From: Azolla caroliniana | Taxonomy: Eukaryota; Plantae; Polypodiophyta | Assembly: GCA_043228905.1 (NCBI GenBank) | Contig: JBHGNT010000007.1 | Coordinates: 7,936,001-8,000,000 of the forward strand | DNA length: 64,000 bases | Reading direction: 5' to 3' | In this document: positions 1 to 64,000 of the stretch, in pieces | Numbering within the stretch: the first letter of the stretch is position 1 | Layout: each line of letters opens with the position of its first letter | Position numbers and translations under genes: made by a program | Notes under the pieces: generated by a model | Database searches by the model: none | Seen by the model: only the letters and a program-made list of their open reading frames with translations | What the model was told of the DNA's origin: nothing

Positions 1-308
1 TCAAGGTTGTCTATTTGTTTTTGTTTGTGCACATGAATAGTACAGTACCTAGGATCAACCATGAAACTGGTGTTTGTATGGTTTAAGCATATATTTGAAA
101 GAAAAAACACCAATTAGCATAATTAAGTTTTAGGGGTATCCTGGTAACTCTTTTACAACCAAGGGATATTCTGGTAATCTTTACAAACCAAAGATTATCC
201 TGGTTAATCAATATAAAGCTGGGGGTATATTGAACTATTGTTTCCCAATATATAAATTTTTCATGTTCCCCAAGTATACTCTAATGCCAGACATATTGAT
301 TTGTTCAG

Positions 309-981
309 GATCTTGCAACAGCATTCATAAAAGTGCTTGGTAACAGCAAAGCTAGTAAGCAGGTGTACAATATATCTGGGGAAAAATATGTCACATTTGA
401 TGGCATTGCTAAAGCATGTGCTAAGGTACACTGGATGTCTTTTTCTTCAAAAAATGAAAGAGGATTTTCCAATTATTGTGGTAATGTGCTAGAAATACTT
501 TTCATTTTTTTTGTTGTTTCTCACTAGGCTGGTGGCTTTCCCGAACCTGAGCTGATACACTACAAACCCAAGGAGTTCGATTTCGGAAAGAGTAAATCCT
601 TCCCTTTAAGGGACCAGGTATGTCTTGATTTCTTGCTCAAATAGTCGCATGGCGTTTTGAATTTAACAATCTATCTATTCTTATACCATTGTTTTTTTAC
701 ATTCATCCTTTTTTCTTATATGTATAATCAATGTATTCTTGCATCATTTTTTTCACATGCTTTATTTTTCCTATGTCTTTGTTGTATTCTTGCAGCATTT
801 CTTCACGTCTATTGAGAAAGCTAAGACAGAGTTGGGATGGGAACCTAAATTTGGATTGGTGGAAGGGTTAACCGACTCGTATAATCTTGACTTTGGTCGA
901 GGAACATTTAGAAAAGCAGCTGATTTCACCGCTGATGACATTATATTGGAAAAGCTCGGAAAGGTAACTGTGGCTTTGTAA
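309..981 (+). CDS. CSP41b: Chloroplast stem-loop binding protein CSP41b (NAD-dependent epimerase/SDR fold), last three coding exons 309-425, 528-617, 796-981; gene starts upstream of the window
   Basis: GT-AG exons splice in frame to DLATAFIKVLGNSKASKQVYNISGEKYVTFDGIAKACAK/AGGFPEPELIHYKPKEFDFGKSKSFPLRDQ/HFFTSIEKAKTELGWEPKFGLVEGLTDSYNLDFGRGTFRKAADFTADDIILEKLGKVTVAL*, recognisable as the plant CSP41b C-terminus; nt 1-5 (TCAAG|GT) look like the end of the preceding exon (..HVK). Confidence 0.92.
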
Positions 982-1211
982 GAAGAGGGTCTTCACTTGG
1001 TTATTTCTTGCTCTAGCAAGTAGGCCATGGTTGATAAGGTGGAATTTCACATATGTTTATCTTATCATACACAACTACCTACCTCCATTGTGTTCATTGT
1101 ATTAGTTATAGTACTTCCCATATTGCGCTTGTACAAACACCGATGAAATAACAAACATGTTTCATCCTTACTTGATGTTGAGCCTTCATGGAAATGCTGC
1201 TTCTCAATGAT

Positions 1212-1476
1212 AGTTTGTAATCCCAAATGGTGTGGTTTATTGATGTGTACATTTTTTCCATGTAAATTTCATCTAAGTTTGTAATCCCAAATGGTGTGGT
1301 TCATCAATAGTGTCCATTTTTTTCCATGTAAATTTCAATCAAAGTGTGTAATCGCAAATGGTATTGATAAGTGTCCATTTTTTAACATGTAAATTTCAAT
1401 CTAAGTTTGTAATTGCAAATGGTGTGGTTTATTGATAGTGTTCATTTTTGTCCATGTAAATTTCATCCAAGTTTGT
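1212..1476. repeat. Degenerate ~63-bp tandem repeat, about 4 copies, downstream of the CSP41b stop
   Basis: Unit AGTTTGTAAT(C/T)(C/G)CAAATGGTGTGGT...CATTTTTT(C)CATGTAAATTTCA(A)TC recurs four times. Confidence 0.85.
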
Positions 1477-2173
1477 CCTTTTCTTTGTATGAGATGCATG
1501 TCCTCTAAATGAGTTTCCACTAAAATGAGATTTGCACTAATTCTTGAGAGGTAGGAAATGATATCTTAGTCTCTCACGTTGATAGGCATCAGTTTTTCTG
1601 TAGCCTACAACAACGCATATATGACAACTTGACATGGTTTGGGTTCACACAAAGGGGACACAAAAGTAGTGTGAATGTGGAATTACAAATACTTTTATTA
1701 ATGCTTCAATATAAGCAAGTGATAATGAAAGTTACGTGGAGGGAGATGCTGGGAAATCATGTAAGAGATTTTGAAACGTATATAAGCTACCAGATGTGAG
1801 TGCCAAGGACCATACGCATGCAAATTGTCTTTGTTGCAATAGAAGGCATATCACCCATCTAGAGTAGTATTAACGTGTCTCATAACCAAATGTAGGAATC
1901 ATGTTCAAGGATGAATTGATAGGGGGTGGTTCTGTCATGAGGCCATTTGAGGTTCGTGTAAAGTGATCTATGTCCTCGCCTAGTATCAACTATTAGACTT
2001 AGTGGTGGCAGCACACCTCAAAGTGCTGCTTTGGGCAATGCACATTGGCTTCCATATAAGTGGTTTACGACTAAGGTTGTCATAGTATTGGTCAGATTAG
2101 ATGGTGAAATCTTGCAAGAATTGCTCGAGCCATGATGGAGTAACAATCGCCTAGTATAATCAGATTAGATATT

Positions 2174-2386
2174 GAAATCTTTCAAGAATTGCTTGAGCCG
2201 TGATGGAGCTCATATTCCCAACCATTAACCTGGAAATGCTCGTTGTTTAATTATGAGAAAAGTATTGCCCCCAAATGCTAGTGAAATCTTTCACGAATTG
2301 CTTGAGCCGTGATGGAGCTCATATTCCCAACCATTAACCTGGAAATGTTCGTTGTTTAATTATGAGAAAAGTATTGCCCCCAAATG
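2174..2386. repeat. Direct tandem duplication of ~109 bp
   Basis: GAAATCTTTCA.GAATTGCTTGAGCCGTGATGGAGCTCATATTCCC...GCCCCCAAATG at ~2174-2277 and ~2283-2386; a partial third copy lies at ~2106. Confidence 0.85.
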
Positions 2387-3081
2387 AGAGTAAGTATCTG
2401 GGACATTTGACTGTATACCCATTCAGCAAACAATTTAATGAACATATATTTAGCTTTAGGTTGCATAACCTCTTGATTGTAGATGGTTTACGGTTAGATC
2501 ATTGTCATATATAGGAGGATGGACACAGTACTTAAAAAGACATGTGTACCCCAAATGTTCAAGTCATGAAAATGACGAATGACAAATTATGAATACAGGT
2601 GGACTGCCAGTCTAGGGTTTTCCATAAATTGCACAATCTAAACACACGAAACAAACGCATCTCACGGAGACACTCATATGAAATAAAAATCCAGAAATCT
2701 CTCATTATTTTCAGCGACTTACTTTGTAAAAAGTCTGCAAATGAGAATTACTATATACATGCAAAATTGATTCACTATTATTCATGTTTTCAAGTTCTCA
2801 TAGCATACGGAATTCAAATTGACTCTAAACTCACTGTATTTCACACATAATACATTTTCAAAACCACTAGGCGCAGAGCTGTCGCATAATAAAAACAAAA
2901 ATCTGGCCATATATCGTCCTATCTCACAAGATAATTCTCGTTCTATCTCAAACCATAATAGTGGTAGCCGCTTGAAGTTACCACGGAAGCATGCAAACGT
3001 ATCTTTAACAGGCAGAAAAGGACAGATAGCATCCTTAATTAATCAAACTTAGAGAGAAAAGGACAGAAATTCCAAAAGCCC

Positions 3082-3177
3082 GTGTGCCCTCAGATCTCAT
3101 AGCTCTAATAAGCTTCATCGGTGGCGTAATGGCAAACTACCTCATTCTTCTCCATTCTCATGTGAGGGTGAAGGGAC

Positions 3178-3219
<42 letters not shown>

Positions 3220-3365
3220 CGCGGTGATGGAGTGATGTGAAAACGGATCTGTGCAGGAATGAGCAGTGTGTGAAAAGAGAAGGGAGAAGAATGAGATCTT
3301 GTTTACCGCCACACTTGGACCTTCCGATCATCCAGCTTCGTTATGTTTTCCATCATAGGGCACAC
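3082..3365 (-). ncRNA. Box C/D guide RNA (snoRNA/scaRNA-like, ~285 nt), predicted guide for Cm34 of elongator pre-tRNA-Met(CAU)
   Basis: 8-bp terminal stem GTGTGCCC/GGGCACAC (3358-3365 with 3082-3089); box C ATGATGG (3350-3356); box D CTGA (3090-3093); C'-like CGATGA (~3115-3120); long internal stem (3121-3153 with 3283-3312); the guide before box D is complementary to TCTCATAGCT and its D+5 position pairs with the C of the CAT anticodon. Confidence 0.8.
3178..3219. repeat. (GAT)14 microsatellite inside the loop of the C/D RNA
   Basis: Direct read. Confidence 0.95.
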
Positions 3366-3393
3366 AAAAGGAGAAGGCGGAAAATACAACATT

Positions 3394-3600
3394 ACCCTAA
3401 ACCCTAACTACAAGGTTCACTACGTAACACACAAAACACCAAAACCCTAAACAGGCAGAGATGCAAAGAAACCCATAGCCACAAATCTGATGCTAGACCT
3501 TTAAGATCGTATAAACCCTAACTACAAGGTTCACCATGGAATACCCAAAACCCAAACAGGCAGAGAGGCAAAGAAATCCATATCTACAAATCTGATTCTC
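3394..3600. promoter_or_regulatory. Telo-box-rich (AAACCCTA) duplicated segment upstream of the C/D RNA
   Basis: ACCCTAAACCCTAA at ~3394, further AAACCCTA motifs at ~3442, ~3513 and ~3730 (reverse); a ~90-bp unit ACCCTAACTACAAGGTTCAC...ACAAATCTGAT occurs twice. Telo-boxes are typical near plant snoRNA and translation-machinery genes. Confidence 0.45.
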
Positions 3601-4514
3601 AACCTTTTAAGATCACAAGTATATATACATATACATACATATATATATATACACATATTATAGATATGAACCAGAGGAGGCGATTAGCAAACAGAGGAGC
3701 GGACATGCAAGAAAGATCGACACGATTTCTAGGGTTTCTTTCCACAGCTGCTTCTACACACACGGATTGGATGCCTTTCACACTTTAGGAGGATCAGATC
3801 AGGCGGCCTCTGGGACACCCACCATCCATCCCGATTCGGCCCCATCCTCATCCCCTATAAACTGACTCCGCCACTGGACATCCATCTTATTGATTCTTAC
3901 CCTCGTCCGGCTTCATCTTCAAGTGTTTTCTTCAAACTCTAAAACCGGAATCGGCCACGTTTCGTAATAACAAAAAAAAACACTCGCATACTATAACATT
4001 TGTATTGGTGCGGATCATGTGATAGAAAAAAACATTATACGGTTTTCGTTGATAACTTCTCACTTCAGACCATTACCATTGATATGTGTCTCGTGAAAAC
4101 CGATATGGATGGGCTTCGGGTTGGTTCAAATTCGAACAATAGGTGGTCACCATCAAGATTCTATGTTCGTTATCTAGCCATTGTGGCTACTAGCTTAGTT
4201 TTCTTCCTTGATGCGCTTGTCTCCATCCAAAATTTGTAGGCTCTCATATAGCCACTTGGATTCAATTCATAGCCATATAAAAGGCTTCAAGAAACAACAT
4301 ATTTCGTTATTGTATGGTAAGCTTCTATATGTCTTCTTGTGTGCAATATCCGTTTCTTCCTGCCCTAACTTTTGGGCTTACTCAAGTCATGTTTTGTAGT
4401 ACAACATTATATAATAGCTATATATAAATCGTGATGGTTATTAACGTCTTTTGACTTAATATTAAAGTTGTTGTTGTTGTTGACGGCTTCTACCCCGACC
4501 AGTACGTCCATCAT

Positions 4515-4650
4515 AGAAGATGTATGGTTTGTCGACTCAAACCACATGACATCTCACCAATAATGGTTTCGAGACCTGAGAGAGCTCGAATGACCCGGCT
4601 ATGTGGAAACAGGGGATGACACAATTCATCCCATTCAGCATGTCGGCTAT
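4515..4650 (+). mobile_element. Short Copia protease-region relic
   Basis: Translates as EDVWFVDS..NHMTSHQ*WFRDLRELE*PGYVETGDDTIHPIQHV, similar to 18050-18195. Confidence 0.7.
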
Positions 4651-4759
4651 GTGGAACAACGCGTTAATAATCTACCTTTGTGAAATGACTTTATGATATT
4701 CGCATTACATCTAAACACGATCCTCAAGTTGGAACGTAGGTTCCTTTGGTGAATAATGT

Positions 4760-7200
4760 ATTAATATAAATACTATTGAGCTTTACTAATCTATTTCATA
4801 CGTGGGCTATTGATCACTACAATCTACTCCTCCTATTAGGTTTCCTTACAACCAAATTGATATGAATATAAATTCTATTGCCATTTTATAAACTATCTTT
4901 TACTTCAATTGTCTATTCAATTTGATTCAACCTTTTGTCTTCATATTGATTTCGTGATCATATGCTCATTGATCTTCCTTGATTCGCTTCTCTCTCAGTC
5001 AAGAACCCCAACAATTCCATATCAACACAGACATGATTCAAAGTGAAATATGAACTTCACATGAACAGAATTTGTGTGAAAGCTCTAGTGATTCCCTTGG
5101 AGTTTAACTAGATGATCCTCGAGAACTATATTCATAAAATGACAAAATGTCCAAACATATTCCGCAACGAGGGTGATGACTTGTATTCGTGAAGCGAAAA
5201 GTATACCTCGTGGAAGAATGCATAAAATATTATTAGAAAGAAGCTTTAAAAAACACAAGAAATTAACCCAATCATGTCATTGGTGACTAAGTGAGATATT
5301 TCTCTAATGTTAAATTCATGTGCTTCGTTCGACCATCACCATGTGAATGATAGATTACAATAGCTATTGAACAACTTGAGTAAATGCTTCCAATACTTCA
5401 AAATGAGTTGTGCATGTGATATGGGAAACCATGATGCTTGAATACTTACCGCATAACCAAATCAAGTAATGAATATAAGAATGACATCAAAACCATTTAA
5501 AGCTACGTGATTCGTAATGAAATCAAAGAAAATATATCTCCATGGACTATGTAGAATTATCAGTGGTTGTAACCATCCATACGGACGATGCCGCAACATT
5601 TTGAACCCACAACATACATCACAAGTGTGAATACAATCCTAGAAAATATTACAAAAGTTGAAGCCACAAGTAGTTCCCAATTTCATGACTAGCATGATAC
5701 TAGACATGATTTATTATATTACATGGTGAGTCTAATGTTAAAAGAGTGGTCGAATGGTGGCATATATCCATAAAGAGGTGCCAGATAGCACCCATTCATG
5801 GTCTACCTTGTTTGTGTTCTTGGTTGTATAAATTTGGGGTTCCCACCTTGGTTGTCCTCAAGGAGTTCTACCAGAAGTTATTGGGTCAATATCATGTTTG
5901 TTGTCACACTAATAGCCAACTCCAATGTCTCGTGGACTCCAAGAAGTATAGCCACGGACATACCATAATAATGTTTCGATACACGAAAACGAGAAGAGCC
6001 CGCCCTCAAAAACTCATAAAATACTACTTTCATAGAGTAAACCACGTCAACTGAATTGAACATAATAGTTACGAGAATCATAGTACCTTGAACAACAAGC
6101 ACAATATTGAATGATATGAATTAAGAAATCTTAGGCAAAGGCAACTTCCATTTATCTCTAGTTTGTGGCAATATAGTTCCAAATGCAAAATCAAACACAT
6201 TCACTTCAATGATGAAAGGCTTGACTACGTTGACATGACTCAAAATCGACAGAAGTAAAAGCTTATCATCAATATATCTTGGATGAAAGAGCTATCCACA
6301 TTTTTGGCTAGGTTTTCTTGAGCACATGGATCCAATGCTACTCATGTTGCAATAGTTAGAGTTGAATCCACATCCATTATCTCATCATCTATTGTTTTTT
6401 CATTTATGTAGTAGTCATTTGCAAGCCGTCGTAATTAGAGAACATTATACATACCCTGATGTTGATTTACGTTTACCAACACACCTCAATAAGGTGGATT
6501 ATGAAAAACTTACTTCAACAATTACACTTACTCTAAAGCTCAAACCTTGGTCCGTTGTCCCTTACATGTACCACATGATTTCATTTGATTGCTTCTCGAT
6601 GCTTATTGTGAAGGTTTAACATCAATCTAATGACCACTTCAATTCCAAATACAATGTTAGGTCATGTGCCCACTATGGATCACATCAACTTTCCCTTGCA
6701 TTTCAACTCAAGGCAAAAACTCATCATGAATGAATAAATCAAGTTACCCGAGTTGATGAAATTCATGTATTTTACCATATTATCATCAAGGGTGAACATC
6801 TACCCTTCTGTTCGTATGCAAGTGACTAGCCAAACACTTGTCTCTAAGGTCTTTGATGAAGCACTTACTATTATTGAATCATATTTGTATCCATTACTTA
6901 TTTGTCCAATTGATATTAAGTTATTTGTGATAGTGGGAACATGCAATATATTCTTTATGAATTTTCGATATATTGTGTTATTTAATGAGACATCTCCAAT
7001 GTGATGAATGGATGCACGGTAATATCACTTCGCAACATGTTGTCGGGTTGCTCAAATATTTGTTGTTGTAAAACTAAGTGTGTGCATGTGAATGTTGAGT
7101 GGGACCATCATGGATTTCAACCATGTAGAAAGATGACATTGTTGATAAAGGGCTGCGTAAGATAATGGCATGGAATTATCGTCTTTTTATAAATGTCTTT
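4760..7200 (-). mobile_element. Highly decayed Ty3/Gypsy pol remnant (boundaries approximate)
   Basis: Minus-strand GWLQPLIILHSPWRYIFFDFITN at ~5510-5580 (integrase GLLQPL.IP..PW..ISMDFI motif) and YIDD near 6270 (RT), in RT-then-IN order. Confidence 0.55.
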
Positions 7201-8959
7201 CGCATAAATACCTTTGTTGCATTACATATTTGTTCGTGGCAACTCATTGAGTAATTCATTCGTGGAAAACCTTCACATAAGTTTGCACTTGCAAAATTTT
7301 ATTAGGGAAAACCTCACTTAATTTTTTGCATTCAAGGAAATTATTTAGGGAAAATTTTGTTAAAGAGGTTGCACATAAAATCGTGCAAACTTGTCATGTA
7401 GAAGACTTTATGTAATCATTATGTGTAGAGTCTTTGCTCAAAGTTCTCGCAAAATCCTTTTGTGCAATTCACCTTGAAATTAATTTTTTTGTGCCAAAAT
7501 TTATGAGGTGATTTGTTCTCCAACCCAAATCAATGAATCTAATTTTCAAATTTTCAAAGTAATATAGATTAAAATATTACGAGGAGTTATACTTCCTCAC
7601 CGATTACAATATGCTTAGAGAGAGAAATATATCAAGGTAGTATCAATTACACGATTGATAAACCATTTTACATAGGGCGTGAGAGATCAAGATTTAGAAG
7701 AAATTAGGCTTAAAAGAGAGTGTAAAAAAGGGCAAGATATCCTTAGGTCTCGACTGTCAACCCATGACAAGCCCATGATAGACATTCACATCGCCTTTTG
7801 TTGTCATAGGCCTTCAATGTACCCTCATAATTTTCTTTTTCCCTAAAAATATGTCATCAAACAAAAATTGGGAGTTTGATCCCTAAAGCTGCCATGAAGA
7901 AGAAGCATCGATCATTTCCACTTGATGAGGGAGAAGAAAAAACCCTCTCACACACAACAACAAAGAAGAAGAAAAATCGAGCCAAACAACACTTAACTGC
8001 GCCAATGGCTAAGACGAGCCTTCGAGCTTTCGCCATAATTATTCACGTCGCAATGTGATTATAACCCATATTGACAAAGAGGAAGCTAAGTTATGATAGT
8101 ATAAAGACAGTTGACACATTTTTGCCATTAAGGAAGTGTGCATCATTCACTTGGAAAGCTCAATTTTGCCATTTGATTTGATGATGAGTTCAGCGTGGTT
8201 ATTGTGAGGAACCCAAGAAGAATGAAAACTTATCTATGATAGGCACAATAGCACCCATGATGGTCCTCCTATTGTGAGAAGAATTTGGATACGTGTTTGG
8301 GTTATCTTTTTATGCTACACCTCACTAAGATAGAGAGTGAGGGGACAATGAGAAAACAAATTATTTGGAACGGTGGTTGTGCTTGAGATGTATCAGCCAA
8401 CAAACACAATGGTCACATATATGCACAACAATAGAGGAGCTAACCCTCCAAGTCTGAAAGCTAGTTACAACCTTCCTTATAATATTCAAGATTCATTGGA
8501 AGTTTCACATTGGTCGAGCCGAGTTGGGCTCTCATCTCAGGATGCCCTATTTATAACAATATTCCAATTTGTCGACAGGAAGGCGTGGCAAGGAGAACAT
8601 GAATGAGTACAATTTTGAACACAAACACAAACACATACACATACACACACAAACAACTTTCCAATTATGCTACTTGTTAAGCTCGTCCTTTTTTTTCTAA
8701 GCGTACCTTAGCATGAAGGTGATTTTCATCCACTTGCTACACAAGACACAGACACACATGACAATCGCCACGATCAAGAGAAGAAAGAAGAAAAATGGTG
8801 AAGAGGTAGGTACTTGCAGGACTCAAGGAGGAGGAGCCCATTCATTCAGTCATAATTTCATTTGAAGGAAGAAGCTACAGATTGTTTTGGGGCGCTTTCA
8901 CACTGCAGCCCGGACGTAGAGATGCCGTGGAAAGAAAAGTAAAGAAAGCACAGAAGAAG

Positions 8960-8965
8960 CCCTAA

Positions 8966-8996
<31 letters not shown>

Positions 8997-10209
8997 TGCA
9001 AGCTCTCGCCATCGCCCGTTGGCCACAGTCGCAGACAACAGACGATCGTTTCCCTGTCCTCGCTGCTCTACTAACCGACATTTGAAGTTTCGGATTCGAG
9101 GTGAGGCCTTTATACAGAAACAAAAGTTTTTTGAACAGAAAACCATTATGATTAGGGTTTTCAACGGAAGTATTCGCTGTGAGGACTTTGAACACAAACC
9201 ATTAAATTAAGTTTTTTTTTTTTTTTTTCGGAACGGAAATTGTCCACGTAAGTATTTTCGGGTGAAGGACTTCTGTTTTGAATAGAATCTCCATGCTTTA
9301 GATTCTTAGGTCTCTGTAATGAACGTACAGAAATGCATACTGGATTCCTAAAATAGCAAATAAGAAAGAGAGTGTCTTATGCCTGTGTGCTTTTTCCTAT
9401 TACAGGCTGTGAAAATCGCAGAAAACATTGAGTCGAATCATTAAGGTAAAGAATTCTAGTGCTTTCTGTTTCCTCCGATTTCGGAGCTAGATCCTCGATC
9501 ATTGAATCATAAAAGGCCCATGAACCATTTCTACAACTTTGCGGGTGTCATCATGATTCCGCTCACAGGTTGTTGAACTTTAACGAATTGAAGCTGACAC
9601 TATCAAGTTCAAGAATCTGAATAGAAACTATCAAGGGCAAGATTCTGAGCAAAAACCATTAGCACGGGATCGTGGAGTCGTAATCATTTAGGTAAGATTT
9701 AAAGCAAATTTTGTTGATATATTTGTTTTGAGCATAAACGGATTTTAAGATTTCCAGTGAAAACTAGTAAAGGTTAAATTTTCAACAGAAACTATTTAGA
9801 TAAGATGTTGAGAGCTTAAGATAAGACTTTAAGCTGAAACTGTTGAGTAGTTTTTGAGCTGAAACTGGTCTTTTAGTTTCTAGCAAAAGACTCCTAAACT
9901 AAGGTTCTCAGCAGAAACTATTAATCCAATATTTAGCTGCAGAAAGTATTAACTGTTCACTTAGATCTATGAGATAGTTTCACATTTCATGACCTCATAG
10001 ATTTTTGGGTTACATATGCATCTTTGCTTAATGAACACTCAGAAGGGTGTGAAAAATCCTCAATCACAAACTAATTTACTTAGATACCTGTAATGGATCC
10101 ACAAACTTTATGTCGGTACACACTTGTACACATCTCTTTTCAACTTTCTGTGATGATTACACTTACAGGAGGTGAAAAATATCTGAAGGTTTTGAGGAGA
10201 AATTAGACC
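8960..10209 (+). other. Probable multi-exon 5' UTR of eIF3f (exons ~8960-9100, 9406-9445, 9569-9691, 10169-10209)
   Basis: CCCTAA plus (CT)n tract at the start; donors GTGAGG 9101, GTAAAG 9446, GTAAGA 9692; acceptors TTACAG 9405, TCACAG 9568, TTACAG 10168; the spliced leader contains no ATG. Confidence 0.55.
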
Positions 10210-12292
10210 ATGGCGATAGGGAGCTCTATCTTGCAGCTGGCGTCTGGTCCTACTGGAAGTTCGGCCAAGCTTCACCCTACTGTGCTTTTCAACATCTGTG
10301 ATTCTTACATCAGGCGAAATGATCAAACAGAGAGGGTTATTGGAACTTTGTTAGGTTCTGTGTCTTCTGATGGAGTTGTGGACATTCGCAACTCGTACGC
10401 TGTGCCTCACAATGAGTCTTCTGAACAGGTATTATCCATTGCAAAAGAAGAACTTTTTTTCTTGTTAATTTTTGTTCAAGTTATTTGGCATGGGGTTGTA
10501 TCTGAGCAGTCTTTTGGATGAAAGAGTGCATAGTGTATCACATATACGTTGTTTTTTGAACAGAAAGGTGTGTTCTGAGCATCTTGGTTGAATGTATGAA
10601 CTTGGTTGGGTATACAGAATTGAAGTGTGCACAGGCTAACCTGTGGTGATCTATCTTGATGTATTGGAGTACATCGCAATTGGCTATTGACCAATAGAAA
10701 TCATTTTGTGTAATGCCATGTCCCTACTTGCAATGAGCATAAAACATTGCAGATTATTTGTGTTTATTAGCAGTAAGGTTCAGGAAAACACTATAATGGG
10801 TACTGAATAGATATTATATTCTATGTATATTAAGATTAATGGCACTGGAAAGTTTGAGATTTATGTAGAACACTCAGATGATTCAATGATGTTTTGAGCA
10901 CGAGAACAGTTCTGTTATGAGATCTCCTTGGTTCTATTAGTCAAAGGTTTAGAATACAGAGGTATAGTGAACAGAAGGTTGTGTGGCAATCTTTTTGGTG
11001 GTGGTTGTTGAGAAGTCTTTGGGATTAAAGAGTAGTCTCGGAAACATTGAGAATTCAGGAGGGAGGGTGTTAGTCACTATAAAGACAATCTCAACGCTAA
11101 GTATTTGCAAGGGAAGTGAAAATTGAATGTCACACTGCAGTGATCCTTTGTGGGAAGGTTGTTTGATGATCTCCATACCTTTTTATTCTAATTGATGAGT
11201 CTCTGCTGCCATGAGGTGGGATAGGAAGTATAGAAGATTCAGGTGGGTGGACGGGAGTATATAACACCAATGGGTATTGACTTGATATGTACTTGTATAA
11301 TGACAGGTTGCAGTGGACATTGAATATCACAAATCAATGTTTGACCTGCATCAACGAGTGAACCCAAAGGAGGTGATAGTTGGCTGGTAAGTGCAGTTGT
11401 CTATGGATTACAAGTAAACATGGTGATATCTTACTTGGAATTTTTAACCATAGGTACTCTACAAGTGCAAGAGTGAGTGGTAGTGATGCATTGATTCAAG
11501 ATTTCTATGCCCGGGAGACCCAGAATCCTGTGTATTTGACTGTGGACACCACATTTCAAGACGAGGCTGCAAGTATTAAAGCATATGTTTCTACTATCCT
11601 TACACTCGGTGAACGCCAACTTGCTGCCCAATTTCATGAAGTTCAACTTGACCTTCGGATGGTAGAAGCGGAGAGAGTTGGATGTAATGATGAATAATAA
11701 TATATAATTAATACTTTAAGTTTTGGCCCTTCTTGTCTTGTATTTGTATTGTAACCCTATTTTTTGTTATACTTGTTGGGTGGCAGTTGATGTCTTGAAG
11801 AAAACAATTGTGGAAAAGCTTCCTGATGATTTAGAGGCATTAGAGATGACCATGGGAAGGTTGCATAGCATGGTTGAAACAGTATTTAAATACGTCGATG
11901 ATGTTGTGGTAAGGATTAATTTTCTTTATGGTGTAAAATGTGTTTTTTTTACATGGTAATTTATGAGATATGGTCATTTTAACAGGAGGGGCGGACTCCT
12001 CCAGACAATACTGTGGGAAGGTATCTCTCAGATACAATAGCTTCGATACCTAAGATTTCTCCAGAAGCATTTGATAAACTTTTCAATGACAGTATTCAGG
12101 TGACTAAACTCAAATCAAACCCTTTAGAAATTTGTCTCAAAATTGATTCTTTGTTCATCTTGAAATTTTTTGTTATTGACTTTGATTCCTTCTTTTATTC
12201 AGGATCTGCTTCTGGTGCTTTATCTGGCCAATTTAACCAGAACACAACTATCACTAGCGAAGAAGCTGAATTCGGCAGCTCAAGTCTTCTAA
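10210..12292 (+). CDS. eIF3f: Eukaryotic translation initiation factor 3 subunit F (MPN domain); exons 10210-10428, 11307-11386, 11454-11683, 11787-11908, 11986-12099, 12203-12292; ~284 aa
   Basis: All introns are GT-AG and phases are consistent; motifs HPTVLFNICDSYIRR, RVIGTLLG, NSYAVPHNES, VNPKEVIVGWYST, DLLLVLYLANLTRTQL are characteristic of plant eIF3f. Confidence 0.95.
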
Positions 12293-14117
12293 GGATGACT
12301 TGGAACCAACCACTTTTGTATGCTACATTTTGGATGTGTGCTCACTTGCAATGTTCTAAGCACTATCATCTATGCTCATTGTTTTAGGGGTTAAAAAAGG
12401 AGCTTAGAGTATATCCAGATAACATCATGAATCTGATCCATGCAGCAATGTTGATGTGGATTTCAAATACAGTTGAGGTTTGCAAATTTATAGTGCAAGA
12501 ACAATCTGTAATGCACACTTTTTATCACTTTTTGACGGCTTAGCTTTCTTTTTATACTTTCATGGTCTGAGATTTTTCAAGAAGATCTGTAATGTATTTC
12601 CGGGTTTGATTGCATTAGCTTGAATTTTGACCTAATCCTCATATATTATATACATAATGTATGACCTTGGAAGATAACTTTCTCTTTCACACTGGTCTTC
12701 ATTTCTATGTTATGGTGTAGAACTTGCAATTTGTGAAAATTATCACCTCCATGTCTACATGTCGTTCCAAATAAAAAATTATATATTTAAAAATGAATGA
12801 TTATTGTGTAAATGTATGTAGTTCAAAGTCTAGCAACTCCCCTTATTATCAATATGTTTTCTGGAAGAATGGTTGATATTTCTTATCTGATCTCAAGTTG
12901 TCGAAGTCTGTTTGAATCCAAGGCTTTTTTCCAACTCGAAATATGTCACTCATTATTTGCTGGAGTATCGTGTATCCCAGTGCTAGTTTCTCCCCTGATT
13001 ATATTTTCATCTTCATCATTGCATTCATTCCCTTTTTTAAATGGAACAATGAGAAAGGCTGTGCTTCGTCTTGTACAAACTGATACATCATGCGAATGAT
13101 TATAGCTATTTTTACTTCTACTGAACATGGTATTGCCAAATATATGTTCACTTGTGCTAATGTTGGTGTGGTTTTGTCTAAGAAACATTGTCTTATGTAA
13201 AGAATAAAATGTCTTTGAGAAACATATTTAGATATTGAAGGTGGTTCATCAATGCATGAAAACATGGGTGAGAATGCAAAAGAGTCCCACCTGTTAGATG
13301 CTAAAGCACGATGTGAAAGCATTGCCTCTACACCATATATCTCATTACTAACCATGTAGTTTAACATATTGCTTGTGGAGTCATGAACTTATTAAAATTG
13401 GCAAGTTTAACCATGTAAATGTTGGGGCATGTTTTTAATGCTTGTAATTTGCAATCTTCTCAAGTGTCAAAGTGAGCAATTGGCTTTAGGTTCATACTTT
13501 TCATGCACATTGGTTGTTTGCTTCAAATCATATGGTTTCACAAATTAAGGGTTAAAAGTGATAGCATTTAGTTAAGGCAATGCTAATAAGCCATTGAGAA
13601 GACCCATTGGTTATACTTATATGATGTAATCTTGATCTATAAACCTTCTTGACATTGGCATTTGTCTATCAATATGTTCTCTTTGAGAAAATAATACATT
13701 ATTCGTACTTGAGGGTGACTTGTCCTTGTTGAGAAAATTCAAACATCATGTTTTCTTAAGTGTTAAAAACTTGTAATTTGTTTGGTATACCCTCCAACAT
13801 TTTTGGCATTCGCTCGCAATGATGCTTTTAGAAGGAACTCTTAACATGAAGATGAGTGAAAAGATGCATGTACGAATACTAGGAAAAATGACTTGCCCCT
13901 GAGAGAAACCTCATGTACCTTGCAAAAAGTCACAATCAACATGGTCATAAACTTAATCAAAATCAATCATACAATTGTCAACATTTGTTTAGATTTGGTT
14001 ATTATTGCAGCAAAGTCCCAAAATTTATAAACATTATCCAAGTTACTACTTTCTCGAATGGAACATGTTTAGGTTGGATGTGTAACTGTAGGTAATATAG
14101 TTCAAAGGCATATTATT

Positions 14118-16427
14118 TGATGGCAACTGAAGGACCCTATGCCTTGGGTATAAGGTAAATTAGTCCTTTTATAAAGTGTGGAGGCAGACAACAGTAGTCA
14201 CAGAGAATTTGTTTGAAGGTTGTGCATAAGTTCACCTTCATCAAGTTCAAATATTTGAGGAAGAACGCTAGAGTTAGACCATCCATACCTGGGGAACTAG
14301 GTGTTGGGGAAACTTGTCCCTTCGTATGGGAAGAGCATAAGCCAGATCGGCTGAGAGACTGACCATCAGTCGGCCCGTTCGGATCTAGTTCCAGATACAT
14401 GCAATGTGAGCGGACTAGGAGTTGGCTGTCCGGTTGGGAACTAGATAGGAAGTTGAAATTAGAATGGTAGCCGGTCGATCGACCGAAGGCCAATCTTATG
14501 AGAGCTGGCCAGTAGCCGAATCGGACGAAAGTCGATTGGCCTGTAGCCAATCCGGATTGTGTGACCGATTCGGCCGAATCAGATTCATTTGGTTTGGGCT
14601 ACATTTGTAAATAGCCTATACTTGTGTATTAGTATAAATAAACTAGGGCTAACATATGTATTGTGTGGTCATGATTGTGTATTGAGAGTGATGCACAGAG
14701 AGTGAGAGCGTGGGAAACTGTCTGTAAGAAGAAAGACGAGCTCAAGGTTGTTGCCTAGAGTGTCTTGTATACCTCTTTACATAGTTATTTGGCTTGGAGT
14801 CTGTGGGCTCTTGTGGTTTTTCCCCATTCAGGGATTCCAGGTTAATATCTCGTGTCTGTGCATTTTTTGTTTTCAGTTATTGTCTTTCTCATTTGTACTT
14901 GATAACCGGTTGTGGCCGATCCCATATACTCATCAAACCGGTATTAGAGCAAGGTTCATAACCTCCAAGGTATAGAAATATAGATGAATCCCTCAAAGGG
15001 ATGTTCAAGCTAACTGGCACCAACTACTTAGTCTGGAAGTCGAAGATGAGAGACATGCTCGTGTGCAAAGACCTACGGCTGCCGGTGTAGTATGACAATG
15101 AAAAACCAGACAATATTGATGCATCAACATGGGAAGTCATGCATCTAAAGGAAACTGCATACATAAGGTGTTTTATAGACATGAGTCTGTACAACAACTT
15201 CAATGAAGAAACAAAAGCCGACGTCCTTTGGAAGAAGATCGGGTTCATTCAGAAAACAAGAACGCCGTAAACAAAGTCTCTGTCTTCAAGAAGATAGTGA
15301 GATCGAGATATCATGATGGCTCAAGCATGGTTGAGCACATGAATGCCTTCTAAGGATTAATCAATCAGACCACCTCTCTAGAAGTACCTCTGGCCGACGA
15401 GGTACTGGCATTACTGCTGTTGGGATCCCTTCCAGACAACTGGGAGATGCTCATGGTGACCTTGGGTTATGCAAGACTGCAAGGGAAGCATTTGTCCCTG
15501 GAGATGGTGAAGGCGAACTTGCTGAATGAAGAAGCTCACCGGAAGGGCAGAGAGTCCACCTCTGATCAGAAGGCCTTAGTCATAGAAGGTGACTCCAACA
15601 GAGGAAGGGGAAGGCAGATGAGTCCGCATAATAGGGGTAGGTCTAGACCGAGGTTGAAGTCGAAGGGAAAGCTCACGTGCTTCTATTGTGGGAGGCCGGG
15701 ACACTTCCAGAAGAATTGTTGGCATTACTGGAAGGACAAAGGGGGAGCCGATGGTATCGAACCGAAGAAGATTTCGGACAACAAGACCACCTCATCCATC
15801 GCCGCGAGTGAGGAGCTACTGTTCATCAGTGAACATAATGAAATAAACCTCATTGATGATGAATCATCATGCATGGTCGATTTCGGTCCGCCGTTTCACC
15901 TGACCCCCAAGAGAGATTGCTTTTCATCCTACACGGTCAGAGATTACGACTACATGAAGATGGGAAACGACGGCGCATGCAAGATTGTCGGGAATCGGAA
16001 ATGTATGTTTATTGACCTCAACAGGCTATAGAATGATGGTGAAAGATGCGCAACATGTTCGAGATATCAAATTGAATCTGATATCGGCCGGACGGCTCGA
16101 TGACGAAGGTTACAACGATAGCTTCTGAAATGGCACATGGAGATTCTGCAAAGGAAGCTTGATAGTGGCTCGAGCTTACAAGCAATATACATTATATGTG
16201 ATGCATGCATGAATGTGTTGGAACGAGGCAAATGTGACCGTAGCCGACACAACCAGCGAGCTTTGGCAGAAGAGGATGTGCCACATGAGACAAAAGGGTA
16301 TGTTGATGCTAGCCGGAAAAGAATTCCTACCGGAGGTGAAGAATGTGCATCTAGACAAATGTGCGAACTGCTTGGTCGGCAAGCAGAACATGGTTGCCTT
16401 TCGCCCTAGGCCTCCAACGAGGAGGAA
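14118..16427 (+). mobile_element. Degenerate Copia element, 5' part: LTR ~14118-14935, PBS 14939-14950, gag/zinc knuckle/protease/GAG-pre-integrase, interrupted at 16428
   Basis: TGATG...CATCA termini; degenerate iMet PBS CGGTATTAGAGC; GMFKLTG.NY.VWKSKMRDML, CFYCGRPGHFQKNC, LWQKRMCHM motifs with stops and frameshifts. Confidence 0.8.
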
Positions 16428-18332
16428 TGTTGAGAACCAAACTCAACTTCCCTAGTGTGTGAATACACCTTAGGAATAACCAAGTGTGTGAACATCCCAC
16501 CACTTTGTATCATAATTAATGTGTCATAGAAGTTAAGTCCTATGACACATAGTTACTAGGTAGAAGTCTCCACCCCCTTCCCAAGAGGTGGTTGTAGTGA
16601 GAGAACATAGAGAGAAGGTCACTACATAAGCACATTCTCCTCTTCTTTGTAATTGGTAACTTGGTTGTTTTTCCTTGTTAATACAGTTTTCCTGTATACC
16701 TTCTCTCTCTCTCTCTCTCTCTATCATACACATACACACATCTCTTCCACTACACTGAATCACACCTGATTCTTTACGTGGTGTTAGAGTGATTGGTAGC
16801 TTGATCCAAGCCCATCCGTGTGTGTTGTGCTTACGTCGATGTTCACGAAGAACCGACTGATCGCTGTAGCAGCAACCCTGCACAATTCGTATCATAAAGA
16901 GGAAGAAATCACAACTTGACCATCATGAACACTAAGATGGGCAACTCTCTCCCCAACAAAATGTTGGATAGAAACAACTTCGAATCATGGGAGTACAAGA
17001 TGCACCAATACCTTGTCGGCCAAGGCTATTGGAGTAGGGAGCCCAAGAAATGCAACCCAACCCAACATGGGAGCAAGAGACAAGCTGTGTGTTGTACTGC
17101 CTTGCATCGTGCATTCATGATCATATGCTTGGCTATATTCAAGAGGCCAAAACGCCAAACGAGGCGTGGGGAAACCTCAAAAAGATATTTACGGCCAACA
17201 CAATCACACGAAAACTTCAACTCTGTCAAGAGTTGAACAATATCCAACAAAGGGATATGTCAATCGACAGTTAAACCTTGAAGATCAAGAAGTTGTGCGA
17301 CTCCCTCGGGTCAATCAATGTCATCATTGACGAAGATGAAATGATGCAGTTATGCCTCGGTGTCCTAACACTGCGGTTTGGCACAATAAGGTAAGTTGTC
17401 CTCACAAGGGAGAATCCTCCCTCGTTCTTCGGTCTCCATTCGATGCTACTCGTCGAAGAAAATCACATCCAAATGAGGAACAATGTACAAGAAGGACACA
17501 ATCGTGAAAGAAGAGGCTGATTCAGCCAAGGCCGACACAACCAAGGGCAATCCCATGAGCACAACTTGGATTTGAACTCGGATGGAGGAAGGGGACACAT
17601 TCGTGAAAGAAGAGGCTGATTCAGCCAAGGCCGACACAACCAAGGGCAATCCCATGAGCACAACTTGGATTTGAACTCGGATGGAGGAAGGGGACACAGT
17701 CGTGAAAGAAGAGGCTGATTCAGCCAAGGCCGACACAACCAAGGGTAATCCCACGAGCACAACTTCTACTACCAGCAAGACGTCTCGAACACGTGAGGAG
17801 GAGCGTCTAGCAGAAGGGGCAGCTATCATGCCGGACCAAGACGACAAAACAACTCCGTCTAGTACGAATATTGTGGCAAATTCGATCACTATGAGGCAAA
17901 GTATCAGAAGAAGAAAAGTGAGTCGGCTTCCACAAGCTGACAACTTACAAACTTTGCCTCAAATTTCAACTACAATGATTGTGGTAGAATGCTCGTGATG
18001 CGGCATAGAGCAAATTCAATGATGGTTTCCAGGCCGAGCAATATGTCCAACACAGAAGACGTATGGGTTGTTTACTCGGGCACCTCGAACCATATGACGT
18101 CTCACCAAGAATGGTTTCAAAACCTCAGAGAGCCTAAATGACTCGCCTATGTGGAAATAGGGGATGACGCAATTCACCCCATTCAACATGTCGATAATGT
18201 CCCATTCAGGAAAGGTGGTGAACCAACCTACATGAAGAACGTCTTGCATATTCCAACTATAGCAAAGAATCTGGTCTTCACAGCCAGATTGTGGAACAAG
18301 GCATGCAAGTTAGGTTCAATCACGGAGGTTGT
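16428..18332 (+). mobile_element. Nested degenerate Copia (LDRxNYxSWxYKMHQYL gag family): LTR 16428-16778, PBS-like 16779-16790, gag-protease
   Basis: TGTTG start; TGGTGTTAGAGT PBS; gag MGNSLPNKMLDRNNFESWEYKMHQYL; LTR end homologous to the solo LTR at 62521-62976. Confidence 0.8.
17491..17766 (+). repeat. 99-bp tandem repeat (~2.8 copies) within Copia gag
   Basis: Unit CGTGAAAGAAGAGGCTGATTCAGCCAAGGCCGACACAACCAAGGG...GGAGGAAGGGGACAC repeated. Confidence 0.95.
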
Positions 18333-20170
18333 TGTTACCGACTTAGGGTAACATGGTGCCGAATACTCTTTCCTTCTGTTAGGATTCTATCCCTCCTAAT
18401 GGGAGGAGTCGGTTGACGATTGGGAGAATCGGCAATCAGAATCTTGCGAATGGTCGGATCGACCAACGAGTCGATCTGATAGTCAATTAGATGGATGGAA
18501 TTAAGAGTCGACCAGTCAGGTCGACCATATCGATCATAGAGTCGATTTGTGGGTCGACTGTATTGGAAGGATGATCCAAGTGAAAGACTAGGATGACGAG
18601 TTAGACTGACTGATAAGCTGACATGGGAGTCGGTTAGTCGAATCGATTGGATTGTTGACTTGTGGGTCGAACAGTCGAGTCGATTAGTCGACTGATTAAC
18701 TGCTATTATTATTATTATTATTTAATAATAAATTATCCCCATCTATAAATATGTGGAGCTACGACAAACTTTTATATATGTGTGCGTAGATGAAGTAGTT
18801 GAACTGTGTAGTGCAATGTAGAACTACAAAGAGAGAAGGTAGGAGACAGGAGCAGAAGGAAGTGAGTGAGTGACGACAGAGTTCAGTGGAACTTGCCAAA
18901 AACCTAAGTGGGTATTCTTTGATTTGCAGAGACTTGCAACCTTTCTTTTGTACTTCTGTATATAGTAAAAATCTGTTGCCCTGTGGTTTTTCCCTGTTTA
19001 GGGTTTTCCATGTAAAATGCGTGTACTATTATGGTTGCTCTCTATTTTGTATACTTTTAGTCTATCTTTCTCGTCTATCTACGTCGTAATCTTAGAAAAC
19101 TGGTATCAGAGCTTGAGGTGCAAGAATGGAAGGAGGTGTGAGTGGTTTCCCAAGAATGATAGTCTTGAACTCACACAATTATTCTAATTGGAAGATCTCA
19201 CGATAGTCAAAGACTTGTACAAGCCCATAGACAGGAGTGAAATACCCATAGGGTTGTTGGAGTCCGAGTGGAAACTCCCGAGCAGGAAGGTAGTGGCCAC
19301 CATCTGATAGTGTGTAGACGTGAGTGTTCTACAACATGTGACTAACAACACAAATGTCTACGAAATGTGGCATAAACTGTCAGGGTTGTACGAAAGGAAA
19401 AACCTCAAGAAAGCCTCTCTCATGAGAAAGAGCATAAGATTGAAGTACAGAGATGGAGAAAGCATAATTGTCCACATCAACACTTTCATGGGGTTAGTAA
19501 ATCAACTTGTGGCAGCCAAGTTTCCTCTACATGATGCTCTATAGGCCCTACTGCTTCTGTGTACCATGCTGGACAGCTGGGAGAATTTTGTGGTGTCTCT
19601 CAGTACCTTGTGCCAAGAAGAAAACTTGTCCTTACAAGTGGTAAAGCCAAGTATCCTAAATGAGGAGACAGAAGGAAGGACAAGGATGTCCTATCCTAGT
19701 CGGAGGCAAATGTGGCACAACACTCAACAGAGGAAGAAGCAAACAGAGAAGTTCACAAAAGAGAGAAGTCTCATGTCAGGTCCAAGTCCAGAGGAAATCT
19801 CGCATGCTTCTATTGCAGAAAAACTGGACACTTCCAGAAGGACTATCGACAACTTAAGAAAGACAAAGGTGTTTCAAATGATGTCAAACCCAGAAAGATT
19901 TTTGAAGAAAAGGGTACTTAAGCCGTGACTACAAGTGAAGAAGAGATCATGTTCATTTGCGAGCAAGCGAGTGTAAACCTCGCAAATGAAGAGTGCACGT
20001 GGGTGATTGAATCTAGTGCATCATTCCGTTTAACTCCCTCAAGAGAATGTTTCTAACCTTACACTGTCGGTGACTATGGTTATGTAAAGATGGGAGATAA
20101 TGGAGCATGCAAGATAGCCGGCATCAGAAGTGTATGTCTGACAACATCGACTAGTTGTAGACTTAAAAAG
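18333..20170 (+). mobile_element. Nested degenerate Copia 5' part: LTR ~18333-19097, PBS 19101-19112, gag-protease related to the intact element
   Basis: Perfect TGGTATCAGAGC PBS; MEGGVSGFPRMIVLNSHNYSNWK, CFYCRKTGHFQKD motifs. Confidence 0.8.
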
Positions 20171-20174
20171 AGTA

Positions 20175-21020
20175 TGTGTGCGGAAGCGTGTGCGATAGGC
20201 ACCGAGTACACAGTTGATTATTCGGAACTCGATAGTTAGGTAAACACAGAGAATAGATACACCGTGAGAGAGAGACAGAGAGAGCAGACAACAACTAGGG
20301 TTTCTTCTTCTCTCTGTCTTTTTGTCATTGCTGAACAACAGGTCGCTCTAATACCAGTTGAAGGATGATGTTCAGATAGATATGCGGAAGTATGAGGACC
20401 TGCTTGTGGATGTGTACATCAAACAACACAGATATGCAACAAGGAAGAGAATAGTAGACCGACATATACTCGAGCTTAAATGGAACTTCTTAATTTTTTC
20501 TGTAACTCTCTCTCTACAAGACTCAAGAAGAATAATATTACAATGTTAGGGTTGAGCATGTATATACTCAAGCCCTAACTTCAAGACGTGTTCACACTAG
20601 GATACAAGGTGGAAGGAGTCAGCCTTAAGGCTACGATCGAAGACCATAAGCAAGTTCTCCGAGAAGAACATGAGCAACACCAACAACTGTAGAAAGAGCA
20701 TAACTCGTTGTTGGTTGATTTTAACTGACATCAATAGTTACAATTGGTCGACCTCCAAATTCACAATCGGCTACAATGTAAGGAAATCGAGATGTATTGA
20801 CGCGAGCTCGCCTGTTCCAAACACGACAGACTCCCAAAAATATGATTACCTAGTAACCTAGATATGTAGGTCTCTACTGGCCTATTGGCTCACGTGGATC
20901 CGACTCTATGATCCGATCCAAACTTAGCCGATTGGTCTTCACGTGATCTGGCTATCAGCTTATTCAGCCAATCCGGCCGACGTTGAGCTTGTCCACTCAA
21001 CTATAGCCAAGGAGGGGAGG
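20175..21020 (-). mobile_element. Reverse-oriented LTR (from 20359) with PBS (20345-20356) and short leader; rest of the element missing
   Basis: Minus-strand TGGTATTAGAGC adjacent to an LTR-like end; the far boundary is uncertain. Confidence 0.55.
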
Positions 21021-21329
21021 TTGTTACAAAGTGTGGTCAAATATTCATCTCTTTCATAGGAGATATTTCCCTTGATTCAGGGAGTGATTGAAGAGGTACA
21101 TTAAAACCCCTGTCACTTCCACACTCAACCCCACTACCCTCTATGAATGCATGTGCACTAAAGTACAGATCACATTTATTTCTCACGAACTCCCTTGTGC
21201 ACTTTAGCACACTTACATTTCCCTCTATTTCTATTTGCATTTTCCCGTAAGTGCATGTGCAATGTTGCACATCCATGTTTTATTCTCTCCACCTGGTTTT
21301 CTTACCATAGCCGAAAATCCTCATGACAA

Positions 21330-23311
21330 CGGATGGAGACTAAAGTGATTAACAATGGAGCGACATTTTCTAGGATTCGGAGTCAAGATGGGAAGAGGTC
21401 GGTATAGTTCCTTACTGTTCGACCAAAGCATGAAAGAAATAAGGAGCATCTACGTGATGATCCACTACAAGATGTGGAGGATTTCGTAGAGGATTTCTAG
21501 GACGGGCCCTTACAAAAAGGGGTTGTGATGGCCCGTGGGAGTTAAGAAGCCCATTCATAGTTTTGAATATAAAAGTAAAGTATATGTTGCGTCAGTAGAT
21601 GACGCAACTATAGTTGAAGATTTTAAAGGAAAGAAATTCCGAAAAATAGAAAAAGAATTACAAGGTAGAGGTATGTTAGATTCAAAACAAAAGTTAGTGA
21701 ATATAAATTTTGAAGAATATAGTTTTAAAGATACAGTAGGTGAGTTGGAGTATTTGATGACGGAAGAGAATTAAGTTGAAGTTGCGATAAACTCTATCGA
21801 GATGTTCAAAACCATAAGGGAGTATGTTCAAAATGAAGAAGCTCGAATAAACACAAAGTACAAAATAGTGGAGAAGAAGGTCCAACCATTAGCAACACCA
21901 CTTCTAGAAGATAGTGAAAAGGTGATGAAGGCAGTGTCGACCGAGCCAATTCTTCGGGATCCGAATAAATTAGTGCACAAATCCATGGAAGAAACAATTA
22001 AAGAACATGAGGAGGAAGATTTGTTTGAAGAAGATTTGAATGAAGTGGTGTGAACTCGCCCACAGGTGTCCAAGTTTAGAGGGGGTGGGTGTCATGAAGT
22101 TGAGGCTTCATGATATCGAAACAATGTTAAAAATCTTGACAAGTAAAATTTCCATCTGAAGCTTGCGACGAGGAGCATGTCCGATTTTTTTATTCGTGAA
22201 TTGGAGTTTGGAAGCCCAAGATATAGCCTTCGGAAGAATCAATGCTACTCAAGACAAAAATGAAATTATATCAAAAAGGAGGATTCGATATTAAATAAGG
22301 GCGATTTTGTAATTTCTCAAATGTACAATTAGGAAATAGAATATGTAAATATTTATGAATAATTTTTTTTATTTTAAAAGTAAATAAAGAAAAGAAAAGA
22401 AAAGAAAAAAGAGATGCAACCGCCCATGCATGAGGCGGTTTGTAAACCGCCTCAAGGAGGGTGGAATGACGGTTGACCCCTGTATAAAAGCCACTCCCAT
22501 CGTGGCTGAATGGGGAGAGGAAGGAGGGGAGGAGGAAAGAAGAAGAGGAAGAAGAGAGGAAAGAAGCTCGTGTGAAGAGAAGGCGTAGGATGCATAGGTC
22601 ACTCAAGAAGATGGTGAAAAGGAAACAAGAGAAAAAAATTGGTGAAGTGGTTTTTGTTAAATACCTCTTCCCAAATAAAGGTTGTGAGTTCCCAATACCA
22701 GCATTCCATTTTGGCCTTTGCTTGTTGGCTCTGCAGATTTTTGTTTTCCCATTCGTTGTTTCGGTCATTGTGCTGTAAGCCCTCCATTTCGCGCTGGTAG
22801 CCCGTGTGCTCCTGATCGGAGGCTCGCTAGTGTGTGTGTGTGTGTGTATGTGTGTAGGAAGCTTGTAGCTCTGTTGCCTTCACGTCCGGTTGTAATATTC
22901 TATATTCTCTAATTAATCGTTAGTTTTTGTTGAGTCTCTATTCATGTTTGGATAATTCCACGCCGTTCCTGTTTGCTGTGTGTTTGTCACGTCCGGGGCT
23001 TGTGATCTTATCTCTGTTCTCTTTCCGTTTGAGTGTGCATGATTGGTGTGAGAGCCCGCGAGCTCATTGTTCACTATCCGGTGCAGCTCTGGAACCGAGT
23101 ACGCGTGTTGAGCCCTTAAGCTCACCGTCAAGCATCCGAAGACTTGTCCGGACCGGATCGGGTACCTGTATGGACCGCTCCCCGACAAAGTTACCCGGAG
23201 ACTATCTTCCCTTACTAGCTCCTTGGGTTGAGACCTCGGTGGTTCCGTCCCGTTCTGACACGTCCATGTGGATTTCCGCGACAACAGTGTGGGGGCGACA
23301 CGGTTCTGACA
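21330..23311 (+). mobile_element. Internally deleted Gypsy 3' portion: pre-RT fragment, PPT ~22076-22089, LTR 22090-23311
   Basis: INTKYKIVEKKVQPLATPL...ILRDP resembles the pre-RT region at ~25390; PPT TTAGAGGGGGTGGG; LTR termini TGTCA...TGACA. Confidence 0.7.
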
Positions 23312-23940
23312 GATTGTCGAAAGCCTCCTATATTTGACTATCACCAGGCCAGACTTAAGCTATCTGGTCAGACTGATCAGTCAGTTTATGTCACAACCAT
23401 CCATCGAATACCTTTAGTGCGCGCAAAGGATCTTGAAATATGCGAGCCACATGAAGGATAGGGTGATGTTATATCAAATCGGTGTAGCCGAATAGTTGGT
23501 CGGCGACATGGATGTTGATTGGGTCGGAAGCGTAGGTGATTGTTGAATGACATCTGGATATGCCTTCTCCTTAGGGAGTGCAACGATCGCCTGGTGTAGC
23601 AAGAAGCAGCTGACAGTAACATTGTCAAGCACTGAGGCCGAGTATAGAGTGGTTGTTGCTACGTGCGAAGCTATATGGCTTAAAAGGCTATTGAAGGATC
23701 TGTAGGTGGAGGTGTCTGATCTAACAGTGATCCACTACGACAAGCTCAACAATATTTAACTAGCAAATAACCCCCATCTTCCACACCCGGACAAAGCACA
23801 TTGAGGTACATTATCATTTTGTCCATGAGCAAGTTCTCTTTGGTGAAGTGGAACTGGTGTATGTTCTGACTGATGGCCGACATCTTCACCAAAACTCTAG
23901 GCCTAGACAAGTTATGATACTTTTCGAGTATGCTTGAACA
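23312..23940 (+). mobile_element. Copia RT C-terminus/RNase H relic
   Basis: [45 protein letters not shown] motifs, with disruptions. Confidence 0.8.
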
Positions 23941-26307
23941 CGTTCGCGTTCAGAAGTGGAAGGATAACACATTCCATTTTTAGATTCCTTTCAAAATTGT
24001 GCAAACTTATGCAATATATAGAAACTTGTTACACCAATGTCACATGTTCGTCAACCCATATAGAATTTGCTAAATTATTAATATTTAACAAGTTTCAAAG
24101 TAAAAAACATGTATTTTTTTTAACATTGTTAAAGTTGATGATCTCCAAATACGAAACAGAGGAGTAAAGCATGGACCGGTTTTCTCTAGCAAGAGCCCAA
24201 TTTTGGCGCATACCGGTGGATGCGCAGTTAGGTGGGGGTGGATGTCGTGAAGAAAACCGTCCCTAGGCGGAAACCTAGTTTAGCATGTGTAAACCGGCCC
24301 TTACACGCGAGCACACTTTTCGTTGTATAGTAAGTAGGTAAGTACAAGTCGGCTGAGGTGAAATCCTTGGTAGCACGCATTCAAGAGGGAGAGAATCGAA
24401 TTGTATCTCTGTCCGAAAGGACAGAGAATTAATATAATTTAATGGATGATAACGGTCTCCCTCCTTGGGCTATAAAAGAGAGGGAGAGGAATGAAAAATG
24501 GATCACGTGTTAGAGAGGACGAAGTGTTGTCGGACTGGGACCGAGCCATTCTCCTCTGCCACTCTCCATAGCCATTGGGCGCAGGTTTTCAGGAGGTTGA
24601 CTCCGCTCCGTGGAACGCCCGTGTGCTTCCGGCAGAGTCTCCATCTCGCTCTTCTATGTGGCAGTGAACAGACGTCGGCGCTCACCTTGCCGGCCTGTTA
24701 GTTGTAACCGTCTTGATATATATATATATTTATTTATTTATATACATACGTGTTCATATACTCGGATTTCTAGTCGTCTCGTTTGCTGTGTTGTTGGACT
24801 GTGATTCCTGTGTGCTCCCGCGTCTGTGTGCGTGTAAGCGCGTCTGTTGCCTTTCCGTTCTCCTCTTTCTCAGCTATTTCTAGGTCCAAGACCCCGGTGG
24901 TCCCGCCTCATTCTCCACGCACACGCGTAACAACGCGACATATTTGGTGAACCCGACGTGAACAGGCGACAGAGGAATAGAAAGATGAGGGGGTCGGACC
25001 TCGCGGAAGCCATGGCTTCGGCTGTGGATCGGATAGTGAGTGCGCGCGAAGGCGCAGGCGCCCTCGATAGGGCTATTGAAGCAGTCGTCGGCACGATAGG
25101 CTGGTTCGGTGGGAAAGACGCCACGAGCTATTTGGAGGCCTACCGGGCCGAGATGGTAATGAGAGACATTCCAGAAGAAAGGCGACTGACCGGATTCCCT
25201 CGGGTGGCGATGTCGGGCATCCATGCGGAGGTGCTCGAGGTACGAGCTAAGAGCCGGACCTGGGAAGAGTTTGAAGGTCGGCTCCTCGAAAAATACAGGC
25301 TTGATGACGCGCTTCGGCTCTCGAAAAGGGACTTCATGGAATGGGTAGAGACCCCCGAAAAGGGGAGAAACGCGTTGGTGCTCCTCCGGACCCAAGTTTA
25401 CGGAATCCGGCTGGCATAGGGCATCGGTTCACCGACATAACGCTACAGGAGCTCAAGGTCGGTGGGGGTGGCTTTCTACTGCCGGCGGAGGAGAACAAGT
25501 TTCGGAGAATGCTCGGAAGGCATGGGAAAGCCTTCACGTTCTCGCCGGGGGAGATCGGGTACGTGGACCCGACAATCGTCGAACCGATGGTGATCTTCAC
25601 GGTACCGCATGTACCGTGGAATCTCAAACTGATTCCGGTGTCGAGAGCTCACATCCCGAAGTTGATGGAGCTTCTAAAGCTAAAGGTGGAGATGGGCATC
25701 CTCGAACCGTCGAGTGCCCTGTATTCGAATCAGTGGTTTACGGTGCCGAAGAAGAATGGCACACTGCGCTTCATTCAGGACCTGCAACCGGTCAACAAGG
25801 TGACCATTCGGAACGCAGGGAACGGACCAACCATAGACGAGTTCACGGAGGCCTTCGTCGGAAGGTCGATTTACTCTGTCGGTGATCTGTACTCGGGGTA
25901 CGATCAGTTCCAACTAGCCGTGGAGAGCAGAGACATTACGACGATGCGGACTCCTCTCGGCCTAGTGCGGATGTGTCAGGAATAGTACTAAAGCAGAGAT
26001 GGAATTAGTACTAAGAAGAGTAGTACTATTAGTACTAAGAGGACGGGACTGCGTAAGATTCCCGAGAGAGAGGAAGTGAGAAGAGTAGAGAGAGAGATAG
26101 GATGATGACAACAACTCTTATATTATATGAAAGATAAGTACAAATCGGCTAAGAGGCTTAAGACTGGTGTTGAACCAATTTGGTTCAACATAATGCCTAG
26201 TGCCCTCTTTTATAGTGTTCTCAGGAATAATCCTGAAGCTTCTAGAATGTTCCAGAGAGATCTGGAATATACATCAATTTTCTATGATAAAACATAAATG
26301 AAAATAA

Positions 26308-26470
26308 TATTCGTTTGTTACAGAACAACCAATACACTTTTGATGTAGATCCAGAAATAACAAAGGTTGAGATGAAGAAGTGGGTTGAACTTTTCTTCAA
26401 CGTCGAAGTGAGAGGCATTAATAGTCTTTGATTACCTGGCACAAAGAAGAAACAAAAAAAGACAAATAGG
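26308..26470 (+). pseudogene. rpl23: Plastid rpl23 fragment (NUPT)
   Basis: [43 protein letters not shown] matches plastid L23. Confidence 0.85.
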
Positions 26471-26548
26471 ATGGGATTTGCAAATTCTTGTACTACAAAA
26501 ACATTAGAAAATAATGAGGTTAAGCATAATAGCTATAACCGATTTTTG

Positions 26549-26746
26549 TTAGGTACCGTTCGTTTGTCTATTTCTGAGACGATAGGTGGTACATCCTTTA
26601 GTAAGATCATAGGGACTCAATTCCACCCTCACTCTATCCCCAGGCAATATTCTTATATAGTTACGTCAGATCTTTCCCGATATGTGAGTCGATACGTGGC
26701 ACCCATTATCTGAATACACTCTAAACATCGCATTAGGAAGTGATTC
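26549..26746 (-). pseudogene. infA: Plastid infA fragment (NUPT), lacking the N-terminus
   Basis: [64 protein letters not shown] matches IF-1. Confidence 0.92.
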
Positions 26747-26999
26747 TCTATATTCAAACACCGCACTTTTCATCCTAATCCCAACAGCTTTTTTACTGAT
26801 TCTCTATATTCAAACGGCCGCTCAAAACAACTGATGTTGGTTGGCATAAGGCAGCGTTTGTAAATGAGCAAAGAAACTTAGAATAAGTATTCGTTGTGGG
26901 ATAGGGAAGAACAGACCAGTTTTTTGAGGCACGGCGGGCGGTTATACGCAGCACAGTTCCGGTAGCGAAACGCCGTCGTTCTTTTCGAGTAGAGATTGG

Positions 27000-27650
27000 A
27001 CCCTAGTTCGTTTTTGACGAAGGAGAAAAAGAATATATTATTTATGTAATTCGAGAATCTCTTCAAATAATGGATTAGTACATCTCTCGTTTGCATTTGC
27101 CTTATTGAAGGGGAAGAAATTCCCTTCTCTGAATAGGATCCACGCATTGGGTCTATTAAATATCCAATAGTATTGAAACGTTTCCATGAATGAAGGGAGT
27201 TAGAGCCCGAAACGGCAGATAAAAGATACTTGGATAATGCAAGAACGTATAATACTGAAAGAACGATTCCATTGTGTTTCATATTGATTGGACGAGTCGG
27301 AGATTCCCAATTCCAAAAATTGCTCACGTAACGAGAGATTATCCAATCGGTCTTCCAGTTTTTTAATATATCTTTGTCTCAACCTACCTAAAGCTCTCTC
27401 ATAACCGAAAAGATATCCTTTTTTATCATACGATCTATTTTCACTATACTTAATCCTATTCAATTCGAAATCCCATCCCATAAACATACTTCTGATCTGA
27501 ACGAGAGTTGTTGCAAGTTGTGGGGATAAGCTCTACCCCCTCCAGATTAACCCAAGTTTGAAAGAAGGGTAGCCTAAAGATCCCATGGGTAATCGATTAA
27601 ATGGAAGGATATAGCACCGTAAAGATTCATCATTGAAGATATGGGTTGAT
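27000..27650 (-). pseudogene. ycf2: Plastid ycf2 fragment (NUPT)
   Basis: LSKYLLSAVSGSNSLHSWKRFNTIGYLIDPMRGSYSEKGISSPSIRQMQTRDVLIHYLKRFSNYINNIFFFSFVKNEL resembles fern Ycf2 (recognised from memory, not searched). Confidence 0.7.
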
Positions 27651-28374
27651 ACAAGGAATCCCCTGAATTGCGATCGCGTTCCATCAAATTTCACAGGAAG
27701 TCCAATCTTCGGCTCTTTATGAAATCCTTGGGGACTTGATCCTTGTTGTTGCAATGCCGCTTTGAGTTGTTGCACCCGTAACGCTAACTCCCCATGTTGT
27801 TGCTACGTTTGTTGCTTTTCTAGAGCGATTTGTTGCAGATCCCCTATCAGCCGTTGGTTTTCTTGTTCCAGGGCAACAAACTTTTCTTTTAGGCACTGTA
27901 ACTCAAAGAAAACGGATTGATATTCTTGGGCGCTAACAGTAGCCATAGTAGAGGGAAAAGGGTAGGAGGATGAGGGAGAACAACAAGCAGGCTGGAGGAA
28001 AGAGAAAATTGGTTCAAACTGTCAGGAATAGTACTAAAGCAGAGATGGAATTAGTACTAAGAAGAGTAGTACTATTAGTACTAAGAGGACGGGACTGCGT
28101 AAGATTCCCGAGAGAGAGGAAGTGAGAAGAGTAGAGAGAGAGATAGGATGATGACAACAGCTCTTATATTATATGAAAGATAAGTACAAATCGGCTAAGA
28201 GGCTTAAGACTGGTGTTGAACCAATTTGGTTCAACATAATGCCTAGTGCCCTCTTTTATAGTGTTCTCAGGAATAATCCTGAAGCTTCTAGAATGTTCCA
28301 GAGAGATCTGGAATATACATCAATTTTCTATGATAAAGCATAAATGAAAATAATTTCCTACGTATTACAATTCA

Positions 28375-28427
28375 TAGTCTAATGGTAAGAGCTCGACCCA
28401 TGTAGCATAAGGTCATGGGTTCGAGTC
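28375..28427 (+). promoter_or_regulatory. tRNA-like Pol III A-box/B-box cassette within an LTR
   Basis: A box TAGTCTAATGG (28375-28385), B box GGTTCGAGTC (28418-28427). Confidence 0.6.
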
Positions 28428-29864
28428 TTGCCATATCATGACAGGATGTGTACCCTACCACAAGGAGGGACAAACTCGGTGGCTCACATGGTGAACGCGA
28501 TGAACAAAGTGCTCAGGGATTGTATCCCGGACATCACCATGCCATTCTTAAACGACATCCCGATCAGGGGATGCCCGGTGGAGGAAAAGGACGAGACAAT
28601 CGGACCGGACGAATGTCGGAATTTCGTGGCGACTCACATCAATGATTGCGAGAAGGTGCTACAGAGACTAGAAGGCGCGAGGCTTAGCTTCTCCGGGGAA
28701 AAATCGGCCTTCGGGCAATCAGAGATCATGGTCGTCGGGCACCTATGCGAACCATACGGTCGGAAACCGTCTCCGGCCAAGGTGGAAGCCATCTCCACGA
28801 TGTAGCATAACTGCAATTCGGTTACAGAGGTTCGGAGATTCTTGGGAGCATGCGCGTTCTACCATATCTGGATCCCGCATTACGCCCACGTTGCGGAGCC
28901 GCTGTATGGGTTGCTGAAGAAAGGGCGTAAATTCGAGTGGGGAGACGAGCATACAGAGTCAATCTGAAAGATGAAGGAAGCACTTGCCACGGCACCGGTG
29001 CTCCGAAAGGCTGTCTACCGCAAAGACGCTCCGATTTACGTAACCATAGTCACGAGTCCGACCGGGATCAGATGGGTGATCAACCAAGAGGATGACGTTG
29101 GCATGAGGTTCCCCATCCGGTTCGGCGCGAAGGTCCTCAGTGAGCGACAGCGAGGATACGCCCAGGTTAAACGTGAACTCTGGGGTATCGTTTCGGCGGT
29201 GAAGGCCGATAAAGACTACCTGATCAGGATAGCGGTAATAATAGAGACAGACTGCCTTCCGATTCTCCGCATGGTTTCCGGATGCGCGACGCCGGACCTG
29301 GCAATGCTCAGGTGGATAGCGTACATCAAGTCCCTGAATCCGGATATACAACACATTTCCGAAAAAGACAATGCCATGGCCGACATGCTCTCAAGGGGGA
29401 GGTTCAAAAACGAGGACGGCATGGTTTCGGAGGACGAGGAAGTCGGCGTAGATTTCTTCGAGGCGACATACATGACAACCAGAAAGGGGAGTACTCTAAC
29501 GCTTAACGAATTCGACAAGAGCAAGTATGACGGGGAGTGGCTCCAGATCGGCGGGCTCCTGAAAACAATGACACCGGACGCGGCGTGGACAAAGGAAGAG
29601 ACCAATCGGATCCGAAAGAAAGCGTACCGATTCTTCCTTCGGGACGGGTACATATGGAAGCACCCGAAGAAGAGGGACGACATCCTGCTCCGAGTGGTCG
29701 CGAAGAAGGAGGAACAGGAGGAATTGTTGGAGGCCTACCACGAGAGTCCCTGGGCCGGACAACGCAGAACGTGGGCCACGTTCGAGAAGCTAAAGGGGAA
29801 GTATTGGTGGCCAAGACTGTACCGGGACGTGCATCGGTTCGTGACGACTTGCGAAAGCTGTCAG

Positions 29865-32414
29865 ATGCATACAAAAAGGAGATGAATCAGAGGGACGTGT
29901 CCAAAGCACGTCAAATCGCAAGTTTCAAGAGAGTGGTCGCCAACATTGTCCAAAAGCGCGTCGTCGAGCTTCAAGAAGGGAAGACAACATGGTCCGGATT
30001 CGAGAAAGCAATACTAGCGGAGTTCGCAACAGAAGATTTGTTGAGGATGACTCGACATGCTTTGATGAAGTGGATAGAAAAGAAAAATAAGAAGATGAGC
30101 TCCTCGAGGGTGTACGACAAGTTCGACCAAATGTTTAGTCGTCTCCCCAACATGGACCAAGTGCTACTTGAGGAGGACAAGACTTTGTACTTCTTGAAAG
30201 CCGTGGACATGAAGGATAGACGAGAGTTGGGGACTCTCCTCGAAGATGATACCCAAGCGAACGGTCTTGTGGCAGACTAGGTTGCGGTGAAGCAAGCATG
30301 CAACAAGATTGACATGCGTCATCGATGGCTCCATGATATTGACTTGGTAAGACCAAGCATAGAAAAAGCAAAACCATCTAAAGAAGTTGAGACGCCTAAA
30401 CAACGCATCCAAAATGAAAAGAAGATTGATGATGACTCGAGGGCGATGACAGCCATTTCAAAGGAGGTCGAATGTTTTGGAACATACGTTGTGTTCGAAA
30501 CAACGTATGATGGAACAAGCCAAATCAAAGCTTGCATCAATGGAGATAAAGAGTGTGAGGCTAGTGTAATTGAGGATCTAGCCGCTAAAGACGACATAGA
30601 GGAGGTGACTATGAACAAGACCACAAACGTCGACAACGACCATGGCCGGATTTTCTCCACACATGCTCTAGAGACTTGGGCAGTTGCGTCAAAGAACCAA
30701 CGTGAGACCCAAGACACGGAAGGTGTCGGCAAGGAGCCGAAGGTCGAAACGAATACATGCGACGAAGAGAGAAGCATGATCGAAGCTTGTTTGATCAAGA
30801 GGTTCAATGGGTACGAGGCCCATGAGGTTGAAGAGATAGCCACGAAAAATGACATCGAGTTGGAGATAGCTACGAACGAGTGGATGGTGGATGGTCATGT
30901 GGAGACTTTCCCAACACCTCATCTAGAGACTTGGGCAATTGCGTCTGAGAACCAACGTGAGACCCAAGAGATGGATGGTGGCGAAAAAGAGAAGGACCAA
31001 GATAATACCGCCAATGACGACGGCCAATTTTTCTCCACACTTGTTCCAAAGACTTGGGCAATTGCGTTCGAGAACCGATGTAAGACCCAAGAGACGGAAG
31101 GTGGCGGCTGGAAATCAAAGGAGCGAAACGATGATGAGGAGGATGACCACAGACGAAGGAATCCCTCCACACTGGTTCTGGAGACTTCGGCAGTTGTGCC
31201 CGAGAGCGAACATAAGACCGGAGAGATGGAAGGTGGTGGCGAGGAGATGAGGGTCGAAGCCAACGCATACGAAGGAATGGTGGACAACAAGGACACAAAA
31301 AACAAAGCTATAATAGAGTTCCATGAAGATCCAGATAGAGGCAAGAAAAGAAGAACCGGAATACAATTCGGATGGAAGATGACGCGGTTTGTATTCTGAC
31401 TCGAATGGAAGCTGACCCGAACGAGAGTTGATCAACCAGGGCCGACCCAACCGAAAACCGGATGTAAACTGACCCGGACGAAAGTCGATCGTCTGAGTCC
31501 GATTCGACTGAATGCGAATCTGGATGAAGGCCGACCAAGCCAGAAGCTGGTTGGTCGAGACAGACAGAAGATGAATCGGCCTAGACGGAGGTCAAAGCAG
31601 GGTTTAGGGTTTAGGGTAGAAGAAGGCCAAGACCCGGACATGGTCCGATGTGGTGAAGGGCCTAGAACCGGAAGACGAATCGGGAGCGACCGATTCAAAC
31701 AAGAGCTGGAACGAATCGGAGACAACCGATTCGGTTCAACAGACGGATTCAGAAGAACCGGATCAATTCAAGGCCAAGAGGACGAGAAGGCAGCGAAAGT
31801 CGACGTCAACACGAAGGAATCGGCGAATCGCCAAGCGCCGAAGTCACAATAGCAAGGGAGCTGAATTGGACATGTTGAGCAGACAAGCCGACCGAGGAGG
31901 TCGAGGTGCGCAGAATCAGAAGGGTCGCGGCAAATGGGACCGGACTGGACGAGGAGCGGGAGCGAGGCGGAGTGACGCCAGAAGGAGCCGGGTGGAAGAA
32001 CCGCATGCAATGGAGATTGACACTACGACCAACCTCAAGTTGAGCTTGAGGGGGAGTGTTGAGCGGCAAGCTCAACCAGATCCGGATCGGCATCCAGAAG
32101 GATGAGCCGGATCAGTGAGCAAGTGAGCAAGTGAGCAAGTGAGCCGGTGAGATAGGGAGCCGGTTAGCTGGATCAAGCAGTGACCGGAAGCTTAGTAGCA
32201 ACCTAGACTACTAGGTAGTTAATGTCTCGTACTTAGTGTCAGACGCTCATGTGAGCATTGAAGTACATTGTACTTCTATCAGTCCTCTTAGGACTTGTAT
32301 AAATAGTGTTGTTGAGCTCGTTGTATATATAGAGAATTTTACAGAGTTGTTGATAATAGATTTAAGTTGTTTCTGCTCTTTCTATGTCTCTTTTGCGTAC
32401 CTTCTGTGTGTTAA

Positions 32415-32445
<31 letters not shown>

Positions 32446-32496
32446 TGCTATCCGACTAAGCGGGTTGTCTAACGCTTCCGCACCTTCGTTTTTACA
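29865..32496 (+). mobile_element. Chimeric module copy 1: Gypsy gag part + acidic repeat ORF (30287-31399) + Copia 3' UTR, PPT and LTR (32057-32496)
   Basis: Near-identical to 57345-59917; LTR matches the Copia LTR at 51373-51580; PPT TTGAGGGGGAG. Confidence 0.85.
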
Positions 32497-33408
32497 GTTG
32501 TGCCATATGAGCCAGAAGGGAATGCGAAGACTTGCCGAAGATAACCTCATTCCAGAGGTGAAAGACGTGCATCTTAAGAAGTGTATCGATTGTTTGGCTG
32601 GCAAGAGAAACCGAACCTCCTTTCAGACAAGACCACCGATCAGACAGAATGCACTGCTGGAACTTGTGCATATCGATGTATGCCAAGCGGACATGAAGTC
32701 ACATGTCGGATCGCAGTACATCATGACGTTCATAGATGACCACAACCGGAAGTTGTGGGTTTCACCATTGAAGATGTTGAAAAAAAACCAGTGCTCGGCC
32801 ACAACCGAGGAATAGGATTAACTCACAGAAAACAGGAAATACAAAATGCACAAAGATAATAGAGAGAAGAGTACACAGGATGTTTTACGTGGAAAACCCT
32901 AAATGGGAAAAAACCACGGGAGTGCAAGACTCCAAACCAAAACTATGCACAGAGCAATATACAATGGCGAGCTGCAAGGCGACTACCTTGAGCTTGCTAT
33001 CCTCGCCACAGGCGGCGGTATGACACAGAGGCAACGACCTCTTCGTATCTCTCTCTCTCTCTCTCTCGGCTGCTCTCACTTCGCATAAAAATGAGCAACA
33101 ACAATAAACTGTTTGCCCTAAGTCATATTTATACACATATGACTTTCGGGCTATTTACAAATATAGCCTCAAGGGCTCTTGGCAAACATATTCACAAATA
33201 TGTCCCCGCATCCGGATCTCTCTCCGGGTACATACATCATCCGGCTCCGTAGCCGGGTCTTCGTCATCCGGCTCCGTAGCCGGGTCTTCGTCATCCGGCT
33301 CCGTAGCCGGGTCTTCATCATCCGGCTCCGTAGCTGCAACCAGGCTTGCCGTCATTCATCTCCGGACATCCCATCCGGAGGGACCGCAAATCCCAACAAA
33401 CTCCCCCT

Positions 33409-36400
33409 TCACTTCGGCATGGGATGTCTCTCCAATCCGATCCTCTTCCGGCATGCTTCCAGCTTGTCGGGTGTAAGTACCTTAGTCAGCATATCCGACC
33501 CGTTCTCGTCCGTGTGGATCTTCGTCAGCACGAACTCCTTGTCTTCTATCCTTTCCCGGATCCAGTGGTATCTACGCTGGATGTGCTTCGTCCGGGAGTG
33601 ATAGGCCGCATTCTTCGCAAGGTGGATGGCACTCTGACTGTCGCAGTAGAGTCGGTACTCCTCCTGCCGGATACCGAGCTCTCTAATGAAGTCCTTCATC
33701 CATATTATTTCCTTGCCGGCTTCAACAGCCGCCATGTACTCCGCCTCCGTGGTTGACAGTGCAACCGTCTTCTGCAGCCTCGACTGCCACGAAACAGCTC
33801 CCCCTGCATACGTCATCACATACCCTGATGTGGACCGGCTGGTATCTGCATCAGCCGACATATCTGAATCGGTAAAGCCGTCGAGTTCGGGCTTACCGGA
33901 GCCGAATCGGAGGCATACGTTTGTCGTGCCCTTCAGGTATCGGAGTATCCACTTGACCGCGTTCCAGTGTTCTTTGCCGGGATTGCTCATGTACCGGCTC
34001 ACCACTCCGACTGCATATCCTATGTCCGGTCTTGTACACACCATTGCGTACATCAAGCTTCCGACGGCAGAGGCATATGGTACTTTCATCATGTCCTCTT
34101 TCTCAGCCTTTGTCTTGGGGCTTTGCTTGCTGGACAGCTTGCAGTTTGCCGGGAGGGTTGACCCGACCGGTCTTGCTTCCGACATGTTGAACCGGTAAAG
34201 CACCTTTGTCACGTACTTCTCCTGTGACAGCCACAACTGCTTCTTCTTCCGGTCCCGGATGATGTGCATCCCTAGTATTTGCCTCGCCGGACCCAGGTCC
34301 TTCATTGAGAAGGTTCGGTGAAGCGCTTTCTTCAGCGTCCGTATCTTGACCTGGTCCCGTCCGACGATCAACATGTCGTCCACGTATAGGAGGAGTATTA
34401 GAAAGTCTCCTCCTTCGAACTTCTTCACAAACACGCAGTGATCGGACTGCGTTTTGTGGTACCCTTCGTCGGTCATGAAGGAGTCGAACTTCCGGTACCA
34501 TTGCCGGGGAGCCTGCTTCAGTCCGTAAAGGCTCTTCTTCAACCGGCATACCAGGTGCCCCTTCCCTTTCTTCTCGAATCCTTCCGGTTGCTGCATGTAG
34601 ATTTCTTCTTCGAGGTCACCGTGAAGGAATGCCGTCTTCACGTCCATCTGTTCTACTTCAAGGTCCATGCTTGCCGCTATGCTCAGCACCGTCCGGATGG
34701 AGGTCATCTTCACTACCGGGGCAAATATCTCGTCGAAGTCGACGCCCTTCTTCTGCTGAAACCCCTTCACCACGATCCTGGCTTTGTATCTCGGGGGGTT
34801 TCCGGCATCTCCCGGTTTCAGCTTGAACACCCACTTGTTACGGAGTGCCCGTTTTCCTTTCGGCAGCTCCACAAGTTCATATGTGTGGTTCTCATGCAGG
34901 GAATCCATCTCGTCCTGCATGGCACTCAACCACCTGCGGCTCTGGGTGTCATGCTTTGCTTCTTCAAAGCTCTCCAGCTCCCCCTCGTCGGTTAGCAGCA
35001 CGTGCTTTGGTTCCGGAAATCTCCGGGGGGCCCTTCTCTCTCTTAGAGGATATCTCCGTTCCGGAGCTTCGGTAACCGGTTCTTCCGATTCTTCTTCATC
35101 CGAATCCATTTCGGGATCGGGGCCGGTTCCGGTATCATTTTCATCTTCTTCGGCCGGTTCTGTTTCTTCACCGTCTTCGGCCGGATCCTCGAGTGCTAAC
35201 CGGTCCCTTGCCGGTCGGGACTGCTCCTCGTAGAGTTGATCCTCACCGGTCGACTTGGAGCTCTTCATCTTCTTCTCCGACTCCAAGTCGGCGAGTGTCT
35301 TGTCCTCCATGAAGATGATGTCTCGACTCCTGAATATCTTCTTGTCGACCGGGTCCCATACTCGGTAGCCGAACTCGTCGTCGCCGTAACCGAGGAATAT
35401 GCATGGCCGGGTCTTTGGATCTAGCTTTCCTCTCCGGTCCTTTGCCACATGCACGTAAGCGAGACACCCGAACACCTTCAGATGCCGGTAGGACACTTCC
35501 TTACCGGTCCACACTTTCTGCGGCGTGTCTCCGTCCAAAGGTACTGAGGGCGATCTGTTTATCACGTATGTCGCCGTCGACATTGCCTCAGCCCAAAACC
35601 CCTTGGGTAATTCCGCATGCGCCAGCATACTCCGGACCCTCTCCATTATGGTCCGGTTCATCCTCTCGGCCAGCCCGTTCAGTTCCGGCGTCTTCGGCAC
35701 AGTAAACTCGAGCCGGATTCCCTTCGAGCGACAGTACTCCTGGAACTGCCCCCGGTATTCCCCTCCGTTATCCGCTCGTATCGCTTTCAGCTTCTTGCCG
35801 GATTCCCTTTCCACTCTCGCGTGGAGTTCTTTAAAGACGGACAATACTTGGTCCTTTGTCTTCAACGGTGCTGTCCACAGCTTCCGGCTGTGATCATCAA
35901 TGAATGTCACGAAGTACTGGGCTCCGCCGTGTGACTTCGTTTCTACCTGACACACATCAGTATGCACCAACTCCAATGGTGCGCTACGTCTCGTCGGTGG
36001 CCTTGAGTGGAAGGAGGTTCGGTTCTGCTTACCGGCCAGGCAATCGGTGCACTTCTCCAGGTGCACATGCTTCACTGGAATAAGGTTGTCTTTTGCAAGC
36101 CTCTTCATCCCCTTCTCACTCATGTGGCACAGTCTCTTGTGCCACAGCTCACCGGCAGTGTCGGCAGCCACGTTTAGCTCCTCCGGACATAGCCGGGAAT
36201 TCATCAGGTACAGTGTGTTGACCTTCCGGGCCCGAGCCACTATCAGGCTCCCCTTGCTGAACTTCATGACACCGTTCCGGATGCTACCCGTGTAGCCTTC
36301 ATCATCTAGCCTCCCGGCCGAGATCAGGTTCAATCGAACCTCCGGAACGTGTCGGACATCCTTCAGCAGCATTTTGCATCCGGTCGGGGTTGTCAACCAC

Positions 36401-37482
36401 ACGTCTCCTATGCTGGCAATCCGGCACGTACCTCCATTTCCCATCCGGACACAGCCGTGCTCACCGGCTGTGTAGGATGAGAAGTATTTCTTCTCCGGGG
36501 TCAGGTGGAACGACGCTCCGGAATCGACCACCCAGGTCATCTCTTCACCGGCAATGTTCAGCTCCCTCTCTTCGGTAATGAGCATTATCTCTTCTTCACT
36601 TGCCGCGAGTGCCGTCGTTCCTTTCCGGTCCTGCCCTCGCCGATCCGGACCTCTCCGGTCCGTGGCTCCCCGGTATGCACCGTTTCTCTCCGGTGACTTC
36701 TTCGAATCGATGTCGTCGGCTCCGTTGTCTTTTCGGTAATGCCGACAATTCTTCCGGAAGTGCCCCGGCTTCCCACAGTGGAAGCATGTGGGCCTTCCTC
36801 TTGACTGCGACCGGGTCCCCGACTTCTCCCGTCTTTGAGGACTCCGGTTCCATTGTCTTCCCCGATCCGATTCGGTAAGCAGCGCCTTCGAGTCGGAGGC
36901 CGGTTCTTTATCTCTCCGACGCGCTTCTTCATTTAGAATACTTGTCTTTACCGTTTGTAGAGACAAGTTATCTTCGGTGCAGGAGGTGCTGAGAGTCACC
37001 ACCAAGTTCTCCCAGCTTTCCGGCAATGTACACATCAGAATGATGGCTTGCATTGCATCCTCCAACGGGAACTTGATCGCCGCAAGCTGGTTCACGAATC
37101 CCATGAACGTGCTCACGTGTTCCACCATATTCTCGCCGTCCCGGTACTTGAGGTTCACTATCTTCCTCATCAGGGAGGTCCGGTTCAACGCATTCTTCCT
37201 CTCGTAGAGGCCCGCCAGCTTCTTCCACATCTCATATGCGTTGGTGTCGTTCGCCACATGTTGTAGGACGCTTACATCGACATATTGCCGGATCGTCGCT
37301 ACGGCTTTCCGGTTCAGGAGCTTCCACTCCGACTCTATTACCCCCTTGGGTATCTCGGCATTGTCGATCGGTTCATACAGGTCTCGGACGATGAGAAGGT
37401 CTTCCATCTTTATCTTCCAGTCGGCGTAGTTCTGTGAGTTCAACACCATCATGCCCGGAGGCCCACTACCGCCGCCTTCCAT
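33409..37482 (-). CDS. Copia gag-pol polyprotein, 1357 aa, uninterrupted (gag, CCHC knuckle, protease, integrase, RT, RNase H)
   Basis: CFHCGKPGHFRKNC, WVVDSGAS, LWHKRLCH..C..C, VHTDVC/RADNGGEY/NGLAER, QMDVKTAFLHG, LLYVDDM, SRTKHIQRRYH; first ATG after the PBS is at 37482. Confidence 0.96.
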   Translation of the reverse strand: MEGGGSGPPGMMVLNSQNYADWKIKMEDLLIVRDLYEPIDNAEIPKGVIESEWKLLNRKAVATIRQYVDVSVLQHVANDTNAYEMWKKLAGLYERKNALNRTSLMRKIVNLKYRDGENMVEHVSTFMGFVNQLAAIKFPLEDAMQAIILMCTLPESWENLVVTLSTSCTEDNLSLQTVKTSILNEEARRRDKEPASDSKALLTESDRGRQWNRSPQRREKSGTRSQSRGRPTCFHCGKPGHFRKNCRHYRKDNGADDIDSKKSPERNGAYRGATDRRGPDRRGQDRKGTTALAASEEEIMLITEERELNIAGEEMTWVVDSGASFHLTPEKKYFSSYTAGEHGCVRMGNGGTCRIASIGDVWLTTPTGCKMLLKDVRHVPEVRLNLISAGRLDDEGYTGSIRNGVMKFSKGSLIVARARKVNTLYLMNSRLCPEELNVAADTAGELWHKRLCHMSEKGMKRLAKDNLIPVKHVHLEKCTDCLAGKQNRTSFHSRPPTRRSAPLELVHTDVCQVETKSHGGAQYFVTFIDDHSRKLWTAPLKTKDQVLSVFKELHARVERESGKKLKAIRADNGGEYRGQFQEYCRSKGIRLEFTVPKTPELNGLAERMNRTIMERVRSMLAHAELPKGFWAEAMSTATYVINRSPSVPLDGDTPQKVWTGKEVSYRHLKVFGCLAYVHVAKDRRGKLDPKTRPCIFLGYGDDEFGYRVWDPVDKKIFRSRDIIFMEDKTLADLESEKKMKSSKSTGEDQLYEEQSRPARDRLALEDPAEDGEETEPAEEDENDTGTGPDPEMDSDEEESEEPVTEAPERRYPLRERRAPRRFPEPKHVLLTDEGELESFEEAKHDTQSRRWLSAMQDEMDSLHENHTYELVELPKGKRALRNKWVFKLKPGDAGNPPRYKARIVVKGFQQKKGVDFDEIFAPVVKMTSIRTVLSIAASMDLEVEQMDVKTAFLHGDLEEEIYMQQPEGFEKKGKGHLVCRLKKSLYGLKQAPRQWYRKFDSFMTDEGYHKTQSDHCVFVKKFEGGDFLILLLYVDDMLIVGRDQVKIRTLKKALHRTFSMKDLGPARQILGMHIIRDRKKKQLWLSQEKYVTKVLYRFNMSEARPVGSTLPANCKLSSKQSPKTKAEKEDMMKVPYASAVGSLMYAMVCTRPDIGYAVGVVSRYMSNPGKEHWNAVKWILRYLKGTTNVCLRFGSGKPELDGFTDSDMSADADTSRSTSGYVMTYAGGAVSWQSRLQKTVALSTTEAEYMAAVEAGKEIIWMKDFIRELGIRQEEYRLYCDSQSAIHLAKNAAYHSRTKHIQRRYHWIRERIEDKEFVLTKIHTDENGSDMLTKVLTPDKLEACRKRIGLERHPMPK

Positions 37483-37974
37483 TTTCTGTGTTACCGTGCT
37501 CTGATACCACTTTGTTGAAAAAAAACCAGTGCTCGGCCACAACCGAGGAATAGGATTAACTCACAGAAAACAGGAAATACAAAATGCACAAAAATAATAG
37601 AGAGAAGAGTACACAGGATGTTTTACGTGGAAAACCCTAAATGGGAAAAAACCACGGGAGTGCAAGACTCCAAACCAAAACTATGCACAGAGCAATATAC
37701 AATGGCGAGCTGCAAGGCGACGACCTTGAGCTTGCTATCCTCGCCACAGGCGGCGGTATTACACAGAGGCAACGACCTCTTCGTATCTCTCTCTCTCTCT
37801 CTCTCGGCTGCTCTCACTTCGCATAAAAATGAGCAACAACAATAAACTGTTTGCCCTAAGTCATATTTATACACATATGACTTTCGGGCTATTTACAAAT
37901 ATAGCCTCAAGGGCTCTTGGCAAACATATTCACAAATATGTCCCCGCATCCGGATCTCTCTCCGGGTACATACA

Positions 37975-38100
37975 TCATCCGGCTCCGTAGCCGGGTCTTC
38001 GTCATCCGGCTCCGTAGCCGGGTCTTCGTCATCCGGCTCCGTAGCCGGGTCTTCGTCATCCGGCTCCGTAGCCGGGTCTTCATCATCCGGCTCCGTAGCT
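37975..38100. repeat. 27-bp tandem repeat in LTR U3 (one more unit than the copy at ~33237-33335)
   Basis: Unit TCATCCGGCTCCGTAGCCGGGTCTTCG. Confidence 0.95.
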
Positions 38101-40028
38101 GCAACCAGGCTTGCCGTCATTCATCTCCGGACATCCCATCCGGAGGGACCGCAAATCCCAACAGAAGATGAAGGACCAGGTACTATCCGTCTTCAAGGAA
38201 CTCCACGCGAGAGTGGAAAGAGAAACTAGCCGGAAGCTGAAGGAGGTGAATACCAAGGGTAGTTTGAGGAGTATTTCCGATCGATGGGAATCCGGCTCGA
38301 ATTCACCGTGCCGAAGACGCCGGAGCTGAACAGGTTGGCCGAAAGGATGACTTGGACGGTGATGGAGAGAGTCTGAAGCATGTTAGCACATGCTAAGTTG
38401 TCCAAGATGTTTTGGGCTGAGGCACTGATGACAACAACCTATGTGATAAACAGATCACCCTCAGCACCCTTGGACGGAGACACACCACAGAGAGTATGGA
38501 TCGGTAAAGACGTGTCTTACTAGCATCTGAAGGTGTTCGGTTGTCTCACTTATGTGCATGTGGCAAAGGACAAGAGAGCAAAGTTGGATCCGAAGTCTCG
38601 GCCATGCATATTCATTGGATATGGCGATGATGCGTTCGGCTACCAGGTGTGGGACTTGGTCGACAAGAAGGTATTCCGGAGTCGAGACATTGTCTTCATG
38701 GAAGACAAGACAATAGCCGATTGGCAGTCGGAGAAGAAGACAATGGATTCCAGGTCGACCAACAGAGATCGGTCAAAAGACACAAGGACCCATCCGGCCG
38801 GAAGCTGAATGACACTCGAAGAACCGGTCAGAGTCAGACAAGAAACCAAATAGACCGAAGAAGAAGATCTGTACACCAAAACCGGACAAGACCCCGAGTC
38901 GGATTCAGATGAAGAACAAACAGAGGAACCGATGGTCGAAAATCAAGGACGGAGATATCCTTTCAGAGAGAGAAGGGCTCCCCGGAGATGTCCGGATATA
39001 GAACATGTGTTGCTGACCGACGAAGGGGAGCCGGAAAGCTTCGAGGAAGCAAAGAAAGACACCCACAACCGCAAGTGATTAAGTGCCATGCAAGACGAGA
39101 TGGATTCCTTGCATGAGAACCACACATATGAATTGACGGAACTGCCGAAAGGAAAGAGAGTGCTCCGGAAGAAGTGGGTGTACAAGCTAAAACCAGGAGA
39201 CGCCGGAACAAAGCTAATGGACAATGGTGAAGGGCTTCCAGCAGAAAAAGGGAGTGGATTTCGACAAGATCTTTGCCCTAGTAGTCAAGATGACATCCAT
39301 TGAGAATGTGTTGATCATAGCAGCAAGCATGGACTTCGAGATTAAGCATATGACAATTCTTTATTCAATTGACAATCATTAAACATTCAGACTGTATGAC
39401 GTAGTTTGCAAAGTTGGTTGAAATGTTGAGAAAATCATGATCTTCGGACATAAAATGTACTTAAATTACAGACTATGAACATGGTCTATACAACAATTGA
39501 TCTCCAGGTTTAACCATCTTGTGGAGGTATAGGGGGAAGAAATGGAAGTGATAGCTATAGTTAGTGATTATGTGTTATGCACTCTAATACTTACTGAATG
39601 TGATTACAATGTTTTTTATAAAATACAAAATTCATTACATTGCTATAAGTTCATCATTCTCTTCATCTTCCTTTTGAGAACTGTCCTCAGAATTCTGTGC
39701 ATCGGCATCCACTCCAATTAGGTTGGCTACGTGGGGTCTGTCGAGAGACAAGCTCAACATTGGGTGCATAACCCAGTACATAGACTGGGTGCGAAAAACC
39801 GTACGCAAAATATGGTCATAGCGGTATGTAAACCGAGAGGCCGTTAGAATGTTATTCCTCGTAAGGAATAATTTTGGGGGTAAGTGTAGGATGCACATTT
39901 ATGAGCGGTCAGGTACTGTAAGTACTTGTGTCAGTCCAATAGTCATGGCTTGTATAAAAGGTGCTCACTAAGCACGAAGTATGTACAGACAACATACAGA
40001 GATTTTTTTTTTAATATAGTTTTGGTTT

Positions 40029-40067
<39 letters not shown>

Positions 40068-40966
40068 CCTCTCTCTCTCTGTGATTTCTGCGTTTTACGG
40101 AATTGTCGTACTTCCGAACCGTGTACTTCGTGTCTTTTGCATACACTTCTGCACACATATTCTTTTGCATGGTATCGGAGCACTAGGGTTGAGACTCCTC
40201 TGTAGTTGAAAGGAAAGCTTGTGATAAAGACAGAGTTAAGTTATTGTTTTCGGAAAGGATAAGACAACAATATGGACAGAGGAATGGGAAGCTCGCTACC
40301 GATTGAGAAGCTCGATAGGAGCAACTACGCATCTTGGTCATACAAGATGCACCAGTATCTGCTTGGTCATGGTTACTGGAGTTATGTTGACAGAGCTAAT
40401 GATGTAGCACCCGAATCGACACACAAAGATTTTTTGGCTTGGGAACAAGCGGCAAGCAGAGTTCTTTACTGCTTCGCGCCCTGTGTGAGCGACCAACTCT
40501 TGAGCTACATTCAGGATGCTAAGATGCCAAAGGATGCTTAGGCGAATCTCAAGAGGATTTTCCCGCTAGCACAACGGCCAGGAAGTTGCAGCTTAGGCAG
40601 GAGCTCAACAATGTCCGACAGAAAGATATGTTTGTGGCCAATTACACAGCCCGAATCAAGGAGATTTGCGACTCTCTCGCCTCCGTCAACGTGAACGTCG
40701 AGGATGAAGAAATGGTGCAGGTTTGTTTTGGTGGGTTAACATCAAAGTTTGGAGCGTTCCAGACGACGGTTTGCACAAGGGAGATTACACCTTTGTTCTT
40801 CGAGCTTCAGTTGATGTTGCTCGTGGAGCAAAATCACGCGGGTGCGTCAACGAGTACACATGCTGACGGTAGGATGCTGTACACGGAGGAAGATAGGCCC
40901 CGTAGTTATGGCAAACGAGGCGAATCAACGCGCAATGGAGGCGGCCGAAAAGAGCAGAACGTGCGG

Positions 40967-41695
40967 TGTCGTGCCTTTCGGCTCCGGATCGTTGCGTGAG
41001 TCGGGTGGGAACCACTGGGGTTTTGGACTAGGAAGAGGAGAGTTTTAAGGCTAATAAGAATATAAATATGTTGTAAGAAAGAGTTATAGCAAACTCGTGA
41101 ATCCCACGAGTGTATTGTATTAGATTAATCAATATGAATATAAGAATATAAACTTCGGTTGAAAGAGAATGATATAGAATTCTCGTGAATCCCACGAGTA
41201 TAGTTTATTAATTGGTGTTTTTTAGAAACATATCTAGTTTCCAAATATTTTTCACACACAATTACATTGTGCTCCCCATCCTTATGTAGTGATAAGGAAG
41301 TCTTAGTAATCCATGCTTTTTCTCTAACTATAGACCCCATGCTTTTCCTATAGATAGACTATATGCTTTATCTAAAGTGATCATGCTTTTTTCTAACTTG
41401 TGCGTTTTTTATCATGCACGCTAGATTTTTATGTGTAGCTTTTTCTTTTGTTATGCGTTTTTCTAATGTTTATCCTAGCGTGAATTTACCTTTCTATGTG
41501 GGACATCTATGCTTTAACACTAATGAAATGCTAGTGTAATGGTAAGACATTACATTATTAACATGGAGGTGCAAGGTTCGAATCTTGCCCTATGCATGTT
41601 CCATTTATTTTGCTATTTTCTTCTATTTCTTCATTTTTTTATTGAATCTAATACTATATACGTTTTTCACGTAGTGTACAAAATACACTACGACA
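40967..41695 (-). mobile_element. Solo LTR (Gypsy-type), 4-bp TSD GCGG, with tRNA-like cassette at 41532-41589
   Basis: TGTCG...CGACA termini; removal restores host gag EQNVRHNQN; orientation inferred from end similarity to 45837 and 55913. Confidence 0.85.
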
Positions 41696-43068
41696 GCGGC
41701 ATAATCAAAATGCCGAAAGCAATTCCGAACCCTCCGGAAGTAGGTGGAGTCATAGAGGCGCCAGAAGCCGACAAGAGAAGGTCGCGACAGAATGTTGGTA
41801 CTGTGGCAAGAAAGGCCACAGGGAGAGGGAGTGCTGGAAGAAGAGAGCCGATTCGAACAAAGCCGGATTGGAGATGCAGGAAGGCGTCAGAAGTCGCACT
41901 ACGCCGAAGGCTCCGAATGAGCTGGAAATGGATTGGGCTCAACCTTCGTAATGAAGCACAAGGCCAATTCGATGGTTGTGAACACCTCGAAATCGAGCGA
42001 GGTGTGGTATGTTGATTCCGGAGCGTCAAATCATATGACAAGTCATGAGGAATGGTTTTCGTACTTGGAGAAACCGGAAAAGCAAGGAGTGGTCAAAAAG
42101 GGAGATGACACTCCGCATACCATCGAACATGTCGAAGAAGTCCCTCTCAGCCAGGTCAGGTAGAAAGGGAAACTTATGAACGTGTTGCACGTCCCGACAA
42201 TAACCAAGAACTTGGTGTCGGTCGGTCAGATTGTCGACTACGGGATGCAAGTTCGATTCACATACCTCGGGTGCTACATCGAAGAAGAAGGCAAAGTAAT
42301 CGCGCAAAGGCGCCATGAAGGGAGGATGTTCATCCTCGATACCAACCTAACTGGAACCGCGCTGTTCGCGAAAGGACAGAAGGTTGAATCGGAATATAGA
42401 CCTGTGGCACAAGCGGTTCAGCCACGTTAACCTCCCATGGCTTCGTGAAATGCAGACGAAGAACATTGTTTTTGGTTTGCCGAAATTTCGGGGCCGTAAT
42501 GGCCAAGTTTGCGAAGCCTGTCAACTAGGGAAGCAACACCGACTTCTGTTCCCAAACAAACGTAATCGGAGTCGAAATCCGCTCGACTTAATCCAGTCGG
42601 ATGTATGGGGACCGGCACAGAACATGAGTCTTAGTAGAAGCCGTTACTTTGTAACCTTCATCGATGCCTTCACTCGGCATTCTTGGGCATGTACGATCAC
42701 AAAGAAGAGCGAAGTCTTCACATGGTTCCTGAAGGGCGTAAGATCAAATGCCGACGATCCGATGGCAAGAAGGAGTACTTCTTTGACCAGTTCACAAGTT
42801 ATCTAAAGAAGGAAGGAATTCGACGCAAATTCTCATGTAGATACACGCTGTAGCAGAACGGCATGGACGAGCGGAAGAATCGGACAATCGAAGACGCCGC
42901 CAAGGCAATGCTTGAAGAGAAGCATATGCCGAAGTTTTACTGGGCTGAAGTCTTAAGGACGGTTTTTTACTTGCAAAATCAGACCTCTGCTAATGGAGGA
43001 GTGTTGCCACACAAGTTGTATTTCGGAAAGAGGCCGAACTTGGCACACTTGAGGATTTTCGGCAGCAT

Positions 43069-43428
43069 TGTTACCCGTAGGAGTTGTACGGGGTGGTATA
43101 AGGGTAAAACACGTTGAAGGGGTTGTTCAGTATGTGTAATGTATATGAGTGTGAAGATGAGTATGTGTGAGCACATGCACAATTATGTGCATGTGACAAG
43201 AGTGTAACGGTCTCTTTTTTAACGGTCATTATTTACAGTTACATTTTGTATTATATAAACCCCTTATGGGGCATGTAATGGATAGGCATTTTTCCCTCTC
43301 ATTTTGGTGTCTTTGTGTATTTGTCTTTCTCTCTAGCTCTCACTCTAACTTAACCCCCTTGGGAGGGGGCTGAAGCCATTCTAGGCTTCACCCCCCACCC
43401 CAACAACACTTTTGGCACGCCCAATGGG
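43069..43428 (+). mobile_element. LTR (~43069-43408) plus tRNA-Arg-type PBS (43413-43428); remainder deleted
   Basis: TGTT...AACA termini; TGGCACGCCCAATGGG resembles tRNA-Arg PBSs; host integrase resumes at HVPKEKRRKLDAK. Confidence 0.7.
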
Positions 43429-44011
43429 CATGTGCCGAAAGAGAAGAGGAGGAAGCTGGACGCCAAAGTCGAGAAGTGTATCTTGGTCGGCTATTCAGAC
43501 GAGCAGAAAGGGTATAAGTGCTATAACCCCTGAACAAAGGAAGTTCGCGTAAGCCGAGATGTCGTGTTTGACGAGTCCGCTTCGTGGTTCTTGCCTTCAC
43601 CTCCAATACCTCACGATTCCATTCTGAATTTTGAAGAAAAGGTCAGCGAGGCTGAGATGTCTATGCGTGATAAGGATATCAGAGCTCTGAGAGAGAGTCT
43701 GATCTCATTTCGGCTAAGCGGGCCGAATGAGGAGTTGGGCGGGCCAACCAAATGAAGAGCCGGCGAGTAGTGGAGACTTGGTCGTGTTGTCCTTGCGTAA
43801 AGAACCGAGGAGATGGTTTACGCGTAAAGAAAAATGGAAGAAGAAAATGTTGGAATACGATTTCGGTAGTGCCGAGTCAGATAAGAGCGAATCTGACTTC
43901 AGGCCAATTGAGAAGGAACCTCCATAGAAGAGGTCGAAATTGACCGAAAAGGCCTAGAAATCAGGAAAATCACGAATTATGCCAATTTACCCACATGAGG
44001 AACCCTGTAAA

Positions 44012-47000
44012 TGATAGGAATATGCGGAATAATGCTCGGCCACAATCGAGTCTTCAATCATTTAATGATAATAATAAAAAACACAGAAGAAACGGGCAAT
44101 GAAGGTAAATGCACGAGCACACGTAAGTGAGAGGGAGTACACAGTATGATACGTAGAAAAACCCTGAGAGGGAAAAAAAACCATGGAAGCCCATAGACTC
44201 CAAATTATCACTTTGTCAAGGAATACAACAAGGAGGGGCACGGAGGCAACGACCTCGTGCTCACACTCTTCGCCTGGCGGAGGTTACAACAGAGACTTAC
44301 TCTGTTTCTCTCTCTCTCGCTCTCTGTTACACTCTATACAACAGTTACACTAATAACTCTATACAAAATAATGACAACTATATATCATACTATTTGCCCT
44401 AGGTCATATTTATACTAATATGAATTTCAGGCTATTTACAAATATAGCCCTAGTGGGCTCTCTGGAACATATTTACATATATGTCCCTTCATCCGGTGAG
44501 AGGTTCTCACCGGGCCTGCAACATCCGGTTCTCACCGGGTCTTCCTTGGTACTCATCATCTGGTTCTTACCGGGCCTTCATCATCCAATTCGGAGGGACC
44601 GAAATCCTAACAAACTCCCCCTTCACTTCGGCATGGGATGTCTGGTTAGTCCAATTCGCTTCTGGCATGCGTCCAGCTTGTCGGGTGTCAGCACCTTGGT
44701 CAGCATATCTGACCCATTCTCCTTCGTGTGGATCTTCATCAGCACGAACTCTCGATCTTCCACTCGCTCCCGGATCCAGTGGTACCTCCGCTGGATGTGC
44801 TTTGTCCTGGAATGATACGCCGCGTTCTTCGCAAGGTGGATGACACTTTGACTGTCACAATAGAGCCAATATTCCTCTTGCCGGATCCCTAGCTCTCCGA
44901 TGAAGTCCTTCATCCATAATATTTCCTTGCCGGCTTCCATGGTTGCCATGTACTCCGCCTATGTGGTTGACAACACAACCGTCTTTTGCAGCCTCGACTG
45001 CCACGAAACAGCTCCCCGTGCATATGTCATAATATATCCCGATGTTGACCAGTTGGTATCTGTATCAGCCGACATATCTGAATCGGTGAAAACGTCAAGT
45101 TGGGGTTTACCGAACCCGAATCGGAGACACATACTTGAGGTGCCTTTCAAGTACCGGAGTATCCATTTTACCGCATTCCAGTGCTCCTTGCCGGGATTGC
45201 TCATAAACCGGCTCACCACTCCGACTGCGTATCCGATATCCGGTCGGGTACACACCATTGCGTACATTAAGCTCCCGACGGCAGAGGCATATGGTATCTT
45301 CATCATATCCGCCTTCTCTGCCTTCGTCTTCGAGCTTTGCTTACCGGATAGCTTGCAGTTTGTCGGAAGTGTCGATCCGACCGGTTTCGCGTCTGACATG
45401 TTGAACCTCTGAAGCACCTTTGTCACGTACTTCTCCTGTGACAGCCACAATTGCTTCGTTGACCAGTCCCGGATGATATGCATCCCCAATATCTGTCTTG
45501 CCGGAGCCAAGTCTTTCATTGAGAAGGTCCGGTTTAGGGCCTTCTTCAACATTTGTATCTTGACTTGGTCTCGTCTGATGATCAACATGTCGTCCACGTA
45601 CAGGAGGAGTATCAAGAAGTCTCCACCTTCGAACTTCTTCACAAATACGCAGTGATCGACCTGCGTCTTGTGGTACCCTTGATCGGTCATGAAGGAGTCG
45701 AACTTCTGGTACCATTGCCGGGGAGCCTACTTCAAACCGTAGAGGCTATTCTTCAGCCGACAAACCAGGTGCTCCTTCCCTTTCTTCACAAATCCCTCCG
45801 GTTGTTGCATGTAGATCTCCTCTTCGAGGTCGCTGTTGTCGTGTGAATCTTCACACACTATGTAAAAAAATAATGAAATAATTATTATAGATTAGATTAG
45901 TAGCTTACTATAGAAAGATGGATATACTCAAGAGCTTCAAAACGTATTTTACTATATACAAAATGGAGAAATACATATCAAGTTATGTGAAAATAAAGTT
46001 TGAGAAGATAGGGAAATTAGAACTACCCCACATAGATAGGAAAGTTAAGGCCCTTGCTATATAACCACCTTGAGCTCCCTCATTTTTCATTTGTGCTAAG
46101 AGCACTTTGGCCACTTTGTCTTGATGGATGATGGTGGCCAAATTCCCTAAAACCGGAAACTGGCCGGTAAGCAAATCCGGAACCGGTATGCAAACTGGAA
46201 ATCAGCCGGTAAGCAAAATCGGAACTAGAACCGGCAAGCAAACCAGTAAGCAAATCCGGAACCGGTATGCAGACTGGAAATCAGCCGGTAAGCAAAATCG
46301 GAACTGGAACCGGCAAGCAAACCGGAACCGGAACCAGCCGGGAAACAAAATGGAACCGGCCGGCGAGGGATTCGACGATCGGGCGGAACCGGCTACCGGA
46401 TGAGGTTGGACGCGGACAGACGGAAGATTGGATCATGCAACAAACTAAAGTAAAGTGAAGAGAACTAAAGTAAAGGCCATGTGGACACAAGCAACTAAAC
46501 TTGGAGTGCATGCAAAAAGTAAAGGTCATGTGGACGGTCACATGCAACTAAACGAAAAAGCCATGCCACTAAAAATAGATGCAACTAAAAGAAAAAGTTA
46601 AGCAACTAAAAGTAGAGGCCATGCAACAAAAATTGGACATGCAGATGATCAAGGGAGAACTCCATATAAAATTCCATTTATTTTTCCTACATTGGGACTT
46701 TCTCCATATTATATTGTTTTTCTTTTCCTTCTGGGGGTCCCCTATCTTTTCGAAGCCATATCTCTCAAGTAAACCCTAATTTTCTTATCAAAGCCATATC
46801 TCTCAAGTAAACCCTCATTTCCTTATCGAAGCCATATCTCTCAAGTAAAACCCTAATTTCCTTACGGAAGCCATATCTTACTCATAACCCTAAATTTCCA
46901 TACGGAAGCTATTCAACTCATAAAACCATAAGTCAAAAGTCCTAATTTTCTATAGAATTCATATCTTAATTTCCTCTAATCTATTACTCTAGCCATCTCC

Positions 47001-50000
47001 ATTAGCAAACTTTTTGTAATCCCAATCTTGGGATTAATTGTAATCTTTCTTTCTACTTGTTAATGAAATTTGTTAATCTTTCTCATTTCTTAGTACATAA
47101 ATACACGAATTTGATATCCTCTAATCAAAGGCCCCGGGGTCTTGCCTCAACGTTCACGTATTTTCGCGACACCGTGGAGGAATGTCGTCTTCACGTCTAA
47201 CTGCTCTACCTCGAGGTTCATGTTTGCCGCTATGCTCAGCACCGTCTGGATGGAAGTCATCTTTACTACCAGGGCAAATATCTCGTCAAAGTCCACGTCC
47301 TTCTTTTGCTGGAACCCCTTCACCACGATCCTGGCTTTGTATCTCGGGGGGTTACCGGCATCTCCTGGCTTCAACTTGTACACCCACTTATTCCGGAGTG
47401 CCCGCTTTTCTTTTGGCAACTCCACCAATTCATACATGTGGTTCTCATGCAGGGAATCCATCTCGTCCTGCATGGCACTTAACCACTTGCGGCTATGGGT
47501 GCCCTCCTTTGCTTCTTCGAAGCTTTCCGGCTCCCCCTCATTGGTTAGCAACACATGCTCTGGATCCGGAAATCTCCGGGGGGGCCTTCTCTCTCTGAGA
47601 GGATATGTCCGTCTTTGGCTTTCGGCAATCGGCTCCACTGTTCGTTCTTCATCTGAATCCGATTCAGGGTCTTGGCCGGTTCCAGTTTCTGCTTCTTCTT
47701 CTTCTTCTTCTGCCGGTTCGGTATCCTCACCGTAACCGGCAGGTTCTTTGAGTGTCAACTAGCTCCTAGCCGGGTAGGTCCGAATCTCGTCAAACCGATC
47801 CTTACCGATCGACTCAGAGTTCATTATCTTCTTCTCCGACTCCCAGTCATCAAAGGTCTTGTCCTCCATGAAGATAATATCTCGACTCCGGAAAACCTTC
47901 TTGTCGACTGAATCCCACACTCGGTAACCAAACTCATCATCGCTGTATCCGAGGAATATGCAAGGCCGGGACTTTGGATCAAACTTTGCTCTCCGGTCCT
48001 TTGCCACATGCACGTAAGCGAGACACCTGAACACCTTCAGATGCCGGTAAGACACATCCTTACCGGTCCATACTTTCTGCGGTGAGTCTCCGTCCAAGGG
48101 TACTGAGGGTGATCTGTTTATCACATACGTCGTGTTACCAGCGCCTCAGCCCAAAATGTCTTGGGTAACCTTGCATGTGCCAGCATACTCCAGACCCTCT
48201 CCATTATGGTCCAGTTTATCCTCTCGGCCAGCCCGTTTAGTTTTGGCGTCTTTGGCACAGTAAATTCGAGCCGGATTCCCTTTGAGCGTCAATATTCCTC
48301 AAATTGCCCCCAATATTCTCCCCCATTATCTGCTCGAACCGCCTTAAGATTCCGGCCGGTTTCTCTTTCCACTCTTGCGTGGAGCTCCTTGAAGACGGAT
48401 AACACCTGATCCTTTGTCTTCAACGGTGTGGCCCACAACTTCTGGTTGAGGTCGTCTATTAACGTCACGAAGTATTGCGATCCGGCATGTGACTTCGTGT
48501 CCACTTGACACACATCGGTATGCACCAGCTCCAGTGGTGCATTATGTCTCATCGGTGGCCTTGAGCGGAAGGAGGTCCGATTTTGCTTACCGGCCAGGCA
48601 GTCGGTGCACTTCTCAAGATGCACGTCTTTCACCGGAATGAGATTGTCATCAGCAAGCCTCTTCATCCCCTTCTCGCTCATGTGACACAATCTCTTGTGC
48701 CACAGCTCACCGGTAGTGTCGGAAGCAACATTGACTTCTTCCCGGCATAACCGAGCATTCATAAGGTACAATGTGTTGCCTTTCCGGGCCCGAGCCACTA
48801 TTAGGCTTCCTTTACTGAACTACCGTTCCGGATGCTACCCGTGTAGCCTTCATCATCTAGCCAACCGGCTGATATCAGGTTCAGTCGAACCTCTGGAACG
48901 TGTCAGACATCCTTCAGCAGCAACTTGCATCCGGTTGGTGTTGTCAGCGACACGTCTCCTATGCCGATAATTCGGCATGTCCCTTCATTCCCCATCCGGA
49001 CACAGCCGTGCTCACCGGTTGTGTAGGATGAGAAGCATTTCCGGTCCGGGGTAAGGCGGAACGACGCTCCAGAATCGACAACCCACGTTGTCTCATCGCT
49101 GGCAAGGTTCAACTCACTCTCCTCGGTGATGAGCATCAACTCTTCTTCATTTGCCGCGATTGCCGTTGTTCCCTTCCAGTCCGATCCTCGCTGATCCGAA
49201 CCGTTTCGGTTCGGTGACTTTTTCGAATCGGTATTGTCGGTTCCCTTGTCTTCTGGAAGTCCCTCGGCTTGCCACAATAGAAGCAAGTGGGCCTCCCCCT
49301 TGACTTTGACCGTGTCCCCGACTTTTCCCAGTTTTGGGGACTCCGATTCCTTTGTCTTCCGCGTCCCGATTCGGTAAGGAGCGCTTTGGATTCAGAGCCC
49401 GTATCCTTGTCTTTTCGACGCGCCTCCTCATCTAACAAGCTCGATTTGACTCTTGCTAGGGATAACTATTTTCCTTCAGGCCCGGTGTTGCCCAAAGTGA
49501 CAACTAACGTCTCCCAACTATCCGGGAGGGAACCGAGCAGGAGTAGAGCAAGTACCTCATCGGCGAGAGGTACTTCCAACGAGGTTGCCTAGTGAATCAG
49601 CCCCTGGAAGGCATTCATGTGCTCCGCCATACTGGAGCCATCTTGGTACCGAATTTGCACTAGCTTCCGGAATACCGAAACCTGAGTTTTTGTTCTGAAA
49701 CATAATGCCGATCTTCTCCCAGAGCACATGAACCTTACTCTCCTCATTAAAGTTGTTGTACAGGCTCATGTCGATGAAGCACCGTATGTACGTCGTTGTC
49801 TTCATGTGCATCACCTCCCATATCATGGCATCGATCTTGTCTGGTCTCTTGTCCCCACTGAACCGGCAACCAAAGATCTTTAACCACGAGCATGTCCCTC
49901 ATCTTTGACTTCCACACTGAATAGTTGGGGCCGGTGAGCTTGAACATGCCTCCCAACGAATCTTCCATTTTTCTGTGTCATTTCGCTATGATACCAGTTT

Positions 50001-50292
50001 GATAGGAATATGCGGAATAATGCTCGGCCACAATCGAGTCTTCAATCACTTAATGATAATAATAAAAAACACAGAAGAAATGGGCAATGAAGGTAAATGC
50101 ACGAGCACTCGTAAGTGAGAGGGAGTACACAATATGTTAACGTGGAAAAACCCTAAGAGGGAAAAAAAACCACAAGGAGCCCACTGACTCCAAACTATCA
50201 CTATGTCAAGGAATACAACAAGGAGGGGCATAGAGGCAACGACATCGTGCTTACAGTCTTCGCCTGGCGGCAGTTACAACAGAGACTTACTA

Positions 50293-50338
<46 letters not shown>

Positions 50339-50703
50339 TTACACTTTGTACAACAGTTACACCAATAACTCTATACAAAATAATGACAACTATATATCAT
50401 ACTGTTTGCCCTAGGTCATATTTATACTAATATGAATTTCAGGCTATTCACAAATATAGCCCCAATGGGCTCTCTGGAACATATTTACATATAAGTCCCT
50501 CCATCCGGTGAGAGGTTCTCACCGAGCCTGCAATATCCGGTTCTCACCGGGTCTTCCTTGCTGGGTACTCATCATCCGGTTCTTATCGGGCCTTCATCAT
50601 CCGGTTCTTATCGGGCCTTCATCATCCGGTTCTCAACAGGCCTTCATCATCCGGTTTTCACCGGGCCTTCATCATCCCATCCGGAGGGACCGAAATCCTA
50701 ACA
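44012..50703 (-). mobile_element. Full-length degenerate Copia (5' LTR 50000-50703, PBS 49985-49996, 3' LTR 44012-44612), RT interrupted by a solo LTR
   Basis: TSD GTAAA/ATAAA (one mismatch); PBS TGGTATCATAGC; MEDSLGGMFKLTGPNYSVWK gag; pol closely similar to the intact element but frameshifted. Confidence 0.92.
45837..47171 (+). mobile_element. Solo LTR (Gypsy-type, 1335 bp), 4-bp TSD CTGT/CCGT, with ~81-bp and ~38-bp internal tandem repeats
   Basis: TGTCG...CGACA termini; removal restores host RT FLHGDLEEE; GAAGCCATATCTCTCAAGTAAACCCTAATTT units at ~46750-46900. Confidence 0.85.
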
Positions 50704-51372
50704 ATAAAGAGGTACGAGTATAATGAGTACATGGCGCATCATTATGCGTACATGACGCGAGTGGCAGAAGTGCATGAGTGGGAGAGCTACGCCGAAAGCG
50801 GCGGAAGACGCAAACTGGCGTGCCGCGATGGAGGAAGAGATGCGCGCATTATCAGACAACGAGACTTGGGACTTGGTTGATGCACCTAAAGGTGTTAAAC
50901 CGATCGGATGCAGATGGGTGTTTAAGGGGAAATACAACACTAACGGCTCGGTCAACCAATATAAGGCCCGTTTGATTGCGAAAGGCTATGCACAGAAACA
51001 CAACGTCGATTACAATGAGACCTTCGTGCCTGTCGCGAAGATGACTACCGTGCGAGTTCTGCTAGCCGTAGCTGCGGCGAAGAGGTGGCATCTACATCAG
51101 ATGGATGTAAAGAATGTGTTCCTGCAATGTGACCTTGAGGAACAGGTGTACATGGTACAACCCCCCGGATTTCTATCTGAACAGAACACTTCGGTAGTCT
51201 CCCGATTGAAGAAGGTGTTATGCGGACTTAAGCAAGCCCCGCGAGCTTGGAACGCGAAGATTACGCAACGGTTGCGTAGAATGGGGTTTACAACATCAAA
51301 GTCGGACTATTCATTGTTCGTTCAGCAAGGTTGACATGGTTTGGTTTGTCTTTTACTTTATGTTGATGATTT

Positions 51373-54300
51373 ATTCATCTCTTAGGACTTGTATAAATAG
51401 TGTTGTTGAGCACATTGTATATACAAAGAATTTTACATAGTTGTTGATAATAGATTTAAGTTGTTTCTGCTCTTTCTCTGTCTCTTCTGCGTACCTTCTG
51501 TGTGTTAATCTCTCTCTCTCTCTCTCTGTTGCTATAAGGCTAAGCGGGTTGTCTAACGCTTCTGCACCTTCGTTTCTACATGGTATCAGAGCGCGAGGGT
51601 TGAGAACCTCTACAGCCGACATAAGCATCTGAAGACAAACCCTAAGACCCGGTAAGAACAGAAAGAGAAGTAATGGACACAGGAATGGCTAGCTCGCTCC
51701 CGGTGGAGAAGCTCGACATATCCAACTACGCATCTTGGTCATACAAGATGCACCAGTACCTGCTTGGGCATGGTTATTGGAGCTATGTCGACGGAGCTAA
51801 CGACACAACACCTCATGCGGCACACAAGGACTTCCTAGTGTGGGAACAAGCGGCAAGAAAAGTGATGTATTGCTTTGCATCTAGTGTCGGAGACCAGCTG
51901 CTGAGCCATGTCCGAGATGCCAGGATGCCAAAAGAAGCTTGGGGAAACCTGAAGAAGGTTTTCGCGACAAGCACTACGGCCTGGAAGCTGCAACTCCGAA
52001 AGGAGTTGAGCAATGTCTGACAGAAGGACATGTCGATAGCCGATTACACGGCCCGAATCAAAGAGATCTGTGACTCACTTGCCTCTATCAACATCAGTGT
52101 AGAGGAAGATGAGATGGTGCAGATCTGTCTTGGGGGCCTAGCGTCTAAGTTCAGAGCGTTCGGAACGACGGTATGTACAAGGGAGAATAAGCTGTCATTT
52201 TTCGACTTACAGTCAATGCTCCTTGTAGAGGAGAACCACGCCGGCGCATCAACGAGTGCACCCACCGACAACCGGATGTTGTACACGGAGGCGGATCAGC
52301 CCCGTGGGCGTGGTGGACGAGGCGGGTCAGCTCGCACTGGTAGCGGCCAGCAAGAGCAGGACCGAAGGCACAGAGAATGTGCTGACGGTAGTTCCGGACC
52401 CTGCACAAGCAGGGGGAGTCAAGGCGGCGTCGGAGGCTGGCAAGCAAAGGCGGACACGGAATGTTGGTACTGTAGTAAAAAGGGCCACAGAGAAAGTGAG
52501 TGCTGGAAGAAACACGCCGATTCGGACAGATACGGATCCAGCAAGGCTGGTAGAGAGAACCAGCAATACTCGCACTACACAGAAGGATCGGGAGGATCCA
52601 AAACCGGGAAAGCCGGTAAAGGACCAGCCTTGGTGATGAAACACGATGCTAACTCGATGAAGAATACCACTTCCAAATTGGAGGAAGTGTGGTACGTTGA
52701 TTCCGGTGCGTTGAATCCCATGACGAGCCACAAAGAGTGGTTCTCTTTCTTGGAGAAACCGGAACAACCGGGAGTCGTCGAAACCGGAGACAACACTCCT
52801 CACCCAATCGTGCATGTCAAAGAAGTCCCTTTGAGCCACGTCGGACAGAGGGGGAAGCTGATGAACGTATTACACGTTCCGACTATCATGAAGAACTTGG
52901 TGTCAGTCGGTCAGATCGTTGACCAGGGGATGCATGTGCGGTTTACGCACCTTGGGTGCTTCATCGAGGAAGAGGGCCAGATTATTGCGCAAGGGCGCAG
53001 AGATGGGAGGATGTTCATCCTCAACACTAATGACGTTGGCACCTCTTTGTTCGCCAAAGGACAGAAGCTTGAATCAGATATTGATCTCTAGCACAAGCAG
53101 ATCGGCCACGTCAATTACCGGAGGCTTAGACCTGCAAACGAAACAAGTTGTTTTCGGTTTGCCGAAGTTCAGCAGCCGGAAGGCCGAAATTTGTGAAGCC
53201 TGCCAACTCGGTAAGCAACATCGGCTTCCATTCCCCACCGAACGAAACCGTAGCTGTAACAAGCTCGACCTTATTCATTCGGATGTATGGGGACTGGCAC
53301 ATAGTGTTAGTCTTGGCGAGAGTCGGTATTTCGTCTCCTTCATCGACGACTACAACCGAGCCGGCACACGTGGATCTACCTCATCGAGAGGAAGAACGAA
53401 GTCTTCGAGTGTTTCCGGAACCTTCAAAGTTTGGTTTAATGAGAAACGGAGAGGAAGATCAAGTGTCTGCGGTCGGATGGCAGGAAAAAATACTTTTCCG
53501 GCCAATTCAACAGTTATCTGTAGTAGAACGGAATTTGGAGAGAATTCAGTTGCATGTACACACCGGAGCAAAACTGTGTGGCCGAAAGGAAGAACCAATC
53601 GATTGTCAACGTGGCAAGGGCAATGCTAGAGCAGAAGAGCATGCCCCATTTCTACTGGGTTGAGGCGGTCCGGACGGTCGTCTACATTCAAAACCGGATC
53701 GGTGACAAGGTGTCAGCACACGAGCTATATTTCGGGTGCAAGCCGAATTTGAGACACCTTCAGATATTCGGTAGCATTGCATATGTGCATGTACCTGATG
53801 AGAAGCAGAGGAAGCCGGATCCGAAGTCGGAGAAGTGCATCCTAGTCGGTTACTCACATGAGCAAAGGGGGTATAAGTGTTATAACCCCTGAACTAAGTA
53901 GGTCCGAGTAAGCCAAGATGTCGAGTTTGATGAGACGGCATCATGGTACTCCTTACCAACTCCAACTCCCGACGAAGACCCAATTCCGGAAGATGAGGCT
54001 AGTGAGGCCGAGGAGGTCTAGGTAGAAGATGAAGACTTTGGCACTCTAAAAGAGAGTTTGATTTCATTCCAGTTGAGTGGACCGAATGAGTGGCTGAGTA
54101 GGGGTGACCAGTCAGATGAGGAACCGACGAGTAGTGGAGACTCTACCGTGCTCTCCCCGCACGAGGAACCGAGGAGACGGTTCAAGCGCAAAGAGAAGGG
54201 GAAGAAGAAGATGCCGGAATACGAAACCAGCATCTTCTTCTTCATCCTTCTTCGGGAACGATGTCCAAACCGGCCAAGAAGGGCCTCAAACCGGGTAACG

Positions 54301-55912
54301 ATAAGTTACGCCAGTCTTCCCGCCATAAGAACCCTGTGAAGCGGTAGGGGTACAATGAGTACATGGCGCATCACTATGCATACATGACCAAGGTGGCGGA
54401 AGTGCGTGAGCCGGAGAGCTACGCAGAAGCGGCAAAGGACGCAAATTGGCGTGCCGCTATGGAGGAAGAAATGCGGGCACTTGATGCCAACGACACATGG
54501 GACCTAGTTGACCCTCCCCGACACTGTAAATCGATCGGATTTAAGTTGGTGTACAAGGTAAAGTACAATGCCGACGGTTCTGTTAACCGGTACAAGGCCC
54601 GGTTAGTGGCGAAGGGATACGCGTAGACCCACAAAATCGACTACGACGAGACGTTCGCTCCGGTAGCGAAGATGACGACGGTTCGTGTGGTGTTGGCGGT
54701 TGTTGCAACAAGGGGGTGGCATCCTCACCAGATGGACGTGAATAATGCATTTCTTCAAGGCGATCTTTAAGAAGAGGTCTTTATGACCCTACCCCCCTAT
54801 TTCCAGTCGGAGATGAACAAGTCGGTTGTATGCCGACTGAAGAAGTCACTTTATGGCCTGAAGCAAGCCCCCCGAGCTTGAAATGCGAAGATCACGCACA
54901 TGTTGCATAAGATGGGGTTTGCGGCCTCCAAGTCCGACTCTTCGTTGTTCATTTGGCAAGGTCCAGACGGTTTGGTTTGCATCTTGCTATATGTTGATGA
55001 TCTAGTCATCACCGAACCCGGACTCGATGAAATCAGCCGAGTCATGTCCCAATTGTCGGACGCATTTGAGATGAAGGATCTGGGGGACCTTCACTATTTC
55101 CTTGGGATCGAGGTGATCCGAACCCCCGACGGCATATTTCTCTCACAAAGACACTATGTGTTGAATATGTTGTACAAGTTCGGCATGACGGAATGCCCAC
55201 CGATCTCCACACCCTTAGACCAGAACCTGAAGCTTTGTCCTGACCCCATACCGGCTTGCGATGAGAAGCGGTTCCGACAAATCGTTGGAAGCCTTATATA
55301 TTTGACAATCACCCGACCCGACATCAGTTATCTGGTCAGCGTGATCAACCAATATATGCAGAAGCCGATCGTGGAGCACCTTCTGTGCGCGCATCAAATT
55401 TTGCGATATGTGAGTGGCGTGAAGGACCAGGGACTGTTATACCGGCATGGTATAACCAAAGAACTAGTCGGCTACATCGATGCCGACTAGGCCGGTGATG
55501 CATCGGATCGCCAATCCACCTCTGGCTATATCTTTTCCCTTGGTAGCGCGGTTGTTGCATGGAGGAGCAAAAAGTGGCCAACATTGGCCCTACCGTTGCC
55601 ACCTGTGAAGCCATTTGGCTTCGCCGACCCCGATCTTGATCTACTGCGACAACATTAGCAGCATGCAACTCGAAAAGAGCCCTGTATTCCATGCTCACAC
55701 AAAGCACATAGAAGTGCACTACCACTTTGTGCGTGAGCGTGTCCTGAGCGGTGAAGTCGAACTTCGGTATGTTCATATGGATTGGGAACTTGCCGACATC
55801 TTCACCAAACCGCTCGGATCGGACAAGTTGCAACACTTCACCGAAATGCTTGGTGTTCAACATCTTGACGTGCCACACTTGAGGGGGAGAACGGGCAAAG
55901 ACACCAGAACGA
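51373..55912 (+). mobile_element. Degenerate Copia (YKMHQYL family): truncated 5' LTR to 51580, PBS 51581-51592, gag-pol 51673-~55880
   Basis: TGGTATCAGAGC PBS; CWYCSKKGHRESEC, WYVDSGA, IHSDVWG, LLYVDDL, HTKHIEVHYHFVRE motifs with many premature stops. Confidence 0.9.
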
Positions 55913-58860
55913 TGTCATGAAGATTTTCGGCAATGGTGTGAATATCGCATAAAACATACGAAATCGAGTATGAATCATATAAAACAATAATAGTGAAAAT
56001 ACTATTTTAAATATGTTTAATATCTTAGTACAAAAAGATGGAGGTCTGCAAGAGCTTTCGAATGCACCTTACTACATAAGAAACGGACATCTAAGTCTCA
56101 AGTTATGTGGGTAGGAAGTTTGCAAAGGAAAAGAGAAAAATAAAACTATGAAATATCCCACATAGAAAGGAAATGTTTAGGCCTAACTATATAAACAGAT
56201 TGAGATCCATCATAAATCATCTATGTGATAAGAGCACATAATAAATAGCTGGACTTGAGCCACTTTTTGTCTAGATGAACATATGTGGCTAAATCGCCAG
56301 ATGTGGCTAAGTGCCTGAACTGGTTGGTGAAGAAACTCAAACTGGCTGACGATATAACCAGAAACCGCATAGAGCAGGCAATCGGTGACCGAATGCATCC
56401 GACAACCGGTGACTGAACGGATTCGGTGACCGGCGACGGAACCGATGACCGACGATCCGGATGTCGACGGTAACCGGTGGCATCCGGCATCCAGATAGAT
56501 ATATAAATAAATATATATATATGTATACATAAGGAATGCAAGTGTGGATTTGAACCTTGCACCTCCAAGTTGAGAGTCTATAAGCTTACCACTAAGCCAA
56601 GACATTTTCTTGAAATAATATTTTTATCATTATAACTTTACATGTAAATTCTCATACATGAGAGCTAAAATGAGTGACGTGGTTATCATGCACCACATGT
56701 AATACATGAGCGCCAAATGGCAAACATGCATTTTATGCATGTCTTGAACCCTCAAATGCATGAGGGCATCTATAAAAGAGGGGATGAAAAAGATCAAAAG
56801 GGGAATTTTTGTAATGTAAAAATCTTATCAAGAGCTTTATACTTTATATCAAAATTAATATTAAGAAGAAAATTCGTTATCCTTTTGATGATTTACCTTG
56901 TTCTTCAAATCTAAAGTCAAGAGTTCAATCTTAATCTCTCTCTCAATCTAAAATCAAGTTTTCAATCTTATCTCAATCTCTCTCTCTTTCAATCTATCTT
57001 AATTCTTTTCTCGCTAAAGCTTGTGCGTTCTTCGAATCCTTCCGGTACAGAACCCCACCCCGACGGTTCCGCCTCACGATCCGCACGTAGTGATGGATCT
57101 TCACGACATAATTAAGTGGTGAAGCCGATGTGAAAGAGGCGGCAGGAAGGATCAAATCGAGGATCGACCGATACTTGGAGATGGCATCCTCAAGCAATCA
57201 AGCGGGAGATTTCGAAAGGATGATGCTAATCGTCGAACAAATGATGAGATCTCGAGACAACAATTCAAGCGTGGGAAAGGTCGTCGACCGTGTCATTGAG
57301 CTCGAGGGTAAATTTGACGGAAGGAACATTACGGAGTTCCTTGATGCATACAGAAAGGAGATGAATCAAAGGGACGTGTCCGAAGCACGTCAAATCGCAA
57401 GTTTCAAGAGAGTGGTCGCCAACATTGTCCAAAGGCGCGTCGTCAAGCTTCAAGAAGGGAAGACAACATGGTCCGGATTCGAGAAAGCGATACTAGCGGA
57501 GTTCGCAACAGAAGATTTGTTGACGATGACTCGACATGCTTTGATAAAGTGGATAGAAAAGAAAAATAAGAAGATGAGCGCCTCGAGGGTGTATGACGAG
57601 TTCGACCAAATGTTTAGTCGTCTCCCCAACATAGACCAAGTGCTACTTGAGGAGGACAAGACTTTGTACTTCTTGAAAGACGTGGACATGAAGGATAGAC
57701 GAGAGTTGGGGACTCTCCTCGAAGATGATACCCAAGCGAACGGTCTTGTGGCAGACTAGGTTGCGGTGAAGCAAGCATGCAACAAGATTGACATGCATCA
57801 CCGATGGCTCCATGATATTGACTTGGTAAGACCAAGCGTAGAAAAAGCAAAACCATCTAAAGAAGTTGAGACGCCTAAACAACGCATCCAACATGAAAAG
57901 AAGATTGATGATGACTCGAGGGCGATGAAAGCCATTTCAAAGGAGGTCGAATGTTTTGGAACATGCGTCCTGTTTGCAACAACGTATGATGGAACAAGCC
58001 AAATAGAAGCTTGCATCAATGGACATAAAGAGTGTGAGGCTAGTGTAATTGAGGATCTAGCCGCTAAAGATGACATAGAGGAGGTGACTATGAACAAGAC
58101 CACAAACGTCGACAACGACCATGGCCGAATTTTCTCCACACATGCTCCAGAGACTTGGGCAGTTGCGTCAAAGAACCAACGTGAGACCCAAGACACGGAA
58201 GGTGTCAGCAAGGAGCCGAAGGTCGAAACGAATACATGCGACGAAGAGAGAAGCATGATCGAAGCTTGTTCGATCAAGAGGGTCAATGGGTACGAGGCCC
58301 ATGAGGTTGAAGAGATAGCCACGAAAAACGACATCAAGTCGGAGATAGCTACGAACGAGTGGATGGCGGATGGTCATGTGGAGACTTTCCCAACACCTCA
58401 TCTAGAGACTTGGGCAGTTGCGTCTGAGAACCAACGTGAGACCCAAGAGACGGATGGTGGCGAAAAAGAGAAGGACCAAGATAATACCGCCAATGACGAC
58501 GGCATATTTTTCTCCACACTTGTTCCAGAGACTTGAGCAATTGCGTCCGAGAACCGATGTAAGACCCAAGAGACGGAAGGTGGCGGCTGGAAATCGAAGG
58601 AGCGAAACGATGATGAGGAGGATGACCACAGACGAAGGAATTCCTCCACACTGGTTCTAGAGACTTCGGCAGTTGTGCCCAAGAGCGAACATAAGACCGG
58701 AGAGATGGAAGGTGGTGGCGAGGAGATGAGGGTTGAAGCCAACGCATAGGGAGGAATGGTGGCGATTAAGGACACCAAAAACAAAGCTATAATAGAGTTC
58801 AATGAAGAGCCAAATAGAGGCAAGAAAAGAAGAACCGGAATACAATCCAAATGAAAGATG
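55913..58860 (+). mobile_element. Gypsy 5' portion inserted in the Copia 3' UTR: LTR 55913-57108, Trp-like PBS 57117-57133, gag from 57181 continuing past a TAG into an acidic repeat domain
   Basis: TGTCA...CGACA termini; PBS TGGTGAAGCCGATGTGA; KFDGRNITEFLDAYRKEM is homologous to the gag at 24985; antisense tRNA-like cassette at 56546-56599. Confidence 0.82.
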
Positions 58861-59917
58861 ACGCGGTTGGTATTCTGACTCGAATGGAAGCTTACCCGAA
58901 CGAGAGTTGATCAACCAGGGCCGACCCAACCGAAAACCGGATGTAAACTAACTCGGACGAAAGTCGATCGTCTGAGTCTGATTCGACCGAATGCGAATTT
59001 GGATGAAGGCAGACCAAGCCAGAAGCTGGTTGGTCGAGATAGACAGAAGATGAACCGGCCTAGACGAAGGTCGAAGCAGGGTTTACGGTTTAGGGTAGAA
59101 GAAGGCCAAGACCCGGACATGGTCCGATGTGGTGAAGGGCCTGGAACCGGAAGACGAATCGGGAGCGACCGATTCAAACAAGAGCTGGAACGAATCAGAT
59201 ACAACCGATTTGGTTAAACAGACGGATTCAGAAGATCCGGATCAATTCAAGGCCAAGAGGATGAGAAGGCAGCGAAAGTCGACGTCAACACGAAGGAATC
59301 GACGAATCACCAAGCGCCGAAGTCACAATAGCAAGGGAGCTGAATTGGACATGTTGAGCAAACAAGCCGATCGAGGAGGTCGAGGTGCGTAGAATCAGAA
59401 GGGTCGCGGCAAACGGGATCGGACTGGACGAGGAGCGGGAGTGAGGCGGAGTGACGCCAGAAGGAGCCGGGTGGAAGAACCGCATGCAATGGAGACTGAC
59501 ACTACGATCCAACCTCAAGTTGAGATTGAGGGGGAGTGTTGAGCGGCAAGCTCAACCAGATCCGGATCGGCTGAATAAGCTGAGCTGGATCGGCATCCAA
59601 AAGGATGAGCCGGATAAATGAGATAGTGAGCAAGTGAGCAAGTGAGCCGGTGAGATGGGGAGCCGGTTAGCCGGATCAAGCAGTGATCGGAAGCCTAGTA
59701 GCAGCCTAGACTACTAGGTAGTTAATGTCTCGTAGTTAGTTTCAGACGCTCGTGTGAGCATTGAAGTACATTGTACTTCTATCAATCCTCTTAGGACTTG
59801 TATAAATAGTGTTGTTGAGCACGTTGTATATATAGAGAATTTTATAGAGTTGTTGATAATAGATTTAAGTTGTTTCTGCTCTTTCTATGTCTCTTTTGCG
59901 TACCTTCTGTGTGTTAA
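58860..59917 (+). mobile_element. Copia 3' UTR, PPT and truncated 3' LTR (59537-59917)
   Basis: PPT TTGAGGGGGAG followed by TGTTGAGCGG; same LTR as 32057-32496. Confidence 0.8.
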
Positions 59918-60430
59918 CCGGGTTCATGCGGGTAGATCTTATGTACGAACAGAGGCCGATCATGCCAACAGAGCGAACCATCTCCTCATGGGCCACGGTG
60001 GACTGGAGAGATGAGATGAGCCAGGACGAGTTGCTAGCGGCATGGATTCGACAGCTCGAGCGAAGGCCGGAGGACGTGGATCGAGCCTCGGAGAAGCTTC
60101 GGTTGGCAAGGTTGAAGAACAAAGGGCGGTTTGACCGGACTCACCGACTACAACCGAAGAAAATCGAGGAAGGCGACTGGGTCCTAGTGTATGACAATAG
60201 CCTCGACAACCAGCACAGGGCAACGCGGAAGTTTGCGAGGAGGTGGTTCGGGCCTTACGTGGTGACAGGCGCTGACGGCAACGGGACCTACCATCTTGCG
60301 GAGCTCGACGGTACAAGGATGGCAATACCGGTAGCGGGGAAGAGGGTCAAAACGTTTAAGAAACGACACGAGTGCGAGCCAGATCTGGAAAGCATGGACG
60401 GCGACGACGGGCGGTCCGAGGAGGAACTGT
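59918..60430 (+). mobile_element. Gypsy integrase C-terminal fragment (GPY motif)
   Basis: EEGDWVLVYDNSLDNQHRATRKFARRWFGPYVV. Confidence 0.8.
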
Positions 60431-62115
60431 CAGAGGGATTTGTTAAGAAAGGGACAGAGCACCTGGTATGCCGGTTGAAGAAGAGCTTATACGGACTAAA
60501 GCAAGCCCTGACAATGATTCTGGAAGTTCAACTCCTTCATGACCGACCAGAGATACCACAAGACACAAGTTGATCATTGTGTATTTGTGAAGAACTTCGA
60601 CGGAGGAAACTTCCTGAAATTGCTGCTATACGTAGACAATATGTTGATCCTCGGACCGGACCGGATGAAAATCGGAAATATGAAGAAGGCCTTGAATCAG
60701 ACATTCTCAATGAAAGATCTAGGTGTAGCGTGACAGATATTGGGGATGCACATAGTCTAGGACCGAACGAAGAAGCTGTTGTGGCTATCACATGAGAAGT
60801 ACGTGACAAAGGTGCTTCAACGGTTCAACATGTCGGATACTATGTCGGTCGGGTCGACACTTTCGGCAAATTACAAGTTGTCTGGGAAGCAGAGTCTGAA
60901 GACCAAGACGGAGAAGTTAGAGATAATGAAGATACCATATGCCTCTACCGTCAGAAGCTTAATGTACGCAATGGTGTGTACCCGACCGAATATCGGATAT
61001 GTTGTCGGAGTGGTCAACCAGTTCATGAGCAATCTGGGAAGACAACACCGGATTGTCGTCAAGTGAATACTCTGGTACTTGAAAGGCACCTCGAGCATGT
61101 GCCTCCAATTCGGCTCCAGTAAACCCCTATTGGAAGGCTTTATGGATTAAGACATGTCGGTTGATGTAGATACCAGCCGGTCCACGTTCGGATACATCAT
61201 GACATATGCAGGGGGAGCCGTATCGTGGCAGTCAAGGATGCAGAAGTTCGTTGCACTATCGGAAGCGGAGTATATGGCAGTCGTGGAAGCCAACAAAGAA
61301 GTAACCTGGATGAAGAACTTCATCAAAGAGCTCGGGATCCGGCTGGAGGAATTCTGTCTCTATTGGGACATTCAAAATGTCATCCACCTCGCGAAGAACG
61401 CGACCTACTATTCCCCGACCAAGCACATCCAGAGGAGATATCATTGGCACCAGGAAAAGGTAGAAGATAAAGAGTTCTTGCTGACTAAGACCCATATGGA
61501 GGAGAACGGGTCAAACATGCTGACCAAGGTGTTGTCAGCCGACAAGTTGGACGTGTTCCAAAGATGGATCAGACTAACGAGACATCCCATGCCGGAGTGA
61601 AGGGGAAGTTTGTTGGAAATTCGGTCCCTCCGGATGAGAATCAGAGGAGTCGGATCGAACGGATCTGGAAAGTATCCAGATGGATCCAGTGTGAACCGGA
61701 TCCAGGGACATATCTACAAATATGTTTCTAGTGTGCCTGTCATGGCCATATTTGTAAATAGTCCTAAAGTCATATAAGTATAAATATGACTTAGGGCAAT
61801 CACTTTCGAATAATTAGTTATGTTATCATTGTTATTATTTTCTGTACATATATTATAAAGAGAGTGTGTCAGAGAGAAACATAAAGTCTTTCTGTTGTAA
61901 CCGCCGGTTGGCGAAGTTATAAAGCTCAAGGTCGTTGCCTCTAAATCTCCTATTGTACCCCTATCTCTTATAGTGATAGTTGGAGTTTGTGGGCTCCCGT
62001 GGTTTTTTCCCTATTAGGGTTTTCCACGTAAACATCACGTGTCCTCTCTGTTGTCTGTGTAAGTGTATTAATCTCCATTTCTGTTTTGTTTTCAATTGAG
62101 TTTAAGACTCGGCCT
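60431..62115 (+). mobile_element. Copia RT/RNase H 3' end (to 61600), PPT and 3' LTR from 61611
   Basis: EGFVKKGTEHLVCRLKKSLYGLKQA...LTRHPMPE*; PPT GTGAAGGGGAAG; LTR related to those of the 44012-50703 element. Confidence 0.85.
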
Positions 62116-62520
62116 TGAGTGCACATGCACCTTTTTAGGCGCCGCCTTTATCGGGGAAGGTAAGCGCTCCTTTAACGAGACATGGCCCTGTATGTATGGT
62201 CATAGTGTTGTGATCAAATTATTGGATTGGTCAATCGCTAATCTGAATGATTCAGGACCGCACGAGTCCTTCACTAATAAGTCTTCGCACACCCACATCT
62301 TGCAAACTCCCTTTGACCATTCAATTATAAGAACTAGGTTTTCGGAGTCGGGGTCTTCATAGTCCAATCTCAATATTCGGTCATAACCAAAGGGTCGGTC
62401 CTTGGATAACGGCCCTTGACCTTTTTACGAGACATTATGAGTACATCCTTCTTATTTGAGTCGACATACTACATGGCCCACTCGTGTTCAATTATGTCTC
62501 TATTGGCCAAGGCTTCCCCT

Positions 62521-62976
62521 TGTAAAGAATCAGGTATGATTCTTGTGTAGCGGAAGAGATATGTGTTATGTGTATGTGTGAGAGGAAAGAGGAGAGGAGA
62601 GAAACACAAGATGGATAAGAGACAAAATGAAGTACTCAAGAAGAAGGAGATGTATATTAACAAGGAGAATATGATAAATGAAAATGTAGCATTACAAGGA
62701 GTCACAACCGACTTAGTATGAAGTATGAGGAGGGTGCTTTATATAGAGTCACCCTCTCTCTTCATTAACTTACAACAACCAGTCTCTCTCTTGGGGAATG
62801 TGAAGACTCATAGTCACGGGGAATATGTAACTTGTTAGTTATGTGTCATAGAATATGATTCTATGACACATAGTTAATGTGTAGAGAGTAGTGGTGTGAC
62901 TCGTGACCTTTGAGTAATCGTAGATTCTCAAAAGGTGTGTTCACACGTTATGCTATGTTGAGTTTGATTGTAAACA
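62521..62976 (-). mobile_element. Solo Copia LTR with TSD CCCCT
   Basis: TGT...ACA termini flanked by CCCCT (62516-62520 and 62977-62981); reverse-complement similar to the LTR at 16428-16778. Confidence 0.85.
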
Positions 62977-63078
62977 CCCCTCCATTAGTAGCCACCATCT
63001 TTTCTTGACTCACTTTGTCAGATGGCTGCCTAACAAGGTCATCTTCAAATATAATTTCTTCCATTTCTGCTTTAACGT

Positions 63079-64000
63079 TGTCGTGAAGAAAACCGTCCAC
63101 AAGCGGAATCGGTGCACAGGAGCGTAGGAACCGGCTCTTCTCGAATGTTGTCCATAGAAGATCCTAGGCAGGTAGATTTAGTGGGTAGGAAGTAAATGGG
63201 AAAACGGCTCCTTCCTTGCCTATAAAAAGGAGGGAGACGAGAAGGGGGAGGGGATCGCGGAGAGTCGAGGAGGAAGTGTTGTCGGTTTACGTGCGAAGGC
63301 TTCTCTCTCTCTCTCTAGTTCGCAAACTCCATAGCTTCCTTCTGCGCAGGTTTCGGGAGGCTCGCGCTGCTCTGAGGAATGCCCGAGTGCTTCCGGTAGC
63401 ACCTCCAACCTGCTCCTGTCTTTCTGTGCGTTTACGAACATGCATCGGCATCTGTTCGCCGGCCTGTTCGGTTGTAACCGACTTCGTGTTTTGTTGCTTC
63501 CGTGTTCTTGTTGTTGTCCTTGTTAATACACACATACATTCGTGTCTCTCTGTGTCGTTGTCCCACTCGCGTCTTTGTGTCGAAGGGCCGTGTCCCTGTG
63601 AATCTACGTTTGCACGTAGTGGGTCTCTTGTCCTTTCTCTCTTGCTCTTCGGTACAGGACCCCTGAGGTCCCACCTCATTCCACGCATCCGCGAGGAAAA
63701 CCTCGACATCTTGGTGAACCCGACGTGAAGGAGGCGGCAGAAGAGCAGAAGATGAAGGGGTCGGATCCTGCAGAGGCCATGGCTTCGGCCGTGGATCGGA
63801 TATTGAGTGCACGTGAGGGCACCGACGCCCTCGACAGAGCCATTGAGGCGGTCGTCGGTACGATCGGCCGGTTCAGCGGAAAGGATGCCACGAAGTATTT
63901 GGCGTCCTACGGAGCAGAAATGTTGATGCGGGACATTCCGGAAGAGAGGCGTCTTGCCGGGTTTCCTCGAGTGGCGATGCCGAGCATCCATGCGGAGGTG
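63079..64000 (+). mobile_element. tRNA-Trp-primed Gypsy 5' end: LTR 63079-63708, PBS 63712-63728, gag from 63752 running off the window
   Basis: TGTCG...CGACA termini; TGGTGAACCCGACGTGA PBS; MKGSDPAEAMASAVDRILSARE matches the gag at 24985. Confidence 0.9.

What the first reader, a model, noticed from the sequence alone, without database searches (positions are those of the whole stretch)
3082..3365. Hidden ~285-nt box C/D RNA predicted to 2'-O-methylate wobble C34 of intron-containing pre-tRNA-Met
Seen: on the minus strand GTGTGCCC-T-ATGATGG (box C) ... CGATGA (C'-like) ... AGAGCTATGAGAT-CTGA (box D)-GGGCACAC, closed by an 8-bp terminal stem. The guide is complementary to 5'-TCT[C]ATAGCT(CT)-3', and the D+5 rule selects the bracketed C. 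Established: plant elongator tRNA-Met genes read ..GTCTCATA followed by an intron starting GCT.., so this C is anticodon C34 and the pairing extends into the intron. In humans SNORD97 and SCARNA97 guide Cm34 of elongator tRNA-Met; I recall an angiosperm counterpart being proposed but cannot verify that here. Inference: this is an intron-dependent, tRNA-targeting guide RNA in a fern-like genome that would act before tRNA splicing, and it is invisible to the ORF track.
Basis: partly seen in the sequence, partly recalled or inferred. Interest (0 to 1): 0.85.

Follow-up and report, generated by a model that had tools for sequence, protein, structure and literature searches.

The report
Plant SNORD97-like guide for pre-tRNA-Met
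This is a real, transcribed plant small guide RNA whose business end matches the unspliced methionine tRNA, so it likely marks that tRNA's first anticodon base with a methyl group before the intron is removed, a job already shown in humans and already predicted, but not tested, for plants.

Summary
Observation confirmed: box C, box D, an 8-bp end stem and the guide lie where stated, single-copy. The guide puts D+5 on C34 and pairs 9-13 Watson-Crick bases with 23 of 23 host elongator tRNA-Met genes, all intron-containing, against 7 with the spliced tRNA and at most 7 with rRNA or snRNAs. In two closely matching RNA runs, contigs cover only the RNA body. A metagenome scan gave a family with the same ends, a covarying hairpin and a low-complexity loop. 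The Arabidopsis counterpart, At1gCDbox48.1, is a fibrillarin-bound RNA listed without a target (PMC8583080).

It is not a new kind. Vitali and Kiss 2019 named plant SNORD97 candidates, and Zhang et al. 2023 (PMC10576143) already state that plant and archaeal tRNA-Met introns join the duplex. Methylation, intron dependence and location remain untested in plants; a 2026 review calls the plant mechanism unknown. The scan noted similar tRNA-Met guides before, in a protist and an arthropod. The fern label was not tested. Verdict: a new member of a known kind that names a direct knockout target.

The parts
3082..3365 (-). Box C/D RNA gene including the full 8-bp terminal stem; single copy in G000
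   Evidence: RNA contigs cover 3089-3352
3358..3365 (-). 5' arm of terminal stem; its inner CCC pairs are kept across the family
   Evidence: helix 1 is 97% paired in 19 sequences
3350..3356 (-). Box C, AUGAUGG (6 of 7 to RUGAUGA)
   Evidence: UGAUG invariant in alignment A1 and not part of the search pattern
3277..3312 (-). 5' arm of a long internal hairpin (31 bp in the centroid fold, predicted)
   Evidence: z -2.55, 0 of 200 shuffles as stable
3160..3276 (-). Large G-poor, pyrimidine-rich loop with an (AUC)n run; resembles the pyrimidine-rich region of SCARNA97
   Evidence: 3275-3169 is 68% C+U with 7 G in 107 nt; fold; low-complexity loops in family members
3126..3159 (-). 3' arm of the internal hairpin (predicted)
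3115..3120 (-). C'-like word CGAUGA; no credible D' box or D' guide found
   Evidence: GAUGA was part of the search pattern, so its conservation there is by construction
3094..3106 (-). D-box guide; D+2 to D+8 pair with tRNA-Met 31-37, D+9 to D+12/13 with the first intron bases; D+5 (3098) faces C34
3090..3093 (-). Box D, CUGA
3082..3089 (-). 3' arm of terminal stem; contigs of three runs end at 3089 with library adapter
3399..3737 (.). Four telo-box words (at 3737, 3520, 3449, 3406) upstream of the RNA; probable promoter or host-intron region (inferred)
   Evidence: 4 of the 16 telo-box words in the window lie here
3896..3901 (-). Candidate 5' splice site (G|GTAAG) of a possible non-coding host transcript; not shown to be used
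   Evidence: no joint at this site among those shown
2796..2804 (-). Second guide-like word without a valid box D; probably a decayed tandem copy

Best explanation
This is a transcribed plant box C/D RNA of the SNORD97/SCARNA97 kind that likely guides fibrillarin to 2'-O-methylate the wobble C34 of elongator tRNA-Met(CAU) while the tRNA still carries its intron. Shown here: the boxes, the stem, the single gene copy, RNA contigs over the body, the register on C34 and the extra pairs with the intron. Inferred from C/D RNP biology: the C and D boxes form a kink-turn that loads the core proteins, the guide pairs with tRNA positions 30-37 plus the first 3-5 intron bases, and fibrillarin methylates the base opposite D+5; splicing then removes part of the site and releases the tRNA. 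Inferred by analogy only: the pyrimidine-rich loop on the long hairpin sends the RNA to Cajal bodies, and Cm34 protects the anticodon loop from cleavage.
For: Target: 23 of 23 tRNA-Met genes found with an exon-only pattern carry a 10-11 nt intron; duplex 9-13 Watson-Crick pairs (10-15 with G-U), -16.2 to -23.3 kcal/mol, against 7 pairs and -10.5 to -10.6 in 22 of the 23 spliced forms, -14.4 in one decayed copy. The best in-register match in the 9,074-nt rDNA unit is 7 pairs and in 13 copies of U1, U2, U4, U5, U6 at most 6. Expression: runs X1 and X2 (99%+ alike) give spliced contigs on the neighbouring genes and, between 1303 and 8680, cover only the bin holding this RNA; contigs stop at 3089 with adapter in X1, X2 and X5, two studies. 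Conservation: of 31 distinct metagenome hits ending TCTGAGGG, 27 have an unsearched stem+box C upstream, against 0 of 34 other hits; internal hairpin 90% paired, 14 of 30 pairs with changes on both sides. Arabidopsis At1gCDbox48.1 (266 nt) has the same start motif and the same last guide, box D and stem letters, and came down with fibrillarin FIB2 at 10,348-13,102 reads. GCT at the intron start is conserved in angiosperms. Human SNORD97/SCARNA97 knockouts lose Cm34.
Against: No methylation data for this organism; a 2026 review says the plant mechanism is unknown. C/D RNPs use at most about 10 bp during catalysis, so only 2-3 intron pairs may matter and the spliced tRNA still offers 7 pairs plus a G-U. 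Trm7/Trm734 makes Nm34 without a guide in eukaryotes. The RNA evidence is contigs only: no strand, level or proven ends, and adapter ends also occur at internal places (3122, 3241, 3307). The metagenome and paper searches asked for the intron-type guide letters, so their conservation there is by construction. Alignment A1 is dominated by related tandem copies and the structure was derived from it. Box C ends in G. Covariation between guide and intron across plants was not tested.
Confidence: 0.82

Rival explanations
1. It guides Cm34, but the intron pairs are only auxiliary: the spliced tRNA is methylated as well, as for the intron-less human tRNA.
For: The spliced tRNA keeps 7 Watson-Crick pairs plus a G-U from D+1 to D+8. 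The catalytic channel holds about 10 bp. Vitali and Kiss aligned plant candidates to spliced tRNA.
Against: The duplex with spliced tRNA is about 6-13 kcal/mol weaker in 22 of 23 genes and no better than chance matches in rRNA. The guide mismatches A38, which a guide for the spliced form should read.
Confidence: 0.09
2. The RNA binds pre-tRNA-Met as a chaperone or splicing timer, and any Cm34 is made by the stand-alone Trm7/Trm734 enzyme.
For: Trm7/Trm734 makes Nm34 in eukaryotes. The pairing covers the 5' splice junction. The long hairpin and loop exceed what methylation needs.
Against: The exact D+5 register on C34 is only needed for methylation. The human homologues are the sole source of Cm34 on this tRNA. 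The Arabidopsis RNA is fibrillarin-bound.
Confidence: 0.06
3. The tRNA match is accidental: the RNA has another target or the locus is a chance arrangement next to a microsatellite.
For: The 14-mer guide+D word occurs 57 times in the genome. No Rfam family matches, SNORD97 included. mRNAs, U11/U12 and other tRNAs were not scanned.
Against: 1 of 368 CTGA sites reaches 5 or more pairs. The other 14-mer hits examined are repeats without box C and stem. The same architecture recurs in other plants' DNA and in an expressed Arabidopsis RNA.
Confidence: 0.03

Closest known systems
Arabidopsis At1gCDbox48.1, chr1 28889322-28889587 (Azevedo-Favory et al. 2021, PMC8583080; seen: passages, Table 2 passage, supplement part 14 of 19)
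   Same: 266 nt, same GCCC-N-AUGAUG start, long body, same final guide, box D and GGGC letters; co-purifies with fibrillarin FIB2. Very likely the orthologue (compared by eye, not aligned).
   Different: Listed there with no known name and no target. It is followed by two similar long RNAs with other guide letters, whereas the window's RNA is a single intact copy.
Plant D97 guide-tRNA duplex in Zhang et al. 2023 PNAS (PMC10576143; seen: passages; SI Fig. S13 not seen)
   Same: States that eMet tRNAs of A. thaliana and archaea have introns that take part in the extended duplex, that splicing likely follows methylation, and reports two covarying pairs.
   Different: One plant, by alignment, in the passages read. 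This locus adds another plant lineage, genome-wide target counts, RNA contigs and the family architecture.
Human SNORD97 and SCARNA97/SNORD133 (Vitali and Kiss 2019, PMC6601510; seen: text parts 1-2 of 4, passages, supplement text; Fig. S3 alignment is a picture and was not seen)
   Same: D-box guide on C34 of elongator tRNA-Met; long RNA with a pyrimidine-rich interior (SCARNA97 216 nt, 93-nt tract needed for Cajal bodies); candidates named in Arabidopsis and rape.
   Different: The human tRNA has no intron, so the guide reads on into A38 and beyond. Humans have two intronic genes in protein-coding hosts. No Rfam SNORD97 match to this locus.
Haloarchaeal sR-tMet and the archaeal tRNA-Trp intron guide sR50 (seen: review passages PMC4033218, PMC7994747; Joardar 2011 title only, paper not held)
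   Same: Box C/D RNA guiding Cm34 on a precursor tRNA.
   Different: Archaeal RNPs; sR50 is the tRNA's own intron. The plant RNA is a separate long gene.

Membership tests
Box C/D methylation guide RNA | Terminal box C and box D closed by a stem | tested here: met
   AUGAUGG (6 of 7) and CUGA with an 8-bp stem; kept in the family
Box C/D methylation guide RNA | Antisense element of about 10 nt or more before D or D', target at +5 | tested here: met
   9-13 Watson-Crick pairs with 23 of 23 pre-tRNA-Met, D+5 on C34
Box C/D methylation guide RNA | Internal C'/D' pair with a second guide | tested here: inconclusive
   C'-like word present; none of 10 D'-like words gave a convincing guide
Box C/D methylation guide RNA | Accumulates as a discrete stable RNA | tested here: inconclusive
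   Contigs of RNA runs cover only the body and stop at 3089 in three runs; contigs cannot prove ends, strand or level
Box C/D methylation guide RNA | Binds fibrillarin and directs 2'-O-methylation | not testable with these tools
   The Arabidopsis counterpart co-purifies with FIB2; no methylation data
SNORD97/SCARNA97 (tRNA-Met Cm34 guides) | D-box guide complementary to the eMet anticodon loop, selecting C34 | tested here: met
   tRNA sequences match the plant rows of Fig. S4
SNORD97/SCARNA97 (tRNA-Met Cm34 guides) | Scores against the Rfam SNORD97 model | tested here: not met
   No SNORD97 hit at gathering score or at E up to 10; it is a functional counterpart, not an Rfam-family member by sequence
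SNORD97/SCARNA97 (tRNA-Met Cm34 guides) | Pyrimidine-rich internal region | tested here: met
   68% C+U over 107 nt; middle third 48-83% in 19 family members
Box C/D scaRNA | Cajal-body location through an internal signal | not testable with these tools
   Only a resemblance to the SCARNA97 signal
rRNA- or snRNA-targeting plant snoRNA | 10 or more pairs with rRNA or a spliceosomal snRNA in D+5 register | tested here: not met
   At most 7 Watson-Crick pairs with the rDNA unit, 6 with U1, U2, U4, U5, U6; minor snRNAs not scanned

The most novel reading that the evidence does not exclude
In land plants Cm34 of elongator tRNA-Met is strictly intron-dependent: the conserved GCT at the intron start is this RNA's landing site, which is why plants kept the tRNA-Met intron. 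Plants may also run two forms of the guide, a long pyrimidine-loop form (this one, Cajal-body type) and a shorter form in the last intron of ribosomal protein L38 genes, echoing the vertebrate SCARNA97/SNORD97 pair.
Probability: 0.5. Interest if true: 0.6.

Novelty: new member of a known kind. Interest (0 to 1): 0.38.

Why it matters
Plants keep introns in only two tRNA families, and why tRNA-Met keeps one is called unknown in a 2026 review. This locus and its Arabidopsis counterpart name the molecule to delete. A loss of Cm34 in that mutant, or on an intron-less tRNA, would show RNA-guided tRNA methylation in plants and give the intron a job. The idea is already in print from alignments, so the value lies in a concrete test and a wider family, not in a new concept.

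Tried and rejected
Rfam: no match at gathering score in the window, only chance hits at E up to 10 around the locus, and none to the family in 10 related loci. A loose 11-mer search for tRNA-Met: none of the first 30 loci was a tRNA-Met gene; later hits led to arrays. Paralogues in G000: none by DNA search; the pattern ending in box D plus GGG gave 2 hits, one this locus and one without guide or box C. Recalled names snoR145 and snoR106 rejected: the first is an H/ACA RNA, the second has a different 3' end. Second guide at a D' box, such as the human Gm22 site: not found; two 7-pair matches to tRNA-Met are short and one is altered in the close relative L170. The look-up of sequencing runs listed no holder on record as RNA; the RNA nature of X1, X2 and X6 rests on GT..AG joints. 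No host-transcript splice joint was seen near the locus; uncovered stretches prove nothing. Arabidopsis intron sequences for a covariation test were not found (logos are pictures). The Wu 2021 supplement was cut before its snoRNA table. Joardar 2011 is not held. The organisms behind the metagenome loci and the finer lineage of G000 were not determined; an Atlas look-up of a neighbouring exon gave only 'eukaryote'. Supplements not seen that bear on novelty: Vitali and Kiss Fig. S3C and Zhang et al. Fig. S13, which probably show the Arabidopsis RNA.

Full report
Observation. It is the only C/D pair with a stem of 6 bp or more in the window; one with 8 bp or more appeared in 2 of 60 shuffled windows. 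The DNA search of the own genome found one copy. Rfam has no family for it. The predicted fold is a terminal C/D core, a 31-bp internal hairpin and a 117-nt G-poor loop, z -2.55.

Target in the host genome. A pattern from the tRNA-Met 5' exon alone, up to 1 mismatch, found 23 genes. All 23 have a 10-11 nt intron after position 37, and 22 start GCT. After splicing in silico, 21 of 23 are called tRNA-Met by ARAGORN. With D+5 fixed on C34 the guide makes 9-13 Watson-Crick pairs with the precursors (-16.2 to -23.3 kcal/mol). It makes 7 with the spliced forms (-10.5 to -10.6 in 22 of 23, -14.4 in one decayed copy). The best in-register match is 7 pairs in the 9,074-nt rDNA unit and 6 in 13 copies of U1, U2, U4, U5 and U6. 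mRNAs, minor snRNAs and other tRNAs were not scanned. Of 368 CTGA sites in the window, one makes 5 or more pairs in this register: this one, with 12. The G at D+12 can read both intron classes of this genome, GCTC and GCTT, the second by a G-U pair. Against uniqueness, the 14-mer guide+D word has 57 genome hits, but 29 of the 30 examined are two repeat families without box C and stem.

Expression. No run was on record as RNA; 7 of the 8 listed runs were laid. X1 and X2, 99% or more alike to the window, give contigs spliced at GT..AG on the neighbouring genes. Between 1303 and 8680 they cover only the bin with this RNA; in X1 the pieces run from 3089 to 3352. Contigs end at 3089, one base after box D, with library adapter in X1, X2 and X5 (two studies). 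Adapter ends also occur inside the RNA, and contigs cannot give strand, ends or level, so this is a hint of a discrete RNA, not proof. In X5 one contig is identical over 3089-3118, while another spanning 3055-3118 has 5 differences. X7 is probably DNA.

Family. One metagenome scan with C'-word, guide and box D gave 91 loci; 49 end in TCTGAGGG. After removing duplicates and hits with under 300 bases upstream, 31 of that class and 34 others remained. An unsearched stem+box C lies upstream in 27 of the 31 (23 of the long type, 192-280 nt; 4 of a shorter type) and in 0 of the 34. For 19 long members the internal hairpin is 90% paired, with 14 of 30 pairs changed on both sides, against 38-42% paired when slid. 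Many rows are related tandem copies and the structure came from this alignment, so this overstates independence. Three of 10 loci scanned lie next to plant snoR118. The short type sits in tandem in an intron behind a ribosomal protein L38 exon. The guide letters were in the pattern, so their conservation here is by construction.

What is known. Vitali and Kiss showed by knockout that human SNORD97 and SCARNA97 make Cm34 of elongator tRNA-Met, that SCARNA97 needs a pyrimidine-rich tract to reach Cajal bodies, and named candidates in Arabidopsis and rape; their tRNA alignment uses spliced plant tRNA. Zhang et al. 2023 state that plant and archaeal eMet introns take part in the duplex and that splicing likely follows methylation. 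Azevedo-Favory et al. list At1gCDbox48.1, 266 nt, fibrillarin-bound, with no name or target; its ends and guide match this RNA. GCT is conserved at the start of angiosperm eMet introns. A 2026 review says it is unknown whether the human mechanism operates in plants. Nine answered literature searches and one sequence-word search showed no experimental test in plants among the papers I read, but most subscription papers are not held. Other papers were read as passages only and added nothing.

Mechanism. Shown: boxes, stem, register, precursor preference, RNA contigs, family. Inferred from established C/D biology: kink-turn assembly, pairing with the unspliced tRNA, methylation opposite D+5, then splicing. 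Inferred by analogy only: Cajal-body targeting by the loop and protection of the anticodon loop. Open points: the catalytic channel takes about 10 bp, so the intron may add only 2-3 working pairs; Trm7/Trm734 is an alternative source of Nm34. The transcription unit is unresolved: four telo-box words and one candidate 5' splice site lie upstream, with no splice joint seen.

Verdict. Real and correctly read, a new member of a known kind. It works like SNORD97/SCARNA97 but does not score against the Rfam model. Interest 0.38: the concept is published, but the finding names the gene to delete for an open question.

Noticed in passing
G000 C4:5.833-5.837 Mb, C4:6.035-6.090 Mb, C8:16.53-16.60 Mb, C15:19.317-19.337 Mb, C22:12.085-12.087 Mb (loci L032-L037, L050-L061): Tandem arrays of intron-containing elongator tRNA-Met copies, many decayed; 69 distinct tRNA-Met-like contexts in the loci held, 56 with introns starting GCT (partly selected by that word).
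   Followed up: partly
window 2780-3010, minus strand; L170:658-835: A second guide-like word at 2804-2796 lines up with a unit in relative L170 that still has a box C and a shifted box D: probably a decayed tandem copy. 2864-2935 is also matched by contigs of runs X3 and X5.
   Followed up: partly
L112, L141, L173, L197: A shorter (about 150-160 nt) tandem form of the same guide RNA with a box C variant, in an intron behind a ribosomal protein L38 exon in L173; a possible second plant class.
   Followed up: partly
L108, L109, L125, L169: Arrays of several long copies, up to three in one 2.4-kb locus, next to snoR118 in three loci, each copy with a different microsatellite in the loop.
   Followed up: partly
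Arabidopsis At1gCDbox49.1 and 50.1 (PMC8583080 supplement): Two neighbours of At1gCDbox48.1 share the long microsatellite-loop build but have other guide letters and far fewer reads (134-284); decayed or re-targeted duplicates.
   Followed up: no
G000 C15:5.187-5.213 Mb, C15:10.66-10.69 Mb, C128: U1 and U2 snRNA genes alternate on opposite strands in tandem units of about 3.3 kb.
   Followed up: no
window 307-985 (+) and 9000-12500 (+): Spliced protein-coding neighbours: a JAB/MPN-domain gene, eIF3f-like by recall, and the 3' end of a gene recalled as CSP41b-like (no Pfam hit on two short exons).
   Followed up: partly
window 15354-16028 (+): Copia-type retrotransposon gag remnant with a zinc knuckle.
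   Followed up: no
L062-L091: Two dispersed repeat families carry the 14-mer guide+box D word by coincidence, without box C or stem.
   Followed up: yes

What the first reader, a model, noticed from the sequence alone, without database searches (positions are those of the whole stretch)
28375..56599. Three different Gypsy LTRs each carry an antisense tRNA-like Pol III promoter cassette in U3
Seen: A box/B box pairs at tRNA-like spacing at 28375-28427 (+; TAGTCTAATGGTAAG..GGTTCGAGTC), 41532-41584 (+; TAGTGTAATGGTAAG..GGAGGTGCAAGGTTCGAATC) and 56599-56546 (-; TGGCTTAGTGGTAAG..GGAGGTGCAAGGTTCAAATCC). None has a proper acceptor or anticodon stem. In all three the cassette is opposite to the inferred element orientation, and in the two with a clear TATA box it lies ~115-220 bp upstream. 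The hosts include a self-priming element and a Trp-primed element with otherwise dissimilar LTRs. Established: Cassandra TRIMs carry 5S Pol III promoters in LTRs, and TFIIIC-bound B boxes can act as chromatin barriers. Inference: a recurrent, possibly undescribed strategy in which LTRs keep tRNA-derived A/B boxes to insulate their promoter from silencing or to make outward Pol III transcripts.
Basis: partly seen in the sequence, partly recalled or inferred. Interest (0 to 1): 0.7.

Follow-up and report, generated by a model that had tools for sequence, protein, structure and literature searches.

The report
Backward tRNA promoters in retrotransposon ends
Three families of jumping genes in a non-seed plant carry, in their end-repeats and pointing away from their own promoter, the two promoter boxes of a tRNA gene without the tRNA itself; these likely bind the tRNA-gene machinery and might shield the element from silencing, which is untested.

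Summary
Observation confirmed. Three A-box/B-box pairs lie at the stated places, each with starts 43 nt apart; 0 of 300 shuffles reach three. None folds as a tRNA. They are family features, not copy-specific SINEs: 14 of 17 metagenome hits lie in sister LTRs, including LTRs behind the polypurine tract, and contigs of four organism labels cover two of the cassettes. Hosts: a self-priming Tcn1-like chromovirus family with an open pol frame, and two Phygy-like LTR families. In family 3, 1 of 21 box positions varies against 20 of 68 neighbours (p 0.015; 0.054 worst case). Corrections: cassettes 2 and 3 are one homologous module, so there are at most two shown origins and orientation bias is unproven; four Phygy-like LTRs in the window lack it. 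Family 1 adds a long hairpin. Closest known: Helenus TRIMs, which are non-autonomous with sense boxes. Best reading: a captured tRNA/SINE head kept as an outward Pol III/TFIIIC site; the barrier role is inferred only, with no RNA or chromatin data. The scan noted similar LTR-borne boxes in other genomes, none on this DNA.

The parts
28020..28443 (-). Family 1 (Tcn1-like chromovirus) 5' LTR, 424 bp, TG..CA
   Evidence: Ends, TSD GGATG at 25969-25973 and 28444-28448; 99.4% to the partial sister LTR
28375..28427 (+). Cassette C1: A box 28375-28385, B box 28418-28427; LTR nt 17-69, antisense
   Evidence: 10 sister copies in metagenome loci
28382..28434 (+). Long imperfect hairpin formed by C1 (spacer pairs with the B-box half)
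   Evidence: MFE -31.4 kcal/mol, z -5.3; 19 pairs, 95.6% of cells paired in 11 copies, 1 pair with changes on both sides
28254..28261 (-). TATA box of family 1 LTR
   Evidence: same place in L008, L012, L017
28216..28226 (-). Predicted 5' end of the element RNA (self-primer), 11 nt complementary to the PBS
   Evidence: read directly from the sequence; about 34 nt behind the TATA box
28007..28017 (-). Self-priming PBS of family 1
25974..26308 (-). Family 1 3' LTR, broken before the cassette; plastid-like DNA takes the place of the U3 start and of most of the interior
   Evidence: Ribosomal_L23 match at 26309-26428
40967..41695 (-). Family 2 solo LTR (Phygy-like), in a Copia gag
   Evidence: 4-bp TSD GCGG on both sides; sister LTRs L001, L005 at 88-92%
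41532..41584 (+). Cassette C2: A box 41532-41542, B box 41575-41584; 111-164 nt from the LTR 5' end, antisense
55913..57108 (+). Family 3 5' LTR (Phygy-like), composite: 5' part related to the cassette-free LTR at 45837-47171
56547..56599 (-). Cassette C3: A box 56599-56589, B box 56556-56547, antisense
56771..56778 (+). TATA box of family 3 LTR
   Evidence: also in L004, L014
57117..57132 (+). Trp-type PBS of family 3 (2 mismatches in 14 to the PBS at 24945 and 63712)
   Evidence: the tRNA-Trp label is recalled, and fits Phygy (81% tRNA-Trp)

Best explanation
Each cassette is a tRNA-derived A-box/B-box pair built into the U3 region of a Gypsy LTR family, facing outward, and it is likely kept by selection as a type-2 Pol III promoter (TFIIIC site) that would hold open chromatin on the outer side of the element's Pol II promoter and would act as a barrier to silencing. 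Shown: family-wide presence in 5' and 3' LTRs, antisense position 115-225 bp upstream of the TATA box, no cloverleaf, variation mostly outside the boxes or at their degenerate positions. Inferred: origin by insertion of a SINE head or tRNA gene piece into an ancestral LTR, then copying into both LTRs by reverse transcription, probably twice (family 1; families 2 and 3). Inferred: TFIIIC binds and places TFIIIB on the AT-rich DNA between cassette and TATA box, and Pol III runs away from the Pol II start, so it would not cut across the genomic RNA. Predicted by-product: a 65-95 nt hairpin RNA where a T4 run follows the B box.
For: 14 of 17 pattern hits lie in sister LTRs and none of the 14 plant hits is outside them. 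L011, L012 and L017 carry the cassette in the LTR behind the PPT. 4829, 4822, 2854 and 1342 contigs of four organism labels lie on the family 1 LTR; cover ends at the LTR end and at most 1% runs on into unlike DNA. Family 3, contigs not chosen for their boxes: 1 of 21 box positions varies (A/G at the R position) against 7 of 20 in the spacer and 13 of 48 upstream; p 0.015. Family 1: the listed A-box variants fall on positions 9 (A>G), 11 (T>C) and 12 (any), all allowed by the consensus. C2 and C3 differ at 5 of 21 box positions, all degenerate, while their flanks no longer align. AT content 45-15 nt upstream of the A box is 70-90% in families 1 and 3; T4 follows the B box directly in 8 of 11 family 1 copies and at +76 in 3 of 3 family 2 copies. 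AT-rich upstream DNA and T runs are features of plant tRNA genes (PMC7544208, passages). TFIIIB/TFIIIC barriers are known in yeast (PMC9540200, passages).
Against: No RNA, ChIP or methylation data were obtained. The conservation test is modest: p 0.054 if the one hidden row lies in a box; A box alone p 0.058; the B box lies near the edge of the laid stretch, and contigs of related modules that fit only the B half dilute its variants. The family 1 table shows 40 of 68 rows and none for the B box. Four other Phygy-like LTRs of the window have no cassette, so it is dispensable in that lineage. In family 3 the summed depth is lower at the cassette (27-161k) than between cassette and TATA (400-490k) in run X1; depth is no copy number, but many related LTRs may lack it. 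The B-box CpG reads CpA in 9 of 17 copies, as expected if it was methylated at times. C1, L002 and C3 have no near T4. CAA sits at the plant position only in 2 of 3 family 3 copies. Heterochromatic tRNA clusters of Arabidopsis are silenced despite intact boxes (PMC7544208, passages). The review on plant barriers cites tRNA-gene insulators only for yeast and animals (PMC9540200, passages).
Confidence: 0.45

Rival explanations
1. Passenger relic: a SINE or tRNA piece was inserted once or twice into ancestral LTRs and is carried along; the apparent conservation comes from few master copies, from ascertainment, or from overlap with another signal.
For: Related LTRs do without it; AT- or T-rich runs behind C2 and C3 could be old SINE tails; statistics are borderline; Kojima notes that 'not a few' Repbase LTRs hold tRNA-like pieces (PMC10886601, section 3.1).
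Against: Changes gather at degenerate box positions in two lineages; exact 43-44 nt spacing is kept while flanks diverge beyond alignment; the conserved part matches the promoter, not the stems.
Confidence: 0.25
2. The RNA is what counts: Pol III makes a short antisense hairpin RNA, complementary to the U3 start of the genomic RNA right behind the PPT, that tunes the element's own silencing or reverse transcription.
For: Family 1 hairpin z -2.8 to -5.7 on the cassette strand in 4 of 4 copies and weaker on the other strand; the spacer was free in my pattern yet pairs in 95.6% of cells; families 2 and 3 have an extended T-arm stem (z -1.9 to -3.5).
Against: Only 1 pair with changes on both sides (174 of 500 shuffles reach it); the fold differs between family 1 and families 2/3; this LTR has other strong palindromes; a G/T-rich strand folds better anyway; T4 interrupts the outer stem in most family 1 copies.
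Confidence: 0.15
3. The cassette dampens rather than helps the Pol II promoter (tRNA-gene position effect), or serves as a landing site for elements that insert at Pol III starts.
For: Repression of Ty promoters by neighbouring tRNA genes is recalled, not checked. Earlier scan notes report insertion pile-ups ahead of LTR-borne boxes in other genomes (e1-10420559, e1-10702772).
Against: No insertion ahead of the A box in 16 of 16 copies with upstream DNA (L007 begins 3 nt upstream). The window's broken 3' LTR ends 21 nt ahead of the A box, but at plastid-like DNA with short shared letters, not at an element.
Confidence: 0.1
4. The antisense tRNA-like stretch in U3 pairs with the primer tRNA and helps minus-strand transfer, as recalled for HIV-1 U3 and the split PBS of Ty3.
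For: Position in U3 and antisense orientation fit. The analogies are recalled; searches did not bring up those papers.
Against: Family 1 self-primes and needs no tRNA. The 18 nt of primer read from the window's own PBS match the cassettes at only 2-7 of 18 places. Conservation is at universal box positions, not along an isotype-specific stretch.
Confidence: 0.05

Closest known systems
Helenus TRIMs / TRIMp3 (Kojima 2024, PMC10886601; parts 1-4 of 6 of the text, passages and string counts of the supplement seen)
   Same: tRNA-derived A and B boxes inside LTRs, conserved while the cloverleaf is lost; proposed origin by SINE insertion into an LTR; function untested there too.
   Different: Helenus are non-coding, 311-1263 bp, and the boxes are thought to drive the element's own RNA; in the supplement B-box strings occur 212 times in sense and 14 times in antisense, and the plant family Helenus-1_SMo is sense. 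Here the boxes are antisense, near the LTR 5' end, upstream of a TATA box, and at least family 1 codes for RT, RNase H, integrase and chromodomain.
Cassandra TRIMs (PMC7215508, passages; PMC10886601)
   Same: Pol III promoter inside plant LTRs, also in ferns.
   Different: 5S type-1 boxes (A and C), non-autonomous, transcription runs in sense from the 5S part.
tDNA / B-box chromatin barriers (TFIIIB, TFIIIC) of yeasts and animals (PMC9540200, passages)
   Same: A/B boxes at a border between a promoter and silent chromatin.
   Different: Host loci or SINEs, not LTRs; not shown in plants in the passages read; no binding shown here.
Tcn1 chromoviruses and Phygy non-chromoviruses (Neumann et al. 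2019, PMC6317226; passages and Additional file 5 rows; PMC2864245, passages)
   Same: Family 1: self-priming, chromodomain, 5-bp TSD. Families 2 and 3: Trp-type PBS, 4-bp NCGN TSD.
   Different: No tRNA-like LTR segment is mentioned in the passages read; no RT tree was built here.

Membership tests
Helenus / TRIMp3 | tRNA-derived A and B boxes inside the LTR | tested here: met
Helenus / TRIMp3 | Short non-coding TRIM (under about 1.3 kb) | tested here: not met
   Family 1: 991-residue open pol frame beside the cassette LTR in L012. Family 3: gag-like frame behind the PBS (no Pfam match). Family 2 interior not seen.
Helenus / TRIMp3 | Boxes in the element's sense, able to drive its RNA | tested here: not met
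   All antisense; Helenus strings are sense 212 to 14
Type-2 Pol III promoter | A box and B box at tRNA spacing | tested here: met
   43 nt in all three; 44 in a further family 1 subgroup
Type-2 Pol III promoter | AT-rich upstream DNA, CAA near the start, T run downstream | tested here: inconclusive
   AT 70-90% in families 1 and 3, 63-70% in family 2; CAA at the plant position in 2 of 17; near T4 in 12 of 17 within 80 nt of the A-box start
Type-2 Pol III promoter | TFIIIC/Pol III binding and a transcript | not testable with these tools
   Only contigs were served; both lay calls used DNA runs
tRNA gene | Cloverleaf with acceptor and anticodon stems | tested here: not met
Copy-specific SINE2 insertion | Own TSD and tail, absent from sister LTRs, free copies elsewhere | tested here: not met
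   Present in 14 sister LTRs, 0 free plant copies among 17 hits; a few loose ends show the module with other upstream DNA, so further hosts are not excluded
Tcn1 chromovirus (family 1) | Chromodomain, self-priming, 5-bp TSD | tested here: met
Tcn1 chromovirus (family 1) | Placement in the RT-RH-INT tree | not tested
   No reference set on hand
Phygy (families 2, 3) | tRNA-Trp PBS and 4-bp NCGN TSD | tested here: met
   PBS behind family 3 LTR; TSD of family 2; lineage traits
Phygy (families 2, 3) | Placement in the RT-RH-INT tree | not tested
   No RT linked to these LTRs was obtained
tDNA-type chromatin barrier | Blocks spread of silent chromatin in a box-dependent way | not testable with these tools
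   Needs reporter or chromatin data

The most novel reading that the evidence does not exclude
Protein-coding LTR retrotransposons of two distant Gypsy lineages have independently recruited an outward-facing tRNA-gene promoter into U3 and use host TFIIIC/Pol III as a portable shield for their Pol II promoter, giving a plant genome thousands of mobile tDNA-type insulators and, in family 1, a Pol III hairpin RNA antisense to the element's own 3' end.
Probability: 0.3. Interest if true: 0.8.

Novelty: new variant of a known kind. Interest (0 to 1): 0.52.

Why it matters
Pol III promoters in LTRs are known only as the sense promoters of tiny non-coding elements, and the Helenus paper expects their autonomous partners to use Pol II without sharing such LTR sequence. 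Coding elements that keep a second, outward Pol III promoter beside their TATA box would be a new way to resist silencing. They would also offer a high-copy natural test of whether tRNA-gene-type barriers work in plants, a question that the review read here treats as open. If the boxes are passengers, the finding is an annotation note: LTR-borne pseudo-tRNA boxes.

Tried and rejected
No whole genome is held for this window, so no genome-wide orientation or family count was possible. The pattern found 0 matches in viral contigs. Rfam over the whole window gave only weak microsatellite-type matches. No isotype could be assigned: the anticodon region is unpaired and differs between families. 3 of the 17 metagenome hits (L006, L015, L016) were set aside before family counts: they have no similarity to the window's LTRs and look like heads of unrelated SINE-type repeats; they match the plant cassettes at 31-39 of 54 places, as well as the plant families match each other (26-40), so box-level likeness does not show common descent. 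A single origin for all three is neither shown nor excluded: the family 1 spacer is unrelated to the others, while the 3' flank of C1 resembles that of C2 (p 0.0035, one of 27 comparisons; not seen with L017). The low depth at the A box in both lay calls was not taken as absence: in family 1 an extra base clips the fit. Searches for the HIV-1 and Ty3 analogies found nothing usable. Supplements of bioRxiv preprints were not open; Repbase itself could not be searched, and may hold autonomous LTRs with such boxes.
Full report
Setting. The window holds two genes (1-980; eIF3f at 10210-12290) and then a nest of Copia and Gypsy retrotransposons. An eIF3f exon is 86% identical to a fern protein, 84% to a leafy liverwort and 73% to two mosses, so the host is a non-seed land plant, most likely a fern; this is an inference from one exon. 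No whole genome is held.

Observation. The three A/B pairs are at the stated coordinates, each with 43 nt between the starts of the boxes. A strict scan finds exactly these three; shuffles give a mean of 0.01 and 0 of 300 reach three. No further decayed copy stands out. None is a tRNA: ARAGORN finds 0, and Rfam's tRNA model gives 13.4 bits for C2 only, model positions 8-63.

Hosts. C1 occupies nt 17-69 of a 424-bp LTR (28020-28443, minus strand) with a 5-bp TSD, a TATA box at LTR nt 184 and an 11-nt match between the predicted RNA start and the PBS. The sister locus L012 joins the same LTR to a PPT and a 991-residue frame with RT, RNase H, integrase and chromodomain. These are the traits listed for Tcn1 (self-priming 83%, 5-bp TSD, chromodomain). 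The window's own 3' LTR is broken 21 nt before the A box, where plastid-like DNA begins, so it cannot serve as the sister test. C2 lies 111-164 nt from the 5' end of a 729-bp solo LTR with a 4-bp TSD; C3 lies in a 1196-bp LTR followed by a Trp-type PBS. The 4-bp NCGN TSD and Trp PBS are the traits of Phygy. No tree was built, so both lineage names are by traits.

Family feature or SINE insertion. One scan of metagenome contigs with a pattern covering the three cassettes gave 17 hits. Fourteen lie in sister LTRs at 68-92% identity: 10 of family 1, 2 of family 2, 2 of family 3; three are unrelated SINE-like heads. In L011, L012 and L017 the cassette LTR follows the PPT, so 3' LTRs carry it. This sample is chosen by the boxes, so it shows presence, not frequency. 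Contigs laid at 80% likeness are not chosen that way: 4829, 4822, 2854 and 1342 contigs from four organism labels fit the family 1 LTR, the B-box half is covered about as deeply as the LTR core, cover stops at the LTR end, and at most 1% runs on into unlike DNA. For family 3, 824, 1330, 380 and 214 contigs fit; here the cassette is covered less deeply than the DNA between it and the TATA box, so related LTRs without it or with a diverged form are likely. Of 23 LTRs or LTR pieces that I delimited by eye in the window, 3 have both boxes; four other Phygy-like LTRs and all Copia-type ones have none.

Are the boxes kept? In family 3, places with a variant in 10% or more of the depth in any run number 1 of 11 in the A box (A/G at the R position), 0 of 10 in the B box, 0 of 8 in the variable loop and T stem, 7 of 20 in the spacer and 13 of 48 upstream: p 0.015, or 0.054 if the single hidden row is in a box; A box with the next four bases alone p 0.058. 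The B box lies near the edge of the stretch and may be favoured by how contigs are fitted. In family 1 the table shows 40 of 68 rows; those in the A box are at positions 9, 11 and 12 and respect the consensus; 7 loose-end rows show a subgroup with one extra base behind the A box, 6 of which keep the full box. C2 and C3 differ at 5 of 21 box positions, all degenerate ones, at 9 of 20 spacer positions, and their flanks do not align better than shuffles. Together this is moderate evidence of constraint on a promoter-type motif.

How many origins? C2 and C3 share spacer and variable loop (0 of 2000 shuffles): one module in two related LTR families, at different places relative to a shared LTR motif; L014 shows a second LTR start just ahead of the cassette, so the long family 3 LTR is a composite. 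The family 1 spacer is unrelated to them. There are thus at most two shown origins, and 'all antisense' carries little statistical weight.

Structure. In family 1 the spacer is an inverted copy of the B-box half, giving a hairpin of about 19-26 pairs (z -2.8 to -5.7; other strand -0.8 to -3.8). Across 11 copies 95.6% of cells pair, but only one pair changes on both sides, and the copies fall into two subgroups, so covariation is not shown. Families 2 and 3 keep a lengthened T-arm stem with weaker scores. That tRNA-derived SINE RNAs tend to refold into long stems is recalled, not checked.

Mechanism. The kept positions are those read by TFIIIC, the upstream DNA is AT-rich in families 1 and 3, and T4 follows closely in 12 of 17 copies. 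An outward cassette would put TFIIIB between itself and the TATA box and send Pol III away from the Pol II start. In the 5' LTR it faces the host flank, here nested repeats. I therefore favour a retained Pol III/TFIIIC site with a barrier or open-chromatin role (0.45). Against it: no binding or RNA data; related LTRs lack it; the B-box CpG reads CpA in 9 of 17 copies; and intact boxes do not protect heterochromatic tRNA clusters in Arabidopsis (PMC7544208, passages). Rivals are a passenger relic (0.25), a functional antisense hairpin RNA (0.15), dampening or landing pad (0.10; no insertion ahead of the A box in 16 of 16 copies) and pairing with the primer tRNA (0.05; 2-7 of 18 matches, and family 1 self-primes).

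Known kinds. Helenus TRIMs carry tRNA-derived boxes in their LTRs and are the closest match (PMC10886601). They are non-coding and their boxes are in sense (212 to 14 strings); the paper also remarks that a number of other Repbase LTRs hold tRNA-like pieces, without describing them. These elements fail two defining Helenus features and are not filed there. Searches (listings seen; open-access library only) showed no report of antisense A/B boxes in the U3 of coding LTR elements. Earlier notes of this scan describe LTR-borne boxes and antisense tRNA relics in Gypsy elements of other genomes; none concerns this DNA. They are unchecked leads.

Verdict. Real, family-level and probably constrained; a new variant of a known kind; function open. 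Interest 0.52.

Noticed in passing
window 26309-27690: The interior of the family 1 copy is replaced by plastid-like DNA (rpl23 piece confirmed by Pfam; the rest looks like ycf2, recalled, no Pfam match); the junction with the 3' LTR shares a few letters with the LTR, and the LTR pair is 99.4% identical, so the capture is recent.
   Followed up: partly
window 55913-57108; L014 72-760; window 45837-47171: Composite LTRs: a 5' part shared with a cassette-free LTR is joined to a shorter cassette-bearing LTR; L014 keeps a second LTR start inside.
   Followed up: partly
window 29864-32414 and 57343-59917: A 2.5-kb segment occurs twice at 95%: gag-like frame, coding repeats, PPT, then an LTR that elsewhere (51379-51580) precedes a Met-type PBS; it looks like a Gypsy/Copia chimera.
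   Followed up: no
window 33409-37560 (-), LTRs 32775-33398 and 37513-38163: A young Copia element with a single 1383-codon open frame.
   Followed up: no
window 28195-28335: Two further strong palindromes in the family 1 LTR, one around the self-primer and one upstream of the TATA box; both are among the best covered parts in all four runs.
   Followed up: no
window 56565-56595, loose ends: A few contigs carry the B-box half with a different A box or different upstream DNA, hinting at more LTR families or free copies with the family 2/3 module.
   Followed up: no
L006 788-840, L015 1351-1403 and 2273, L016 3001-3053: Unrelated SINE-like heads with the same box spacing in other metagenome contigs.
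   Followed up: partly
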